Assembly: GCA_964035545.1 (NCBI GenBank)
Contig: OZ037766.1
Span: 744,001 to 808,000 of the forward strand
From: Bugula neritina
Taxonomy: Eukaryota > Animalia > Bryozoa
Length of the DNA stretch: 64,000 nucleotides
Reading direction: 5' to 3'
Position numbers and translations under genes: made by a program
The notes under the pieces: generated by a model
The model's input: only the letters and a program-made list of their open reading frames with translations
Database searches by the model: none
Told to the model about the DNA's origin: nothing
Part shown: positions 1 through 64,000 of the stretch, in pieces
Layout: every line of letters begins with the position of its first letter
Numbering within the stretch: position 1 is the stretch's first letter

Positions 1-1174
1 CTTATAGTGAGTTATACTAATAGTAATACTCTAATAGTAATACTCTAATAGTAATAGTAATACTAATACTAATAGAGTAATAGTAATAGTAATACTAATA
101 GTAAGATGTAATACTAATACTAATAGTATTACTAATAGTAATACTAATAGTAATACTAATAGTAATACTTTTACTACACATTGGGCTTGGCATTATGATT
201 ATCATTATGATTGTTATTCTGATTCTGATTATGAATAACTTTAAATGATTACATCTAGTTCTACAGTGAAACTTTAAAGGAATGTGATGAAATGAACATT
301 TTGATTTAATTTTATTAGTATAATCAGCATCTTAATCTGAATCATAATTATTGCAATTTATCATTAATTGCTTATAATTCAAGTTTGAATTTTTATTATT
401 TTTATAAATAATAATATATTTAAAAAATAGTACTAGGCTACTATCAGCATTAATATCGCTAATATTTTTAGTTATACTTATAGTAACAGTTTAGTAATGT
501 TAATCACTTAATGCTAATAGTAATATAGTAATGATGCTACCAAGACTGAATGCATCTTAATAGTAATCATTAGTAATATTATTATTTGAATCTAAATTTT
601 GTTTTGTTTTATTTTACTATAGCATTGGCTTTGCCGGCCAACGCAGCAGTGAGAGATGCCAAAATTAACTTTCTGTATACATATATGTGATTGAGTATAG
701 CTATGAGTGTTAGTAAAACTGTATTCTATAGGCTACTATTTGTTCAAGTGTTCAGACTAACAAATTTATTTTTATGTGGCTTGTTATTAGCATGAGTATA
801 AATATATAACTGTACTACTAATACTACTAATAGTAAAGTTAAAAATACCTTACCTCATAATTAAAAGTTATTAATATTAGCAGGAGACTAAGAAATTTAC
901 AATAATTTATGTCTGTAAAGTAAATTTTTCATGCATTTATTTCCATTTTAGTAGAATCAAGGCAAAGTCTGTCTTAGATCTAATAACATACTGAGCAAGT
1001 CGTTTGTTTGAATATGTTATTATAGATATGCTTTGAGGAGATTAGGAACTAGGGCATTTCATCAGCTCTGATGAGAGTTTATAATTTGGCAATCTGTTTT
1101 TGAGATGTGTCAATATTATCAGGTTGACTCATGTGTCATCTTTTCTACACAGAACTTGAGTTTTGCTAATAAAG

Positions 1175-2048
1175 ATGGCCGAAAGACCAGAAGACCTGAA
1201 TCTACCCAATGCTGTTGTGACGAGAATCATGAAGGAGGCCCTTCCTACTGGCATTAATATCGGTAAAGACGCCCGCACAGCTATCAGCAAAGCTGCCAGC
1301 GTCTTTGTGCTCTACGCGACTTCCTGGTTAGTGTGCAGACGTCATATGATATGCAGACGTCATGTGATGTGCAGACGTCATGTGATGTGCAGACGTCATG
1401 TGATATGCAGACGTCATGTGATATGCAGACGTCATGTGATATGCAGACGTCATGTGATGTGCAGACGTCATGTGATATGCAGACGTCATGTGATCTGCGG
1501 ATGTCATGTGATATGCAGACGTCATGTGTCATTTCTTAATCTTGTCTTATTTTACATCCTTGTATGAGAAATGTTTCTGTGTATATCCACTCATCAAGCC
1601 GTCTAATACGACACGGTTATTAGCTGGGTGGGAGTTAGCCTCTAATTCTTGTCTTTCAGTGCGAATAACAACGCCTTGAAAGGGAAGAGAAAGACCATCA
1701 CAGCCAACGATGTCTACTCCGCGTTGTCTGAGATGGAATTTGAGGAGTTTATTGATCCGATAAAAGGGGAATTGGAGGGTGAGTAGTTAGTAGTTAGTAG
1801 TTAGTACTCAGTAGTTAGTAGTTAGTACTCAGTAGTTAGTGAGATACTCTTTATTAACAGTCCACAAGCAAGCCCAGGCTAGTAAAAAGAGTAAGAAAGC
1901 CGCCAAGTCTAAGTCAAAGGAAACTGTTGTCTCAGAGGAAGCGGATGCTGCAAATGATGTGAACGGGGTTGATCCAGGGGTGGATGAAGAACTAGTTGAG
2001 GGGGAAGACGCTGAGTCTAAGGAAAATGAAGTTATGGAGACATCCTAG
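1175..2048 (+). CDS. POLE3: DNA polymerase epsilon subunit 3 / CHRAC17 (histone-fold); exons 1175-1326, 1660-1778, 1861-2048
   Basis: Spliced product [24 protein letters not shown]...[19 protein letters not shown]|[39 protein letters not shown] matches the POLE3 histone fold; GT-AG junctions keep frame; acidic C-terminal tail. Confidence 0.95.
1333..1528. repeat. 18-bp minisatellite (TGCAGACGTCATGTGAT[A/G]) in POLE3 intron 1
   Basis: About 11 tandem copies starting just after the donor site. Confidence 0.95.
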
Positions 2049-3034
2049 TGAGTTGTGAAAGCAACAAAGTTATGTTTGGCTGAGAAGCTTAGCTAAACTA
2101 TCTCAAATTTATACAAAAACTTAAGGGTTTTGTTTTGCTGTGTATTTGTGTTCTGTTTTTCCAACAGCTACTTCAGCTGTATGATGACTCATCTGTCGAG
2201 ATAGTGTATATTGAGTGAGCTGTCATGTGTGTTGCAGGTAACTGGATGGTTTATATATCCGTCTGCCAGAGAGAAGAAAACTCCTGTTATATTCACTGTA
2301 ATTGCAGACGCTATGTTTTGTGTATAAATCTTATCTTCCACCTTCTCTAGCTACTCTGTAGACACAATGAGTGTCTACTTGTCAGTAGGTGCAGGTGCTT
2401 GTCTATATATATACCACATGACATGTGCAAGCACTTGTCCTTGTATACTGTATTATGATCCTGTATATTGTTATCGTCATCATCTTTTGTACAATATTTT
2501 CCGTGTATTGGTATATAATGAAGATTCAACTCTATTTTTATATTGTAAATACTGAGAGTCTTTGTTTAGCCAATAAATATCGGTTTTACAGAATATCTTG
2601 TTGGTCTGTATTTGCATTTACTCATTTCTAATTAAATAACACAGTTCTCTGATGTGAGGGAAGAAAACTACCATGAGTATAAATATACCACAAGCACCTA
2701 CTCTTTCCTAACACCAGTCTAATGTGTTGTCATGTTGTAAAGTAAAACCCGTTCTCAGTATCAAGTTTATTTTATCACTATAATAGACTCTATTAGTAAC
2801 ATAAGTATCGAATTATTCTAAATACACCACTCTGGCTTTGGTAACTTTAACTCGCAACAAATATAGGTGCATTACAAATTAGTGCACCTGCACTGCAAAG
2901 TACTACATCCACTACAAAATGATGCAAGTAGTATTTTGTAGGTAAAGTAATATTTTGTAGGTCAACAATTCGTGTCTTAAATCAGTCAGAGCAAAGTTTC
3001 ATAGTTAAACTTCTATTATTGTTTGACAACCAGC

Positions 3035-3040
3035 TATAAA
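3035..3040 (+). promoter_or_regulatory. Candidate TATA box of the Ly6 gene
   Basis: TATAAAGGG about 200 bp upstream of the putative ATG at 3246. Confidence 0.4.
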
Positions 3041-3245
3041 GGGCAGTTGGAGTTGTCACACTACATACACTGCTACAGTCATTGCCCGCAGTCAACTGCA
3101 TATCTACAGTCATTGCCTGCTCCAGTCTGTTGGACCTCTTCAGCACAGTAATAGAACTGAGTCATAAATCTCATCCAGCTACGTGGATATCTTGTAACAT
3201 TACCTGTTAAGCCTCGCGCTGTATTATATTTTATTTTACACTTCA

Positions 3246-4618
3246 ATGAAAGGTTTAATACATTGACTGCATCACAATAGCTTTAGAATAGTGGATCAAT
3301 AAGCGTGTTACACTTCAAGTGTTGCTACTGAAGTTTCCCCAGTATTGGCGTTTTGTGTAGCTAAAAAAGGATTGGCATAATATAAGATGCCAGTTGCTGT
3401 GCATATTAATTACTGCAGTGTGTGTTTGTTGATGGTCGTGTAACTCTATGTTTATTAGCTATTGAGGCGAACCAACACTTCGCGTAGGACAGCAAGTTAT
3501 TAGAGCTAGTATTTGGGAGATTACAGTTACATACACCAGCTCTTAGTAGAAGCGCTGCAGTAGCATTATGCAATGAAAGCTCAATATGCAGCTACTCCTT
3601 TATATTATTAGTTTTGTTATAAGCATCTACTAGCTGAGTGAGAAGAAATATGAAGCATCCCCTTTCCACTCTCTCTTCTCTCTGTAAGTTTTTGCCTTTA
3701 AATGATTGTGCAGAACTTTCTAGATTGTAGTACTTCTGCAGTGTTGATTCATTAAATAGCTGTGTTTCTGCTATTAGAAGTATAACTTGCAGGGCTGTAA
3801 GCAAATGTCCGCACATATACTCAATACAAGGTTTGGTAGTGTTTTTATTGGAAATTTGCTAAACTTATCTAAAGTGTATTTTCAAAATTCAACAATCAAA
3901 CGTTATTTTTCTTTCTGCCGCAATTTATTTATATGGCATCAAAATATTCATATAAATCTTAGCTTTCTTTTACAAACTGTTTGACGTTGCATGCTCAAAC
4001 AGTTTTGTTTCATAATAATTTATATGTTCTCTGCATGGAGTATGTGGTATTATAAAACTATAATACTAATTATTGATGACTGAATTATTGCATGCTACTC
4101 TTAGCTGCTGCAACACACAACCTAATCACTGAGGTCAAAGTTCAAACCTTTAAGCTAGCTCAGTGATTATGCTGTGTGTTGCAGCCTTTACATGAGTGTT
4201 GAAGAAGGTATTCCTGAAGACCTCATTGCTAGAGATTTAGGCTATATATCTATATATACCGTAGCTGCGTAGTATTGTTCATACAGTCACCCAACCAATA
4301 GAACGACTATAACAATACTAACTTGATCTACAACTTCCCATTCTACAATTCATTGTTTTATAGTAGTGTTTTGCGCACTATTACCTCACATCCTGTTGGC
4401 TGCGAGGAGGCGGTGCTACGAGTGTGAGGCGGGAGATGTGGGCTGTAGAGATCAATATACCCGCCCCCTGGCTCACGACATGACGTGTGACGACCTCAGC
4501 TTCAACGCTTGCGTCAAATACATCTACCCTAAGGCAGGCCAAAATGATGGTAAGTAGAAACTGCGTATTAATACTATAATAGTTTATACTTACTATATAT
4601 TAGTATATACTTACATTA

Positions 4619-4654
<36 letters not shown>

Positions 4655-5096
4655 ACATATTGATGATGGCTCATGTATTGATTTTGACCAATTTATACCC
4701 ATGATAGTGGCTATGACAAAACGTTTTACTAAAACATCAATTACTACTTCAGATTTGCCAGATTTAGAATGCCTTTATATGTATATATAATATTGATTGG
4801 TCAGATTTTCACCTATAAGTAGTATTCATTGGTATTAGTTTACTTATAGTTGAGCTTTTATAGTTTCTTAAATGTCAAGATTACATTTCATTGTCTTTCC
4901 AGTAACCCGGAGCTGTTACAAGATTGCATCAGACACTGTGGGAGACCCAACTGGATGTAATACTCATAAAGATGGAGGCAGAAAATATACAAAATGTGTT
5001 TGTACCGACGGCGACTTGTGTAACGTATCCACGGTAACCAAGGTTAGCCTGGGGACCATGTTGGTTACACTCACGCTACTATCTTCATTATGTTAG
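3246..5096 (+). CDS. Ly6/uPAR three-finger (quiver/sleepless-like) secreted, probably GPI-anchored protein; exons 3246-3252 (tentative), 4364-4549, 4903-5096
   Basis: MKV-VFCALLPHILLAA signal peptide, then CYEC...C...C...CVK...RSC...C...CVCTDGDLCN (typical LU-domain end) and a hydrophobic C-terminal tail; first micro-exon inferred from phase only. Confidence 0.8.
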
Positions 5097-5746
5097 CTCA
5101 CTTTTGTATTTGTAAATACCTCTATGATGTCCTCAACTAACATAACCACAATAGAAATTCAGAGAAGTTTGTACTATTGTATACAAGATGTAAGAATATA
5201 TTTATTGTATAACTTTAACATAATTGATACTTTAATATTTCTATGAAGTCAGAGTTACATTATTCAGCACTGGATGCTTTCTAAAGCTGCATTAAGCCTC
5301 AGTGCCAAATGTATACCAACTTGAATGCACTATTAAACTAGTAGATACTCATGTATCTGATTGCACACTCTACTTATTTGTAGCCCATTGAAAAGGTTAA
5401 TTACCCTCTGTTGTAAAACAAAGATAAGACAGAGCAGTCTTTACAAAATAATAGTAAATGTTAAAACCTATCCCTGTATACAAGTTATATCAGTATATTT
5501 TGGAGTTGTCAGCCCTGAATCCAGTCGACTAGGAAACGACCCACAGCCGATATTCTCGTAATATTTTTACAACTTTGTCGTCTTTTAACCTCTTTATTTT
5601 ACAAATAATGACTAAACTTAAATACTAGCAGATAGAAAATACCTTTCAAGTGGTAATAAATACATCCATAACAATTTCATTGTTTTGTAAAAATTTACAA
5701 TATTTTGTACACAACCCAATAATTCTACGTGATGCACCGGGAATGA

Positions 5747-8700
5747 TCAGGCAGGTTTTTTCTTGATCTGCAGACTTTTTCGTTTTCTATTGAAATTCCT
5801 AGGAGAGTTCGTCAGCTTCTGGCTGGCAGTCGACTCCTTGCTAGCAGATGGTTTCCTGCTAGCAGACAATGTCTTGCTATCAGACGACTTTTTGCCAGCA
5901 GACGAGTTTTTGCTAGTAGACGGTTTCCTGCTAGCAGACGGTTTCCTGCTAGTGCACGGCAAGCCGCCATTTGCAAAGAATGAGTCGATGCTTTGAGTCA
6001 CGGGAATACCCAACTGTTCTTTCAACTTTTTCCGTGCTTTTCGTTCTGATTTGGTTGGTTTTATCTTCTTTGGTTTTGTTTTAGTTTCTGCAAGTTGTTT
6101 AGGACTCTTGGAGACATTGGAGTTAGACTTTCTCTTGCTTCTCTTTATTACAGTTTTAGTTTGAGGAGTATTTTGGCCGTTTGAGTCTTCTGCGAGTTTG
6201 CGTTTCCTCTTCTGCCGGCCAGAATGAGACGGAGAATTATTTGCTAGGCTCTGCGCATTCACTGCCCATCCTACAGAATCACGTGCCTTTCGTACAGAGA
6301 AATGCTAAATATAATCAGTTATCTAATATATTAATTTATTGATTGACCAAACAAGTATCAAGTGTTATTACATAATACAGGTAGTAGAGGTTACTGAGAG
6401 TTGTTCAGAGTATTACATAATACAGGTAGTAAAGGTTACTGAGAGTTGTTCAGAGTATTACATAATACAGGTAGTAGAGGTTACTGAGAGTTGTTCAGAG
6501 TATTACATAATACAGGTAGTAGAGGTTACTGAGAGTTGTTCAGAGTATTACATAATACAGGTAGTAGAGGTTACTGAGAGTTGTTCAGAGTATTACATAA
6601 TACAGGTAGTAAAGGTTACTGAGAGTTGTTCAGAGTATTACATAATACAGGTAGTAGAGGTTACTGAGAGTTGTTCAGAGTATTACATAATACAGGTAGT
6701 AGAGGTTACTGAGAGTTGTTCAGAGTTTTACATAATACAGGTAGTAGAGGTTACTGAGATGGTAGAGCTACTCACGTTTACACCTGCTTAGCTGATCATT
6801 ACTCAACTTTTCCGCCACATAGTCTGGTTTCTTAGTCTTCTTCTGGAGGGTTTTACGGGCAGTGGAGCGTTTAGCCCAAGTTTTCTTGAAGTCGCTGGGT
6901 TTACCGGATGTGTTGTAGTGCCGCACACAGGTGGATAGGATAGGGAGACTCCACCAGGGGGTGAGTTTACACTCCTGTGACATCACAACACGTGATAGAA
7001 GCATTACTGTGTCATGCACTCAGATAAACTCATCTGATATACACTCAGTGCAACTCACCTGAGCAAAGTGACCCTCCATGCCGCACTGTGGACAATACTT
7101 TATCTCCTTCTGGAACACTTGAGTCGGTGGCGTAGGGTAAGCCCACCCCTCCTAAGCAACATAACTCATGTGGAACTCAGTCTAATAGCAGTATATTACT
7201 CACAGTATATTACAGAGTATATTACAGAGTATATTACGCAGTATATTACGCAGTATATTACGCAGTATATTACACAGTATATTACACAGTATATTACTCA
7301 AAGTATATTACACAGTATATTACACAGTATATTACACAGTATATTACAGAGTATATTACAGAGTATATTACACAGTATATTACAGAGTATATTACACAGT
7401 ATATTACACAGTATATTATTACTCAAAGTATATTACAGAGTATATTATTACTCAAAGTATATTACACAGTATATTACAGAGTATATTACAGAGTATATTA
7501 CACAGTATACTACACAGTATATTACACAGTATATTACATAGTATATTACACAATATATTACAGAGTATACTACAGAGTATACTACACAGTATATTACAAA
7601 GTATATTACATAGTATATTACTCAAAGTATATTACACAATAATATATTACTACATTACGCACCGACAGCGCTGTAGTTGCATGCCACTGTCTCCAGAGTT
7701 CGTGACAATCCTGCAATCAGCCAATGAAAACAAAGTAATGAGAATATTCACCAACAAGTCTGCTAGAAGACGTATACATCTTATGTACTACTTACTCTCT
7801 CCACTCAGTGCATCATACAACTCATCTCACTATCAGTTGACTAACACAGTTGAATAGAAAGTGGGGAAACGAACCCTCGGTTTGTGCCCTTTGCTGCCGC
7901 ACCTGTGACAGAACATGCTCCTGATGGATCTCTGCTGCTGGCAGCGGAATGTAGAGTGACCGGACGCGGAGCACCACTGGCAGATGGTGTGGGGGCAGAA
8001 CCTGCGGTCCTTGGAGGTGGTGTGAACCTCCGCACAGAGGTGACACACCTTCTCCTTCTGTGACAGTAAGTTACTGTATATACTAACTAGTAGTCGAGGT
8101 AAGTTACTGTATATACTACCTAGTAGTTGAGGTAAGTTACTGTATATACTACCTAGTAGTTGAGGTAAGTTACTGTATATACTAACTAGTAGTTGAGGTA
8201 AGTTGCTGTATATACAAACTAGTAGTTGAGGTAAGTTACTGTACGTACTAACTAGTAGTTGAGGTAAGTTACTGTATATACTAACTAGTAGTTGAGGTAA
8301 GTTACTGTATATACTACCTAGTAGTTGAGGTAAGTTACTGTATATACTAACTAGTAGTTGAGGTAAGTTACTGTATATACTAACTAGTAGTTGAGGTAAG
8401 TTACTGTATATACTAACTAGTAGTTGAGGTAAGTTACTGTATATACTAACTAGTAGTTGAGGTAAGATGCTGTATATACTAACTAGTAGTTGAGGTAAGT
8501 TGCTGTATATACAAACTAGTAGTTGAGGTAAGTTACTGTACGTACTAACTAGTAGTTGAGGTAAGTTACTGTATATACTAACTAGTAGTTGAGGTAAGTT
8601 ACTGTATATACTAACTAGTAGTTGAGGTAAGTTACTGTATATACTAACTAGTAGTTGAGGTAAGTTACTGTATATACTACCTAGTAGTTGAAGTAAGTTA

Positions 8701-11021
8701 CTGTATATACTAACTAGTAGTTGAGGTAAGTTACTGTATATACTAACTAGTAGTTGAGGTAAGTTACTGTATATACTAACTAGTAGTTGAGGTAAGTTAC
8801 TGTATATACTACCTAGTAGTTGAAGTAAGTTACTGTATATACTAACTAATAGTTGAGGTAAGTTACTGTATATACTAACTAGTAGTTGAGGTAAGTTACT
8901 GTATATACTAACTAGTAGTTGAGGTAAGTTACTGTATATACTACCTAGTAGTTGAAGTAAGTTACTGTATATACTAACTAGTAGTTGAGGTACGTTACTC
9001 ACCGTTGGTTTGGGGCAGTTCTCAGCCCGATGTCCACTCTGGTCACAGTTGCGGCACTTGAGTGAGTGGTACCGCATCCTTTTCTTAGCGCCGTTACTCA
9101 GTCTACAGTCGGTGGGCAGAATGTCCCACCCTGAATCTAGAAAAAGAAAAACACCGAGAGATTTGAAATTACAGCTTGAGTATTGGTATGTAGAGAGCAC
9201 CTGTTCTAGCTAGTCTGACTTACATACAGATAAGTGTCACTCACCAGGCAGTGTAGAGAGCACCTGTTCTAGCTAGTCTGATTTACATACAGATAAGTGT
9301 CACTCACCAGGCAGTGTAGAGAGCACCTGTTCTAGTGAGCCATACTCATTGACATGTGACAGAGTGACCAAGGGCAGAGTGTCATCACCCAGGACACTGC
9401 TGTTGTGACTCATTATGCTGTCATGTCTCTGCCGTCCATGAGTTCTGATGTGGAGGTCAAGTTTGGAGTCAGTCAGCTGAGTGCCAGAATCCAGTCTGGC
9501 CCAGAAGGGCATCTCCTCTGAGAAGAGACAAACTTATACTCAAAACAACTTCTCAACACAACTGTCACAGTCCTACTCTGAATAACCTCATTGTAAGGAT
9601 GTGACAGAAGAGTGGGGAAACACTAAACAGTGATATGGGAACTTAGTCTACTCTACTTGGAGTTGTGTTCTCTATAAACAGAGTACAAGTAAGCATCCGT
9701 ATAAGTATAAGTATACCATCTGCAGTTTAACAGTGAAATGTTACACAGAGCTGGTAATACATCATATATTGATTATATTCACACAAGACTATGAGTTGGT
9801 GGAGTATACAGCTAGTCACAGACTCTACAACATGTACATAACAAGCGTAGGTAGCACAGTAGGTTGTCCGGAGACTCCCCCCTCAGTGCACACAGGTCCT
9901 CAGTCTTACCCTCTTCATCCTCAGGTATCGGGCTATTGGCTACTTCCTCCTCTCTAGAGCCTTGCGTCTCAGTCACTGTCACAACCTCTCTAATCACCTG
10001 GCAAGTAGAATCCCTGACACACTTCACTTTATGCAGTATTGAAATATTCTCATACACATCAGCTGTCATCTACATACTGCCTTAGGAATTCATGAGCACA
10101 CAGTATTGTTTTATAATGAATTTTGTGTGCGGAATTGATTTGGGAATTCTGATCGCTTGAGGATGACATTTCACTTTGACTTTACCTCTACTATAAAACT
10201 TATACTACTTAGTGGCAACCTCCATGACATAACCTTTACCTGCTGCACTGCACAGCTCAACACTGAGCTGGCTTGAAATGTTTAAACTTTGAACTCTAAG
10301 TCAGCTCAGCGACAGAGTGTCGTGCCTCACCTGAATATCTGAGTCATCCCCGTCTGATGACAGCAGAATGGGTGAAGTTGAGGTCACAGGGTCAGCAGAG
10401 GGTTCACCAGGAGAATTGTCCTGCAAGAGAAACGCTGCCGGTAAAATATTTGAACTGGACATTGTAGGAAGTTACTTCCACCTGCACCTCCCTCATGTGA
10501 TACTATAGAAAGTTTCCCTTTGTAATAAGGAGTTGTGTGTCCCAACAGTCAATTGAGAAAGCCCTCACTGAGGAGTTAATACAAACAGCCATATTTACAG
10601 AGAAATATAATCTTAAGGGAAACACTTACTAGTAGAAGTGACCTTGACTTTAGCGACGAGTCGGGAGTTGTCAGTGACTGGTACAAGTCTACATTCTCAG
10701 CTTCACCTGAATCAAGACACAATTATACCTGTTAGCTTCTGATACACAAGACTATTTACCAGCTAGTTAATTACCTGCTAGTTAATTACCTGCTAGTTAT
10801 TTACCTGCTAGTTATTTACCTGCTAGTTATTTACCTGCTAGTTATTTACCTGCTAGTTATTTACCTGCTAGCTATTTAACTGCTAGTTATTTACCTGCTA
10901 GTTATTCACCTGCTAGTTATTTACCTGCCAGCTCGTGGTATATTTGACTGTAGAGGAAATTTTCCTGCTCCAGTTTGTCATAAGCTGTCTCCTCGCTATC
11001 ACTCCACGAGTCTGACATCAT
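5747..11021 (-). CDS. ZCCHC7: Zinc finger CCHC domain protein 7 (Air1/2-like TRAMP subunit), multi-exon
   Basis: N-terminal MMSDSWSDSEE...ENFLYSQIYHE; serial zinc knuckles CRNCDQSGHRAENC, CQWCSASGHSTFRC, CHRCGSKGH; basic Lys-rich last exon (5747-6270). Internal exon boundaries approximate. Confidence 0.8.
6364..6759. repeat. 45-bp minisatellite, about 9 copies, ZCCHC7 last intron
   Basis: TATTACATAATACAGGTAGTAGAGGTTACTGAGAGTTGTTCAGAG repeated. Confidence 0.95.
7190..7650. repeat. 12-bp minisatellite (AGTATATTACA[C/G])
   Basis: Direct tandem copies filling an intron. Confidence 0.95.
8066..8998. repeat. 33-bp minisatellite, about 28 copies, filling ZCCHC7 intron 8058-9002
   Basis: AGTAGTTGAGGTAAGTTACTGTATATACTAACT repeated; explains the SIYSNLPQLLV repeat in the ORF track. 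Confidence 0.97.
10755..10930. repeat. 14-bp minisatellite (TTTACCTGCTAGTTA-like) overlapping a splice donor
   Basis: About 12 copies; on the minus strand each unit reads CTAGCAG|GTAAATAA. Confidence 0.9.
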
Positions 11022-12562
11022 TCTGAAATAACAGTTACACTAAATACAGTTACATAATATCTCATATCTACACTATATTAACAACAGCTATACTTTACAG
11101 TTACATAATATGTCATATCTACACTATATTATTTACAGTTATGTTAATACTATAACCTGTGTCAGTAAAGAGGGTCCTTTTAGAATATTTAATGTAAATA
11201 TCAGATCTAAACAATAAGGAGATAACCGAGGACACAGTCAGAGTGTGAATGAGCTAAATCATAAAATTAAAGCAGACAATATTCTTATTCGCTTAAAACT
11301 GCCTCCTTCGTATCTTCACGCCTCATGGTGAACATAGAGCCTTTCTTTAGCAAACTTAGGATCAGCTTAAGAGACTAAGAGTAAAATTAAAGTTATAACC
11401 TACCAGCAATAGCTAATTATAAGCCTACATCATTAACAATAACTATAGGTATAACTACAAGTGTTACTACTACTACTAGTATAAGGCAAACGTACGACTC
11501 ACAGCTTATGTTACAGCTACAGACTTACACTTAGTCTTACAGGCTATAACTATAAGACTAAGTAAAACAGAAACACTAAGAGTAACAGTAAGTCAAAATG
11601 TAACACTAAGAATAAGTCTAACATTAACAGTAACACTAACAGCACAGTCACATGTCGTCAGCCTCAAGCATCAGCTAATCGATGATTGATTGAATGCCTC
11701 ATTATATTTATTATAATGATAATCATAATAATTATAACATAATATTAATAAAAACAATTATATCTATCAATATTTATAATTATGATCATAATCATAATGA
11801 TAATCACAATCATAATGAGAATTATAATCATAATGAAGCACATTCATATTCAATATCGTACCGTCATTGATAATTTAAATCATTTAATTTGATTACATTT
11901 TCAAAATCAGATTTTCATTTTCATTTATAAATTAAAATATAACAATTATCATTTATGATTTAATTTCATTTTTAAAGATTCAGTTTTAGTGTTACACTTA
12001 CTGTTACTAACACTAACAGTAACAGTGTTAGTCATAGTCATAGTGATAGTGAGATAGTCATAGTGATAGTGTTAGACTTAGAGTTACTGTTAGTGTTAGA
12101 CTGTTACTGTTGGTAATCTAAATCTGTTGAAAGCATATTTTGTTTTATTGATTGATCAATAATTGTCATTAGTATTATCATTAAAAAGTGAGATGAAACA
12201 ATCTATTTTAATTCAGTGACCATTAGTATTACTATTGTCTATTAGATTCAGTATTATTATTACTTTTAGACATAAAACTTACGAAAGCAAGTGCAAGTCC
12301 ACATGCAATATTTAGCAAGAAGTAGTAAAATTGGAGTCGGTGATGAATCATGTTTTGTTTTGCCTACATTCATTCGATTAAAATGCATCTAAATAGCGTG
12401 CAACGGTTTTTTGAGGAGACAACTCCATAACAAAACACACAATGTTCTCAAAACTTCAAACAGTTATTTTGTAACAAATTGATGTTTAATCACTAATATA
12501 ATTATTACATGATATCTTGCAAATATCAATCAGTTCCCAGAAATGTAGGTATTTTGTATTGT

Positions 12563-12665
12563 TTAGTGTGTGCTGAGTGACATGGTATAACTAGTGTGTG
12601 CTGAGTGACATGGTATAACTAGTGTGTGTTGAGTGACATGGTATAACTAGTGTGTGCTGAGTGAC
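12563..12665. repeat. ~28-bp tandem repeat (TAGTGTGTGCTGAGTGACATGGTATAAC), about 3.5 copies
   Basis: Direct tandem copies. Confidence 0.9.
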
Positions 12666-13166
12666 CACAGGTCTTATTAATAATAAAACTTCAGGTGATT
12701 TTATCATTTTAAGGTGCAAAAGGCACTTTATTTTTATAGACTAGGTAAAACACCTAGATAGCATCACAGTCAAAGATAACTTATACTTGACTATTTCATG
12801 GCTGTTTAATGGCAACTGTGTAAATGAATAAAAATCTAAACTGGAATACTGAAACTTAGACAGAGTTCCAGGTGCAAATACGAATTTTAATAAAAGGCTG
12901 TATAATTATGTATATACTGACAAGAAAATCCAAAGTAAAAATCCTAAGATCCGAGACTTACAAAACCAATGACTGGGAAAACGACAAATAATGACTTAAA
13001 ATGATCCAGAGTTGAGCTGCGATTGTTTAATGACTAGTAGTTGGGTGACGAGAGTAATAATCTCCCATAATAAATAAAACACATGAATTATGCTGCCGAG
13101 CTAATAATAAAATGAATAAATAGAGAAGTTGCTGTCAGAGATGGAAGACTCAGCTCCTGACTACAG

Positions 13167-16100
13167 CTATACAACCTTTCCATCCTCCCCTCTTCCGTTA
13201 AATGATATGGCAAGTACAAAGGCTACAAAATTAGAATCAAAATCACTCTAAAAATATCTATTGGAATAAAATCTTGGCAGCTGCTTAAAATCGTATCAAA
13301 GCAGCTTTAGCTTTATCTAAATTGGCAAATTAGCTTTAGTAGGTGACAGTATCAGGTGACAGCAGGTAGCAAGTAGTAGGTGACAGCAGGTAGCAAGTAG
13401 TAGGTGACAGTAGGTAGCAAGTAGTAGGTGACAGCAGGTAGCAGGTGACAGCAGGTAGCAAGTAGTAGGTGACAGTAGGTAGCAGGTAGCAAGTGACAGT
13501 AGGTAGCAGGTAGAAGGTGACAGCAGGTAGCAGGTAAGACTTACAAATGGCGGATATGGTTGCACAGAATATAAAGACTCCGTATGACATGATAGTCTCC
13601 AGTAACAAGGTGCTCAGCATTGAAGCTATGATACCAGAGAATGCCTGAAACAGAGTGTCTTATTAAAGTTATTATAATAATATAGTAATGTAATAATATA
13701 GTAATATAATAATATAGTAATATAAGAATATAATAATATAATATAGCAATATAATAATGTAGTAATATAATAATATAGTAATATAATAATATAGCAATAT
13801 AATAATGTGGTAATATAGTAATATAATAATATAGTAATATAAGAATATAATATAGCAATATAATAATACAATATAGTAATATAATAATATAGTAATATAA
13901 TAATATAGTAATATAGTAATACAATAATATAATGCTGCCGGAACTCACAGAAGAGGAGAACAAGAGGCCATAATTCTCGCAGACGTATTTTGAGCCAAAC
14001 GTCCTGGAACAGGCAGTCGGGAAAAGCGAGAAGTTCCCGGAGAATGTGAGGTAGAGGAGAGAAATCCATGTGAAGAGTAAATACTTGCCGGCTGAGGCAG
14101 CAAACACGTGAGATAAATAGAGAGTGGCCATGAGCAGCACCATCAGACCACACAGAGTGATCATACACGTCTACAATAGTCAGCATCATGCAGTTATGTA
14201 ATAGAGAGAGAGGGAGAAAGCTGTAAAAGGGTGGTGAGACTTACTCTGAATGAGGTCTTGTCTGCCACAAACCCCCAGGATATCCTGCCAACTCCGTTGC
14301 AGAGAGCCGAGATGGAACCGAGGAGTGTCAGGAACTGATCATCATTGATCACCTCAGACTGGCCATAAGTTTTGTATAGAGTAGAGACGAGGATGACACA
14401 GGCATTGTTCAGGAACAGCATGAACCAGAGGGTGATGAAAGGACGGGTTTTGATCATCTGCAGTGGGTGAGTGTTGAATCCTCCTTCATCCCTACTATCG
14501 GCTTTCCGGTCTTTCTTTTCCCCTTTGGCAACCTGCTTGTTCCTGTCAGCTGGGTGGTGTTTTTTGTCAGCTAGGTGGTCTTTACTATCTACTGGGTGGT
14601 CTTTACTATCTACTGGGTGGTTGTTTTCAGTGTATCTAGTTGGTGAATAGAAACACATACACTGAAATCAAGTCTTTAAAAGCAGAATTCAATGTTTAGA
14701 TGAGGGAAAACAGCTCCTATAATTATTGTGCACATCAACTGGGAGTTTAGAATGTCATACTTAGTGCCAGCACATTCTATGTGAGGGCTACTAGCACATT
14801 CTATATGAGAGCTACTAGCACATTCTATGTGAGGGCTACTAGCAATGTAACAACATCACACAACACTGAGAAGGTACCGGTAACTGGGCTAAGTCAATAT
14901 TTGGGACATAATGTATTCTCATCCGTTTAATATAATTATAATTATAATAATAATATGCTATAATGTTACACTATGGAATATATATTATACTGCAGTATAC
15001 ACAGTAAATAGTTCAATAGAGAGAAATGATACTCATCTCAACTTTGGCTTCAGAGGAACTTACAGTTATATCCTTCTATTAGAATCATCCATCAGCTTCC
15101 TAGTGGCCAACACTAATTGCTTCAATCAACTAATTAGTTCGATTTGTCAATTTTATTAATAGGATGTCACACATGTAGACAAGTGTCACACATGCAGACA
15201 AGTGTCACACATGCAGACAAGTGTCACACATGCAGACAAGTGTCACACATGCAGACAGGTGTCACACATGCAGACAAGTGTCACACATGCAGACAGGTGT
15301 CACACATGTAGACAGGTGTCACACATGCAGACAAGTGTCACACAAGTAGACAAGTGTCACACATGCAGACAAGTGTCACACATGCAGACAGGTGTCACAC
15401 ATGTAGACAGGTGTCACAGAATGTAGACAAGTGTCACACATGTAGACAAGTGTCACACATGTAGACAGGTGTCACAGAATGTATCAAATACTCACAGAGA
15501 CTGAATAGATGACTTTTTGACGAGCAGTTCCGTGTCTTCATCAGGTTTCTTCAGGTCAACAGGAAACAACAAACTAATTCCAATAAGTTGTATCGCGAAG
15601 TAACAGCCGGCGAGTAACATGAACATGTTTGGCACTTTAACGAGAACAGATTCCTCCACAAAATACCTGCAACCAGTATTCAACAGGTGAGTGTGAACTC
15701 GAGAGAGAGAAGATCTGAGTGTGAACTCGAGAGAGAGAATATCTGAGTGTGAACTCGAGAGAGAGAAGATCTGAGTGTGAACTCGAGAGAGAGAAGATCT
15801 GAGTGTGAACTCGAGTATAAAGTAAACAACGCACTTGCTAATGGATAAAGTTCCATCTACTGGAACGCTCACGGCCTTGACATTCAAGGGGTTGAGGTAG
15901 GCTATTTGCACCTGGTCGAATATGAACGCCCCGACACCGGTACCGGCTACTATGAAACCACTGGCTACACCTTTGTGCTGTGGAAACCACTGCAACATAT
16001 ACAGGACAGTAGGAAATATAAAATTAAGCATGTAACTCTGAGAAGTGAAGCATGAAATTATTACCCAAGGAATATTATTACAATGATATACAAAGTGACA

Positions 16101-19100
16101 TGAATAAAGGCCTGGCCTCACACTCGTGAGAATCACACGGAATCGTCTATTTGACACGAAAACACAATCGTACAATCAAATCTGAGGGAATTCAAATAAA
16201 ATGGTCTTCAGTGGGTGCACCCAACGAAGACAATGGACGAAAAAGCGAAATTAACAATAAGCACTATTCGATTAGTCAATAGAATTTTAGCAACAGTAAT
16301 TATTTCATTTCTACCACGTTTCTCTGTTTGGCAATTTTCAGCTGTTTGTATTTCGTGCAAGACTCATTCAAGGACTATTTATTATGTGTTTCGTCCGACG
16401 AGTGTGTGACTGGTCATAACGAGAGGATAACTCACGAAAATCTTCACATGAGTTTCGTGTGATTCTCACTAGCATGAGGCCAGGCCTTAAAGGCTAAATA
16501 TGAAAACACAGTGCTGTAACAGAGTAGAATGGGGTCTCACCCTGATGGCCAGGCCAAGGGGTATGACATAGGTCAGCCCCATACCCAGACCAAAACACAG
16601 GCCATACGTCAGCAGCAGGAGGTAGTAGCTGACCTTCACTGTGAAGGCCGTCAGGAACACGCTGATACTAAAACACACAGTGCTGATACTAAAACACACA
16701 GTGCTGACACTAAAACACACAATGCTGACACTAAAACACACAATGCTGACACTAAAACACACAATGCTGACACTAAAACACACAATGCTGACACTAAAAC
16801 ATACAATGCTGATACTAAAACATTCAACCTATTCTTCTATGAAATACAAAAGACTAACAGTTGAGTGGCAAGTATTTCAACAAAAAAAATTATTATTTCA
16901 GAATGAGTATTAAAATATTATGGCTCGCGGCCTAAGTAGAATTAGGGCTTTGCTGCTGAAACTAGGCTATATGTTATCAATTGAGAGCTGAGTGCATGTG
17001 TACTAGTACTAGTGTGGTGGCTCGTGGAGCTACCAGCAACACAATACGCAAGGTTGCGTATTGACCCGGAACAATGTATTAGCCAATTAACTAAGCTGTT
17101 TGATAAGTAATAGTAGCCGCTTCGCGCTACTAGCTCAGTTGAGGATAGTGCTGTAAATTAAATAGACGTGCGTATCATTACTGTTGTACCTTAAATTTTA
17201 TTATGTATTCTTGTATTAAAATATAACGATATCTACTCGACTTAACACGGTGAAGTTTCTCTAGTGATAAATAGACTCTCTTGGTGACACATCAACCCTA
17301 AATCTGAAAACTATAACAGTGGTGGCAGCGGTGGGATAGTGTACATTAAAGATGGAGACTGAAAATGCTAGAATGCAACCACCCCCAGTAGAAGGTGAGC
17401 GTAGAAATGCTGTTAATCCTGTAAATCGTGAGGCAGAAGAAGCTTATAGACATTGCTTGAAAGCTCCCACCTTTACTGGGTCGGAAGATGTCGAACAATT
17501 TATACAAGAATTTAGAGAGGTAATGGAGGTTGCTCAATGGCCGCATAGAGTGGCCCTCATTCAATTGCGGAGAGCGGTGACGGAGCAAGCCAAGCCGTAC
17601 GGAGTGGGAACGGACGTGGACGGCATACTGGCTGCGCTGCGGGCCCGTTTTGGCACCTCCGTCATAGACGCTAGGACCAAGCTGGAGAGATTGTGCCGCA
17701 CCCCGCGGACCTCGCTGCAGGAACATGCCGCGACGGTGAAGAAGCTGGCGCAGATTGCATATAGCGATCTGCCAGCACAACACCAAGAGCGTTACACCTA
17801 TGACGCCTTTGTCCAGTCCCTAAACGACCTGGGCCTAGACCATCACCTACGAGCTAAAGGGATAACCAGAATAGAGGATGCCCTGAAGGCTGGAGAAGCT
17901 TACCTGTTGGCTACCCAAATGCATCAGGCACAAAGGAACCCCCCAGTAGTCGGAGTCAGCGCTGCCAGGGCTACGACAGGCTCCGAAGCCCTCCCGCTGG
18001 AAGCCGAAGTGGACCGCATGGTAGAGATGCTGGGACAATTGGTAACCATTCTGGCCAGTGCTGGCCCCGGTCAGGCATTACGGATGCCCCCAACGTCTGT
18101 GGGACAGGGCTGGAGTAGCGCTGATCAGGACCAGGGACCGAAAGGACGACCCCAATACCAGGGGGCGTTAAACTGTCACGGCCCGCGGACACACTCCCTC
18201 CCCGCGGGCCGCAACTAAAGGAGTATGGTGGGAAACGCCGTCGCCTGTCCGTACGGACACGACGGAACGCTCCACCCGAGTGGCAGGTACCACGCAGGAC
18301 TAGTAGGCCCGCACAACGGCCAAGTACCTTCTCCCTGCCACTCACTAACCGGTTTCACCGGTTACCTCGGGAAGAGGAGCCCGCCACTGAAATGGAGCCA
18401 GAAGGCCCAGTGGAGAGGCCCGAACCCCGCCGGCACCAACCTCGCCGCCGGAAGCCCCGTAAACCACGGGTGAAACCCCCGCCGTCCTGTCAACCCAGGA
18501 CAACACATGCGGGGGGGGTGAAAGTACAACCACATGGAGAGAGCTATTTCCTACCCGGAAAGGTGGCCGGCAATGCCGTCACTTTCCTGCTCGACTCCGG
18601 TTGTACTACCAACCTTCTCAGTCGTAGAGTCTTTGAGGCACTGCCCCGCCGGGACAGGGATAGAGTACGACCGTATACTGGAGAACATGGCACCCTGGCA
18701 GACGGGTCATGTATCCCCTTTTATGGTATTATCGAGCTCCCTGGGCGTGTCCGAGATCAGGCTGTACAGGAGACCTTTATCATAGGTCAACTGGAGGAAG
18801 ATGCTATCCTCGGCATGCCCTTCTTGAAGCAACACCAATGCCGAATCGACTTTAGTAAGTCGGTGGTGCTGATGGGCGGGCGAGAACTCGCCTGTGTGGA
18901 TAAGTTTGGGCGTCCTCTGGTGGGCGGTGTTCAGGTAGTTCGGAACTGCACCGTACCCGGACGCTCCAGAGCTACTATCCACTGCCGAGTGAACAGCAAC
19001 CGGATAGCCAGGCTCGGGGTCGTTGAAGGCGCGCACGAAAGGATCCAACTCGCCAGTAGTTTAAACCGACTAACTGAGCGAGGGGAGGTCTTAGTGCAGT

Positions 19101-22100
19101 GTGTCAACCCCTTTACTGAGCCCATTGAGCTCCCAGCTGGGTCAATGCTGGGCCGGTTCCACTCCGTCCAGGAAGAGGACGTGGGCCCGTCGCTGGGTGA
19201 CGCGACGGAGGCACCCCCTCGACACCCTATTCAGGGACGAGGGGCAGTCCCAACACATCTCCGGGAGTTATATGAAACAGCCAGTGGCGGCTGCGCGAGT
19301 AACAGAGAACGCCAAGCTATGGCTAAGTTACTACGCGACTACGGCGATGTGTTCAGCAGCGGAGAGCATGACGTGGGGCTGACTGGAATTGTCAGACACG
19401 AAATACCGCTGACTGCAGGGACAGCTCCTGTCCGGCAGCCCACACGCAGGCTGGGGCCGGAGAAAGAGAAGGAGGTTAGCCGACAAGTACGGGATCTTCT
19501 GGACCGGGGACTGATAGAGCCCGCCCATAGTGCGTGGAGCTCGCCAGTCGTACTGGTCCGGAAGAAAGACGGCAGTTGGCGGTTCTGTGTGGACTACCGC
19601 AAACTCAATAGCGTAACCATACAGGACGCCTACCCTCTACCTCGTATTGACGAGTCATTGGACGCCCTAGCCGGCAGCAAGTACTTCAGTACGTTAGACT
19701 TGCTAAGCGGCTATTGGCAGGTTCCTCTGAGTCCCGACGCCCAAGAGAAAGCGGCGTTTATCACACGGGACGGTTTGTGGAAGTGGAAGGTGCTGCCCTT
19801 CGGGCTAACCTCCGCCCCAGCCACCTTCCAGAGGCTGATGGAACAAGTCCTTAGCGGACTCCATTGGAAGACACTGCTGGTCTACCTCGATGATGTCATC
19901 GTAATCTCTCCAGACTTCGAGACACATGTCAGTCGTCTGCAGGAGGTTTTCGAGAGACTCCGAGGTGCCGGTCTCAAGCTCAAACCTTCCAAATGCGCTC
20001 TATTGCAGCCGGAGGTCAAGTACCTGGGGCACGTTGTCGGTCGAAACGGCGTGGCAACGGATCCCGAAAAGGTACGGGCGGTAGAAGACTGGGTCACCCC
20101 CCAAGACTTGACCGGACTCCGGGCTTTCTTGGGGCTGGTAGGGTATTACAGGCAATACATACCAGACTTTGCGGGCATAGCCCAGCCGTTAAACCGGCTC
20201 ACCGCAAAGGGAGTGACGTGGCAGTGGACCCCAGTCGAACAAGAAGCGTTCGACCGCCTCAAGGGTTGCCTACTAACGGCGCCCATCTTGGCCTACCCAG
20301 ACCCCACTCTGGAGTACATCCTAGACACGGACGCCAGTGACCAGAATGTTGGCGCCGTGCTGTCACAAGTGCAGGAAGGCCGAGAAGTAGTAGTAGCCTA
20401 CTACAGCAAGTCTCTCTCTCCCGCTGAACGAAATTACTGCACTACCCGCAAGGAGCTGCTGGCAGTAATCAAGTCAGTGAAGCACTTCAGACCATACCTA
20501 TATGGCAGGAAGTTCCGGCTGCGTACGGATCATGCCTCGCTGATCTGGTTGTGCAAGAGAGCAGAGCCCTCTAGTCAGGTCGCCCGGTGGCTCGAAATCC
20601 TAGCTGAATTCTCATACCGGATCGAACATCGACCGGGCAAGAGACACAGCAATGCGGATGGGTTGAGTCGCCGACCTGACGGAGGTTGCAAACAGTGTCT
20701 CAACATCGAGAGGAGGGATGGAGGTCCCCCGCGATGCGAGTTGGAGACGCTGGCTCATCACGGAGCACCGTTTGACTGGGATCAAGGTCAACTCAGGCAG
20801 AGAGTTGATGAGTCCCCGGAGGATGTGCAAAACCTCCGCGCCAACCCTGTACTGGCCGGTAATGTTCGAGAGCTGAAGAAGCTCCAAGAAGAACTGCCTG
20901 GAGTCGTGGCAGACATATACCGGGCCAAACGGGAAGGGCGACGACCCAGCGAGGAACGCATAAGACAGGGATGCGCCGAGTTCCGGCTATACTGTCAGCG
21001 TTGGGACTCGCTGCGGATCGGGCAGGATGGGTTGCTAACCATCTCTCTAGCTGCCAGCGGCAGACACCCGGAAAGGAAGAGGGTAGTCTGCCCCACAGCC
21101 ATCCGCCGTGAGTTGATTTGGGATACTCACAAGCAGGCCCACGCAGGGGTCAAGCGAGTGATATCCAAATTACGACTCCGGTGGTATTGGCCGCAGATGG
21201 AGCGTGACGTCCGGCTCAGAGTCAAACAGTGTGAGATCTGCCAGGCCAGTAAGCATAGCCGCCCCCCTGGTGAAGCAGGACGGCGGAGGCTATATGCTGG
21301 CAGGCCCTGGCAAGTAGTCGCTGTAGACCTGGTCGGACCCATGCCCCTGACCCCCAGAGGCAATAATTGGATCCTAGTACTAACCGACCACTTTACTAGG
21401 TGGGCGGATGCTCTGGCCATCCCAGATGCATCAGCCCCAACAGTGGCCAGGGCACTAGACCAACATGTATTCTGTTATTTTGGGCTTCCCGAACAGATAC
21501 ACTCTGATCAAGGCGCTCAATTCCAGTCTCAACTGATGAGCGACCTTTGTCACCTCTGGGGAGTAAATCAGAGCAGGACCACCCCCTACCACCCTCAAGG
21601 TAATGGGGTGGTGGAGCGCAACAACCGAATGCTAGGTGATGCGCTCCGGAGTCTCCTCCTTGGACGAGGTCAAGAGGAATGGGATACGGTGTTGCCACAG
21701 GTCATGCGGGCATACCGTAGCACCCCACACACCAGTACTGGTGAGACCCCAAACCTCTTGATGCTCGGGAGAGAGACTCGTGTCCCTGACCATCTCACCT
21801 ATCACGTTCCCGAGCAAGACAACTCGGTTCACGAGTATGCCAGTGAACTAGTGGAACGGATGAAGGCCGCACACGATATACTGCGTCAACAGCAGTGGAA
21901 GGTGCGGCACGAAGATTCCGATGAACCCCCGCTCTATCAAAGGGGAGATAAGGTGTGGATGGTCAATTACCGTAGGCGCCGCGGACAGGCTGATAAGCTG
22001 AAGCCTAAGTTCGTAGGCCCCTACGTGGTCGTCGAGGCTATGCCCAATCATACGTACAAGATTGAGCGCTCAGGACAGGTGTCTATCCAGAATGAGTCTC

Positions 22101-25100
22101 GCTTGAAACCGTATTGGGCTAGCCCTGACGGAGTGGGAGAAGCCCCCCCGTTGTTAGAGCCCAGGAGGCAGACAACGACGCGCGGGCGACGGCGGCGTGG
22201 ACCTGAATACGAAGTGGTCATACCGCGGGAGGAAAACTTGGTGAGAGAGGAGCGGCAGCTTTTGTCAACAGAAGCGTGTCCGCCGCCGCCAAGTCTAATT
22301 CCATCACTTCCAGAAACCGAGCCGGTTCCGGAAGTGCAAACCCCCACGGAGGGAGGGGCTCCATCCGGAGAACAAGAAGAGGTGACCACTAACGGTGAAG
22401 TAGAGACGCCATTAGAGGCTCCTACTAACGAACCGGCAAGCGTGTCATCCAGAGAACAAGAAGAGGTGACCACTAACGGTGAAGTAGAGACGCCATTAGA
22501 GGCCCCTACTAACGAACCGGCAAGCGTGTCACCCCCCCTAGAAAGGGGACAGCGTACGAGGAAGCCCCCACCGTATTTGAAAGACTTCATATGTGACTGC
22601 ATTAGAAGCGGCGCACATGAAAGTCTAGGGGAAAACCGTACGATGAAATGTTGGAGTTGTGAACCCCACGCAAATATCAACTTTTGCGAGGGCGGAATAG
22701 TGGGAGGAATTAATGCGCGTAAAGCAAATAGTTCCGACCTCGTGCCTCAGAAACGATGCTCAGCCTTTTCTTATGCTGACATCGCCAAAGGCAGACGTAT
22801 CCCACAACCAGCTCCAACCTTACCAAGAACGTTGAGTATGGACATTAATACCGAGTTCTCAGGTAAGCCAGTATAAGTCTTGTATTCCTATTCATGGAAA
22901 CGGGCTCGATGCCAGTAAATTCTGAACTAATTCAGCAGATTGAATCAGAATTACTGGGAACCACGTTTCATGTGAATGACGATGAAGACACTGTAATGGC
23001 CGACGGTCTTTTAGACCTGGAGCTAGACACTGTTCTTGGTCAGTCCACACATGATTCATCAGTTCCTCGAGTGCATTCCAAAAGCTGTGACTCTCAGGCT
23101 AGCAACGGTCGACAGTCACTAGAATTATGTTGTAAAGATCCACCGCGATCTAACAATAATTCTACTTTTGTAGACACACTCGCGCCCGTCTCTACGGGCA
23201 TGCCTTCTCTAGAGATGGCGTGGGACCCAGAGCCGGCCCCAACAACTCCTACCACCAGGCAACTGCCACCTCAGTTGGAAGCAACCTCCAACTGGATTAC
23301 CCCTGCCACAGAGAGGGAAATCAGGACCCATCAAGGAGGTGAGAGTAATCGTGAATGCAACCTCTGCCAGCAGCGATTCACAACCCACCGCAGACTAAAG
23401 GTGCACTTGCCGCAGCATTACATCACCACTTTCTGCCCTTGCGGCGAATATAGCTATAACCGTGATTATCTGCTGCGGCACCAACGTACTATGCAGTGCT
23501 ATCAAGGACATGTCTATGAAGTAGACGAATCATCCTATCCTGCCTTTCTCAACGCCATTAAACCACTCATCACTGACTCAGCTCGGCTATCTCGCCTGGA
23601 GCAAGGCTTCCCTTCCCCGCGACCTATCACCTCTGGAGCTACAGATAAACCTACCCAGTCTGCTAACTCTCCACCTCACAGTCCTATACGCATGCCGCAT
23701 ACCTTTCCTCGTGTCGTACTACAGAGAGTAGACACAAATGCGTACACACTCCCTCCTCCTATTCCATCCTCAGAGCGGAAACGACACAGGCAACCAACTT
23801 CCTCTCGCTCGTCCCCCTGGGCCCGTAACCTACGTGAGGTAGAAGCTAGGGCGCATGACTTGGAGCAAGAAGTCTACAGGCTGGCCCCACGAATACAAGC
23901 AGCCTCCAGTGAACTCAAATACTTACAGGAGTCGATTAAACGCATGAAGCGTGCGGCCCGCAATTAACTCGAGTCTACCTACCACTCCCTACTACTCATT
24001 CCCCTACCTCTCTGTGGCATTCCCTACCGTAATGGTGGCACGTACTCTATATGTAGATAGGACCTTCTCTTGCTTATTACTTAGTGCACGATATATATAC
24101 CTGTATATTTTTTTTACCAGTTGTTGTTTTTTTTTTATATATATTATATACTTTTATATTGTTCTCTTACCCCCCAACGAAGTATACGTTTTTTTTTGTG
24201 AATCTTATTTTATCAGAAAGTGGGCTTTCTGCTGGAGGGGGCAGTGTGGTGGCTCGTGGAGCTACCAGCAACACAATACGCAAGGTTGCGTATTGACCCG
24301 GAACAATGTATTAGCCAATTAACTAAGCTGTTTGATAAGTAATAGTAGCCGCTTCGCGCTACTAGCTCAGTTGAGGATAGTGCTGTAAATTAAATAGACG
24401 TGCGTATCATTACTGTTGTACCTTAAATTTTATTATGTATTCTTGTATTAAAATATAACGATATCTACTCGACTTAACACGGTGAAGTTTCTCTAGTGAT
24501 AAATAGACTCTCTTGGTGACACATCAACCCTAAATCTGAAAACTATAACACTAGCATATGCTATCAGTCTCAAAAAGCACAGTGAAGACACGGTAAGCAG
24601 CTAAGGACTAGAAAGACACCAGCTGCATGAGGATGGCTTCGTATCAATCGATAAGAATAATAAATTACTAACTCATCCTCAACTCTCTCTATAAAATGGC
24701 ATAATTAGGTAACATAAATCAATTATAATCACTATTTCACACCAGCCATGGGAATATTACAATACCTCAATTCACAGTATAATATTAGGCAATAGTACTA
24801 TAGACTAAATACAGCCCAGTAGGATATTCAGATACATCTTTATACTCTGTATACTCTACTCTGTATATTCTGTATATTCTACTCTGTATATTCTACTCTG
24901 TATACTCTACTCTGTATACCCTACTCTGTATACTCTACTCTCTATACTCTCTACTCTGTATACTCTGTATACTCTACTCTGTACACTCTACTCTGTATAT
25001 TCTACTCTGTATACTCTACTCTGTATACTCTGTATACTCTGTATACTCTACTCTGTATACTCTGTATACTCTACTCTGTATACTATACTCTGTATACTAT

Positions 25101-26141
25101 ACTCTGTATACTCTACTCTGTATACTCTACTCTGTATACTCTACTCTGTATACTCTACTCTCTATACTCTACTCTCTATACTCTACTCTGTATACTCTAC
25201 TCTGTATACTCTACTCTGTATACTCTACTCTGTATACTCTACTCTGTATACTCTACTCTGTATACTCTACTCTGTATACTCTGTATACTCTACTCTGTAT
25301 ACTCTACTCTGTATACTCTACTCTGTATACTCTACTCTGTATACTCTACTCTCTATACTCTACTCTCTATACTCTACTCTGTATACTCTGTATACTCTAC
25401 TCTGTATACTCTACTCTGTATACTCTACTCTGTATACTCTACTCTCTATACTCTACTCTGTAGAAAAGCAGACGTACCTAAACAGGAAACAGCCGACTAG
25501 AGCTGCCAGCCGGGTTCCGATTCTCTTCTCCAGAAGCCCGCCAAAGTACATGGCCGCCCCCTGACCAAAGACGTTGAGCCCAAACACCCACACCGTGTCA
25601 CTGTATTCAAGGGTGGAGGGGGAGGAATAGGTCCGGATGTAGGACGTTACGTAGGGGTTGAGGTTACCTGGAAGGGGATGGACAAACAGACAGAGTGAGT
25701 CATATGAAAAGAATGATAAGAATTACGTTCTGAGTTTAGTTTACTTTGATAAAATAGCAAATTATTATATTATATAACTAAAATATTGTATATAATGAGT
25801 ATTATATACTATTTATTATCTTATATGGTGTAATTGATAATACTTATAACATAGAACAATATATTATGTAACATTTTAGATACTTACAACTAGACATTTA
25901 AGAACCCCTAGTCATTAGATTAGTTCCTTTGATTCTGCATGAGAATAACATTGTATTTTTTTTGAGATAGTCCTAGAGGGAGTTACCCTATAATACCATC
26001 ACACCAGGAGTTTGAGAAAGGCTGTAGTCATACTGACATGTGGAATATAAATTAGCCCTCACCCCAGCAATACAGAGTACCCAGTGTGAGGTGTATCAGT
26101 AGGCCCCCAAACACTGAGAGATATCCTTTGTAAGAAGTCAT
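13167..26141 (-). CDS. MFS transporter, oxalate:formate antiporter (OFA/OxlT)-like, paralogue 1; exons 26141-26063, 25667-25478, 16667-16541, 15989-15835, 15666-15496, 14635-14245, 14170-13949, 13644-13545, 13222-13167
   Basis: GGLLIHLTLGTLYCWGNLNPYVTSY, GGLLEKRIGTR, WFPQHKGVASGFIVAGTGVGAFIF, NGVGRISWGFVADK, FSGNFSLFPT motifs; all junctions GT-AG and in phase; intron 2 contains LTR element A. Confidence 0.9.
13340..13535. repeat. Degenerate GTAGCAGGTGACA-type tandem repeat
   Basis: Intronic, next to the donor at 13544. Confidence 0.85.
15165..15480. repeat. 19-bp minisatellite (TGTCACACATGCAGACA[A/G]G)
   Basis: About 16 copies next to the donor at 15495. Confidence 0.92.
15689..15815. repeat. 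28-bp tandem repeat (GAGTGTGAACTCGAGAGAGAGAAGATCT)
   Basis: About 4.5 copies in a 168-bp intron. Confidence 0.92.
16108..16487. mobile_element. Non-autonomous PIF/Harbinger-type MITE
   Basis: TIRs AGGCCTGGCCTCA...GTGAGAATCACACG / CGTGTGATTCTCAC...TGAGGCCAGGCCT; TAA on both flanks (TWA TSD). Confidence 0.85.
16661..16820. repeat. 21-bp tandem repeat duplicating the 3' splice site of MFS1 exon 3
   Basis: About 7.5 copies of GCTGA[T/C]ACTAAAACACACA[G/A]T; minus strand TGTGTTTTAG|T[A/G]TCAGC. Confidence 0.9.
17013..17318 (+). repeat. 5' LTR of element A
   Basis: TGTGGTGG...CTATAACA; same sequence at 24245-24550 and inverted at 26666-26971 and 33898-34203. Confidence 0.98.
17320..17337 (+). promoter_or_regulatory. 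Primer-binding site, complementary to the tRNA-Leu 3' end
   Basis: TGGTGGCAGCGGTGGGAT 1 nt after the LTR; complement of ...AUCCCACCGCUGCCACCA of eukaryotic tRNA-Leu(AAG/UAG). Confidence 0.9.
17352..18218 (+). CDS. gag: Gag (capsid-like), element A
   Basis: First ORF after the PBS; KAPTFTGSEDVEQFIQEF...W retrotransposon gag signature; no CCHC knuckle visible. Confidence 0.9.
   Translation: METENARMQPPPVEGERRNAVNPVNREAEEAYRHCLKAPTFTGSEDVEQFIQEFREVMEVAQWPHRVALIQLRRAVTEQAKPYGVGTDVDGILAALRARFGTSVIDARTKLERLCRTPRTSLQEHAATVKKLAQIAYSDLPAQHQERYTYDAFVQSLNDLGLDHHLRAKGITRIEDALKAGEAYLLATQMHQAQRNPPVVGVSAARATTGSEALPLEAEVDRMVEMLGQLVTILASAGPGQALRMPPTSVGQGWSSADQDQGPKGRPQYQGALNCHGPRTHSLPAGRN
18167..18224 (+). 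other. -1 programmed ribosomal frameshift signal (slippery G-TTA-AAC plus stem-loop/pseudoknot)
   Basis: Pol frame is -1 to gag and open from 18125; heptamer 18167-18173, 5-nt spacer, 10-bp GC stem 18179-18188/18202-18211, loop ACTCC complementary to GGAGT at 18220-18224. Confidence 0.8.
18392..22876 (+). CDS. pol: Pol polyprotein (aspartic protease, RT, RNase H, integrase), element A; frame open from 18125
   Basis: LLDSGC protease; RFCVDYRKLN, PFGL, YLDD RT; DTDAS, TDH RNase H; H-x4-H...CEIC zinc motif, D-D-E (VDLVG, SDQG, ERNN), KLKPKFVGPY integrase. Confidence 0.98.
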   Translation: MEPEGPVERPEPRRHQPRRRKPRKPRVKPPPSCQPRTTHAGGVKVQPHGESYFLPGKVAGNAVTFLLDSGCTTNLLSRRVFEALPRRDRDRVRPYTGEHGTLADGSCIPFYGIIELPGRVRDQAVQETFIIGQLEEDAILGMPFLKQHQCRIDFSKSVVLMGGRELACVDKFGRPLVGGVQVVRNCTVPGRSRATIHCRVNSNRIARLGVVEGAHERIQLASSLNRLTERGEVLVQCVNPFTEPIELPAGSMLGRFHSVQEEDVGPSLGDATEAPPRHPIQGRGAVPTHLRELYETASGGCASNRERQAMAKLLRDYGDVFSSGEHDVGLTGIVRHEIPLTAGTAPVRQPTRRLGPEKEKEVSRQVRDLLDRGLIEPAHSAWSSPVVLVRKKDGSWRFCVDYRKLNSVTIQDAYPLPRIDESLDALAGSKYFSTLDLLSGYWQVPLSPDAQEKAAFITRDGLWKWKVLPFGLTSAPATFQRLMEQVLSGLHWKTLLVYLDDVIVISPDFETHVSRLQEVFERLRGAGLKLKPSKCALLQPEVKYLGHVVGRNGVATDPEKVRAVEDWVTPQDLTGLRAFLGLVGYYRQYIPDFAGIAQPLNRLTAKGVTWQWTPVEQEAFDRLKGCLLTAPILAYPDPTLEYILDTDASDQNVGAVLSQVQEGREVVVAYYSKSLSPAERNYCTTRKELLAVIKSVKHFRPYLYGRKFRLRTDHASLIWLCKRAEPSSQVARWLEILAEFSYRIEHRPGKRHSNADGLSRRPDGGCKQCLNIERRDGGPPRCELETLAHHGAPFDWDQGQLRQRVDESPEDVQNLRANPVLAGNVRELKKLQEELPGVVADIYRAKREGRRPSEERIRQGCAEFRLYCQRWDSLRIGQDGLLTISLAASGRHPERKRVVCPTAIRRELIWDTHKQAHAGVKRVISKLRLRWYWPQMERDVRLRVKQCEICQASKHSRPPGEAGRRRLYAGRPWQVVAVDLVGPMPLTPRGNNWILVLTDHFTRWADALAIPDASAPTVARALDQHVFCYFGLPEQIHSDQGAQFQSQLMSDLCHLWGVNQSRTTPYHPQGNGVVERNNRMLGDALRSLLLGRGQEEWDTVLPQVMRAYRSTPHTSTGETPNLLMLGRETRVPDHLTYHVPEQDNSVHEYASELVERMKAAHDILRQQQWKVRHEDSDEPPLYQRGDKVWMVNYRRRRGQADKLKPKFVGPYVVVEAMPNHTYKIERSGQVSIQNESRLKPYWASPDGVGEAPPLLEPRRQTTTRGRRRRGPEYEVVIPREENLVREERQLLSTEACPPPPSLIPSLPETEPVPEVQTPTEGGAPSGEQEEVTTNGEVETPLEAPTNEPASVSSREQEEVTTNGEVETPLEAPTNEPASVSPPLERGQRTRKPPPYLKDFICDCIRSGAHESLGENRTMKCWSCEPHANINFCEGGIVGGINARKANSSDLVPQKRCSAFSYADIAKGRRIPQPAPTLPRTLSMDINTEFSGKPV
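22368..22530 (+). repeat. In-frame direct duplication in the pol C-terminal tail (EQEEVTTNGEVETPLEAPTNEPASVS x2)
   Basis: Two near-identical copies with 84-bp period. Confidence 0.9.
22894..23967 (+). CDS. ORF3 of element A: zinc-finger/coiled-coil accessory protein (not env)
   Basis: 357-aa ORF between pol and PPT; C-x2-C-x12-H-x3-H and C-x-C-x12-H-x5-C; PRVVL; C-terminal heptads; no signal peptide or TM; homologous to ORF at 62739-63611. Confidence 0.9.
   Translation: METGSMPVNSELIQQIESELLGTTFHVNDDEDTVMADGLLDLELDTVLGQSTHDSSVPRVHSKSCDSQASNGRQSLELCCKDPPRSNNNSTFVDTLAPVSTGMPSLEMAWDPEPAPTTPTTRQLPPQLEATSNWITPATEREIRTHQGGESNRECNLCQQRFTTHRRLKVHLPQHYITTFCPCGEYSYNRDYLLRHQRTMQCYQGHVYEVDESSYPAFLNAIKPLITDSARLSRLEQGFPSPRPITSGATDKPTQSANSPPHSPIRMPHTFPRVVLQRVDTNAYTLPPPIPSSERKRHRQPTSSRSSPWARNLREVEARAHDLEQEVYRLAPRIQAASSELKYLQESIKRMKRAARN
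24213..24244 (+). promoter_or_regulatory. Hairpin plus polypurine tract before the 3' LTR
   Basis: CAGAAAG-TGGG-CTTTCTG then GGAGGGGGCAG immediately before the LTR TG. Confidence 0.8.
24245..24550 (+). repeat. 3' LTR of element A
   Basis: Matches the 5' LTR; followed by TSD CTAG. Confidence 0.98.
24841..25461. repeat. 14-bp minisatellite (TATACTCTACTCTG) with 9-bp variants
   Basis: More than 40 copies next to the MFS1 exon 2 donor. Confidence 0.95.
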
Positions 26142-27248
26142 ACTCTCAGACTATAGTTTGAAGTTTCAGCAGCTGTAAGCAAGTTCTAGCTAAAATAGGA
26201 AAATATAATATAGTGTGGTTAAAATAGTAAGAGTTGAATGTGTTACATATGAATTGTATTTATGATAATGACATGTACATAATAAAACCTTAGTGGGATT
26301 ATGGTTATTCCAGATATGAAATTAATCGGAAACAATTTAGTTCAAAAATGTCCAAGCAGTAAACCTAGAACCCCAGACTATTATCACAGAAAGGCAGAAT
26401 ATTGCCAGCTGATTTACCATATAGGTACACCCTGTGGATTAACTTTACTCAAAATGAAGTGTTTGAGAAGGCTCAACTGTCCCTAGGGTTCGAACCCAAT
26501 TAAATGGAAAATATTTAAAATTATTTTACATCTCACTACATAGAAAAATGATAACTATATTATATGCAGGCAGAATACATATTACTTTACTATTAATATT
26601 AGAAGATTAGCATTGGATTTTACCCAAACTATTATTATTCTTAGCTGGGATGTAATTACAACTATTGTTATAGTTTTCAGATTTAGGGTTGATGTGTCAC
26701 CAAGAGAGTCTATTTATCACTAGAGAAACTTCACCGTGTTAAGTCGAGTAGATATCGTTATATTTTAATACAAGAATACATAATAAAATTTAAGGTACAA
26801 CAGTAATGATACGCACGTCTATTTAATTTACAGCACTATCCTCAACTGAGCTAGTAGCGCGAAGCGGCTACTATTACTTATCAAACAGCTTAGTTAATTG
26901 GCTAATACATTGTTCCGGGTCAATACGCAACCTTGCGTATTGTGTTGCTGGTAGCTCCACGAGCCACCACACTGCCCCCTCCAGCAGAAAGCCCACTTTC
27001 TGATAAAATAAGATTCACAAAAAAAAACGTATACTTCGTTGGGGGGTAAGAGAACAATATAAAAGTATATAATATATATAAAAAAAAAACAACAACTGGT
27101 AAAAAAAATATACAGGTATATATATCGTGCACTAAGTAATAAGCAAGAGAAGGTCCTATCTACATATAGAGTACGTGCCACCATTACGGTAGGGAATGCC
27201 ACAGAGAGGTAGGGGAATGAGTAGTAGGGAGTGGTAGGTAGACTCGAG

Positions 27249-28322
27249 TTAATTGCGGGCCGCACGCTTCATGCGTTTAATCGACTCCTGTAAGTATTTG
27301 AGTTCACTGGAGGCTGCTTGTATTCGTGGGGCCAGCCTGTAGACTTCTTGCTCCAAGTCATGCGCCCTAGCTTCTACCTCACGTAGGTTACGGGCCCAGG
27401 GGGACGAGCGAGAGGAAGTTGGTTGCCTGTGTCGTTTCCGCTCTGAGGATGGAATAGGAGGAGGGAGTGTGTACGCATTTGTGTCTACTCTCTGTAGTAC
27501 GACACGAGGAAAGGTATGCGGCATGCGTATAGGACTGTGAGGTGGAGAGTTAGCAGACTGGGTAGGTTTATCTGTAGCTCCAGAGGTGATAGGTCGCGGG
27601 GAAGGGAAGCCTTGCTCCAGGCGAGATAGCCGAGCTGAGTCAGTGATGAGTGGTTTAATGGCGTTGAGAAAGGCAGGATAGGATGATTCGTCTACTTCAT
27701 AGACATGTCCTTGATAGCACTGCATAGTACGTTGGTGCCGCAGCAGATAATCACGGTTATAGCTATATTCGCCGCAAGGGCAGAAAGTGGTGATGTAATG
27801 CTGCGGCAAGTGCACCTTTAGTCTGCGGTGGGTTGTGAATCGCTGCTGGCAGAGGTTGCATTCACGATTACTCTCACCTCCTTGATGGGTCCTGATTTCC
27901 CTCTCTGTGGCAGGGGTAATCCAGTTGGAGGTTGCTTCCAACTGAGGTGGCAGTTGCCTGGTGGTAGGAGTTGTTGGGGCCGGCTCTGGGTCCCACGCCA
28001 TCTCTAGAGAAGGCATGCCCGTAGAGACGGGCGCGAGTGTGTCTACAAAAGTAGAATTATTGTTAGATCGCGGTGGATCTTTACAACATAATTCTAGTGA
28101 CTGTCGACCGTTGCTAGCCTGAGAGTCACAGCTTTTGGAATGCACTCGAGGAACTGATGAATCATGTGTGGACTGACCAAGAACAGTGTCTAGCTCCAGG
28201 TCTAAAAGACCGTCGGCCATTACAGTGTCTTCATCGTCATTCACATGAAACGTGGTTCCCAGTAATTCTGATTCAATCTGCTGAATTAGTTCAGAATTTA
28301 CTGGCATCGAGCCCGTTTCCAT
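27249..28322 (-). CDS. ORF3 zinc-finger/coiled-coil protein, element B
   Basis: Translation identical to 22894-23967. Confidence 0.9.
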   Translation of the reverse strand: METGSMPVNSELIQQIESELLGTTFHVNDDEDTVMADGLLDLELDTVLGQSTHDSSVPRVHSKSCDSQASNGRQSLELCCKDPPRSNNNSTFVDTLAPVSTGMPSLEMAWDPEPAPTTPTTRQLPPQLEATSNWITPATEREIRTHQGGESNRECNLCQQRFTTHRRLKVHLPQHYITTFCPCGEYSYNRDYLLRHQRTMQCYQGHVYEVDESSYPAFLNAIKPLITDSARLSRLEQGFPSPRPITSGATDKPTQSANSPPHSPIRMPHTFPRVVLQRVDTNAYTLPPPIPSSERKRHRQPTSSRSSPWARNLREVEARAHDLEQEVYRLAPRIQAASSELKYLQESIKRMKRAARN

Positions 28323-28339
28323 GAATAGGAATACAAGAC

Positions 28340-31300
28340 TTATACTGGCTTACCTGAGAACTCGGTATTAATGTCCATACTCAACGTTCTTGGTAAGGTT
28401 GGAGCTGGTTGTGGGATACGTCTGCCTTTGGCGATGTCAGCATAAGAAAAGGCTGAGCATCGTTTCTGAGGCACGAGGTCGGAACTATTTGCTTTACGCG
28501 CATTAATTCCTCCCACTATTCCGCCCTCGCAAAAGTTGATATTTGCGTGGGGTTCACAACTCCAACATTTCATCGTACGGTTTTCCCCTAGACTTTCATG
28601 TGCGCCGCTTCTAATGCAGTCACATATGAAGTCTTTCAAATACGGTGGGGGCTTCCTCGTACGCTGTCCCCTTTCTAGGGGGGGTGACACGCTTGCCGGT
28701 TCGTTAGTAGGGGCCTCTAATGGCGTCTCTACTTCACCGTTAGTGGTCACCTCTTCTTGTTCTCTGGATGACACGCTTGCCGGTTCGTTAGTAGGAGCCT
28801 CTAATGGCGTCTCTACTTCACCGTTAGTGGTCACCTCTTCTTGTTCTCCGGATGGAGCCCCTCCCTCCGTGGGGGTTTGCACTTCCGGAACCGGCTCGGT
28901 TTCTGGAAGTGATGGAATTAGACTTGGCGGCGGCGGACACGCTTCTGTTGACAAAAGCTGCCGCTCCTCTCTCACCAAGTTTTCCTCCCGCGGTATGACC
29001 ACTTCGTATTCAGGTCCACGCCGCCGTCGCCCGCGCGTCGTTGTCTGCCTCCTGGGCTCTAACAACGGGGGGGCTTCTCCCACTCCGTCAGGGCTAGCCC
29101 AATACGGTTTCAAGCGAGACTCATTCTGGATAGACACCTGTCCTGAGCGCTCAATCTTGTACGTATGATTGGGCATAGCCTCGACGACCACGTAGGGGCC
29201 TACGAACTTAGGCTTCAGCTTATCAGCCTGTCCGCGGCGCCTACGGTAATTGACCATCCACACCTTATCTCCCCTTTGATAGAGCGGGGGTTCATCGGAA
29301 TCTTCGTGCCGCACCTTCCACTGCTGTTGACGCAGTATATCGTGTGCGGCCTTCATCCGTTCCACTAGTTCACTGGCATACTCGTGAACCGAGTTGTCTT
29401 GCTCGGGAACGTGATAGGTGAGATGGTCAGGGACACGAGTCTCTCTCCCGAGCATCAAGAGGTTTGGGGTCTCACCAGTACTGGTGTGTGGGGTGCTACG
29501 GTATGCCCGCATGACCTGTGGCAACACCGTATCCCATTCCTCTTGACCTCGTCCAAGGAGGAGACTCCGGAGCGCATCACCTAGCATTCGGTTGTTGCGC
29601 TCCACCACCCCATTACCTTGAGGGTGGTAGGGGGTGGTCCTGCTCTGATTTACTCCCCAGAGGTGACAAAGGTCGCTCATCAGTTGAGACTGGAATTGAG
29701 CGCCTTGATCAGAGTGTATCTGTTCGGGAAGCCCAAAATAACAGAATACATGTTGGTCTAGTGCCCTGGCCACTGTTGGGGCTGATGCATCTGGGATGGC
29801 CAGAGCATCCGCCCACCTAGTAAAGTGGTCGGTTAGTACTAGGATCCAATTATTGCCTCTGGGGGTCAGGGGCATGGGTCCGACCAGGTCTACAGCGACT
29901 ACTTGCCAGGGCCTGCCAGCATATAGCCTCCGCCGTCCTGCTTCACCAGGGGGGCGGCTATGCTTACTGGCCTGGCAGATCTCACACTGTTTGACTCTGA
30001 GCCGGACGTCACGCTCCATCTGCGGCCAATACCACCGGAGTCGTAATTTGGATATCACTCGCTTGACCCCTGCGTGGGCCTGCTTGTGAGTATCCCAAAT
30101 CAACTCACGGCGGATGGCTGTGGGGCAGACTACCCTCTTCCTTTCCGGGTGTCTGCCGCTGGCAGCTAGAGAGATGGTTAGCAACCCATCCTGCCCGATC
30201 CGCAGCGAGTCCCAACGCTGACAGTATAGCCGGAACTCGGCGCATCCCTGTCTTATGCGTTCCTCGCTGGGTCGTCGCCCTTCCCGTTTGGCCCGGTATA
30301 TGTCTGCCACGACTCCAGGCAGTTCTTCTTGGAGCTTCTTCAGCTCTCGAACATTACCGGCCAGTACAGGGTTGGCGCGGAGGTTTTGCACATCCTCCGG
30401 GGACTCATCAACTCTCTGCCTGAGTTGACCTTGATCCCAGTCAAACGGTGCTCCGTGATGAGCCAGCGTCTCCAACTCGCATCGCGGGGGACCTCCATCC
30501 CTCCTCTCGATGTTGAGACACTGTTTGCAACCTCCGTCAGGTCGGCGACTCAACCCATCCGCATTGCTGTGTCTCTTGCCCGGTCGATGTTCGATCCGGT
30601 ATGAGAATTCAGCTAGGATTTCGAGCCACCGGGCGACCTGACTAGAGGGCTCTGCTCTCTTGCACAACCAGATCAGCGAGGCATGATCCGTACGCAGCCG
30701 GAACTTCCTGCCATATAGGTATGGTCTGAAGTGCTTCACTGACTTGATTACTGCCAGCAGCTCCTTGCGGGTAGTGCAGTAATTTCGTTCAGCGGGAGAG
30801 AGAGACTTGCTGTAGTAGGCTACTACTACTTCTCGGCCTTCCTGCACTTGTGACAGCACGGCGCCAACATTCTGGTCACTGGCGTCCGTGTCTAGGATGT
30901 ACTCCAGAGTGGGGTCTGGGTAGGCCAAGATGGGCGCCGTTAGTAGGCAACCCTTGAGGCGGTCGAACGCTTCTTGTTCGACTGGGGTCCACTGCCACGT
31001 CACTCCCTTTGCGGTGAGCCGGTTTAACGGCTGGGCTATGCCCGCAAAGTCTGGTATGTATTGCCTGTAATACCCTACCAGCCCCAAGAAAGCCCGGAGT
31101 CCGGTCAAGTCTTGGGGGGTGACCCAGTCTTCTACCGCCCGTACCTTTTCGGGATCCGTTGCCACGCCGTTTCGACCGACAACGTGCCCCAGGTACTTGA
31201 CCTCCGGCTGCAATAGAGCGCATTTGGAAGGTTTGAGCTTGAGACCGGCACCTCGGAGTCTCTCGAAAACCTCCTGCAGACGACTGACATGTGTCTCGAA

Positions 31301-32824
31301 GTCTGGAGAGATTACGATGACATCATCGAGGTAGACCAGCAGTGTCTTCCAATGGAGTCCGCTAAGGACTTGTTCCATCAGCCTCTGGAAGGTGGCTGGG
31401 GCGGAGGTTAGCCCGAAGGGCAGCACCTTCCACTTCCACAAACCGTCCCGTGTGATAAACGCCGCTTTCTCTTGGGCGTCGGGACTCAGAGGAACCTGCC
31501 AATAGCCGCTTAGCAAGTCTAACGTACTGAAGTACTTGCTGCCGGCTAGGGCGTCCAATGACTCGTCAATACGAGGTAGAGGGTAGGCGTCCTGTATGGT
31601 TACGCTATTGAGTTTGCGGTAGTCCACACAGAACCGCCAACTGCCGTCTTTCTTCCGGACCAGTACGACTGGCGAGCTCCACGCACTATGGGCGGGCTCT
31701 ATCAGTCCCCGGTCCAGAAGATCCCGTACTTGTCGGCTAACCTCCTTCTCTTTCTCCGGCCCCAGCCTGCGTGTGGGCTGCCGGACAGGAGCTGTCCCTG
31801 CAGTCAGCGGTATTTCGTGTCTGACAATTCCAGTCAGCCCCACGTCATGCTCTCCGCTGCTGAACACATCGCCGTAGTCGCGTAGTAACTTAGCCATAGC
31901 TTGGCGTTCTCTGTTACTCGCGCAGCCGCCACTGGCTGTTTCATATAACTCCCGGAGATGTGTTGGGACTGCCCCTCGTCCCTGAATAGGGTGTCGAGGG
32001 GGTGCCTCCGTCGCGTCACCCAGCGACGGGCCCACGTCCTCTTCCTGGACGGAGTGGAACCGGCCCAGCATTGACCCAGCTGGGAGCTCAATGGGCTCAG
32101 TAAAGGGGTTGACACACTGCACTAAGACCTCCCCTCGCTCAGTTAGTCGGTTTAAACTACTGGCGAGTTGGATCCTTTCGTGCGCGCCTTCAACGACCCC
32201 GAGCCTGGCTATCCGGTTGCTGTTCACTCGGCAGTGGATAGTAGCTCTGGAGCGTCCGGGTACGGTGCAGTTCCGAACTACCTGAACACCGCCCACCAGA
32301 GGACGCCCAAACTTATCCACACAGGCGAGTTCTCGCCCGCCCATCAGCACCACCGACTTACTAAAGTCGATTCGGCATTGGTGTTGCTTCAAGAAGGGCA
32401 TGCCGAGGATAGCATCTTCCTCCAGTTGACCTATGATAAAGGTCTCCTGTACAGCCTGATCTCGGACACGCCCAGGGAGCTCGATAATACCATAAAAGGG
32501 GATACATGACCCGTCTGCCAGGGTGCCATGTTCTCCAGTATACGGTCGTACTCTATCCCTGTCCCGGCGGGGCAGTGCCTCAAAGACTCTACGACTGAGA
32601 AGGTTGGTAGTACAACCGGAGTCGAGCAGGAAAGTGACGGCATTGCCGGCCACCTTTCCGGGTAGGAAATAGCTCTCTCCATGTGGTTGTACTTTCACCC
32701 CCCCCGCATGTGTTGTCCTGGGTTGACAGGACGGCGGGGGTTTCACCCGTGGTTTACGGGGCTTCCGGCGGCGAGGTTGGTGCCGGCGGGGTTCGGGCCT
32801 CTCCACTGGGCCTTCTGGCTCCAT
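28340..32824 (-). CDS. pol: Pol polyprotein, element B
   Basis: Translation identical to copy A. Confidence 0.98.
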   Translation of the reverse strand: MEPEGPVERPEPRRHQPRRRKPRKPRVKPPPSCQPRTTHAGGVKVQPHGESYFLPGKVAGNAVTFLLDSGCTTNLLSRRVFEALPRRDRDRVRPYTGEHGTLADGSCIPFYGIIELPGRVRDQAVQETFIIGQLEEDAILGMPFLKQHQCRIDFSKSVVLMGGRELACVDKFGRPLVGGVQVVRNCTVPGRSRATIHCRVNSNRIARLGVVEGAHERIQLASSLNRLTERGEVLVQCVNPFTEPIELPAGSMLGRFHSVQEEDVGPSLGDATEAPPRHPIQGRGAVPTHLRELYETASGGCASNRERQAMAKLLRDYGDVFSSGEHDVGLTGIVRHEIPLTAGTAPVRQPTRRLGPEKEKEVSRQVRDLLDRGLIEPAHSAWSSPVVLVRKKDGSWRFCVDYRKLNSVTIQDAYPLPRIDESLDALAGSKYFSTLDLLSGYWQVPLSPDAQEKAAFITRDGLWKWKVLPFGLTSAPATFQRLMEQVLSGLHWKTLLVYLDDVIVISPDFETHVSRLQEVFERLRGAGLKLKPSKCALLQPEVKYLGHVVGRNGVATDPEKVRAVEDWVTPQDLTGLRAFLGLVGYYRQYIPDFAGIAQPLNRLTAKGVTWQWTPVEQEAFDRLKGCLLTAPILAYPDPTLEYILDTDASDQNVGAVLSQVQEGREVVVAYYSKSLSPAERNYCTTRKELLAVIKSVKHFRPYLYGRKFRLRTDHASLIWLCKRAEPSSQVARWLEILAEFSYRIEHRPGKRHSNADGLSRRPDGGCKQCLNIERRDGGPPRCELETLAHHGAPFDWDQGQLRQRVDESPEDVQNLRANPVLAGNVRELKKLQEELPGVVADIYRAKREGRRPSEERIRQGCAEFRLYCQRWDSLRIGQDGLLTISLAASGRHPERKRVVCPTAIRRELIWDTHKQAHAGVKRVISKLRLRWYWPQMERDVRLRVKQCEICQASKHSRPPGEAGRRRLYAGRPWQVVAVDLVGPMPLTPRGNNWILVLTDHFTRWADALAIPDASAPTVARALDQHVFCYFGLPEQIHSDQGAQFQSQLMSDLCHLWGVNQSRTTPYHPQGNGVVERNNRMLGDALRSLLLGRGQEEWDTVLPQVMRAYRSTPHTSTGETPNLLMLGRETRVPDHLTYHVPEQDNSVHEYASELVERMKAAHDILRQQQWKVRHEDSDEPPLYQRGDKVWMVNYRRRRGQADKLKPKFVGPYVVVEAMPNHTYKIERSGQVSIQNESRLKPYWASPDGVGEAPPLLEPRRQTTTRGRRRRGPEYEVVIPREENLVREERQLLSTEACPPPPSLIPSLPETEPVPEVQTPTEGGAPSGEQEEVTTNGEVETPLEAPTNEPASVSSREQEEVTTNGEVETPLEAPTNEPASVSPPLERGQRTRKPPPYLKDFICDCIRSGAHESLGENRTMKCWSCEPHANINFCEGGIVGGINARKANSSDLVPQKRCSAFSYADIAKGRRIPQPAPTLPRTLSMDINTEFSGKPV

Positions 32825-32997
32825 TTCAGTGGCGGGCTCCTCTTCCCGAGGTAACCGGTGAAACCGGTTAGTGAGTGGCAGGGAGAAGGTACTTGGCCGT
32901 TGTGCGGGCCTACTAGTCCTGCGTGGTACCTGCCACTCGGGTGGAGCGTTCCGTCGTGTCCGTACGGACAGGCGACGGCGTTTCCCACCATACTCCT

Positions 32998-33864
32998 TTA
33001 GTTGCGGCCCGCGGGGAGGGAGTGTGTCCGCGGGCCGTGACAGTTTAACGCCCCCTGGTATTGGGGTCGTCCTTTCGGTCCCTGGTCCTGATCAGCGCTA
33101 CTCCAGCCCTGTCCCACAGACGTTGGGGGCATCCGTAATGCCTGACCGGGGCCAGCACTGGCCAGAATGGTTACCAATTGTCCCAGCATCTCTACCATGC
33201 GGTCCACTTCGGCTTCCAGCGGGAGGGCTTCGGAGCCTGTCGTAGCCCTGGCAGCGCTGACTCCGACTACTGGGGGGTTCCTTTGTGCCTGATGCATTTG
33301 GGTAGCCAACAGGTAAGCTTCTCCAGCCTTCAGGGCATCCTCTATTCTGGTTATCCCTTTAGCTCGTAGGTGATGGTCTAGGCCCAGGTCGTTTAGGGAC
33401 TGGACAAAGGCGTCATAGGTGTAACGCTCTTGGTGTTGTGCTGGCAGATCGCTATATGCAATCTGCGCCAGCTTCTTCACCGTCGCGGCATGTTCCTGCA
33501 GCGAGGTCCGCGGGGTGCGGCACAATCTCTCCAGCTTGGTCCTAGCGTCTATGACGGAGGTGCCAAAACGGGCCCGCAGCGCAGCCAGTATGCCGTCCAC
33601 GTCCGTTCCCACTCCGTACGGCTTGGCTTGCTCCGTCACCGCTCTCCGCAATTGAATGAGGGCCACTCTATGCGGCCATTGAGCAACCTCCATTACCTCT
33701 CTAAATTCTTGTATAAATTGTTCGACATCTTCCGACCCAGTAAAGGTGGGAGCTTTCAAGCAATGTCTATAAGCTTCTTCTGCCTCACGATTTACAGGAT
33801 TAACAGCATTTCTACGCTCACCTTCTACTGGGGGTGGTTGCATTCTAGCATTTTCAGTCTCCAT
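32998..33864 (-). CDS. gag: Gag, element B
   Basis: Translation identical to copy A. Confidence 0.9.
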   Translation of the reverse strand: METENARMQPPPVEGERRNAVNPVNREAEEAYRHCLKAPTFTGSEDVEQFIQEFREVMEVAQWPHRVALIQLRRAVTEQAKPYGVGTDVDGILAALRARFGTSVIDARTKLERLCRTPRTSLQEHAATVKKLAQIAYSDLPAQHQERYTYDAFVQSLNDLGLDHHLRAKGITRIEDALKAGEAYLLATQMHQAQRNPPVVGVSAARATTGSEALPLEAEVDRMVEMLGQLVTILASAGPGQALRMPPTSVGQGWSSADQDQGPKGRPQYQGALNCHGPRTHSLPAGRN

Positions 33865-36264
33865 CTTTAATGTACACTATCCCACCGCTGCCACCACTGT
33901 TATAGTTTTCAGATTTAGGGTTGATGTGTCACCAAGAGAGTCTATTTATCACTAGAGAAACTTCACCGTGTTAAGTCGAGTAGATATCGTTATATTTTAA
34001 TACAAGAATACATAATAAAATTTAAGGTACAACAGTAATGATACGCACGTCTATTTAATTTACAGCACTATCCTCAACTGAGCTAGTAGCGCGAAGCGGC
34101 TACTATTACTTATCAAACAGCTTAGTTAATTGGCTAATACATTGTTCCGGGTCAATACGCAACCTTGCGTATTGTGTTGCTGGTAGCTCCACGAGCCACC
34201 ACACTATTACTTATTTACTATAACAATAATGTATAAACTAACATCTTGATTAGTTGTTCTAAATCCTAATTCTTTGAGTTTCTTGCTTTTGTAAGCACTT
34301 TGGTTTTTAAATTACAAATGATAAATCTGTTTACTATTAGGTATGTATGATATTAGACATAGTAGCCTACCGCATTAACTATAACTACAACTATAATATT
34401 AACATAATATGTTGATGTATAAGAAACTGAACAGTGGTGACATCAGAATAGCTGATCAAAAATAAAATAAGCTTTCATCTCTCTATTACTATTAGCATTA
34501 CAAATTTGATTTACTTTTAAAATTAATGACTGAAAGGAACAAATGTTAATGTAAACATCTTAATGTGAGTGAATACTGAACAGGTACTTACCCTTAACAT
34601 TGGCTTTGTAATTTGTAGTTATGCCAATACTTTAACTGGTAGATGCTTCTGTATGCAATTTGAATTAAAACGCAAACTGAAACTGCACAATCACTCTGAC
34701 AAATCGCACTGAGTATGACACTGACAGTCACAGCGTGAGTGAGTGCAGTAGATTGAACGGCAACAACTATGATTTATTAGTAACACTATAGGCATAAGTT
34801 GTTGAATAAGTAAAACAATTTAAATTACTCATTTAGTCGAAATTTTGAAAATCAAAATGAATAACTATAACTACATGTATAAGTCATTTAATTTTATGAT
34901 TTAAGTGCACTGTACTGGTAATTCACTAATTGCTACTAGCCAAAGGTAACTACAGGCTATAAGTATAAGTATATATGATATGAGTACATCATAATCGCAG
35001 ACTAAAAGTAAATCTACAATATTTGTAAAATACTGGTAAACTCAACACACATTCGTCATAACTCATAGTAATCAATTGCTACATTTAGTGCAAATGTGCA
35101 TTCTGGAACAGCTGTGTAAACAGCTAGCCAGGGGGTGAAAGGTTAAAAGGGTAAACAAACCATACATATGACTATTCTAATACCAATAAGCTGAAAATCG
35201 CTAGAAGTAGCACCAAGTTAGGGGTGACTAATTACATACTTTGTATAAACTATAGAGCATTAACAACCTCGAGACCGCCACCAACACTGCACTAAATGAC
35301 CACCATCTTTACGCTGCTTCGAGCGATTTCGTAACATAGTCGTGTACATAATTGTGATTGCCTCCTAAGTTGTTCAACTGCAACTGCTAAGTAATAGTTT
35401 AAGTAAAAGAACACACTGGTCAACTGTAGGGAAAAACTAGATACATGGGCATATAACTCATAATTAGTTTTTAAATTATTTTTCAGGCTACAAAAAATGA
35501 AGAAGATTTAGTATTAATACATGCATGCATCATGTCGTTACAAGTGCTTATTTCCTAAGTTTATTGTAACAGAGCAACTGTTGAACTGGTGACTGAAATC
35601 CACTAGTCTAATACTATACAGGCACTAAGTAGGATATACTAGATTCTAGATGAATGAGAAACCATAAACTACTCATCGAATGGTTGACATTTGCAAACTT
35701 GTGGAAATTATTGGTGAATTTTCTTAAATATAACTATATTATGGACATTAACAAAATATAACAAATTTTCAATTGAAATAATAATAATAATAGTGGAATC
35801 AACATGAATTAATATAAATTTCAACAAATCCCTTTTCCTTAATGTTGACAAAAACAGAGAGAATCAAAATAAAATATTGTTTAGTAACTTCAGCATATCG
35901 TGAATAAGAACTGATATGAATTATAAAGTCGCTAGTTTACTAGGTAGTTTAAGTATTCAGTAATCTCGAATTGATTAACCACACTTGTATAACAAACAGT
36001 GAATATAAATCCTACTTAGCATACTTAACAATGTGTTAATATATCTCAAGGACAGACAGTAGATGAAAATAACTCATAACTCTATTTTGCACAAAAATTA
36101 TTAAACAAAAATATATTACACTACAAAAAAGTAATAACAAAAAATATCTAGTAGAGAGAAAGGAATGCTTACGGAATCATCGAGAATATTAGATATAATG
36201 TTATAGAGTTATTGTAGCACCAGAAAAATATTGCTTTTACAACTTTTTCATTTATTTCTTCTAC

Positions 36265-39200
36265 CTAGACGAGTTTTCCATTAGCCCGTCTCGCATTGAA
36301 TGTCAGACTGAGAACAAAGGCTACAAAGCAGCAGAACACAACTCTCAATATCGTCATAGTCGAGCCAAAACATTGGAACATTACACAGAGTAACTACTGC
36401 ATAGAGTTGTGTCCTCTTGTACTTATATAAATAATAGTCATGGAGTTGTCTTCCATCATCTCACTGAAGTTAGATATGAGCTACACAAACAGTATTGACA
36501 TTTAAAGTGTATATAATATTATATACTTACATATAAATGATAAACCAGCCGATAGAATGAATATCCCGTAAGAATGTAACTTCTGAAGTAGAAAAGTGCT
36601 GAGTAGTGCTCCTATTGGCCCAGCCACTGCCTACGGAGGGATGATGCAATACAACATTATAGAAAGACATGGGTCTACTAATTATACCAGCGCAAGAGTT
36701 CTTCAGATAATTTAAGCCACACTTACCGAGGAGGTGAAGAGAACCCCGTAGTTTATGGAAACGTATTGAGGGCCAAAAGTCTTAGCAATGGCAGTAGGAA
36801 ATAAAGAGAAATTCCCAGAGAATGTCATAAAGATGAGACAAATCCAAACAAAGAGTAGAGGTTTCCCAGCTGACTCGGCAAATACGTGAGTAATGTAAAG
36901 AGAAGCCATGAGGCAAGTCATTGCAGAGGTGAGTGTGACGATGGCAGCCTACAGTACGGCAGCATGACTCAGAGTCAGCAGGTCATATTGACTGGTTTAT
37001 ACAGGTAATATATGGTACATATTAACTGGTTTATACAGGTAATATATGGTACATATCAACTGGTTTATACAGGTAATATATGGTACATATTAACTGGTTT
37101 ATACAGGTAATATATGGTACATATCAAGTGGTTTATACAGGTAATATATGGTACATATCAACTGGTTTATACAGGTAATATATGGTACATATCAACTGGT
37201 TTATACAGGTAATATATGGTACATATCAACTGGTTTATACAGATAATATATGGTACATATTACCTGGTTTATACAGGTAATATATGGTACATATCAACTG
37301 GTTTATACAGGTAATATATGGTACATATCAACTGGTTTATACAGGTAATATATGGTACATATTAACTGGTTTATACAGGTAATAATCTATGACTCACCTT
37401 GAAAGAAACTTTGTCAGCAAACAACCCCCATATTATCCTCCCGACAGCATTGCATACGGCAGCAGCAGAGCCGAGAGTGGATAAAAACCGGTCATCATTG
37501 ACGACCTCACTCTCCCCGTACGTCTTGTACAGAGTGGATATGAACAGCACACACACTGCATTCAGCAGAAACATGAACCATAGAGTAATAAAGTGCCGTG
37601 TCTTTACCATCTCTCTTGGTGACATACTGGATACTGGGTGAGACCCCCTAAGGGCTGGAGTCTCCCCCTCCTCACTACAGATAAACAAGTAGATCACAGT
37701 CTAGCTTGCTGTCACACCATACTGTGTACAGGATAAACAAATAACTACTCAATACTGAACACCACTGACTATTTATAGCAAACTTTCTTAGTTTAAATTA
37801 CCACTTCAATCCTAAGAAATGTGAATAAGGAACTAATTGTATGTCACAAGACACCAAGGCAGAAGGGCATATACTATAGAGGGGGAATACCCAGTGGATA
37901 GCGGAGGTTCTGTTATTAGAGCCTGTGCTTCTTCCTTTCTCATGTTAGTGCGAGATTTGACTGGAAACAGTAGCATAACTCCAACAACTTGCAGGGCCGC
38001 ATAGCAGCCACCCAACAGCATGAACATGTTAGGAACTGAGTCTAGAATGGAGTCGTCATTGAAGTACCTGCAGGAAATGAGGTAGTACAGGAAATGAGAT
38101 AGTACAGGAAATGAGATAGTTACTACAGGAAATGAGACAGTTACTACAGGAAATGAGATAGTCAGTACAGGAAATAAGATAGTACAGGAAACGAGATAGT
38201 CCCAGCTTACTTGTCATTCCCGATATTCTGAGTAGTGTTCAGTTCTTTAGCCCCAACGGCCTTGACATTGTGAGGATTCAGGAAGGCTGTTTGCACTTGA
38301 TCAAATATAAACGCCCCACCTCCAAATCCTGCCACAATAAACCCATTGGCTATACCCTTGTGTTCAGGAAACCACTGGAGAGTAAATCATTTTATCATCA
38401 GATTGATGAGATTCAGAAAGGTACACACGTCTGCACGGGTAGATTCAGTTCTCAAGTTCTGATTGGTACAAGAATAAAACTCACACTCATGGCTACAGAC
38501 ATTGGTGGAGCATAAGCTATGCCGATACCAACTCCAAACATAACACCATACGTTACTAGAAACAGGTAATAACTAACTCGGATTGTAAACGCAGAGAGAA
38601 ATACTCCTAAACTGAAAATAGAGAAATAGGAACAGCTGTTACTATAAATGGAAAAATAGGAACAGCTGTTACTATAAATAAAATTAGAACAAAACTAGAG
38701 ATTTCATACCCTGAAAAGTTAAAATATAAAAACAAGAAACACAATGCCGTTTGGTAATCATTTGCAAAAATTTTAAATAATGAAAAAAACTTCAAATCTT
38801 TTCACAAACAGTTTTATACACAGAGGGCAGTAATCATAGAGTATATTGCCTGCAGCAGACACAGAAATAGACTGTAACCTTGTGGTTAGACCTCCGATTA
38901 AAGTAGCAAGTCGGGTGCCAATCCTCTTCTCTAGGATTCCCCCGAGAAACATGGCTAAGCCTTGTCCAGTCACGGCCAGAGCAAACACCCAAACCGTATC
39001 CCCGTACCGCAGTGTCGTGGGCTGGGAGGAGCGCCTTATGTAGGACGTTACGTAAGGGTTGATGTTACCTACAGGACGTTACGTAAAGGTTGATGTATAA
39101 ACCAAACAACAAACTATAAATTAAAAGCTTCATTCTACAGAAAAAACAACAACTATGTTCATTCAAAGAGAAATGTATTAGAGCTACAACTATTACTTAT

Positions 39201-39988
39201 ATTTATTATATTATGTATGATACAGAACAAAAACTATTGCGTCGTCAACGTTTAGTGAATGAAGATTTATATTCTTAAAATAGAATTTCATATCAGGAGG
39301 TCTTAAATTCCACAGGAGTAGGTTTCCTGTGCCCCTAGCAATGTGTGCAGCATTGGAATGCTTCATGCTCACTGAATCTACGCTGCACAAACACATTATG
39401 GACAGAAAGGTTATATTTTAGAATAAAAAAGTACATTAGTATTTTATAAATACATAGTGCAGGGTTAGATTATAAATACATAGTGCAGGGTTAGATTATA
39501 AATACATAGTGCAGGGTTAGATTATAAATACATAGTGTAGGGTTAGATTATAAATACATAGTGTAGGGTTAGATTATAAATACATAGTGTAGGGTTAGAT
39601 TATAAATACATAGTGTAGGGTTAGATTATAAATACATAGTGTAGGGTTAGATTATAAATACATAGTGTAGGGTTAGATTATAAATATATAGTGTAGGGTT
39701 AGATTATAAATACATAGTGTAGAGTTAGATTATAAATACATAGTGCAAAGTTAGATTATAGCACCCATGACATTCTGTCTTTCTGAACACTAACAGAGTA
39801 CAAAATATTATGTTGGTTAGAATCATTGCATCTCAGATTTTCTGATAATACAAGAAACTGATAAGTTACAGAAGAGTGCCAACTCTCCATATACTGAGTC
39901 TCTCACCCCAACAATAGAGAGTGCCTAGTGAGAGGTGGATTAGAATACCCCCCAGCACCGCCAATACCCCTCTATACCTCTGTGACAT
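36265..39988 (-). CDS. MFS transporter, OFA/OxlT-like, paralogue 2 (9 coding exons, same structure as paralogue 1)
   Basis: MSQRYRGVLAVLGGILIHLSLGTLYCWG|NINPYVTSY..., GGILEKRIGTR, WFPEHKGIANG, NAVGRIIWGLFADK, FSGNFSLFPT; ends FNARRANGKLV*. Confidence 0.9.
36990..37381. repeat. 34-bp minisatellite (AACTGGTTTATACAGGTAATATATGGTACATAT[C/T])
   Basis: About 11 copies filling an MFS2 intron. Confidence 0.95.
39445..39760. repeat. 26-bp minisatellite (TAGTG[C/T]AGGGTTAGATTATAAATACA)
   Basis: About 12 copies. Confidence 0.95.
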
Positions 39989-40323
39989 TCTCAGTAGTGT
40001 ATCTCTACAACAGAGTTAGTGAGTAGAGCAGAGAAGGTTTAGTCATCCTTTCATCAAGACAAATAATATGGAGAGATGATTAGCAGTAAAATAGTTGCAT
40101 ATTATATTATGGAAAACTTTATGAAGACTTTATGAAATGCTATATAAATAGTATAACGTATTACTATATTACTACAATACTATATTACTATATTACTACA
40201 ATACTGTATTACTACAATACTGTAATACTACAATACTGTATTACTGTAATACTATAACTACATTATTGAGAAGCAAATCACTAGACTAATAGCTCACACA
40301 TAGCAAATAACAAACTAGATAAT

Positions 40324-41100
40324 CACGGGCTTTCCATGTACCGATCTCAGATCGATCTCACTGAGATCGATCTGAGAAATGTGCTCAGATCGATCGTTTT
40401 TCCATGAGAGTGTCAGATCGATCTCGCGAAGTTGCCTCCTCTTAAATGAAGGATATTTTAAAAGTATATTTTGTTTACCTATTTGAGTGATTAAAGCTAC
40501 TACTGTTGAAAACAAGATGGTCCTAGTCTAAAATTTAATCCCAGCTATAAACTATACGCAGCAAAGCTTTCAGTGTATGGTAATTTGGCCAATTTAAAAT
40601 AATTAATTTTAATTTTTTAGCTTGACAGCTTATATAAAATTAATGGCTGTCTTGCAAATTATTATTAAACTTACAGAGCTGTTAGGCTTAAAATTACAAA
40701 GAAAATAGCTAATGAAACCAAGTTTTAATAGTCATTTAAATTCAATTTAAATTCTCCCATTTTTTTTACCTTCTACTGCATATAATTGAGTTTTCTTAAT
40801 CATTGTACTGAAAGTCAAAGTTTTGGCATCTGAATAGGTGGCTATCATAATTATTAAATACTTTGCTTAGCAATTATCAATAAGTTATTATATTTATTAG
40901 CAGACAACATTGTAGCGCGCAGTCTTTTTCTACTTCTCAGATCGATCTGGCGTCTTTCCATGGTCTTATTGACATGAGATCGATCTGAGTTCGAGCTCCA
41001 CAGACCGACCAGCTCAGATCGACGGAGATCGATCTTTGGCGTCTTTCCATGGATCGATCTCACTGAGATCGATCTGAGATCGGTACATGGAAAGCCGGTG
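40324..41100. mobile_element. Non-autonomous DNA transposon, CMC (CACTA/Chapaev)-like
   Basis: TIR CACGGGCTTTCCATGTACCGATCTCAGATCGATCTCA / TGAGATCGATCTGAGATCGGTACATGGAAAGCCGGTG; AAT on both flanks; many subterminal AGATCGATCT palindromes; superfamily is inference. Confidence 0.85.
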
Positions 41101-42334
41101 AATGAAACCAATTTGATTATCACATTATAAATAAATGTCAAGAACATATTATTTGTTTCAGCTTATTATGATAACCGTAATAATGAGCAAACTATTAGTT
41201 AATATTTATTAATATATCAATATATTTTATTTAAAAGACACTAGTAAATTGATATTATTAGACATAAGAGGTTTAAAATATTAAATTTTACAATAATAAA
41301 ACTGCACACAACTGCAAGATATTAATTAATCCTATTTATGTTTATTATACTCACAGTAAACAATGATACTCTTATTGGCTATAACTCAAACTCTTACACT
41401 TACTACTTCTATAAATCAGAGCTCAGGGCAGAAATATACTTCACAGAGAAAGCGAAGTGACTGTTCAATAAAATTAAACCATCATGAATGGGAATGAACC
41501 AAATGCCATCTTATTACTGCGCAATTCGATCGTAAATGCCAATTCATTTGACTAACTGGAAACTGGTTTGGTAATTAAGAATACAACTTTGAAATTGAGG
41601 CTGGTGACTTAAAAATTACTATAAGTTATTACAATGGAGTAGATTTTATTTTAATGAAACGCATATTTAATCCACTTACTAAAACGTGCAAAACTTGAAA
41701 ATGCACCAATGTGTTGAGCAGAGTAGGCTCATTGAACCATAACTTAGTATTAATTCATTGAGTCGGCTAAAGTGAATTACTAACACAAGATAATGATAAA
41801 TTTAAATGTTAACACCAGCTCTTGTTACAATTATCATAGGTATAGTATTTCAAGTTGGATGAACATCTTACAAAGAAAAAGTTAACATGGAAAAACTTTT
41901 ATTTTTAAACCCTCAAAACTTAAAGGCTTACCACTGCCACTGCTTGGTTTTTGTGATAAAAGATACTATATCTATTTAGAGTTGATAAGATTATTTTTAC
42001 ATTTTCTATCACTTTTTGCAAAATATCTAACTTCTACTCTATTATCACTATAATTATGATAAAGGTGATTATAATTATAGATACGATGATCCTTTAGCCT
42101 TACAATTAGTATTACTGACTATTAAATAAAATTATTGATGTTATAATGATTACCAATATGAATATCTAAAACTAGGAGTATAGTATAACTCGGTAACACT
42201 AACAGTAACAGTAAGTTATGTGAGACTGAGTAACACTAAGTCTAACTGTAACTGTAAGCGAGATCAGTATCAGTATCAGTATGGCTATGAGTATCAGTAT
42301 GACTCAGAGTCATACCAGGAGGAGGTCACACTCA

Positions 42335-42780
42335 CTATTACCTCTGTATTACCTCTGTATCCTTTGCACGCTCGAGATTGCTAGAAGCACAAGCGGAGCG
42401 CCTCAGGTGGGCTAAATAAAAACGGTGTTGCAGAAACTATGGTCTGGGGTTGCAGCATAACGCTGTTTGACATTAGTCATCAGTTTCATTTTGCAATAGA
42501 CGCATATCGCGTATTGTCCTGGGAAGGAAACTGTCTCGGAAAACGCTTGATGAGGCATATATTGAATTCAGTTGCCCACGGCTGGCAGCACGAGTGTACA
42601 TGGTGGTCTTTGATCTGCTTTTCATAATTTCATCGTAACTGGTCGAGAGTGCGCTGTGGTGTTCCTCATCCCCGAGGATTCTGACAAGCACTAGCAGTCC
42701 CACTCGGTGACCCCTTCGACGACTGGCTAACGTTTTCAACCCAAGCTGGTTTCTGGCATCAGCGACACTTTCACGACCCT
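42335..42780 (-). mobile_element. 5'-truncated non-LTR retrotransposon (L2/CR1-group-like) 3' end
   Basis: NQLGLKTLASRRR...FRDSFLPRTIRD resembles the LINE ORF2 C-terminus; short 3' UTR ending in a tandem (AATACAGAGGT) tail. Confidence 0.7.
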
Positions 42781-43885
42781 ATGCCTATGGCTATGACTAT
42801 GGTATGTGTATCACTATCAGTATGACTATGAGTATGAGTAGAGGTAAGTGATAGTGATACCGATAGTCATAGTGATACTCATACTGATAATCATAATGAT
42901 AGTATCAGTATGACTATCACTATGAGTATGAGTATCAGAATGTGATGCCACAAACTTCAAGATAAATCCATAATCATAATTAATGATTAATCATTAAATT
43001 TAATGATCATCAATATGAATATGGAAAATCATTGTGAAATATTAATCTAAGTCATTATAATTCACGATAATAACAACATTATTAAAATATAATGAAGAGC
43101 ATAATATTTATACTTAGAATAGTGAAATAAAAATATGTAATTATCAGTTATTCATTATCATTATGATACAAATGACGACTACAAGTTTTGAATGCTTCTA
43201 TAAGCAGCTCCGAGTCGCTGGTGAAGAGCGATTTTGGTTCGGGCTGGGGGCTCGAGTTTATAGTTGGGTACATGACTCCAAGCGTCAATTTTGACACTGT
43301 GCTTACTGGGACTGTCAGGGATTCTATAAGCTTCGCCCACCGGTATTCCACCAGTGTGTTTATTATAGATGAGATGTACCTTCTGAGAAAGAGTATGTTG
43401 GAGTTATCATAACTTGCTAAAGTATCTCTGTACATCAACTGGATAGACAATATAGTAACAAAAATTTACCACTAAGATGTCAATAGTTAAACACTATTAG
43501 TGGATATTGGCCAATTATTGGCCAGAATTTTGTAAAGTATTATCAGCTGTATGATAGTCTAAGTGGAGATAACCACTAATCAGTTTTGTTGCACTGTATC
43601 ATTTATTCTCTTTTAAATTTATTGTTATTTAATTACTATATTAATGACAGTTACTGTACCTGTCACACCAGTTGACTTTGTTGACATGTATACAGCAGGT
43701 GGTTCTCATGTCTTGATAGTGACAGACAGTGTAAATATCCAACACTTGGTCTGCTAACTATTACCAACTATAGTGTGAGATCTATTAACTGCTATAAAAG
43801 TTTTCGAATGTACATTAAAAGCTAGGAGTTGTCTTCTATATTCACTGTGTCTAAAGTGAGTGCAAGAAGCTGCTGCTCTGAGGAA

Positions 43886-44070
43886 TAATCATGTGACCAC
43901 CCACTAAGTAATCATGTGATCACCCACTAAGTAATCATGTGACCACCCACTGAGTAATCATGTGACCACCCACTAAGTAATAATGTGACCACCCACTAAG
44001 TAATCATGTGACCACCCACTAAGTAATCATGTGACCACCCACTAAGTAATCATGTGACCACCCACTAAGT
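43886..44070. repeat. 23-bp minisatellite (TAATCATGTGACCACCCACTAAG), 8 copies
   Basis: Direct tandem copies. Confidence 0.95.
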
Positions 44071-46489
44071 AAGTTTGTTTCAAACCCAGTTTCCATGACA
44101 ACTAGTTACAGAGACAGGAAATAACTAAACCTCACTCTGATACTAGTACCACGTGACTCCTTGTTATTGAGCAATGTCTAATAAGTAATATAAATATAAT
44201 AAAGATAATGCATAATATATTCACTCTGGGGTAGCAGCTACTTAACATATTTTAGTGCCAACCCTTTAATGGCTGCTAACACTTTAGAGAAAAACTGGTT
44301 TGTTTTGTGATGAAACATCCCAAACACTTGAGTGCAGATTAAATATTCCAAAAGATTTATTGGTATAATTATAAATATTATAAAGATAATGTTAATTACT
44401 TTAAAGTGACAACTTAACATATTTTAGTGCCAACCTTTTCTGGTTGACAATATTTTAGAGAAAGAAGTTGTTTTGTAGATGAAATATCTCATTACTTGCA
44501 TGTAACTTCAATATCCCAAGACTTTCGTTAGCCTAACTATAAATATAATACAGTTTGACATATTCCAGAGTAGTTTGGTCACTCAAGTATTACTCTATAC
44601 TTAATGATGTCCCACACAGTCCAACTCTTGTGTATAATCATGTACCACTTTAATCTCCCTTCCAGACTAGAGGTTAAAGTCAGCTATCATACCTGCTGCC
44701 TATTATTCTACTCAGCTGCTGGTAGGAAGTGGAATATTCTAACCAATAAGACAGCAGTAAAGTATTTTCTGCCTCGCTCTAAGCTCTAAGCTCATTTATG
44801 TAGTGTTTGTGTCAATCTGGTAAAGCAGTGTCCATATTACCCCATGACTCATACTATCTCATAGTCTTATATTGTGTAATGTAGCATATAAACATGAGTA
44901 GACTCAGACTGTCAACAAACAGATATGAGTGAGAAGTTGTGAGAAGAGATGGGACAGAGGCTACAGGGTCTCAACATGCAGTGAGAATGCTGAAGGGGGA
45001 GACAACATCAACTGTTAGATGGAGTAACATTTGATAGAGTAGTGAGTTAGTTGACACTCTAAGATGTGTACATTAGCTACACCAACATTGATATAGTGGG
45101 GACTTGACTGTGAAATATTACTGAGTGAGTCAATCATAGTGAATAGTCAGAAATAGTTACTGTGACTGTAAGTCAGCTCAAAGACATGGGCAGCGGGTGT
45201 GATGGAAAATTTTTATCTGTAAAACAAAACTGATGGGAAATATTGTTATCTAAAGCTGCATTATGAAGTATTATACAAACACTATTTAGCTGATAAATGT
45301 ACTAGATGAAGGTTAAAGTCCCAAGGTGAAGGGGTGTGTTTTATAAACTGTGTTACTAAGTTTTAGATTAAGTAAATAGGGGAGGAATATTTCTGTGCTG
45401 TTATCAATGTATTGACGTCATGTTTATTACTTGTTAAATATAAATATAATACTTGAGATAAACATTCTCATGTGATATAATGTAGTCTAGAGTTATATTG
45501 ATTATTTCTACAATACTCAGGGTGGGTCACCTGACAGCCCACATGTATCTACACTACAACACATGTAGGTACTTCCCCTCAGTTGAAGATGCAGTATAGA
45601 GATGAGCTGCCTTCATTCTAGTATTATATATATACAGTCAAGTGTCTGTAGTATACCACAGAGATTCTCTCTAAAACTCAGTCTCAGTACCACAGATTCT
45701 TTACATGTCACGACACTCAATCAAACAGTTTATATCTAATACTGCAGAGAACTTGAGATATCATAGAAAATGGACTTCCTGGTTATAATAGATATACCAG
45801 GTGGGATCTTTTGTAAAAGCCTGAAGAGCAATAAGCTTCAGTACAAAATTTCTTCTGTGAATTTCCAGTTTAAAACCTCATTACATCTGAATAGATATCA
45901 TATTTCGGTTCAGTAGGTATAATATTATTTGACAGATGCCTGTTCTTATGGAAATATTTGGTGGGCGTGTCCGTGTCGTAATTGAAATGTGTTGTCACAT
46001 TGATTAATCAACTTAAGCGTGTTTGTTAATGGGGTCGTTTAACTACTTACTGAAGATTAGTTCGCTGTTACTTAGTTTATCCAATCAAATGTTGTTTTTG
46101 GTTAAAGTTGTCATGTGACTTAGCAGTCGGTTTCAATACTCTTGCACTATCTACACTCGCGCAGAGATCACCTTTCAACCAGCATCTTATATATCAGAGC
46201 CGAAACTAGTAAGTTTGTTAAATATATTTAATTATTGTAAGTTACTTTTATTTTACTAATATTTCAAATAATATCATAATAGACTGCTATTTCCATATTA
46301 TTATGTAGCACGCAGATGCTATTAATATTAAAATACATTATGATTAAAATTGTATTTGATATTTTATAACTTTTGGATTTGTAAAGTGTAATTCTTGAGT
46401 TGAAAAGTAGATAGCCAACAATTTTTAGTAATCAAAATGAATTCTAGTATCCTATATAATATTTTTAGGATTTTGCTCCAACTCAGAAT

Positions 46490-49400
46490 ATGGCAGATTC
46501 TAGAATAATCAAGAAAAGACTCAATGACTCATACAGATGTGGATACTGCAACCAGCATTTCAACAATTTAGGGGATCCCAGAACCCTGCCCTGTCTACAT
46601 GTCTACTGTATGAGGTGTTTGCAGACGGATATTGGCTACAGGAAAGATCACATAAAGTGTGCATATTGTGGGTGAGTTACTGTCAGCCCACAAACAATAT
46701 GACTTACTGTTTATAATTTCCAATATGTAGCACAGTGATCAATTCTCTGAACAAGTGATTAGATTTGTATATTACTAATTGCTGTATTGAACTGCTAGAC
46801 AAACTATGTCAAAATTAAGGTACGCTGAAGCTAAAACAACTTTTTTGTGAGACATTTATTGAATACAACTTCTATTAAATTTTGTTTGCAGTAAGGAATT
46901 CTATGGCATCACTGATCCCACAACTCTACCAGTGGCTAAACTGGGTGATGTTCTAGAATACAAAACTCCTCCCAAACCTGCACCCATTCTCTGTGATGTG
47001 TGTGAGGATGGAACAGAGGCTGTAGTCTTCTGTGTGGAGAGTGAGAAGAAGTTGTGTGAACAGCATCAGCAGGTGAGTTGTGTGTTGACTGTAGCTACTA
47101 GTACAGGACATACTGATGAGTTATACTGTAGAATTCTCTTCTAGTCTCAGGAAAGACAGAGATATGTCATGGCTGTATGTCTGTGTGTCTGTCGGTGTGT
47201 ATAGTACAGCACACAGTCCTCTGTGCTGCTGTTATCACCTTACATTATATACCATCTAGTACTGTCAACCTGACTATCAGTAACTTATATGCAAGCACCA
47301 ACCTACTAGCTGTGATTCATGATTCAACCATGTTTTCTGTTGTCAGAACCATGAAGCACACTTGAAGACTTACATGAACACTACACACCAGTTTGTTCCC
47401 ATTGACCTCTACACAGCATCTCCACAGCGTTACTCCGTTACTAAATGTGAACATCATGAACACCATCAGCTGATAGAGGCGTGTTCTCACTGTCACAAGA
47501 GATTCTGTATTCGGTGTGACTCTAAGAGTGGATGTGGAAAAGTGGCAGGTGATTTCTTTCTTTCTATTCTCTAACTTTGGCTGTTTATAACATCCACCAA
47601 GTTTGAGAAAGCATATCATAGTTTAAATGAAAATAGCATGTGTTCCTGTGTGGCCACATGATAGAACTCAGTCTAAGGTCACCGATACACTGAATGTGTT
47701 GAGGTAAATACTTGAATATTATTTCAGGGAGAAAAGCAGATTCTCACAACGTAACATCGTTGAATGATTTATCCCGTGAGCTGAGAGACAAACTGACTGA
47801 GGAAATGAAGATTCTGTCTGAGAAGATTTCAGAGTTGGATGACATATCAAAGGATGCCTGGAGACAGCTGAGTGAAATAGAAGATGAAGTAAAGAAGATG
47901 TTTGCCAGAGTATATGCTACAGTTAATGCAAAGGTTAGCAGACATGTTTGTAGAGAATATAGATAGCTATTATTTAGAGTAAAACTGTGTGGTCTAATTC
48001 TCTAATGTTATGCTGCAGTACAAAACTTCATATGTACTCAGAAATCGGCAGCCATTAAACCATCACCATTCTGTGTACAAGTAGCAGTAGTCATTCATCA
48101 CGTGACACTCAGTGCAGGTGACCCTGTCAATACAGGTGACTCACTCATCCTTCTGCAACTGTCAATCACTCACACAGGGAGGTTGGCTGTGTGAGTGATT
48201 GACAGGTGTCAGAAGGAGGAGACTAGCAGTCTACTGTGTATAGAGTGTCACATGACTGAGTCACTGTGTGTCTACTCAGTGGGTGGTCTGTCAGCTGTCG
48301 CTCTCATGTCAAGTGTAGAGGTTGTGAGGTGCAGATGTGGTTATAATGTGTTACTATTTATTAGATAGAAGAGATTAGAAAGAGAGGTGAGGAACTGAAG
48401 GATGAATTATCAGAATATCTGAGAAGCAGCACAGAGATGGTGGTTAATTATAGATATGACCTGGCAGTGAAACACAGTGTTGATAAGTTGTCTCTGGTGG
48501 ACAGAGTACAACATGCAGTTGATAAGTTCAATGATGCAGGGATTGTGAGAGACTACAAAGAGATGAGTGAGAAGATGGAAAAGGCTTTAGACATCAGTAT
48601 GGTAGAGAAATGTTCTGTTCCTCGCAAATTCCTGGCATCTGCAAGTATGTAGAATTATTAAACAGAATTCATCTCCACAAATTCAGAATTTATTCACAGC
48701 TTTCCACTTGCAGATTTTGATGAGCTTTTTTCTCAAATAGTTCAGCTTTGGAAGCTGACAAGTAAAAAATTAAGTTCATGCATTTTATGTTGATATTCAT
48801 TAGTGATTAGAATATTAACTTGTGTTATTTCTACTCTCACATTATGAGACATTTCTGCAGTGTTTCAGAGTTTATGATGTATAAGTGAGCTGCTAAACTG
48901 TGTTATGCTGACTACCTGCTGTCAGTATTAACAAAACACTCTCTACCTGTGCAGGTGATGAGATTCTCAAGTTATAGAATTGTTATTTTGTTGTTGCAGA
49001 CAGTGAAGACAGTCTGGGACTGAAGTTGGTGGGAGTTGGTACAGCACCAGCTTCTCTACAGTCTGATGGACTTCCTGTACGTGACTGGTGTGGGAGAGTA
49101 AACATCTCAGCTGATGGACATCTCATGTGTGTGACAGGAAAAGGTGTAGAAGTAATAAATAGACACACTCTGGATACTATCAGCTCAGTGAAGGACACCA
49201 ACACTACAGAGTGGAGGGAGATAATCCAACCTGAAGGGGTGGTGGTTGGCAGCTGTTATAACAGAGAGGAGAAATCAGCTGAAGTCTCACTTCTTGATCC
49301 GAACTCCTTTAAGAAGTCTCGCTCTCTGTACAAACATTCAGTAGATGTACCCACTTACTATAGAATAGCTCAGCACCTCTCTCTAGTGTATATTGTAGAT

Positions 49401-50851
49401 TACAGAGAGAATCAGCTGGTAGTCTATAATCTAGTTGACAATAAAATACAGAAGTTCCCACTTCCTGAGATGAAGTTCCCTCTACCTGTATGCATTCTCC
49501 CAGACTCAACTCTCCTCATAGGAGACCACACTATACATGGTAAAGTGAGAAGATATAAAGTGGAGAACACAACTCTCACTCTGATGTGGGAATTCCCTCA
49601 CATCTCAGGACCAACTGGTATTTCCTTTGATCCAACATCTGAACTGATTCACATCTGTACATGGGAAGGACCTCTCCTCATCCTCTCACTTGAAGGTAAA
49701 TACTCTGTTTATTATAGTAAGTTTAGTTACTCTAATACAGGGCTGTTCAACAGGCGGCCCCTGGGCTGGTTGTGACCCCCAGCCTACATTTATGTGACCC
49801 TCTAAGACACAACACATAACATTGTTTTGCACATGTATATGAATTAAAGTGAAAACATCGCTTTTAAACGGCTTATTTATACACATGCCACAAAACATGC
49901 AGCCCGCAGTAACTATTAGGACTTCATTGTGTAATGAGTCATATAGGAGTTTGGAATAAAGTTAAAGTTTACAATGGCTCCCCCTACTGGAATATTCCAT
50001 TTCAGTGGTCCTCTCTCTGAAATGGTTAGACACCCTTGCTTTATTGCAATTTTGTGATATTTTATTCTAGTAATATCACAGGCTATATCATGATATTGTT
50101 AGTAAGTACTTGGCTCTGAGGCTAATTTATAATAATTAGTATTTAATGGAAGTGTTTTACAGTAATTTTAGAGGTGCTCAGTCTAACAACTGTACAGACT
50201 GCCAGCTACACATGAGTTATGAGTTGTAGTTTGACTTCAGTCTAGTGCTGCTATTGTTTTGGTCATCAGATAATTTAAAGATAAATAATTTGATACTTTT
50301 TGACTGCCATTACTGAGACTATTGTAATTTGATAATGGCTGGTAGAGCAGTGTTTGCTGGTGGGACTCCGGTGGCTGTGGTTGGTTCTTGTCAAGTATTT
50401 AATATGTGATAATGTTGGAGTATATCTTATATTATGTAATTATTTATAATTATATTAGCTGAGCACTAAGTTTGTATGTTGAGTTTCTTCTCTCCATGTT
50501 GTCATTTATTATGAAGTAAAGAGTAGAGCAGCTGAGTGAATTATTCAATACTGACTGGTAGAAGTGCAGCTGCAGGTATATTATTGAACATATTTCAGTT
50601 ACTATATTATACTAGAAAGTAGAAACTGTGTGTAGTTGTGTCAGCTGTTGTGATGTCACTGTAGTCTGTCTGTTTGTCTCAAACCGATACAATCTGGTGT
50701 TATTCTATTTACAGGTGAACTGATGGTAAGAATTCCCAGAGAAAGTCTTGGTGTGAGTGACTTGGTGTGGGACATTGCTGTGTATAACAGAGACAAGGTG
50801 TTTCTAGCATGTAGAGATGATGGACTGAGGAGATACACAATAAAATACTAA
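46490..50851 (+). CDS. TRIM-like E3 ligase: RING, B-box1, B-box2, coiled coil, beta-propeller (NHL-like); exons 46490-46671, 46892-47072, 47347-47548, 47728-47933, 48365-48644, 49000-49695, 50715-50851
   Basis: CGYC...PRTLPCLHVYCMRC...CAYC RING; CDVC...FCVES..LCEQH; CEHH...CSHC...CIRC; helical segment; YIVDY, PTGISFD propeller blades; junctions in phase. Confidence 0.88.
49738..50038. mobile_element. Old hAT (Charlie-like) MITE in TRIM intron
   Basis: Ends CAGGGCTGTTCAAC / GTTAGACACCCTTG; degenerate 8-bp flanks CTCTAATA / CTTTATTG. Confidence 0.55.
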
Positions 50852-51523
50852 ACTTATCAGCTACAGTTTACTAATAATCAGCTCAGTGAAGTCATCAATA
50901 CACACACATAGTACATGTCAAATATAATATATTGTGTTCTACTCACAGTGTAATAATACTTCAGTATAATATTATATATTCCACAGGACTAACACTGCTT
51001 ATATGTAGTATTTTATGTTGATTAGTAATTATTATGTAACATATTCACTCTGCTATGCTGTCACTACTCTGTAGTCATATTTACTCAATAAAGTTTGTTT
51101 GTTTCTGACTGGTTTATGACTCATCTACCTACTTGGTTAAATTAATTTAAATATTTCTCTCTACAACAGTAGCTCTTTTATTTGAGAGGTAAATAATGAG
51201 TGTGTTTCAGCTCAACATGAGTCTAGTTACTTCCTTATCAAGTAGTAGCTGTATATAACTTGTGAGTTTAAATGGCTGGTACAGAGTAGAACAAACATTC
51301 CTGCAGATATCATGTGTTTTATAAGTATTGTATATAAAAATAGTTACTGTAATAAATTGTAGAACTGCGGCTATTCTTAGCAAGTTTTTTCTTCAATAGT
51401 TTAATAATAGCCTCAGAAACTATATTATGTAGTTTGTGTGTGAATAAGTCCCAGTATGTGGGAATTGCTGTTTGATGGTAAAAGACAACTCCAATCTCAC
51501 CAATTGGCCATGTTTAGGGAATA

Positions 51524-51782
51524 CCACACTTTGACGTAACATAAAATGTCAGCCATATTTTTACGAGTGTTCGAGTTTCTTGTACGGCGTTGTGGTATGT
51601 TAGGATCTAGCACTGTTTGTTTCAAAAAAGTTGTGGCCGGCTCCTATTTGACAAGCAGACATTCCCCTCACTTCATTGGATATAAATGAAGTGTCATAGA
51701 TCGTACCTAGTAGCACACTTTGAGAACTTCAGTCGGACATATTAAAAATGGCTGACATTTTACGTTACGGCCTACGGTGTGG
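51524..51782. mobile_element. MITE-like element with imperfect inverted repeats
   Basis: CCACAC...CGTAACATAAAATGTCAGCCAT vs ATGGCTGACATTTTACGTTACG...GTGTGG; true ends and TSD not resolved. Confidence 0.5.
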
Positions 51783-53181
51783 CAGAGTGTGTCTGGGGGA
51801 TAGTCTAACTGCCACACTGAACTCAGTACCAATGTAAGACAACTCCAGTAATTTAATTTAAATTCATCTTGATTTTGTATTTATATCATATATAAGCAAC
51901 CCGAGTGCAGTAGTCTGGGATATTGTGTTTGAAGTTGGGGGTTTAAGTTTCCAGTCTAATCCCTTAACTCTACACTTGAGAACCACAAACTTGCTGCACT
52001 TGATCACCCCCAACTTGGAGCTGCTTATAGAAAGATTATTTTTTTGTATATGCACCATGCAGTGTGTGCTCTGCAATGCTTCACAACTAATAATATATTA
52101 TTGTCCAAGTCTGTCACGTGACTTGCATTATGGTTGTAGGATTGCATTGCTAAACTTGGTGTACATGTTCCTCCCCTGTAAGTTCCTCTAACTAAGAACC
52201 AACCAATCAGCCAATTATGTACTTCCATTAGCTGATTACATAAACCAAACTAGTATTACTATCTGTTAGTTGAGCAACAAGTGAAATTGCTGTATTGTTG
52301 CTAGAATTGTGAAGGAGTTAAGTTGAGTAACTTCCTGTGCCATCATAAGGTTACAAATAGCTGTCATGGAGGTTCAACTAAATACTGGTTGTTATTTCAC
52401 TGTGGAGAACAGAATAGCTTCCAGTTTTTCTGGTCAGGAAAAGCACTACACAAGTGGCTTACAAATCATTTTATTTTATTATGCAAATAACCAGTGTAAC
52501 CTCAACTTGACTTTACTAACTCCTCTGTGTGCCCTTCCTCTACTCTGTATATAATTCACTACTATCTATCTTTATATTTGAAAACTGAAGATCATGTCTA
52601 GCCATCACCAGCAATAGTTCTTCATTTCATTCCCATTCAAAAGGTAGAACATGAGATGCATTAAGAACATTGTATCAAATACCAATATTGTGAATAACTA
52701 AATTAGTGCATTTTTAATAAAATTAAAAGCATCAAATACAAATAACCAATTGTAGCATATTATTGCATAGAAATATGATACCAAAACTTGCATAAAATAT
52801 TTTACATATAAATACCTAAAACATTGTTTATAGCTCAACATGAAATAGAAATAATAAAAATATATATTCTATAGCCAATATAAATGTTACCAGATATACT
52901 GGTCACTAGATATGTACTATTAACTATATACCAACATGGATACTGTTTCAATATATTTACCTGCTAAAAGTACAGGTGAATAATATGACATAAGAATATT
53001 ATACATTTCAGATCTTGATATACTCACTATGCTAATTGTAAATAGAGAGAATATTTAATGATTACTCCACAATGTAAACATTCTAAGCTGAGAACTACAT
53101 CCACAATGTCACATACTGATAATTTATTTCTCTAGCAATGTCAGTGTTTCCATAGCAACAATATTTCAAACAAAGTAGACT

Positions 53182-56152
<2,971 letters not shown>

Positions 56153-56233
56153 CTACAAATTCATGTCTTATTATACCTCAACAATAACACTGAGTTAGTA
56201 TAGGAAAAGACTAATGCTGTCTATATTGTGATG

Positions 56234-56916
56234 TCATACTAAGAGTATATATAATTCAGTAACTTACATTATCATACTAAGAGTATATATAATTCAGTAA
56301 CTTACATTATCATACTAAGAGTACATATAATTCAGTAACTTACATTATCATACTAAGAGTATATATAATTCAGTAACTTACATTATCATACTAAGAGTAC
56401 ATATAATTCAGTAACTTACATTATCATACTAAGAGTACATATAATTCAGTAACTTACATTATCATACTAAGAGTATATATAATTCACTAACTTACATTAT
56501 CATACTAAGAGTATATATAATTCAGTAACTTACACTATCATACTAAGAGTATATATAATTCAGTAACTTACATTATCATACTAAGAGTATATATAATTCA
56601 GTAACTTACATTATCATACTAAGAGTATATATAATTCAGTAACTTACATTATCATACTAAGAGTATATATAATTCAGTAACTTACACTATCATACTAAGA
56701 GTATATATAATTCAGTAACTTACATTATCATACTAAGAGTAAATATAATTCAGTAACTTACACTATCATACTGAGAGTATATATAATTCAGTAACTTACA
56801 CTATCATACTAAGAGTATATATAATTCAGTAACTTACATTATCATACTAAGAGTATATATAATTCAGTAACTTACATTATCATACTAAGAGTAAATATAA
56901 TTCAGTAACTTACATT
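56234..56916. repeat. 38-bp minisatellite, about 18 copies
   Basis: TCATACTAAGAGTATATATAATTCAGTAACTTACATTA repeated. Confidence 0.95.
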
Positions 56917-59409
56917 GCCATGTTTGACAGACGCATGCCAATGAGTCACAAGTTGTCTTCTCCTTGTCTATGGTGACTAGATAGTGCAGGTACTCTCAGT
57001 GTCTGTCTGCAGAACTTGACTTCACTGTTTTACTGCTATGACTCAACTCCCCTCTCCTCACCACTGTAGATATACACTCCTAGACAAGAAATAATAAGGT
57101 AAGTCTGTAATCAGTTACTATTGATTAGAAAGGGTGGGTTGTACCTCTGTGTATTTGTAGCTGTGCCTGCTAGTTTCTATTTTAAAGCTGAGAAATGCCT
57201 CAAAATATTCGAACTTACTTTTAGGGCCTATGTAGTTATTGAAATGGTACGTAACTGGGAAGTTTAACATTCATGAAGACATTAAATGTAATCATCCGGT
57301 CTCACTCTCAAAGTCAATGTATATAGACTGCTATGTTAATTTGAATATTTAATTTAGCTGTTGGTAAAGATTATGAAAAACCAAAGAACAGTATGGAAGG
57401 TTGATAATTTCTTTTGATGCTAACAACTAGAGAAAACCTCCATGTTATAACATGATCCTATTAGTATTAGTATTATGATAATCATAAATATGATACCATG
57501 ACACTGAGAGTACTGTAACGTGAAACTGAGGTATCACTGTTACAACTGACTGTATAGTGTATAATAATATAGCTAAGCACTGAGTGGTTTACTATAACAG
57601 TATTATATGCATATAACTTATGGTAATTACCTTGTAGATGACTCCTCTCGTTCTGGTACGTCTACATGAAGTTGGGTCTTACAGAGGAGTGACTTCAGAT
57701 AACTTTCGGATGCAGTAGGACTTCCTGCTGGTTAGGGCCACATTAGCTAGCCCAGGATAGTTTGCTGTATTTACAAGGATGGCTGCATCTCCATATAAAG
57801 ATAAAGCCACGTAGCTGCAAGTCAGTTTTGAAGTTGATATTAATGGAAACTGTAACAGTGTCTGGTAGACGAAAATCAAAATGTAATTAATATTATAGCA
57901 AAACTAGTAATTGTTACAGACAATGGAAGTTAGCGTGTATATCCCCATAATATTAATCATCTTTAGTCTGTATTTAAATACAATATTAATGAAATGGAAG
58001 TTAGGATCAAAGACTTTCAAAGAGATAAGATCAAGAATGTGAATTTGAATAGTTCCATCACAACAACAGTAACCATAAGCCATAAGGCAGGATTGAAAAG
58101 TAACCCTAAATAGCAAAGTACCACTACTAACTCTAAGATTAAGAGTAAATCTAAGTTAGTATAACTATAAGTCGGTAAGTATTAGTATAAGTTATAAGTG
58201 ATTAAGTTACAAGTATAAGTATTAGTATAACTATAAGACTAAGACTAAGTTATTAGTTAGTGAAAGTATAACTATAACTCTATAATTATAACATTGAAAA
58301 ATCAGAAAGCGCTAGTTCCTAAAATACAAGTTAATCTTCAGTTTTATTATTATTCGACGACAAATAGTATAACTATAAAAAGTTAAAAAAGAATATTTCA
58401 TACTCATAGTCACCTTTTAAAAAGTAATTCCAACTGATAATGCACGCGTAAACATTAAAGAGCGAAAGAGCGGAAACGGATATGGTAATGGGCGTGTACT
58501 TCTAGCTCTTATGAAGGCAAGGTTGCCGGTTGCTGGTTTTTATTGCTTGCTATTCTTTGCTGCTGCAGAATAATCACTAAGCTGACTTAAATGTTTAGAA
58601 CACAGGCTATGCATGCTGCTAAATGAGAAAACAAATGAAACTACCTGCTATAGATATTAATACTATTGTCGAACGAAAATTTAAAATATAAAAACCATTT
58701 TGAATTTTTTTAATAATAATAATAGTAAGTGAATAATTTGTGTTTGTGTGTATGAATATAATGAATATTCAAATGGAATATCTAAATGGAATTTCGAATA
58801 TTGTATGAAGGTAGTATTTAACTAGGAATTATTAATGTATGGAATGTGCAAATGACGTTCTAATAATGTAGTATAGAGTATGTAAATGAAAATGTTAAAA
58901 CTCGAATCTCTAAAATATTTTGTGAATGGAATTAATGAAGTATGCAAATGAAAGTGTATAATATGTGTAAATGGTGTGGAACTGAATTATATATGATGTA
59001 TATAATGAGTGTAAATGAATGCTTGTGATTAATCAAACTATACTAATTTGTATGCGTGTAATGGTTCTATTGTGTGATGGTAACAACTCTGGACGTTTAA
59101 AAATTTTCGGAGGGCAAATTTAGGACCTGCCCCTCCGAGGAATGAAACTATAAATTATGTTTTTTTTTTTTTGTTACAAATATCTATTTTATGATAACTT
59201 AGAAACAAATTATAATAGTAAAAATAATAACCAAACCAAAAAGAAAAGAAAAAAAACAATTCCAGCGACCCTTCGAGAAATCTTGCTATGCAATAGAAAT
59301 ACTAGCAGCTTACAAAATTAATGAGCCTTCGGATGTAACTTTATATAATTTCAACATTCAATAATTAAAAACTCTCTCAAAAACAAAAGATGGTTTCTAT
59401 AATTCGTGC

Positions 59410-59830
59410 AGATTAAAACATCCAATAATTTTCTTAGTTCAAATAATAGATTTTCTTCAAATATAAGTTTCAGGCAGCTTAAACATTCAATAATTTTTCT
59501 TAGTTCAAATAATAATTTTTTCTTCAAATATAAATTTCAGGCAGCTTAAACATTCAATAATTTTTCATAGTTCAAATAATAATTTTTCTTCAAATATAAA
59601 TTTCAGGCAGCTTAAACATTCAATAATTTTTTCTTAGTTCAAATAATAATTTTCTTCTAATATAAATTTCAGGCAGCTTAAACATTCAATAAAATTTTTC
59701 TTAGTTCAAATAATAGATTTTCTTCAAATATAAATCTTATGCAGCTTTAAACATTCAATAAATTCAGAATAATAGTTTCCTTCAACTATATAATTATGCT
59801 GCTTTTAACATTCAATAGATTCAAAATAAC
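59410..59830. repeat. ~60-bp AT-rich tandem repeat, about 6 copies
   Basis: TTCAGGCAGCTTAAACATTCAATAATTTTTCTTAGTTCAAATAATA... repeated. Confidence 0.85.
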
Positions 59831-61479
59831 AACATATATAACTCACTATTTGTTTCAGTCTGTCTTGTGTCCCAGATATATATATATATGTGTAAAAAAA
59901 ATGAATTACATAGAACTACACTTAATAGTCTGTTGCTGCTGCTGCTGTCTTTCTTCCTTTCTCCCTCTCTATATCTCTACTTTATCCCTACTTCATCCTT
60001 ACTGTATCCTATTCCTCTCTATCTCTACAATGCTTATGCTGTTTCTGCCGTCTGGTTTTTATAGTAGATTTCTTTGGCAAGCTTTTGATTCCAGGCTAGC
60101 GGTAACATTGTAGGATTAATTCCATCAGGCAAGCTGCCAGCTGGCTCACAGCACCAAATAGGGGGTTTGGTTGACGATAAAAAGCTAAATGTTACAAATT
60201 CCAACACCTGAACATGACAATGTAATATTATCCCAAATTCCACAATTAATTGTATAAAATAATTTTACCAACCATATCATAGTTGTATTATTTAGGAGAT
60301 TAGTAATTATATGTCTAGTATATTAATTAAATTTCCGCTTAAAACAGATTTCTAATATAAGGTTAAACTTAATCCATTAAAATTATATGTCGGCAATAGA
60401 CCATGTAAAACTCAGCCAATCAGCGAAGTGTACCAGGTCAATGTCTTACCATTGTAACTGATATAGAATTCTGCAAGTTCAATTGCAAAATGCATGCTTC
60501 TAAAAGCTAGTTGTGCAACTTTTTTTTCATGCATTATTTAATTTCATATCTTAAATTGATGATTCTTGAAATGATTTTTTAAAATGTCTAAATTAAGTGT
60601 TTATAAGACGCAATTAAAAATTGCATGTCTAGAAAAATGACCTGGTACACTTTTGCAACTTAAGGCCAATTATTACATAACTGCCAGCTTAGTAGTTATT
60701 TGTTGTTTCAGCTTGAATAGGTCATTGTTTAGCATTGGAAGCTTGCAGTAAACATCTGTGAATTTGGTACATAACTTTGATTGGCTGGTTTTTGAATGGC
60801 CCTTTAGTATAATTATGCATCTGGATGGCTGGGTAGTGTAGACTCAGCCTACATCTAGCTGATGTACAGTAGCCAATCCACAGTAGTATTACAAAATTTC
60901 TGTTTACCAAATGAAATATTCTGGTCATTTGTTTTGTATTTTACAATAGTAAATATTCTATTCAACTAGAATTTTATTGTATGTAAGCCATGGGAACTAC
61001 TAAGAGGTTAAATCAACCACCCATGCTGGTAATATTGTAGCTCACAGTAATAGCAAGTCCACACCGTATAAATATACACATAAGCTATTATGTGCAGCTT
61101 ATGAATGCTGAAATGACCCCATTTCTTACTTTCAATTTGAAAAAATTGTATTACATATTCTGCCACTTCTGCACCAAGAATTTGCTTTCCTTTTAGATTT
61201 TGAAAATAGTAGGCAGTTTCTGCAGCAGTCAACTGCATCCACAATAAACAACGTAAGCTTTCAAATAAACTATAAATATATGAAATATTAGTGTGGAAAC
61301 AATGTAATTTAGTTCTTGCTATGATGAAAAATTACAAGAATATTATATAAAAGCTAGATATAGATTTCTATAAAATGGCACAGGTAAAAATAACACATTT
61401 TTACTTCAAATTCTAAATTTCATCAGTCACCAATGGTGGCTGTAGATTACAGAGAGCATAGCAGACTATCATAATCATA

Positions 61480-61913
61480 AGGATGGTCAGCCCACTGAGC
61501 AAAATTCAACTCCAACCCTTCATTTGGGTTACCAACGCACTAAAGCATATAATGTAAGACGCACAAAAAAACAGTGGTTTTAATGAAACATGTGAAGGAA
61601 GCAAACAGAAAACGTCTTCAACAGAGTCAGCTGATATAGAGCAACAAAACTCATCTGACAGCCATCCTCATAGTCAGACTTCATCAGAAGTAACTGAGTT
61701 ACCAGAATCATCAACTACTCAGAAAAAAAGATGTGCACATTCTATTGATAGACGAAAATCAAAAGTTGGAAGAAAAGGCTCAAAAAGTTCCGCGTTTAAA
61801 CAAAAAGCAACTATTGAAAAAGTAAAAGTTTTTAAAACTTTCACCACTACAGATGAGCGAACTAAATTCTATACTGGAATACCTACACGTTCTCTATACT
61901 ATTTTTTAGCAAG
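61480..61913 (+). pseudogene. Degenerate THAP-type / PIF-Harbinger (ISL2EU-like) transposase 5' fragment
   Basis: DGQPTEQNSTPTLHLGY resembles the THAP C-terminal P-x-PT-L motif; after a frameshift, DERTKFYTGIP resembles the FYTG motif of these transposases; ends at an AG|GT donor. Confidence 0.5.
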
Positions 61914-62184
61914 GTAAAAATTATGATTTTCTTATTGCAAAGATAGACTATGGTTTATTACAAATAAACAATGCAAGTCTCACTATGCTAAAATTTGTAC
62001 ATAGATTAAATTTGATGTGTAGTAAAACTGTCATTTTAATTAAATTTGTTGCAGTGTGAGTGCATCATTCATACATTTTTTATTAAAGATGTTGTTTTAT
62101 GTAAGATATTCATAAATACCACAGTGGTCATCTGTATGCTTTGACTTATTTAGTTTAGGGTTTTATTTAAACAAGCAGCAGTAT

Positions 62185-62532
62185 TGTGATAAACTTGTGG
62201 GTTGAATGTAACTTAGTGCAGAACAAGATAGGTTGAAGTAGTAGAGTTCCAAATGTTTATTGTATTAGAAAAATAATGTCAACTTGTCCAGGCGAGCTCC
62301 AGTAGTAGACTGGCTTTACACCGTAACTCGCCTGCTTTTATATACAGCGAACAAAAGAACATAAAACAAAGAATCTTTTGTGTGTGTGGCCCGAAGTTCG
62401 GTAGCTCCGAAATTCGGCAGGCCCGAAGATCGGGGGAACCGATCTTCGGTCAAGCCGAAATTCGGAACTCCGAATTTCGGACCCCAATTAACATTATTGA
62501 ACAAAAGAGTAACCAAGGCATAATCTATCACA
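62185..62532 (-). repeat. 3' LTR of element C (348 bp)
   Basis: 7-bp terminal inverted repeat, TATATAAAAG box near 62344-62335, AATAAA near 62261-62256, follows the PPT; partner LTR outside the window. Confidence 0.75.
62391..62480. promoter_or_regulatory. Array of six palindromic CCGA-N3-TCGG motifs in LTR U3
   Basis: Motifs start at 62391, 62407, 62423, 62439, 62455, 62470 with non-identical 4-5-bp spacers; regulatory role is inferred. Confidence 0.75.
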
Positions 62533-62738
62533 CACACCCCCTATCGGAAAGCGTGCTTTCCGATACGAGGGCGAATAATAACATAATAACAATGAGACGG
62601 ACAATAAACAAAACAAAAAAAAACAGAAGAGAGAGAACAAAGAAACAAAACAAAACAAAACATCAAGTACATAGTATAAGGGGCAACGAATATGTATAAC
62701 AGAGAATTGTCATGCCACCAGTCAGGGAGAGGCGGGTC

Positions 62739-64000
62739 TCACTCCCTCCATGTCCCATCGTCGTTGTCGGTCTGACGTCGTTCCAGCCGGATCAGTCGTC
62801 GTCGCAATTGTGTCAGATCTTCCTCACACCGTGCCACGCGGCGCCGTAAGTGGCGCACCTCCTCTTCTAGTTGCGGTCGGGAGCGGAGTGTGTTGCGCTC
62901 CGGGTGTTGTCTGCGCTCTGGGTGGTGTCTGCTTGCCGCCGAGGAGCGGGGATCCAGGTCCGATGTACCGGGTCTGGCACCATCTCCGACCCTTGTCAGC
63001 ATGACCCGAAGAGGCTGGGTGGCTGCTGGTTGGAGGGCGGCGGCGGGTTCTCCGTCTTCTTCTTGAATTGCTCTGCACGCCGGAAACCCTTGGCCGAGGG
63101 TGGCACGCTTGTGGGGGTCCGCGACGTGCGGCAGGATGAGGTCCCGGAACTCCGGAAATGTGGCCTGATCCACGGTGAACACGTGACCTGAGTGGCAGCG
63201 CGAGATGCGCTGGTGGCGCAGCACATAATCCCGCTGGTAGGAGTATTCGCCGCAAGGGCAGAATACATTGATGAAATGTTGTGGGGCGTGAACACGCAAC
63301 CGCCGGGAGGAGGAGAATTTCCTCCGACATTGCCGGCAGATGCGGTTGCCCGCTGCCCCGCATGCTTCACTAATCTGCTGATTAGTGTCGCGAGAGACCC
63401 AGGACTGGCGGGCGACCAGTGCCTGGGGTAGAGCCAAGGTGGGGGTGTCACTGTCTTCAGCTCGAGTAGAGGAGGGCACACCGCATAGTATTCCCTGTTC
63501 CTCCCCGGCGGCTAATTGTAGCTCAACTGGGTTGGCGACAGGGTCACTATTCATGGTGGATAGCACCTCAGTCCGGTCTGTGGCGACCCGCGGGCTGCAA
63601 GGAGCCGTCACGGGGCTGGTGGAGGGGGGGAGTCGACTCGACTGACCTCCACCTCATCACACTCCATTGCAGTGTCTACAATAGACAGCAGAGGCCGAGT
63701 AAGGCCGGTCTCGCCGTCGCCGAAATTCGGCATCGCCTTATAGGGTACTTTGTGGGTGGTAGGGAGCCGAGGTGAGTCATGGAGAGTGACTGACCCTATG
63801 TCCTGGTCTAATAAAAACTCATTTAGAGAGTCTTCTCCAAAACTCACATCGACTTCCTCCGTTAATAAACTAGATTCTAACAAATCTAAACTAGCCCAAT
63901 TAATTACAGTTGAGTCAGACTCCGGTACGGGAGGCTCTGACTCTAATGAAATACCTGTGTTTGTAGTGTTGTTACCGGGAAGAGTAATACCCATATCCAA
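62739..64000 (-). CDS. ORF3 homologue of element C, split into two frames (63608-64000 acidic part; 62739-63611 zinc-finger/coiled-coil part)
   Basis: CRQC...HAPQH and FCPCGEYSYQRDYVLRHQR..C align with ORF3 of A/B; upstream frame LESSLL...LLDQD...HDS aligns with IESELL...LLDLE...HDS. Confidence 0.85.

Follow-up and report, generated by a model that had tools for sequence, protein, structure and literature searches.

Two complete and identical retrotransposons face each other across coding exons 1 and 2 of a host gene in a 64,000-nucleotide stretch of DNA from the bryozoan Bugula neritina (hereafter, the window). This arrangement raises the question of how the pair arose and what it would mean for the gene and for the element family. 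We favour, with a probability of about 0.62, separate integrations of two intact Ty3/Gypsy copies around exons 1 and 2 of an MFS transporter gene (MFS1), both from one active source, which by chance hit the same chromosome at a distance of 2.1 kb while the family was expanding. The observation is real and mostly ordinary.

An inverted pair of Ty3/Gypsy elements

Sequence comparison identified window positions 17013–24550 as the reverse complement of 26666–34203, with 0 mismatches over 7,538 bp. The first interval is element A, which lies on the plus strand in intron 2 of MFS1, antisense to the host gene. The identical element B is on the minus strand and host-sense, upstream of the exon-1 acceptor and within a likely 5′-UTR intron. 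The spacer between them (24551–26665, 2,115 bp) contains coding exons 1 and 2 and, within intron 2, a 620-bp tandem array with a 14-bp period (24843–25462). A sequence-only reading of this DNA had described the mirror copies and their spacer, and both are exact in the window. A perfect match of 7.5 kb is far above chance as sequence, and two copies of one young element would explain it.

Direct comparison of the LTRs showed that all four are identical and 306 bp long, beginning with TG and ending with CA (A, 17013–17318 and 24245–24550 on the plus strand; B, 33898–34203 for the 5′ LTR and 26666–26971 for the 3′ LTR on the minus strand). Read on the plus strand, target-site duplications (TSDs) of CTAG lie on both sides of A (17009–17012 and 24551–24554) and of CTAT on both sides of B (26662–26665 and 34204–34207), with one CTAT in the empty allele of B. 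Because each copy's TSD is matched on both sides, the spacer is un-inverted, as the sequence-only reading had proposed. Exons 1, 2 and 3 are collinear. Its further claim of two separate, very recent insertions is borne out by the distinct matched TSDs and by the empty B allele.

An inverted spacer with exchanged TSDs, as in the eri-6/7 locus of Caenorhabditis elegans, is absent from the window, where TSD pairing and exon order are normal. In eri-6/7, several Polinton copies flank an exon block, and ectopic recombination between inverted Polintons has been proposed as the origin of the exon inversion (PMC11414722). Both loci carry several copies of one transposon within a gene, flanking exons. 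The elements are Polintons there and LTR elements here, however; there the inversion took place and is repaired by trans-splicing (PMC11414722), whereas TSD pairing and exon order exclude it in the window.

A and B combine TG…CA direct LTRs, the domain order protease, reverse transcriptase, RNase H and integrase, a 4-bp TSD at both copies, and primer-binding-site-like and polypurine sequences, and on these sequence features we class them as intact Ty3/Gypsy elements. The primer-binding-site-like stretch of A (17320–17337, plus strand) begins with TGG one base past the LTR and is presumably a tRNA-Leu match; the window holds no tRNA gene. A polypurine tract (24234–24244, plus strand) directly precedes the 3′ LTR. 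The open reading frame (ORF) in the gag position (17352–18218; mirrored in B at 33864–32998) encodes 288 amino acids with no Pfam family match. The pol frame, shifted by −1 with respect to gag, is open for 1,583 codons and has a PR-RT-RH-IN-SH3 order (18125–22876; mirror 33091–28340); its product matches Pfam families for reverse transcriptase (residues 478–637), RNase H (701–829) and integrase (990–1157), together with a protease match at 144–236 that is below the Pfam cut-off (E 4e-4). Pol relatives are 52–73% identical, and the named ones are from animals. No chromodomain appears among the 12 Pfam families matched by Pol at E 0.1, which sets the elements apart from chromoviruses. With non-chromovirus Ty3/Gypsy lineages of animals they share the LTR termini, the primer-binding-site-like and polypurine sites, the 4-bp TSD and the domain order; they differ in a separate third ORF (ORF3), with a C2H2-like module and a long C-terminal helix, in place of env or a chromodomain.

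State of the insertion allele

A public 1,202-nt contig from sequencing run X1 (depth 102.9) places its letters 1–847 on 25820–26666 and its letters 842–1202 on 34203–34563. The contig thus reads through an empty B site that has one CTAT, which makes B a genuine insertion and a polymorphic one. An X5 contig likewise ends its match at 26666 and continues for 1,272 letters. The filled B junction is seen in none of the public contigs aligned to the region, and the right flank of B in X1 is covered only by the empty-site contig (bin 34223–34315, depth 102.9), a pattern that speaks against the preferred reading, as X1 seems to share the window's alleles close by, although contig building can lose junctions of this kind. 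The insertion allele is probably young and unfixed.

The assembly places A and B on one haplotype, and the window depends on that one assembly. The two could instead be real heterozygous insertions on different haplotypes, joined through the spacer and perhaps polished alike, in which case no chromosome would carry an inverted repeat. Such a merge would accommodate the empty B allele, the matched TSDs and the tandem array inside the spacer, and a collapsed repeat would give the same perfect identity. Against it, the haplotypes of X1 differ at intervals of a few dozen bases, and differences at this spacing usually keep haplotypes separate in haplotype-aware assemblies. One allele is identical to the window in all three of the listed X1 two-allele pairs, inside the spacer and to the right of B, and the window appears to follow the lower-depth allele on both stretches. 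A haplotype switch would therefore have few places to fall other than 24551–25611, about 1 kb beside A, with phase deduced from unphased contigs. We judged the reduced depth of the window allele within the spacer (43, versus 56 outside) to be noise, and we excluded four element positions where every listed X1 contig departs from the window, since contigs drop minority variants. We consider a merge unlikely, and two insertions on one chromosome remain the preferred reading.

Host gene and predicted fate of its transcript

All MFS1 exons discussed here are on the minus strand. Exon 1 (26063–26189) has its ATG at 26141 (coding part 26141–26063) and its acceptor AG at 26191–26190; exon 2 (25478–25667) and exon 3 (16541–16667), the latter on the far side of A, are placed by a spliced contig and the gene model. 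Exons 1 and 2 splice in frame to exon 3 beyond A, and the frame is open across eight coding exons, giving approximately 470–480 amino acids in a gene model that leaves the ends of exons 4–8 unfixed. The host exon pattern was absent from metagenome contigs.

The spliced contig (688 nt, X10) joins exon 1 to exon 2, ends loosely in exon-3 letters and extends for 192 letters past the exon-1 acceptor with no fit elsewhere in 25470–33890; because it runs past this acceptor, B is likely to lie in a 5′-UTR intron. It comes from a diverged lineage, with alleles in common with X2 and X5, and is uninformative on the insertion allele, and X10, X9 and X15 are labelled as RNA by guess. The sequence-only reading had put B in intron 1 by way of a donor near 34591. 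Use of the exon-1 acceptor strengthens the placement, and the donor itself remains a motif-based candidate (34586–34594, minus strand, predicted intron start 34591), the sole GT[AG]AG donor on that strand within 34204–35900. Contigs of the three guessed-RNA runs give no cover at 34223–34873, and the 688-nt contig could not be placed on 34130–36900 at 90% likeness; as that lineage is only about 90–95% alike outside coding exons, the blank is no evidence against the donor. A start site inside the spacer, where there is one weaker donor at 26536, is unlikely. The regions upstream of the two MFS paralogs showed no likeness (best E 0.14).

A host transcript would first traverse B, in the sense orientation, and later A, in the antisense one. 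Splicing geometry, seen in a lineage without sign of the insertions, would permit one transcript across both arms, with poly(A)-type hexamers of the LTRs en route. A hexamer scan found ATTAAA in both LTRs of B, which is co-oriented with the host gene (34059 and 34001 in the 5′ LTR; 26827 and 26769 in the 3′ LTR), and AATAAA on the host-sense strand of A at 24434, 117 nt after the transcript enters the element. A full 7.5-kb duplex would thus need read-through of several such signals and would have to outrun splicing of intron 1. These signals could also cut the host transcript short, and we expect that the majority of transcripts would be spliced normally or truncated at them. A minor fraction might fold into double-stranded RNA (dsRNA) or back-splice into a predicted 317-nt circle of exons 1 and 2, the setting for which is present: complementary repeats in both flanking introns and an upstream acceptor in use. 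Later recombination between the arms could flip the two exons.

Inverted Alu pairs share opposed repeats in introns that flank exons, an arrangement conducive to dsRNA formation, A-to-I editing and back-splicing (PMC11263572); Alu elements are short and diverged, whereas the arms here are 7.5 kb long, perfect and supplied with promoters and poly(A)-type signals of their own. In maize, Mu killer derives by rearrangement from one DNA transposon, duplicated portions of which are joined, and dsRNA and silencing were demonstrated for it (PMC1563492). An inverted duplication of element sequence is likewise present in the assembly, and inverted transposon copies could in both cases be read as one hairpin RNA; here, however, the copies are complete and autonomous and lie 2.1 kb apart in different introns, and the hairpin is a prediction.

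By analogy with such pairs, for which silencing, circles and inversion are known, hairpin silencing from A and B is possible. In its strongest form, a multi-kilobase duplex would form between A and B within host transcripts, and its small RNAs would silence the whole family in trans. The perfect complementarity of the arms, the use of the exon-1 acceptor, which lets one primary transcript span both copies, and the convergent orientation, in which read-through from either element could also yield duplex RNA, are compatible with a working silencer, and Mu killer provides a precedent in which long dsRNA from an inverted duplication silences MuDR (PMC1563492). We nevertheless doubt it strongly. 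Poly(A)-type signals stand in both B LTRs and early in A; the intron-1 acceptor would be transcribed 1.6 kb before A, such that B could be spliced out first; the allele is probably unfixed; and in Drosophila lone euchromatic insertions suffice for piRNAs and endo-siRNAs (PMC3916259), so a pair may be nothing exceptional. A bolder version seems just as improbable: an animal counterpart of Mu killer at its birth, in which host read-through of two complete autonomous copies on one chromosome would produce a several-kilobase duplex that initiates silencing while the family is expanding, with exons 1 and 2 primed for circularization or inversion and an undescribed zinc-finger module that may choose AGTA(C/A)TAG-like targets.

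Under the preferred reading of two chance integrations, the allele is probably mildly harmful and short-lived, and not an evolved silencing locus. If the pair lies on one chromosome, it would be a clean natural test allele with carriers and non-carriers, given the empty B allele. It could show whether a transcribed animal gene that contains such a perfect, multi-kilobase inverted pair produces small RNAs or circles or undergoes editing or inversion, and whether any such effect would slow an expanding family. On present evidence, the pair is an expected outcome of a retrotransposon burst.

Family size, targeting and the third reading frame

A 128-nt element contig with one difference has a depth of 9,337, against 105–119 for host DNA, which gives a rough estimate of 80–90 copies. 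The probability of at least one inverted pair within 2,115 bp is 0.03–0.38 per genome for 90–300 copies and an assumed 200–300 Mb, with genome size and copy number both rough. A close pair can thus arise without local targeting at the apparent copy number, and the suggestion that two hits within about 2 kb hint at such targeting is weakened. If only about 20 copies were mutually identical, the chance would fall to 0.001–0.002, and a causal link or a collapsed consensus would be favoured.

ORF3 (22894–23967, plus strand; mirror 28322–27249) encodes 357 amino acids, with a C2H2-like zinc-finger module at approximately residues 121–240 and a long C-terminal helix. A linked origin, with the second copy directed here by sequence or chromatin, possibly through this module, or with neighbours homogenized by gene conversion between the arms, is the least probable account. 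In its favour, the two insertion sites share seven of the eight upstream bases (AGTA[C/A]TAG; chance 0.0007–0.0008 for a fixed window, picked post hoc), seven X1 contigs (four rows, among the matches listed) diverge just 4–8 bases beyond the LTR end, as other insertions with similar flanks would in an alignment that favours such contigs, and the module is integrase-fused in some Pol relatives. Against it, 47 kb of host DNA contain 23 occurrences of the motif, indicating sequence preference and not locality; the identity of the 5′ and 3′ LTRs is enough to show that each copy is young, with no need of conversion; and a targeting role for ORF3 would be hypothetical.

ORF3, a conserved zinc-finger and coiled-coil frame, had been overlooked in the sequence-only reading and is the component for which an earlier description is least likely. 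A search that reached titles and the starts of abstracts, thin on subscription papers, returned no description of a Gypsy element with an extra C2H2 ORF, and searches of metagenome and viral contigs gave no ORF3 loci. In X2 and X5, cover at 90% likeness is missing from stretches of both ORF3 and gag, which we do not read as absence. The Pfam zf-C2H2 match is weak (E 0.022, below the cut-off); Foldseek places C2H2 fingers in its top rows, but with a best E of only 0.44; Atlas neighbours that have a family are C2H2 (0.87–0.89); and a VIA-align search matched the C-terminal helix only (Z at most 5.4). In a 17-sequence alignment, C155, H171, H175, C181 and C183 are invariant and C158, H196 and C202 almost so. 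A 3′-end accessory protein or module is shared with CERV of Cer1, an accessory cysteine-containing protein, and with chromodomains fused to integrase (PMC10309623, PMC2774666). ORF3 looks C2H2-like and not of the C4 type of CERV (PMC10309623), and, in contrast to the integrase-fused chromodomains (PMC2774666), its module is free in A and B; among 120 Pol relatives, 21 have it fused downstream of integrase.

Paired insertions around the first coding exons of MFS1

Self-comparison of the window showed that the reverse complement of 26666-34203 (copy B, minus strand) is identical to 17013-24550 (copy A, plus strand), with 0 mismatches over 7538 bp and a spacer of 2115 bp, confirming the perfect mirror-image copies described in the sequence-only reading. 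They are Ty3/Gypsy LTR retrotransposons. The 306-bp LTRs begin with TG, end with CA and are identical in 4/4 instances. Provided that the assembly did not homogenise them, zero differences bound divergence, by the rule of three, to <1% for the LTRs and <0.04% for the copies. Target-site duplications (TSDs) match on both sides of each copy, CTAG for A and CTAT for B. Because recombination inside the arms would swap the flanks, these pairs bear out a spacer in its original orientation. Both copies contain an in-frame 84-bp tandem duplication near the end of pol (22362-22531 in A).

The B site also occurs without its insertion. A 1202-nt contig from sequencing run X1 (depth 102.9) is the empty B allele: letters 1-847 lie on 25820-26666 and letters 842-1202 on 34203-34563, the six letters common to both parts comprising a single CTAT and one chance match on each side. 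The single CTAT shows that integration made the duplication, and the empty allele in X1 that B is polymorphic; insertion polymorphism was among the checks proposed earlier. An X5 contig also ends at 26666 and then continues. With matched TSDs for each copy, 0 differences and an empty B allele, the pair is best explained by two recent insertions that occurred independently, as previously suggested; the Gypsy family to which they belong is abundant. The arrangement is present in the sequence and is of a kind already known.

Matched TSDs are also compatible with two heterozygous insertions on different haplotypes joined by the assembler, an alternative that we consider unlikely. Judged by its depth, the empty-site contig could represent a homozygous site or a heterozygous one whose alleles were merged, and X1 contigs at intermediate depth (79, 82) resemble merged alleles. 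X1 is heterozygous, with one allele equal to the window in 3/3 listed allele pairs (25612-25746, 34534-34663 and 34734-34923), so it may be the source sample and thus not independent of the assembly. The filled right junction of B was not among the X1 contigs, which show presence rather than absence. Against a merger, the window keeps the same lower-depth allele in the spacer and to the right of B, which, as an unphased inference, would place a switch only in the ~1 kb adjoining A.

Local targeting of the second copy, hinted at earlier from the proximity of the insertions, may have played a part but is not required. One contig of the element, carrying a single difference, reaches a depth of 9337 versus 105-119 for host DNA, suggesting ~80-90 copies, although depth is a poor measure of copy number. 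Assuming a 200-300 Mb genome, one or more inverted pairs no further than 2115 bp apart would arise with a probability of 0.03-0.38 at 90-300 copies, and 0.001-0.002 with only 20 identical copies. The upstream flanks of A and B (17005-17012 and 34204-34211; AGTA(C/A)TAG in element orientation) are alike at 7/8 bases, for which chance gives 0.0007-0.0008 in a fixed window, here picked after the fact. Host DNA holds 23 instances of the motif in 47 kb, so that it reflects at most a common sequence preference; seven X1 contigs that depart 4-8 bases beyond the end of the LTR agree with this, with a bias from contig placement. By eye, the LTR holds a 12-base match to the flank of B plus its first base.

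Host transcript and predicted consequences

MFS1, a minus-strand MFS transporter gene, has exons 1, 2 and 3 at 26141-26063, 25667-25478 and 16667-16541, with GT-AG boundaries and an in-frame translation. Downstream exons permit open frames of ~470-480 aa with ends not fixed, and individual exons match MFS_1 weakly. A lies antisense in intron 2, and B in sense upstream of exon 1. A 688-nt contig of X10, a guessed RNA run, has exon 1 spliced to exon 2 and a loose end of exon-3 letters. It departs exactly at the AG preceding exon 1 and continues for 192 letters that have no other place in 25470-33890, indicating use of this acceptor and the existence of a non-coding exon further upstream, which most likely lies on the far side of B. 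The proposed position of B in intron 1 is thereby made likely; the location of that exon was not found in 34130-36900 at 90% likeness. X10 has alleles in common with X2 and X5, which are diverged runs, and so reports the basic structure of MFS1 rather than the behaviour of the insertion allele. In the tandem paralog MFS2, an acceptor likewise directly precedes the ATG, by eye. Contigs from 2 and 3 guessed-RNA runs skip two introns of this paralog (~36263-39990, minus strand), which lies upstream of the interrupted MFS1 and might compensate if the latter is lost.

From this layout, a host transcript would cross both LTRs of B in sense, then exons 1-2, and then enter A. It would encounter candidate poly(A)-type signals in B and A, namely host-sense ATTAAA in the LTRs of B (34059, 34001, 26827 and 26769) and AATAAA at 24434, 117 nt into A. 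The intron-1 acceptor would be transcribed 1.6 kb ahead of A, so B could be removed before its complement exists. Since A and B are convergent, read-through from either may form duplex RNA without a host promoter. The likely outcome is a mixture in which most host transcripts are normal or cut short and some RNA is duplex, possibly with a 317-nt circle, and flipping of exons 1-2 would be a standing risk. Each of these steps (splicing, duplex, circle and flip) is a prediction from the layout.

For maize Mu killer, itself an inverted duplication, dsRNA and silencing have been demonstrated (PMC1563492), and it shares geometry alone with this locus; in animals, dsRNA, editing and circles commonly arise from inverted Alus (PMC11263572); and single euchromatic insertions in flies already yield piRNA and endo-siRNA (PMC3916259). 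The exon inversion at eri-6/7 has been proposed to result from ectopic recombination involving several Polinton insertions (PMC11414722), and the present locus resembles the state prior to that inversion. If confirmed on one chromosome, so perfect and large a pair would be a good test allele.

The element and its third open reading frame

The element has a 288-aa gag-position ORF with no Pfam family and a pol frame of 1583 codons encoding protease (weak), RT, RNase H, integrase and SH3 in Gypsy order; chromodomain is absent among the 12 Pfam families found in Pol. The gag/pol overlap (18125-18218) is in the -1 frame, and no classical slippery heptamer was found within it. Next to the 5' LTR lies a PBS-like stretch starting with TGG, presumably fitting tRNA-Leu; a purine run directly precedes the 3' LTR. 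Of 7966 candidates scored for Pol, 6846 matched at E 1e-100; the best of 120 listed relatives is 73% identical, and the named ones are all animal, which makes an animal host probable.

An intact ORF3 of 357 aa (22894-23967, plus strand, in A; 28322-27249, minus strand, in B) separates pol from the 3' LTR. Among 1775 candidates, 59 are homologs, mostly 45-58% identical and one 73%. A profile built from the query and 16 of these gave 316 matches at E 0.001, and its alignment shows Cys and His residues that are invariant or almost so. The predicted model comprises a confident domain at ~121-240 and a long C-terminal helix. Fold comparisons make a C2H2 assignment tentative: Foldseek returned C2H2 fingers as best rows (E 0.44 or worse), VIA-align matched the helix alone, and Atlas neighbours with an assigned family are C2H2 proteins (0.87-0.89). 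Within the 120 listed Pol relatives, the profile matches the C-terminal part of 21 (E 4e-23 to 4e-5), downstream of integrase and SH3 in 3/3 checked. The module, free here and integrase-fused in some relatives, occupies in the latter a position reminiscent of the chromodomain (PMC2774666), from which one may reasonably guess at a part in targeting or regulation. This conserved, putative zinc-finger/coiled-coil ORF3 is the likeliest part of the locus to lack an earlier description.

An ORF3 relative (41% over 155 aa) occurs at 63413-62976 (minus strand) in a different, related element, whose 3' end at ~62186-64000 (minus strand) is cut by the window end and also holds a purine run and an LTR-like stretch with a CA end near 62186. 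Elsewhere, inverted GATC-rich ends of ~60 bp surround ~760 bp at ~40325-41095, MITE-like by eye. Simple tandem arrays occupy many introns of the window; those at 24843-25462 and 7189-7638 are alike in inverted orientation (~67%).

Follow-up and report, generated by a model that had tools for sequence, protein, structure and literature searches.

In the bryozoan Bugula neritina, a Ty3/gypsy LTR retrotransposon, here called element A, carries an accessory gene (ORF3) in the env position that is real, selected and so far undescribed; non-env accessory ORFs as a kind are already known. The window, the whole 64,000-nucleotide stretch of DNA that we analyzed, holds two copies of element A and part of a second family (family B) with a related ORF3. 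The anatomy of the protein is probably that of a nuclear, and probably oligomeric, zinc-finger regulator. We found no description of the ORF3 family in the openly accessible literature, and no ORF3-like ORF is described in the available portions of PMC13269885, PMC13326412 and PMC8220671.

Element A and the position of ORF3

17013-24550, + strand: element A copy 1, complete Ty3/gypsy LTR retrotransposon, intact
17013..17318, + strand: 5' LTR of copy 1 (306 bp, TG...CA), identical in sequence to the 3' LTR
17320..17337, + strand: primer-binding site (18 nt)
17352..18218, + strand: gag (288 aa)
18392..22876, + strand: pol ORF, from its first ATG (protease, RT, RNase H, integrase, SH3-like tail)
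22894..23967, + strand: ORF3, accessory gene in the env position (357 aa), before the polypurine tract
24234..24241, + strand: polypurine tract (PPT)
24245..24550, + strand: 3' LTR of copy 1
26666..34203, - strand: element A copy 2, inverted, identical in sequence to copy 1; its ORF3 lies at 27249-28322

Element A displays the LTRs (TG...CA), target-site duplications, primer-binding site and PPT of a Ty3/gypsy LTR retrotransposon. The domain order of its pol is PR-RT-RH-IN, Ty3 is the best match of its RT among solved structures (E 4e-93), and its primer-binding site presumably matches tRNA-Leu. Copy 1 is flanked by a 4-bp target-site duplication, CTAG, and copy 2, 2.1 kb away, by ATAG. Because these duplications differ, the two copies are separate insertions, and segmental duplication is ruled out on the same ground. 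Both insertions are very recent and, with its LTRs and its copies identical, element A is actively multiplying. The left flanks of the copies are alike (AGTA-[C/A]TAG), and the AT-rich window is also rich in minisatellites around both.

ORF3 starts 17 nt past the pol stop in a reading frame other than that of pol, which rules out pol-ORF3 readthrough; no fused pol-ORF3 protein was found among 7,340 candidates of 840-2395 aa, which is weak evidence. A MET(G/D) start is seen again in several homologues, and the assigned start is therefore supported. The protein is laid out as follows.

22894..23253, + strand: acidic N-terminus, predicted disordered, with an LLD...VPYK-type block
23254..23625, + strand: core, residues ~121-244 (W-helix, C2H2 finger, CxC-x12-H-x5-C finger, YxVD strand, two helices)
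23707..23721, + strand: PxVxL HP1-box-like motif, residues 272-276, in a disordered linker
23776..23790, + strand: basic patch, candidate nuclear localization signal, residues 295-299
23815..23964, + strand: C-terminal heptad helix, predicted coiled coil, residues about 308-357

Residues 1-50 contain 12 D/E and no K/R, and we infer that the acidic N-terminus is activation-domain-like. The ligands of finger 1 are C155-x2-C158-x12-H171-x3-H175, with the CxxC-x12-H-x3-H spacing of classical C2H2 fingers, and those of finger 2 are C181-x-C183-x12-H196-x5-C202. Both patterns read as a preliminary description of this DNA had given them, and the GHV[YF]xVD...GFP block, basic patch and C-terminal helix that it listed are all present. 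The same description had argued from the lack of a signal peptide or TM segment that ORF3 is not env. This holds, given that no stretch of ORF3 is hydrophobic (Kyte-Doolittle means over 19 residues peak at 0.63; KD19 maxima 0.63 and 0.53) and its structure model contains no TM helix; an env identity is ruled out by the missing hydrophobic segment. The linkers, which had been called unalignable, are not wholly so: a P/L-R-V-x-L island and the N-terminal LLD...VPYK block are conserved.

The second family reaches into the window from its far end.

62185..62536, - strand: family B 3' LTR, with PPT and hairpin just upstream
62739..63554, - strand: family B ORF3, 3' part (271 aa), with the same core, LxVxL at 62997-63011 and a coiled coil
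63608..64000, - strand: acidic 5' part of the family B ORF3, in a frame other than that of the 3' part, running past the window end

The ORF3s of families A and B match at E 3e-44; over a gap-free core of 122 aa their identity is 47%, and third codon positions agree at only 35%. The acidic 5' frame of family B stops at 63610 and resembles the N-termini of two homologues (P0072 and P0043). This copy is therefore frameshifted, and the 271-aa ORF is its 3' part, the N-terminal part lying in another frame. The proposed placement between pol and the PPT in both families stands for family A. Family B shows ORF, PPT and LTR only, its pol lying beyond the window: tblastn detected no family B gag or pol within it, and gag/pol matches fell only in the two element A copies.

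Selection, relatives and predicted structure of ORF3

Variants were drawn from contigs of two public runs, which cover the whole length of element A, its ORF3 too, and show it to be a multi-copy family; all 35 ORF3 differences at a share of at least 25% were tallied. Twenty-seven are synonymous and 8 non-synonymous, compared with 10.7 synonymous changes expected under the same mutation spectrum; none of 20,000 simulations reached 27 (0/20,000). In the core, 10 variants are synonymous and 0 non-synonymous. Shifted ORF3 frames give 8 and 2 synonymous changes, which rules out a chance ORF or a wrong frame. The same kind of tally came to 6/4 (synonymous/non-synonymous) for gag and 8/2 for pol, from the 40 of 285 rows listed. 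ORF3 is thus under purifying selection, as the preliminary description had supposed, and the dN/dS check that it suggested returns a pN/pS of 0.09-0.13 among element copies, far from 1. Between families A and B, dS is saturated (NG86 undefined; LWL85 dN 0.51, dS 2.7), so that this comparison is supportive only. RNA support for ORF3 consists of four short contigs at depth 2-3 from one metatranscriptome, which could be DNA and contain no splice joints.

Homologues of ORF3 are numerous. A word search retrieved 17 among 57 candidates, and an exhaustive search retrieved 327 at E<=0.001; from the 150 of these that were listed, 38 multi-finger matches were set aside as generic. Among the matches listed, the second finger and VD occur together in 97 of the 129 remaining non-duplicate sequences, and conservation centers on W134, T139, R190-D191, V210-D211 and the zinc ligands, seven of which do not vary in any aligned member (51/51). 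Core and C-terminal helix are both covered in 19 of 78 family-A matches, and many close homologues are partial or out of frame, a pattern that decaying copies of an element, or short contigs, would give.

The domain is tied to Gypsy LTR ends in three lineages, namely A, B and L001; A is complete, and in B and L001 the ORF stands directly 5' of the PPT and LTR. L001 is a third, distant and independent locus, found with a degenerate DNA pattern in metagenome contigs. It presents, in order, an open frame of 726 aa that contains the domain (35% identity over 94 aa, E 5e-16), a PPT and LTR, the 18-nt primer-binding site of element A, a gag 41% identical to that of element A over 150 aa, and a protease. 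The arrangement at L001 reflects either tandemly arrayed copies or a collapsed LTR, and in both cases ORF3 occupies the 3' terminus of a related Gypsy element. The suggested linkage of ORF3 to Gypsy elements is borne out by these three LTR ends, and the domain is not confined to host genes. An earlier pattern search of metagenome contigs had given 57 unconfirmed pattern matches. The pattern search revealed no further ORF3 loci in viral contigs, and its sole match in genome contigs (L002) was rejected as a chance match with stops in frame.

Of 30 homologue clusters looked up, 5 contained species names, and all of these were bryozoan (Watersipora subatra and Bugula neritina). The domain occurs in the uncharacterized Watersipora subatra proteins XP_067940964 and XP_067944745 and in KAF6037488, KAF6040922 and KAF6040923 of Bugula neritina. 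Since these annotated genes share the domain, host homologues of ORF3 exist, of which the preliminary description was unaware. Core identity is 25-52% where measured, several of the proteins have a C-terminal coiled coil, and two of the genes carry the domain twice. An extra N-terminal block is common to three annotated genes across Watersipora and Bugula; these three look like true host genes. A quick, weakly supported tree was built from 65 of the 97 cores after thinning at 62% identity. Its three element-linked rows lie to either side of the midpoint, and its four host-annotated rows are spread over the tree, a Bugula gene (P0170) falling inside family B. Such a tree would fit an element-borne family with repeated domestication; one origin or mis-annotated copies are also possible.

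AlphaFold2 predicted for ORF3 a compact domain at ~121-240 between a disordered N-terminus and a disordered linker, the latter followed by a heptad helix of 49 residues; for the core alone it predicted a confident fold (pLDDT 96, pTM 0.87). No Pfam family reached its cut-off for the core, zf-C2H2_4 appearing below cut-off in 14 of 51 members. Foldseek gave no match in PDB or BFVD at E<=0.001, a wide structural search of 48,161 chains gave no Z>=5 for the core, and the ESM Atlas returned only unnamed or generic C2H2 clusters. The top structural rows were mostly DNA-bound tandem C2H2 pairs (Kaiso, ZBTB38, SALL4, ZBTB20, CTCF; 2.5-2.9 A), with a weak overlay of the finger pair (Z 3.3-3.5, rmsd 2.5-2.8 A over 50-57 residues). 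As modeled, the core would be a finger pair with DNA-binding-like geometry set inside extra helices for which no match was listed, and the absence of a whole-domain match does not prove that the predicted fold is new. This double-finger module, undescribed and confidently predicted to fold, is common to elements and bryozoan genes and offers a tractable case of regulator exchange between transposon and host.

The HP1-box-like motif

The most informative clue to ORF3 is the HP1-box-like motif, which the preliminary description had missed. It lies ~50-65 residues past the YxVD strand and reads P-R-V-V-L-Q-R in family A and L-R-V-[VM]-L-x-R in family B. Across 19 full-length family A members and the window copy, mean conservation of this island is 0.82, compared with 0.59 and 0.57 in the flanking linkers (P 1.0, V 0.9, L 1.0); in family B (14 members and the window copy) it is 0.69, compared with 0.43 and 0.39. 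Both families thus have a PxVxL or LxVxL pentapeptide in a conserved disordered island, and its low-pLDDT setting is that of short linear motifs generally. According to the available text of PMC12126490, the HP1 box of KAP1 buries Pro486, Val488 and Leu490, with Arg487 between them. The ORF3 motif has the same P, R, V and L as KAP1 P486-R487-V488-x-L490 (P486-R-V-S-L490 in KAP1). LxVxL and CxVxL are recognized variants of PxVxL in the accessible part of PMC7465937. We found no retrotransposon-encoded PxVxL protein in the openly accessible literature.

Five-residue motifs arise easily. Of the 63 members whose sequence reaches far enough downstream, 23 have [PLC]xVxL, against an expectation of 2.9 from shuffled sequences, and most carriers are closely related. 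A hand tally of the tree's distant half found it in 4 of 29 members, L001 included, which is near chance; its presence in L001 may be accidental. It is missing from the P0058/P0059/P0125 subgroup and from P0170 of Bugula, and a Watersipora gene keeps LxVxL after its first domain copy. Given that carriers are mostly kin and the distant half is near chance, the motif is best taken as a feature of the A+B branch and not of the whole family.

Proposed function and its alternatives

We tentatively propose, with somewhat less than even confidence, that ORF3 works in the nucleus as an oligomeric zinc-finger protein that regulates the LTR of its own element; its KAP1-like PxVxL motif is predicted to engage host HP1, and the protein would thereby likely counter silencing. 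Each functional step here is inferred. Splicing or re-initiation would yield ORF3 as a protein of its own, the basic patch would carry it into the nucleus, and the coiled coil would oligomerize it. The finger pair would bind DNA, plausibly the CpG-containing LTR palindromes; the PxVxL motif would fill the HP1 chromoshadow groove used by host co-repressors, and the acidic N-terminus would recruit activators. The outcome would be that new insertions stay transcribed. Element A likely manipulates the host silencing machinery for its own expression in this way, and HP1 binding would suit repression or tethering no less than anti-silencing. A bolder form of the proposal, possible but more doubtful, is that an old, diversified Gypsy lineage encodes its own DNA-binding HP1-box protein, a mimic of KAP1-type co-repressors that hijacks or disarms HP1 at its LTRs, as an animal parallel to VANC of plants, and that bryozoans have repeatedly domesticated into zinc-finger genes of their own. 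Plant VANC is an anti-silencing transposon protein, and to our knowledge transposon-encoded counter-silencing proteins are well known in plants and barely in animals. Being young, active and equipped with a zinc-finger/HP1-box protein under selection, this Gypsy family makes the proposal cheap to test directly.

Palindromes are present in the LTRs of all three lineages. Family B has six CCGA-N3-TCGG palindromes at 62391-62480 with ~16-bp spacing, L001 has CCGAAT/ATTCGG half-sites, and family A has a perfect 10-bp inverted repeat and no CCGA-N3-TCGG site. The finger helices of A and B are nearly the same while their palindromes differ, which argues against matched LTR recognition.

The preliminary description had presented ORF3 as a candidate new system. 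Its view of a selected, Gypsy-linked, non-env gene with the anatomy of a regulator is upheld, but the claim of a new system is overstated, because non-env accessory ORFs of LTR retrotransposons, some of them nuclear, are already described. Bdelloid rotifer LTR elements carry non-env ORF3s of GDSL, DEDDy, TM or coiled-coil type (PMC5408684); like that of element A, these are extra sense ORFs between pol and the 3' LTR of lophotrochozoan Gypsy elements, but the words 'zinc' and 'C2H2' are absent from the main text of that paper. KAP1/TRIM28, as the available text of PMC12126490 presents it, is a host co-repressor that silences retroelements, whereas the ORF3 motif is encoded by a retroelement and its binding is predicted.

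Among animal Ty3/gypsy elements, the sole nuclear accessory protein that we found characterized is CERV of C. elegans Cer1. It regulates its element, and the accessible text of PMC10309623 describes it as a nuclear RNA-export factor with a Cys loop, leucine zipper and NLS. Both CERV and ORF3 are non-env accessory proteins of animal Ty3/gypsy elements with a zinc-type module, a zipper or coiled coil, and an NLS (a candidate one in ORF3). By analogy, the ORF3 fingers could bind unspliced genomic RNA, and the oligomer could aid its nuclear export or stability, with the motif binding another partner or linking export to HP1-marked loci. We consider such a Rev/CERV-like role unlikely. The finger helix is Arg-rich across the family and a hairpin adjoins the PPT in family B (z -4.4), but this hairpin is not significant in family A (z 0.16) or L001 (z 0.42), and the finger pair resembles DNA-bound pairs, albeit by a weak overlay. 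By its description, moreover, CERV is built differently, from a spliced mRNA and with an N-terminal zipper shared with Gag, a C4-type Cys loop, a ring-forming M domain and a G-protein-like domain (PMC10309623, available text). ORF3 instead follows pol and combines C2H2 and CxC-H-C fingers with the HP1-box-like motif, and no G-protein fold is listed among its structural matches.

The HP1-box-like motif would also suit an adaptor that anchors the pre-integration complex on chromatin marked by HP1 or rich in repeats. Tethered targeting of integration is known from Ty5-Sir4 and the chromoviruses, and the two identical element A copies landed independently, close together and with similar left flanks, in AT-rich, minisatellite-rich DNA. 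A further precedent is CopiaMBD of Strigamia and Stegodyphus, in the available text of PMC6673714 a host-derived methyl-CpG reader with demonstrated binding and a proposed role in guiding integration; it too gives an animal LTR retrotransposon a chromatin-engaging module, although in a Copia and not a Gypsy element. Two insertions are no statistic, however, and ORF3 lies behind a stop in a frame that differs from that of pol, with no longer fused form among 840-2395-aa proteins (a weak point), which leaves targeting rather improbable. Fingers that bind DNA joined to an HP1 box are the usual design of a repressor, and ORF3 might bind the LTRs and recruit HP1, capping copy number or holding element copies silent in somatic tissue, as a KRAB-ZFP/KAP1-like module in one protein. 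The bryozoan genes at several places in the tree, and the LxVxL kept by the Watersipora gene, are what domesticated repressors would show, but the N-terminus is acidic and activation-like and element A is actively multiplying; self-limitation therefore has a low probability. We rate no higher the simpler idea that ORF3 binds the LTR and activates it via its acidic domain, the RVxL island engaging a non-HP1 partner. Bel1/Tas are transactivators and thus alike in role, and the acidic-hydrophobic N-terminus, fingers and coiled coil would serve such a function, and the motif is absent from most distant members; the exact P/L-x-V-x-L spacing with variable x, in two families with 47% core identity, speaks against it. 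Finally, the existence of host-annotated homologues could mean that ORF3 was captured as a piece of a host gene and does nothing for the element. This is very improbable and largely refuted by the selection signal among the copies, and ORF3 keeps the same position in lineages that are ~30-47% identical.

Sequence features at the PPT and in the LTRs

In both element families of the window, the PPT is adjoined by a potential hairpin with the arms GAAAG and CTTTC (24214-24241 in family A, the intact Ty3/gypsy element, and 62537-62570 on the minus strand in family B). This hairpin is significant in family B only, with a z-score of -4.4 versus 0.16 in family A. The family B LTR also contains six CCGA-N3-TCGG palindromes at a spacing of ~16 bp (62391-62480), which represent a candidate enhancer array. 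Related half-sites, CCGAAT and ATTCGG, are present in the LTR of L001, a distant third locus with the same ORF3 domain.

Coding region and insertion sites of element A

The gag stop and pol of element A are in different frames, and the pol frame is open upstream of the first pol ATG (18219-18391). No match to a CCHC knuckle was found in the gag of element A, and one was found in that of L001. A Cys-containing tail (22590-22876) extends pol beyond the usual integrase end; after this tail, directly upstream of ORF3, lies a consensus-like splice donor, CAG/GTAAG (~22860-22867).

Two stretches of ORF3 (22894-23193 and 23404-23629) carry one variant each, with dense variation elsewhere. Such variant-poor stretches could be explained by nucleotide-level constraint or by mosaic copies. 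Finally, both element A insertions have the left flank AGTA-[C/A]TAG in common (17005-17012 and 34204-34211), hinting at a target-site preference.

Host-annotated homologues and neighboring features

Three homologous bryozoan genes annotated as host genes (P0096, P0166, and P0169) share an unnamed N-terminal block before the double-finger domain, and the two from Bugula have consecutive locus tags.

Within the window, a 216-aa ORF (49125-49775) contains beta-propeller-like repeats and has a weak match to MRJP (E 0.1). Another ORF (7833-9077, minus strand), in which CCHC-like knuckles occur on either side of a 33-bp tandem repeat array encoding 11-aa units, may be a gag-like remnant whose minisatellite has expanded. 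Immediately left of element A copy 1, exon-like pieces separated by minisatellites (13541-16031, minus strand) give the impression of a membrane-transporter-like host gene.

Follow-up and report, generated by a model that had tools for sequence, protein, structure and literature searches.

Introduction

The chromoshadow dimer of HP1 grips its ligands as a beta-strand, of which the side chains at positions −2, 0 and +2 become buried (PMC12126490). In the accounts given by the studies cited here, the ligand of KAP1 is of the PxVxL type (Pro486-Val488-Leu490; PMC12126490) and that of KDM2A of the LxVxL type (PMC5388433), the latter being equal to PxVxL as an HP1 ligand (PMC5388433, PMC7465937). 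A study of fly HACs describes a near-invariant basic residue at +4, a hydrophobic residue at +5 in about 80% of cases, and a location of these ligands in disordered regions (PMC12526061). It also reports that a bare pentamer of the PxVxL type matches more than half of the fly proteome (PMC12526061), which means that the pentamer alone is weak evidence. A proven ligand may depart from the fly signature, as illustrated by the peptide of human CAF-1 p150, which carries an acidic residue at +4 (bioRxiv 2024.11.04.621823).

Several kinds of accessory proteins encoded by mobile elements and viruses are relevant for comparison. Non-env ORF3s of LTR retrotransposons are already known (PMC5408684, PMC7264820, PMC8220671, PMC13524379, PMC10309623). 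Anti-silencing proteins encoded by transposable elements are known in plants (PMC6719617); according to a 2019 review, few such proteins encoded by transposons are known, and the protein example it gives is from plants (PMC6719617). Mimicry of HP1 ligands by a viral accessory protein has been described for the Agnoprotein of JC polyomavirus (bioRxiv 2024.11.04.621823).

Here we examine a 64,000-nucleotide stretch of the genome of the bryozoan Bugula neritina (GCA_964035545.1, contig OZ037766.1, positions 744,001 to 808,000), further called the window, which contains a Ty3/gypsy retrotransposon with a third open reading frame (ORF3). An initial annotation had pointed to an HP1-type motif in ORF3. 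According to our main reading, the conserved motif likely binds the HP1 groove and docks a probably dimeric zinc-finger regulator on chromatin, which likely keeps the element expressed; we put the probability of this reading at roughly 0.55.

The retrotransposon and its copies

The window is rich in repeats, and an intact element of 7.5 kb occurs in it as two copies in inverted orientation. Copy A (17013–24550, forward strand) has LTRs of 306 bp (17013–17318 and 24245–24550) with 0 mismatches between them, and is flanked by the target duplication CTAG. Its LTRs, primer-binding site, polypurine tract, target duplication and gene order (protease, reverse transcriptase, RNase H, integrase) are those of a Ty3/gypsy element. 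The primer-binding site (17320–17337, +) is presumably of the tRNA-Leu type. A gag-like ORF1 (17352–18218, +) was assigned from its position, and no significant Pfam match was found for it. It is overlapped in a different frame by pol (18125–22876, +), which encodes protease, reverse transcriptase, RNase H and integrase, and in which a chromodomain was not found. ORF3 (22894–23967, +), encoding 357 amino acids, is located between pol and the 3′ LTR.

Copy B (26666–34203, reverse strand) is identical to copy A, with 0 mismatches in an ungapped comparison, whereas its 4-bp target duplication is CTAT. Because the duplications differ and mismatches are absent, A and B are two separate recent insertions; with respect to the motif (27483–27512, − in copy B) they count as one data point. 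The copies are 2.1 kb apart and both target duplications start with CTA on the forward strand. Such identical neighbouring insertions suggest very recent activity or local targeting.

A diverged relative, element C, is present on the reverse strand near the end of the window. Its ORF3 (62739–64000, −) is cut by the window end, and since the frame is split in two near 63608–63653, element C is either a damaged copy or the result of an assembly error. The finger domains of C and A are 47% identical. The 3′ LTR of element C (62185–62532, −) carries six 11-bp palindromes of the type CCGA-N3-TCGG at a pitch of 15–16 bp (62391–62480), and a seventh is located at 63720–63730 within ORF3, where the encoded peptide recurs in nine homologues. 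Seven such palindromes in element C compare with 0.14 expected. Repeated palindromes are a site type that fits a dimer, and they are candidate binding sites for ORF3. The LTRs of A and B contain a perfect 10+2+10 palindrome (22 bp, 17042–17063), of which the sequence is unrelated to that of the element C palindromes.

Some further features were recorded in the window. The Pro/Glu-rich tail of pol in copy A contains a tandem duplication of 84 bp (22362–22534, +). A 458-codon open frame (7833–9209, −) has zinc knuckles at both ends and a frame-keeping 33-bp minisatellite inside. Another open frame of 265 codons (48978–49775, +) gave only a weak match to MRJP (propeller; E 0.15) and is likely a host exon.

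Anatomy of the ORF3 protein

The N-terminal region of ORF3 (22894–23073, +) is acidic-hydrophobic, with a net charge of −12 over 60 amino acids. An acidic-hydrophobic island in this disordered region, the second conserved island of the protein besides the motif, is common to the A- and C-type clades and resembles an activation domain. It is followed by a double zinc-finger domain (residues about 121–245; 23254–23628, +) that is composed of a C2H2-like finger, a C2HC-like finger and helices. The first finger is recognized as C2H2-like through weak Pfam and SALL4-type matches, and a second Cys/His cluster is found beyond it. The motif FPRVVLQRVD (residues 271–280; 23704–23733, +; central Val codon 23713–23715) is positioned after the fingers, and is itself followed by the basic cluster RKRHR (23776–23790, +), a candidate nuclear localisation signal with similar clusters in the linkers of homologues. 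The protein ends in a predicted long helix that is coiled-coil-like (residues 308–356; 23815–23961, +), and ORF3 is probably dimeric.

An AlphaFold2 prediction, based on a 42-row alignment, returned a confident domain at about 121–245, a disordered linker at 262–300 and the long helix at 308–356. In this monomer model the linker residues almost all have pLDDT values below 50, those at 262–287 included, and are detached from the finger domain. An env-type reading of ORF3 was ruled out: no transmembrane segment was found (maximal 19-residue hydropathy 0.63) and the protein is therefore not env-like, fingers and a soluble helix being predicted instead. Solved structures resembling ORF3 were not found at E≤0.001: one structure search brought up weak C2H2 fingers only, and another matched the C-terminal helix only (Z≤5.5). 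The clusters retrieved from the Atlas were either without a name or of a generic C2H2 kind, and no Pfam family above cut-off was found that belongs to the double-finger family itself. A contig from an RNA run (X2, depth 2.55) covers the motif, and does not count as evidence of transcription.

Taken together, the fingers, the basic cluster, the coiled coil and the acidic N-terminus would fit a nuclear transcription regulator. We estimate that there is about an even chance that ORF3 is a nuclear protein that binds DNA of the element's own LTR.

Conservation of the motif

The translations given earlier for the motif in copy A and for PLRVMLTRV in element C (62988–63014, −) were both confirmed. 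The ungapped register in which the two had been compared is correct as well, with Pro or Leu at −2, Val at 0 and Leu at +2; BLAST and MAFFT misalign Pro with Pro through an inserted gap. The initial annotation further placed the motif in a Pro/Ser-rich linker, which holds for A and not for C, of which the linker is Ala/Pro/Glu-rich.

That the motif stands as an island in a linker that is otherwise unalignable is borne out by an 8-mer scan, in which all 8-mers of the A linker were compared with 19 C-type linkers, and all those of the C linker with 25 A-type linkers. The motif is the strongest cross-clade stretch, with peaks over shuffles (in BLOSUM units) of +10.1 (sd 0.9) for RVVLQRVD and +11.3 (sd 0.6) for RVMLTRVG. 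The best linker 8-mer outside the island reached +2.9 and corresponds to the basic cluster.

The homologues used for further comparison came from searches in which query A gave 59 matches, query C gave 25 and a profile gave 349, of which the best 150 were listed. The full-length queries contained the motif, which may have biased the searches towards motif carriers, and the rows of alignment A2 were chosen from sequences already inspected. Many of the homologous gene calls are truncated or carry frameshifts, and many homologues look decayed. In 72 rows the end of the domain was intact and was followed by 60 or more residues. Those among them that reached the coiled coil were kept, giving a set of 45 frame-intact linkers; the motif is visible in many of the 27 rows that were left out. 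The pattern [PLC]xVx[LIVM] occurs in 42 of the 45 linkers as compared to 5.9±2.4 in shuffles, and the strict form [PL]xVxL in 35. When near rows with at least 40 downstream residues are considered, the strict form is present in 44 out of 69, against 6.5 in shuffles. The shuffle controls disregard common descent: at a 60% cut in domain identity, the 45 rows and two added ones represent six lineages, with the motif in four, so that 42/45 equals about 4/6 lineages.

Such small numbers of independent lineages, together with the decayed appearance of many homologues, could be taken to mean that the island is neutral, or else that it is constrained as nucleic acid. Neutrality is difficult to reconcile with the persistence of the island across clades with 47% domain identity and linkers that do not align otherwise. 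The motif residues that A and C have in common show silent codon differences (CGT/CGG, CTA/CTG, AGA/AGG, GTA/GTC), which implies that the constraint acts on the protein and argues against a nucleic-acid function. This explanation is largely refuted already and deserves hardly any credence. In run X1, none of the seven variants listed in 23620–23830 falls within codons −2 to +6, and five of the seven read as silent, the numbers being small. Judged from these comparisons, the motif is real and selected.

Fit to the HP1 ligand code

To compare the motif with the known ligands, residue positions were scored after anchoring by similarity and not by regular expression. Position −2 is Pro in 27 and Leu in 17 of the 45 linkers, position 0 is Val in 42 (Val or Ile in 43), and +2 is Leu, Val or Ile in 43, while +3 varies freely. 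A basic residue (Arg or Lys) is found at +4 in 37 linkers, and Ile or Val at +5 in 36, with an acidic residue at +5 in none. The exchange of Pro for Leu at −2 next to a fixed Val parallels the difference between the two established kinds of ligand, PxVxL and LxVxL. The motif shows the absence of acidic residues at −1, +1 and +5 and the basic residue at +4 that are expected of an HP1 ligand, and it is conserved within a predicted disordered region.

The published HAC core (−2 to +5) is present in 35 of the 45 linkers as compared to 2.7 in shuffles, and both A and C pass. When 24 N-terminal disordered regions from these proteins were examined for the core with Lys or Arg at +4, none contained it. 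A chance level is indicated by the control ORFs gag and pol, which hold one core match each. The full fly pattern (−7 to +6) is passed by only 13 of the 45, this consensus being fly-derived. Element C passes it, whereas in element A the Thr at −4 and the Phe at −3 depart from it, and all A-type rows except one fail the full pattern. The three to six basic residues that the code proposes for −4 to +4 are reached by only two of 42 motifs, with three each. The A motif has P-x-V-V-L-Q in common with the p150 peptide of human CAF-1, as given for that ligand in bioRxiv 2024.11.04.621823. On balance, it is more probable than not that the motif is an HP1 chromoshadow ligand.

The frequent failure of the full fly consensus is also what one would expect if the island were a beta-strand ligand of another partner, such as another host groove, Gag, integrase or ORF3 itself, with a coincidental likeness to HP1 ligands. 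Strands with alternating hydrophobic residues are frequent among short motifs, and ORF3 could then perhaps be a factor in RNA export or particle formation like CERV, an extra LTR-retrotransposon protein described as able to act in RNA export (PMC10309623). Consensus patterns for PP1 (RVxF), acidic-flanked SUMO SIM and CtBP ligands gave 0 of 45 each, and that for LC8 (TQT) 2 of 45, and the monomer model leaves the strand undocked on the fingers. We regard this explanation as very unlikely.

The island also resembles a destruction box of the APC/C, which would time the turnover of ORF3 to the cell cycle, either alone or overlapping an HP1 box. The pattern of such a box is RxxLxx[LIVM]. It occurs in 26 of the 45 linkers, A and C included, against 2.7 expected. 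The consensus, as described in PMC3690534, has a Pro directly before the Arg, as is the case in A-type rows. However, the Val after the Arg is among the most fixed residues (42/45), yet bulky residues are unfavourable at P2 and P5 in the structure of the box (PMC3690534). Moreover, the box is anchored on its Arg and Leu (PMC3690534), and the anchoring Leu is replaced by Val or Ile in seven frame-intact rows that retain the HP1 pattern (P0070, P0071, P0076, P0083, P0085, P0087 and P0108). We consider a destruction box, alone or together with an HP1 box, improbable, and HP1 binding is the preferred reading of the island.

Near and distant relatives

The double-finger family comprises 349 representatives at E≤0.001, some of which are generic finger proteins. 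When the profile was restricted to the finger domain, a near-complete domain was detected in 126 of 214 proteins, 87 near and 39 far. Among 20 proteins that were looked up, three clusters bear a species name, and the ORF3 relatives named in this way are from Watersipora subatra and Bugula neritina only. A quick tree of 70 of the 126 rows, after removal of redundancy, is poorly resolved and serves as a sketch. No loci related to the element were found in viral or metagenome contigs. Direct genomic context was available for the three elements A, B and C; for P0211 it is given indirectly by a retropepsin fusion.

The proposal of an HP1 ligand had been tied to the presence of the motif in most homologues. 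This holds for the near family, whereas among distant members the strict form [PL]xVxL was found downstream of the fingers in 0 of 30, against 2.5 in shuffles. Across both flanks, the HAC core showed no enrichment in the distant family (9/43 vs 5.9 expected). The motif is missing at its usual place in the nested P0122 group and in P0092 as well, which indicates that it is dispensable for the family. Within 80 amino acids upstream of the fingers, the published core with a basic +4 is present in 6 of 38 distant members as compared to 1.4 expected (1 in 1000 shuffles), in a range that was set after looking; without 12 pre-inspected rows this becomes 2 of 26 against 0.7, which is not significant. 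A further search for new distant members yielded three sequences, all of them already known. A possible relocation of the motif to this upstream position is a lead only.

Two groups of relatives have an unusual architecture. P0084 and P0216 (XP_067940963-4, Watersipora subatra) are two isoforms of an annotated gene with tandem finger domains and a C-terminal coiled coil. In P0084, each of the two finger-domain copies is followed by a matching motif, the second of which fits the full pattern. This gene is possibly a domesticated ORF3. In P0211 and P0214, a retropepsin and the ORF3 finger domain form an in-frame fusion, and a match to reverse transcriptase or integrase is absent; these may perhaps be non-autonomous derivatives. 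Through the retropepsin fusion of P0211, at least one member of the distant family is linked to Gypsy elements.

Possible function of ORF3

The initial annotation had left self-silencing, counter-silencing and chromatin targeting side by side as possible consequences of HP1 binding, and the choice among them is one that rests on anatomy. In the mechanism that we propose, the motif in the disordered linker would lie in the groove that the chromoshadow dimer of host HP1 forms, and the zinc fingers would locate the element's own LTR. The HP1 box could then keep ORF3 on silenced, HP1-coated copies, where it would compete with and displace host co-repressors of the PxVxL type, and the acidic N-terminus would bring in activators, so that the element stays expressed. 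The whole chain, up to counter-silencing or activation as opposed to self-silencing, is a tentative reading that we hold to be less likely than not.

The same motif evidence would also support a protein in which HP1 binding serves self-silencing or a brake on copy number, with LTR-bound fingers recruiting HP1, as if a KRAB-ZFP and KAP1 were combined in one protein. Precedent can be found in the description of KDM2A, a zinc-finger protein that brings HP1 to unmethylated chromatin via LxVxL (PMC5388433), and self-control of transposable elements is described as common (PMC6719617). On the other hand, ORF3 retains the acidic-hydrophobic N-terminal island, which appears typical of an activator, and the family looks recently active, with two identical insertions. 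We therefore consider self-silencing unlikely, and ORF3 is more likely to sustain expression of the element than to silence it.

Comparison with known systems

A literature search did not retrieve a zinc-finger ORF3 or a retrotransposon-encoded PxVxL protein, with most subscription journals and repeat catalogues outside its scope; Repbase-type catalogues may already contain these elements. Like the GDSL, DEDDy and CC ORF3s of bdelloids, the additional ORFs of plant elements and CERV of Cer1, some of which are nuclear or coiled-coil proteins (PMC5408684, PMC7264820, PMC10309623), the gene described here is an extra one between pol and the 3′ LTR. In the descriptions consulted, none of these non-env ORF3s is a double zinc-finger protein encoded on the sense strand and equipped with an HP1 box. 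Neither the bdelloid (PMC5408684) nor the plant (PMC7264820) paper uses the word 'zinc' in its main text.

With the HP1 box of KAP1/TRIM28, CAF-1 p150, KDM2A and the Drosophila HACs, as these are described (PMC12126490, PMC5388433, PMC12526061), the ORF3 motif has in common the hydrophobic residues at −2, 0 and +2, the central Val, the basic residue at +4 and the hydrophobic one at +5. The Arg at −1 is found in KAP1 as well (PMC12126490), and like other HP1 ligands the motif is located in predicted disorder beside a chromatin- or DNA-binding domain. In contrast to the ligands named, it is encoded by a mobile element, has few basic flanking residues and is a predicted ligand; A-type motifs further differ from Drosophila HACs at −4, where they carry a Thr or Ser and where the published fly consensus admits neither (PMC12526061).

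The Agnoprotein of JC polyomavirus is, as ORF3 may be, a small accessory protein of a parasite that mimics PxVxL, binds the HP1 chromoshadow dimer and can oligomerise (bioRxiv 10.1101/2024.11.04.621823), the binding of ORF3 being a prediction. It belongs to a DNA virus, has a degenerate ASVKV sequence and an H3K9 mimic, and is without zinc fingers in the description given; unlike what we propose for ORF3, it acts on nuclear mechanics and not on gene expression (bioRxiv 10.1101/2024.11.04.621823). If HP1 docking of ORF3 is true, a single valine would offer a direct and mutable handle on the relation between an animal transposon and heterochromatin, regardless of whether the element evades silencing or brings it about in its own copies.

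VANC21 and VANC6 of the Arabidopsis VANDAL elements are accessory proteins proposed to unsilence their own family through repeated cis motifs (PMC6719617), and the palindrome in the LTR of element C is likewise repeated. The VANC proteins come from plant DNA transposons and act on DNA methylation, and no domain in common with ORF3 was seen in what is described of them (PMC6719617), the anti-silencing role of ORF3 being a proposal. It is conceivable, and as a whole rather doubtful, that this Gypsy family encodes a sequence-specific mimic of HP1 partners that would bind as a dimer to palindromes in its own LTR and de-heterochromatinise its own copies. The HP1 box would then be a movable unit, which precedes the fingers in certain distant members and persists in a bryozoan gene that may be domesticated. 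Such a protein would be an animal counterpart of plant VANC.
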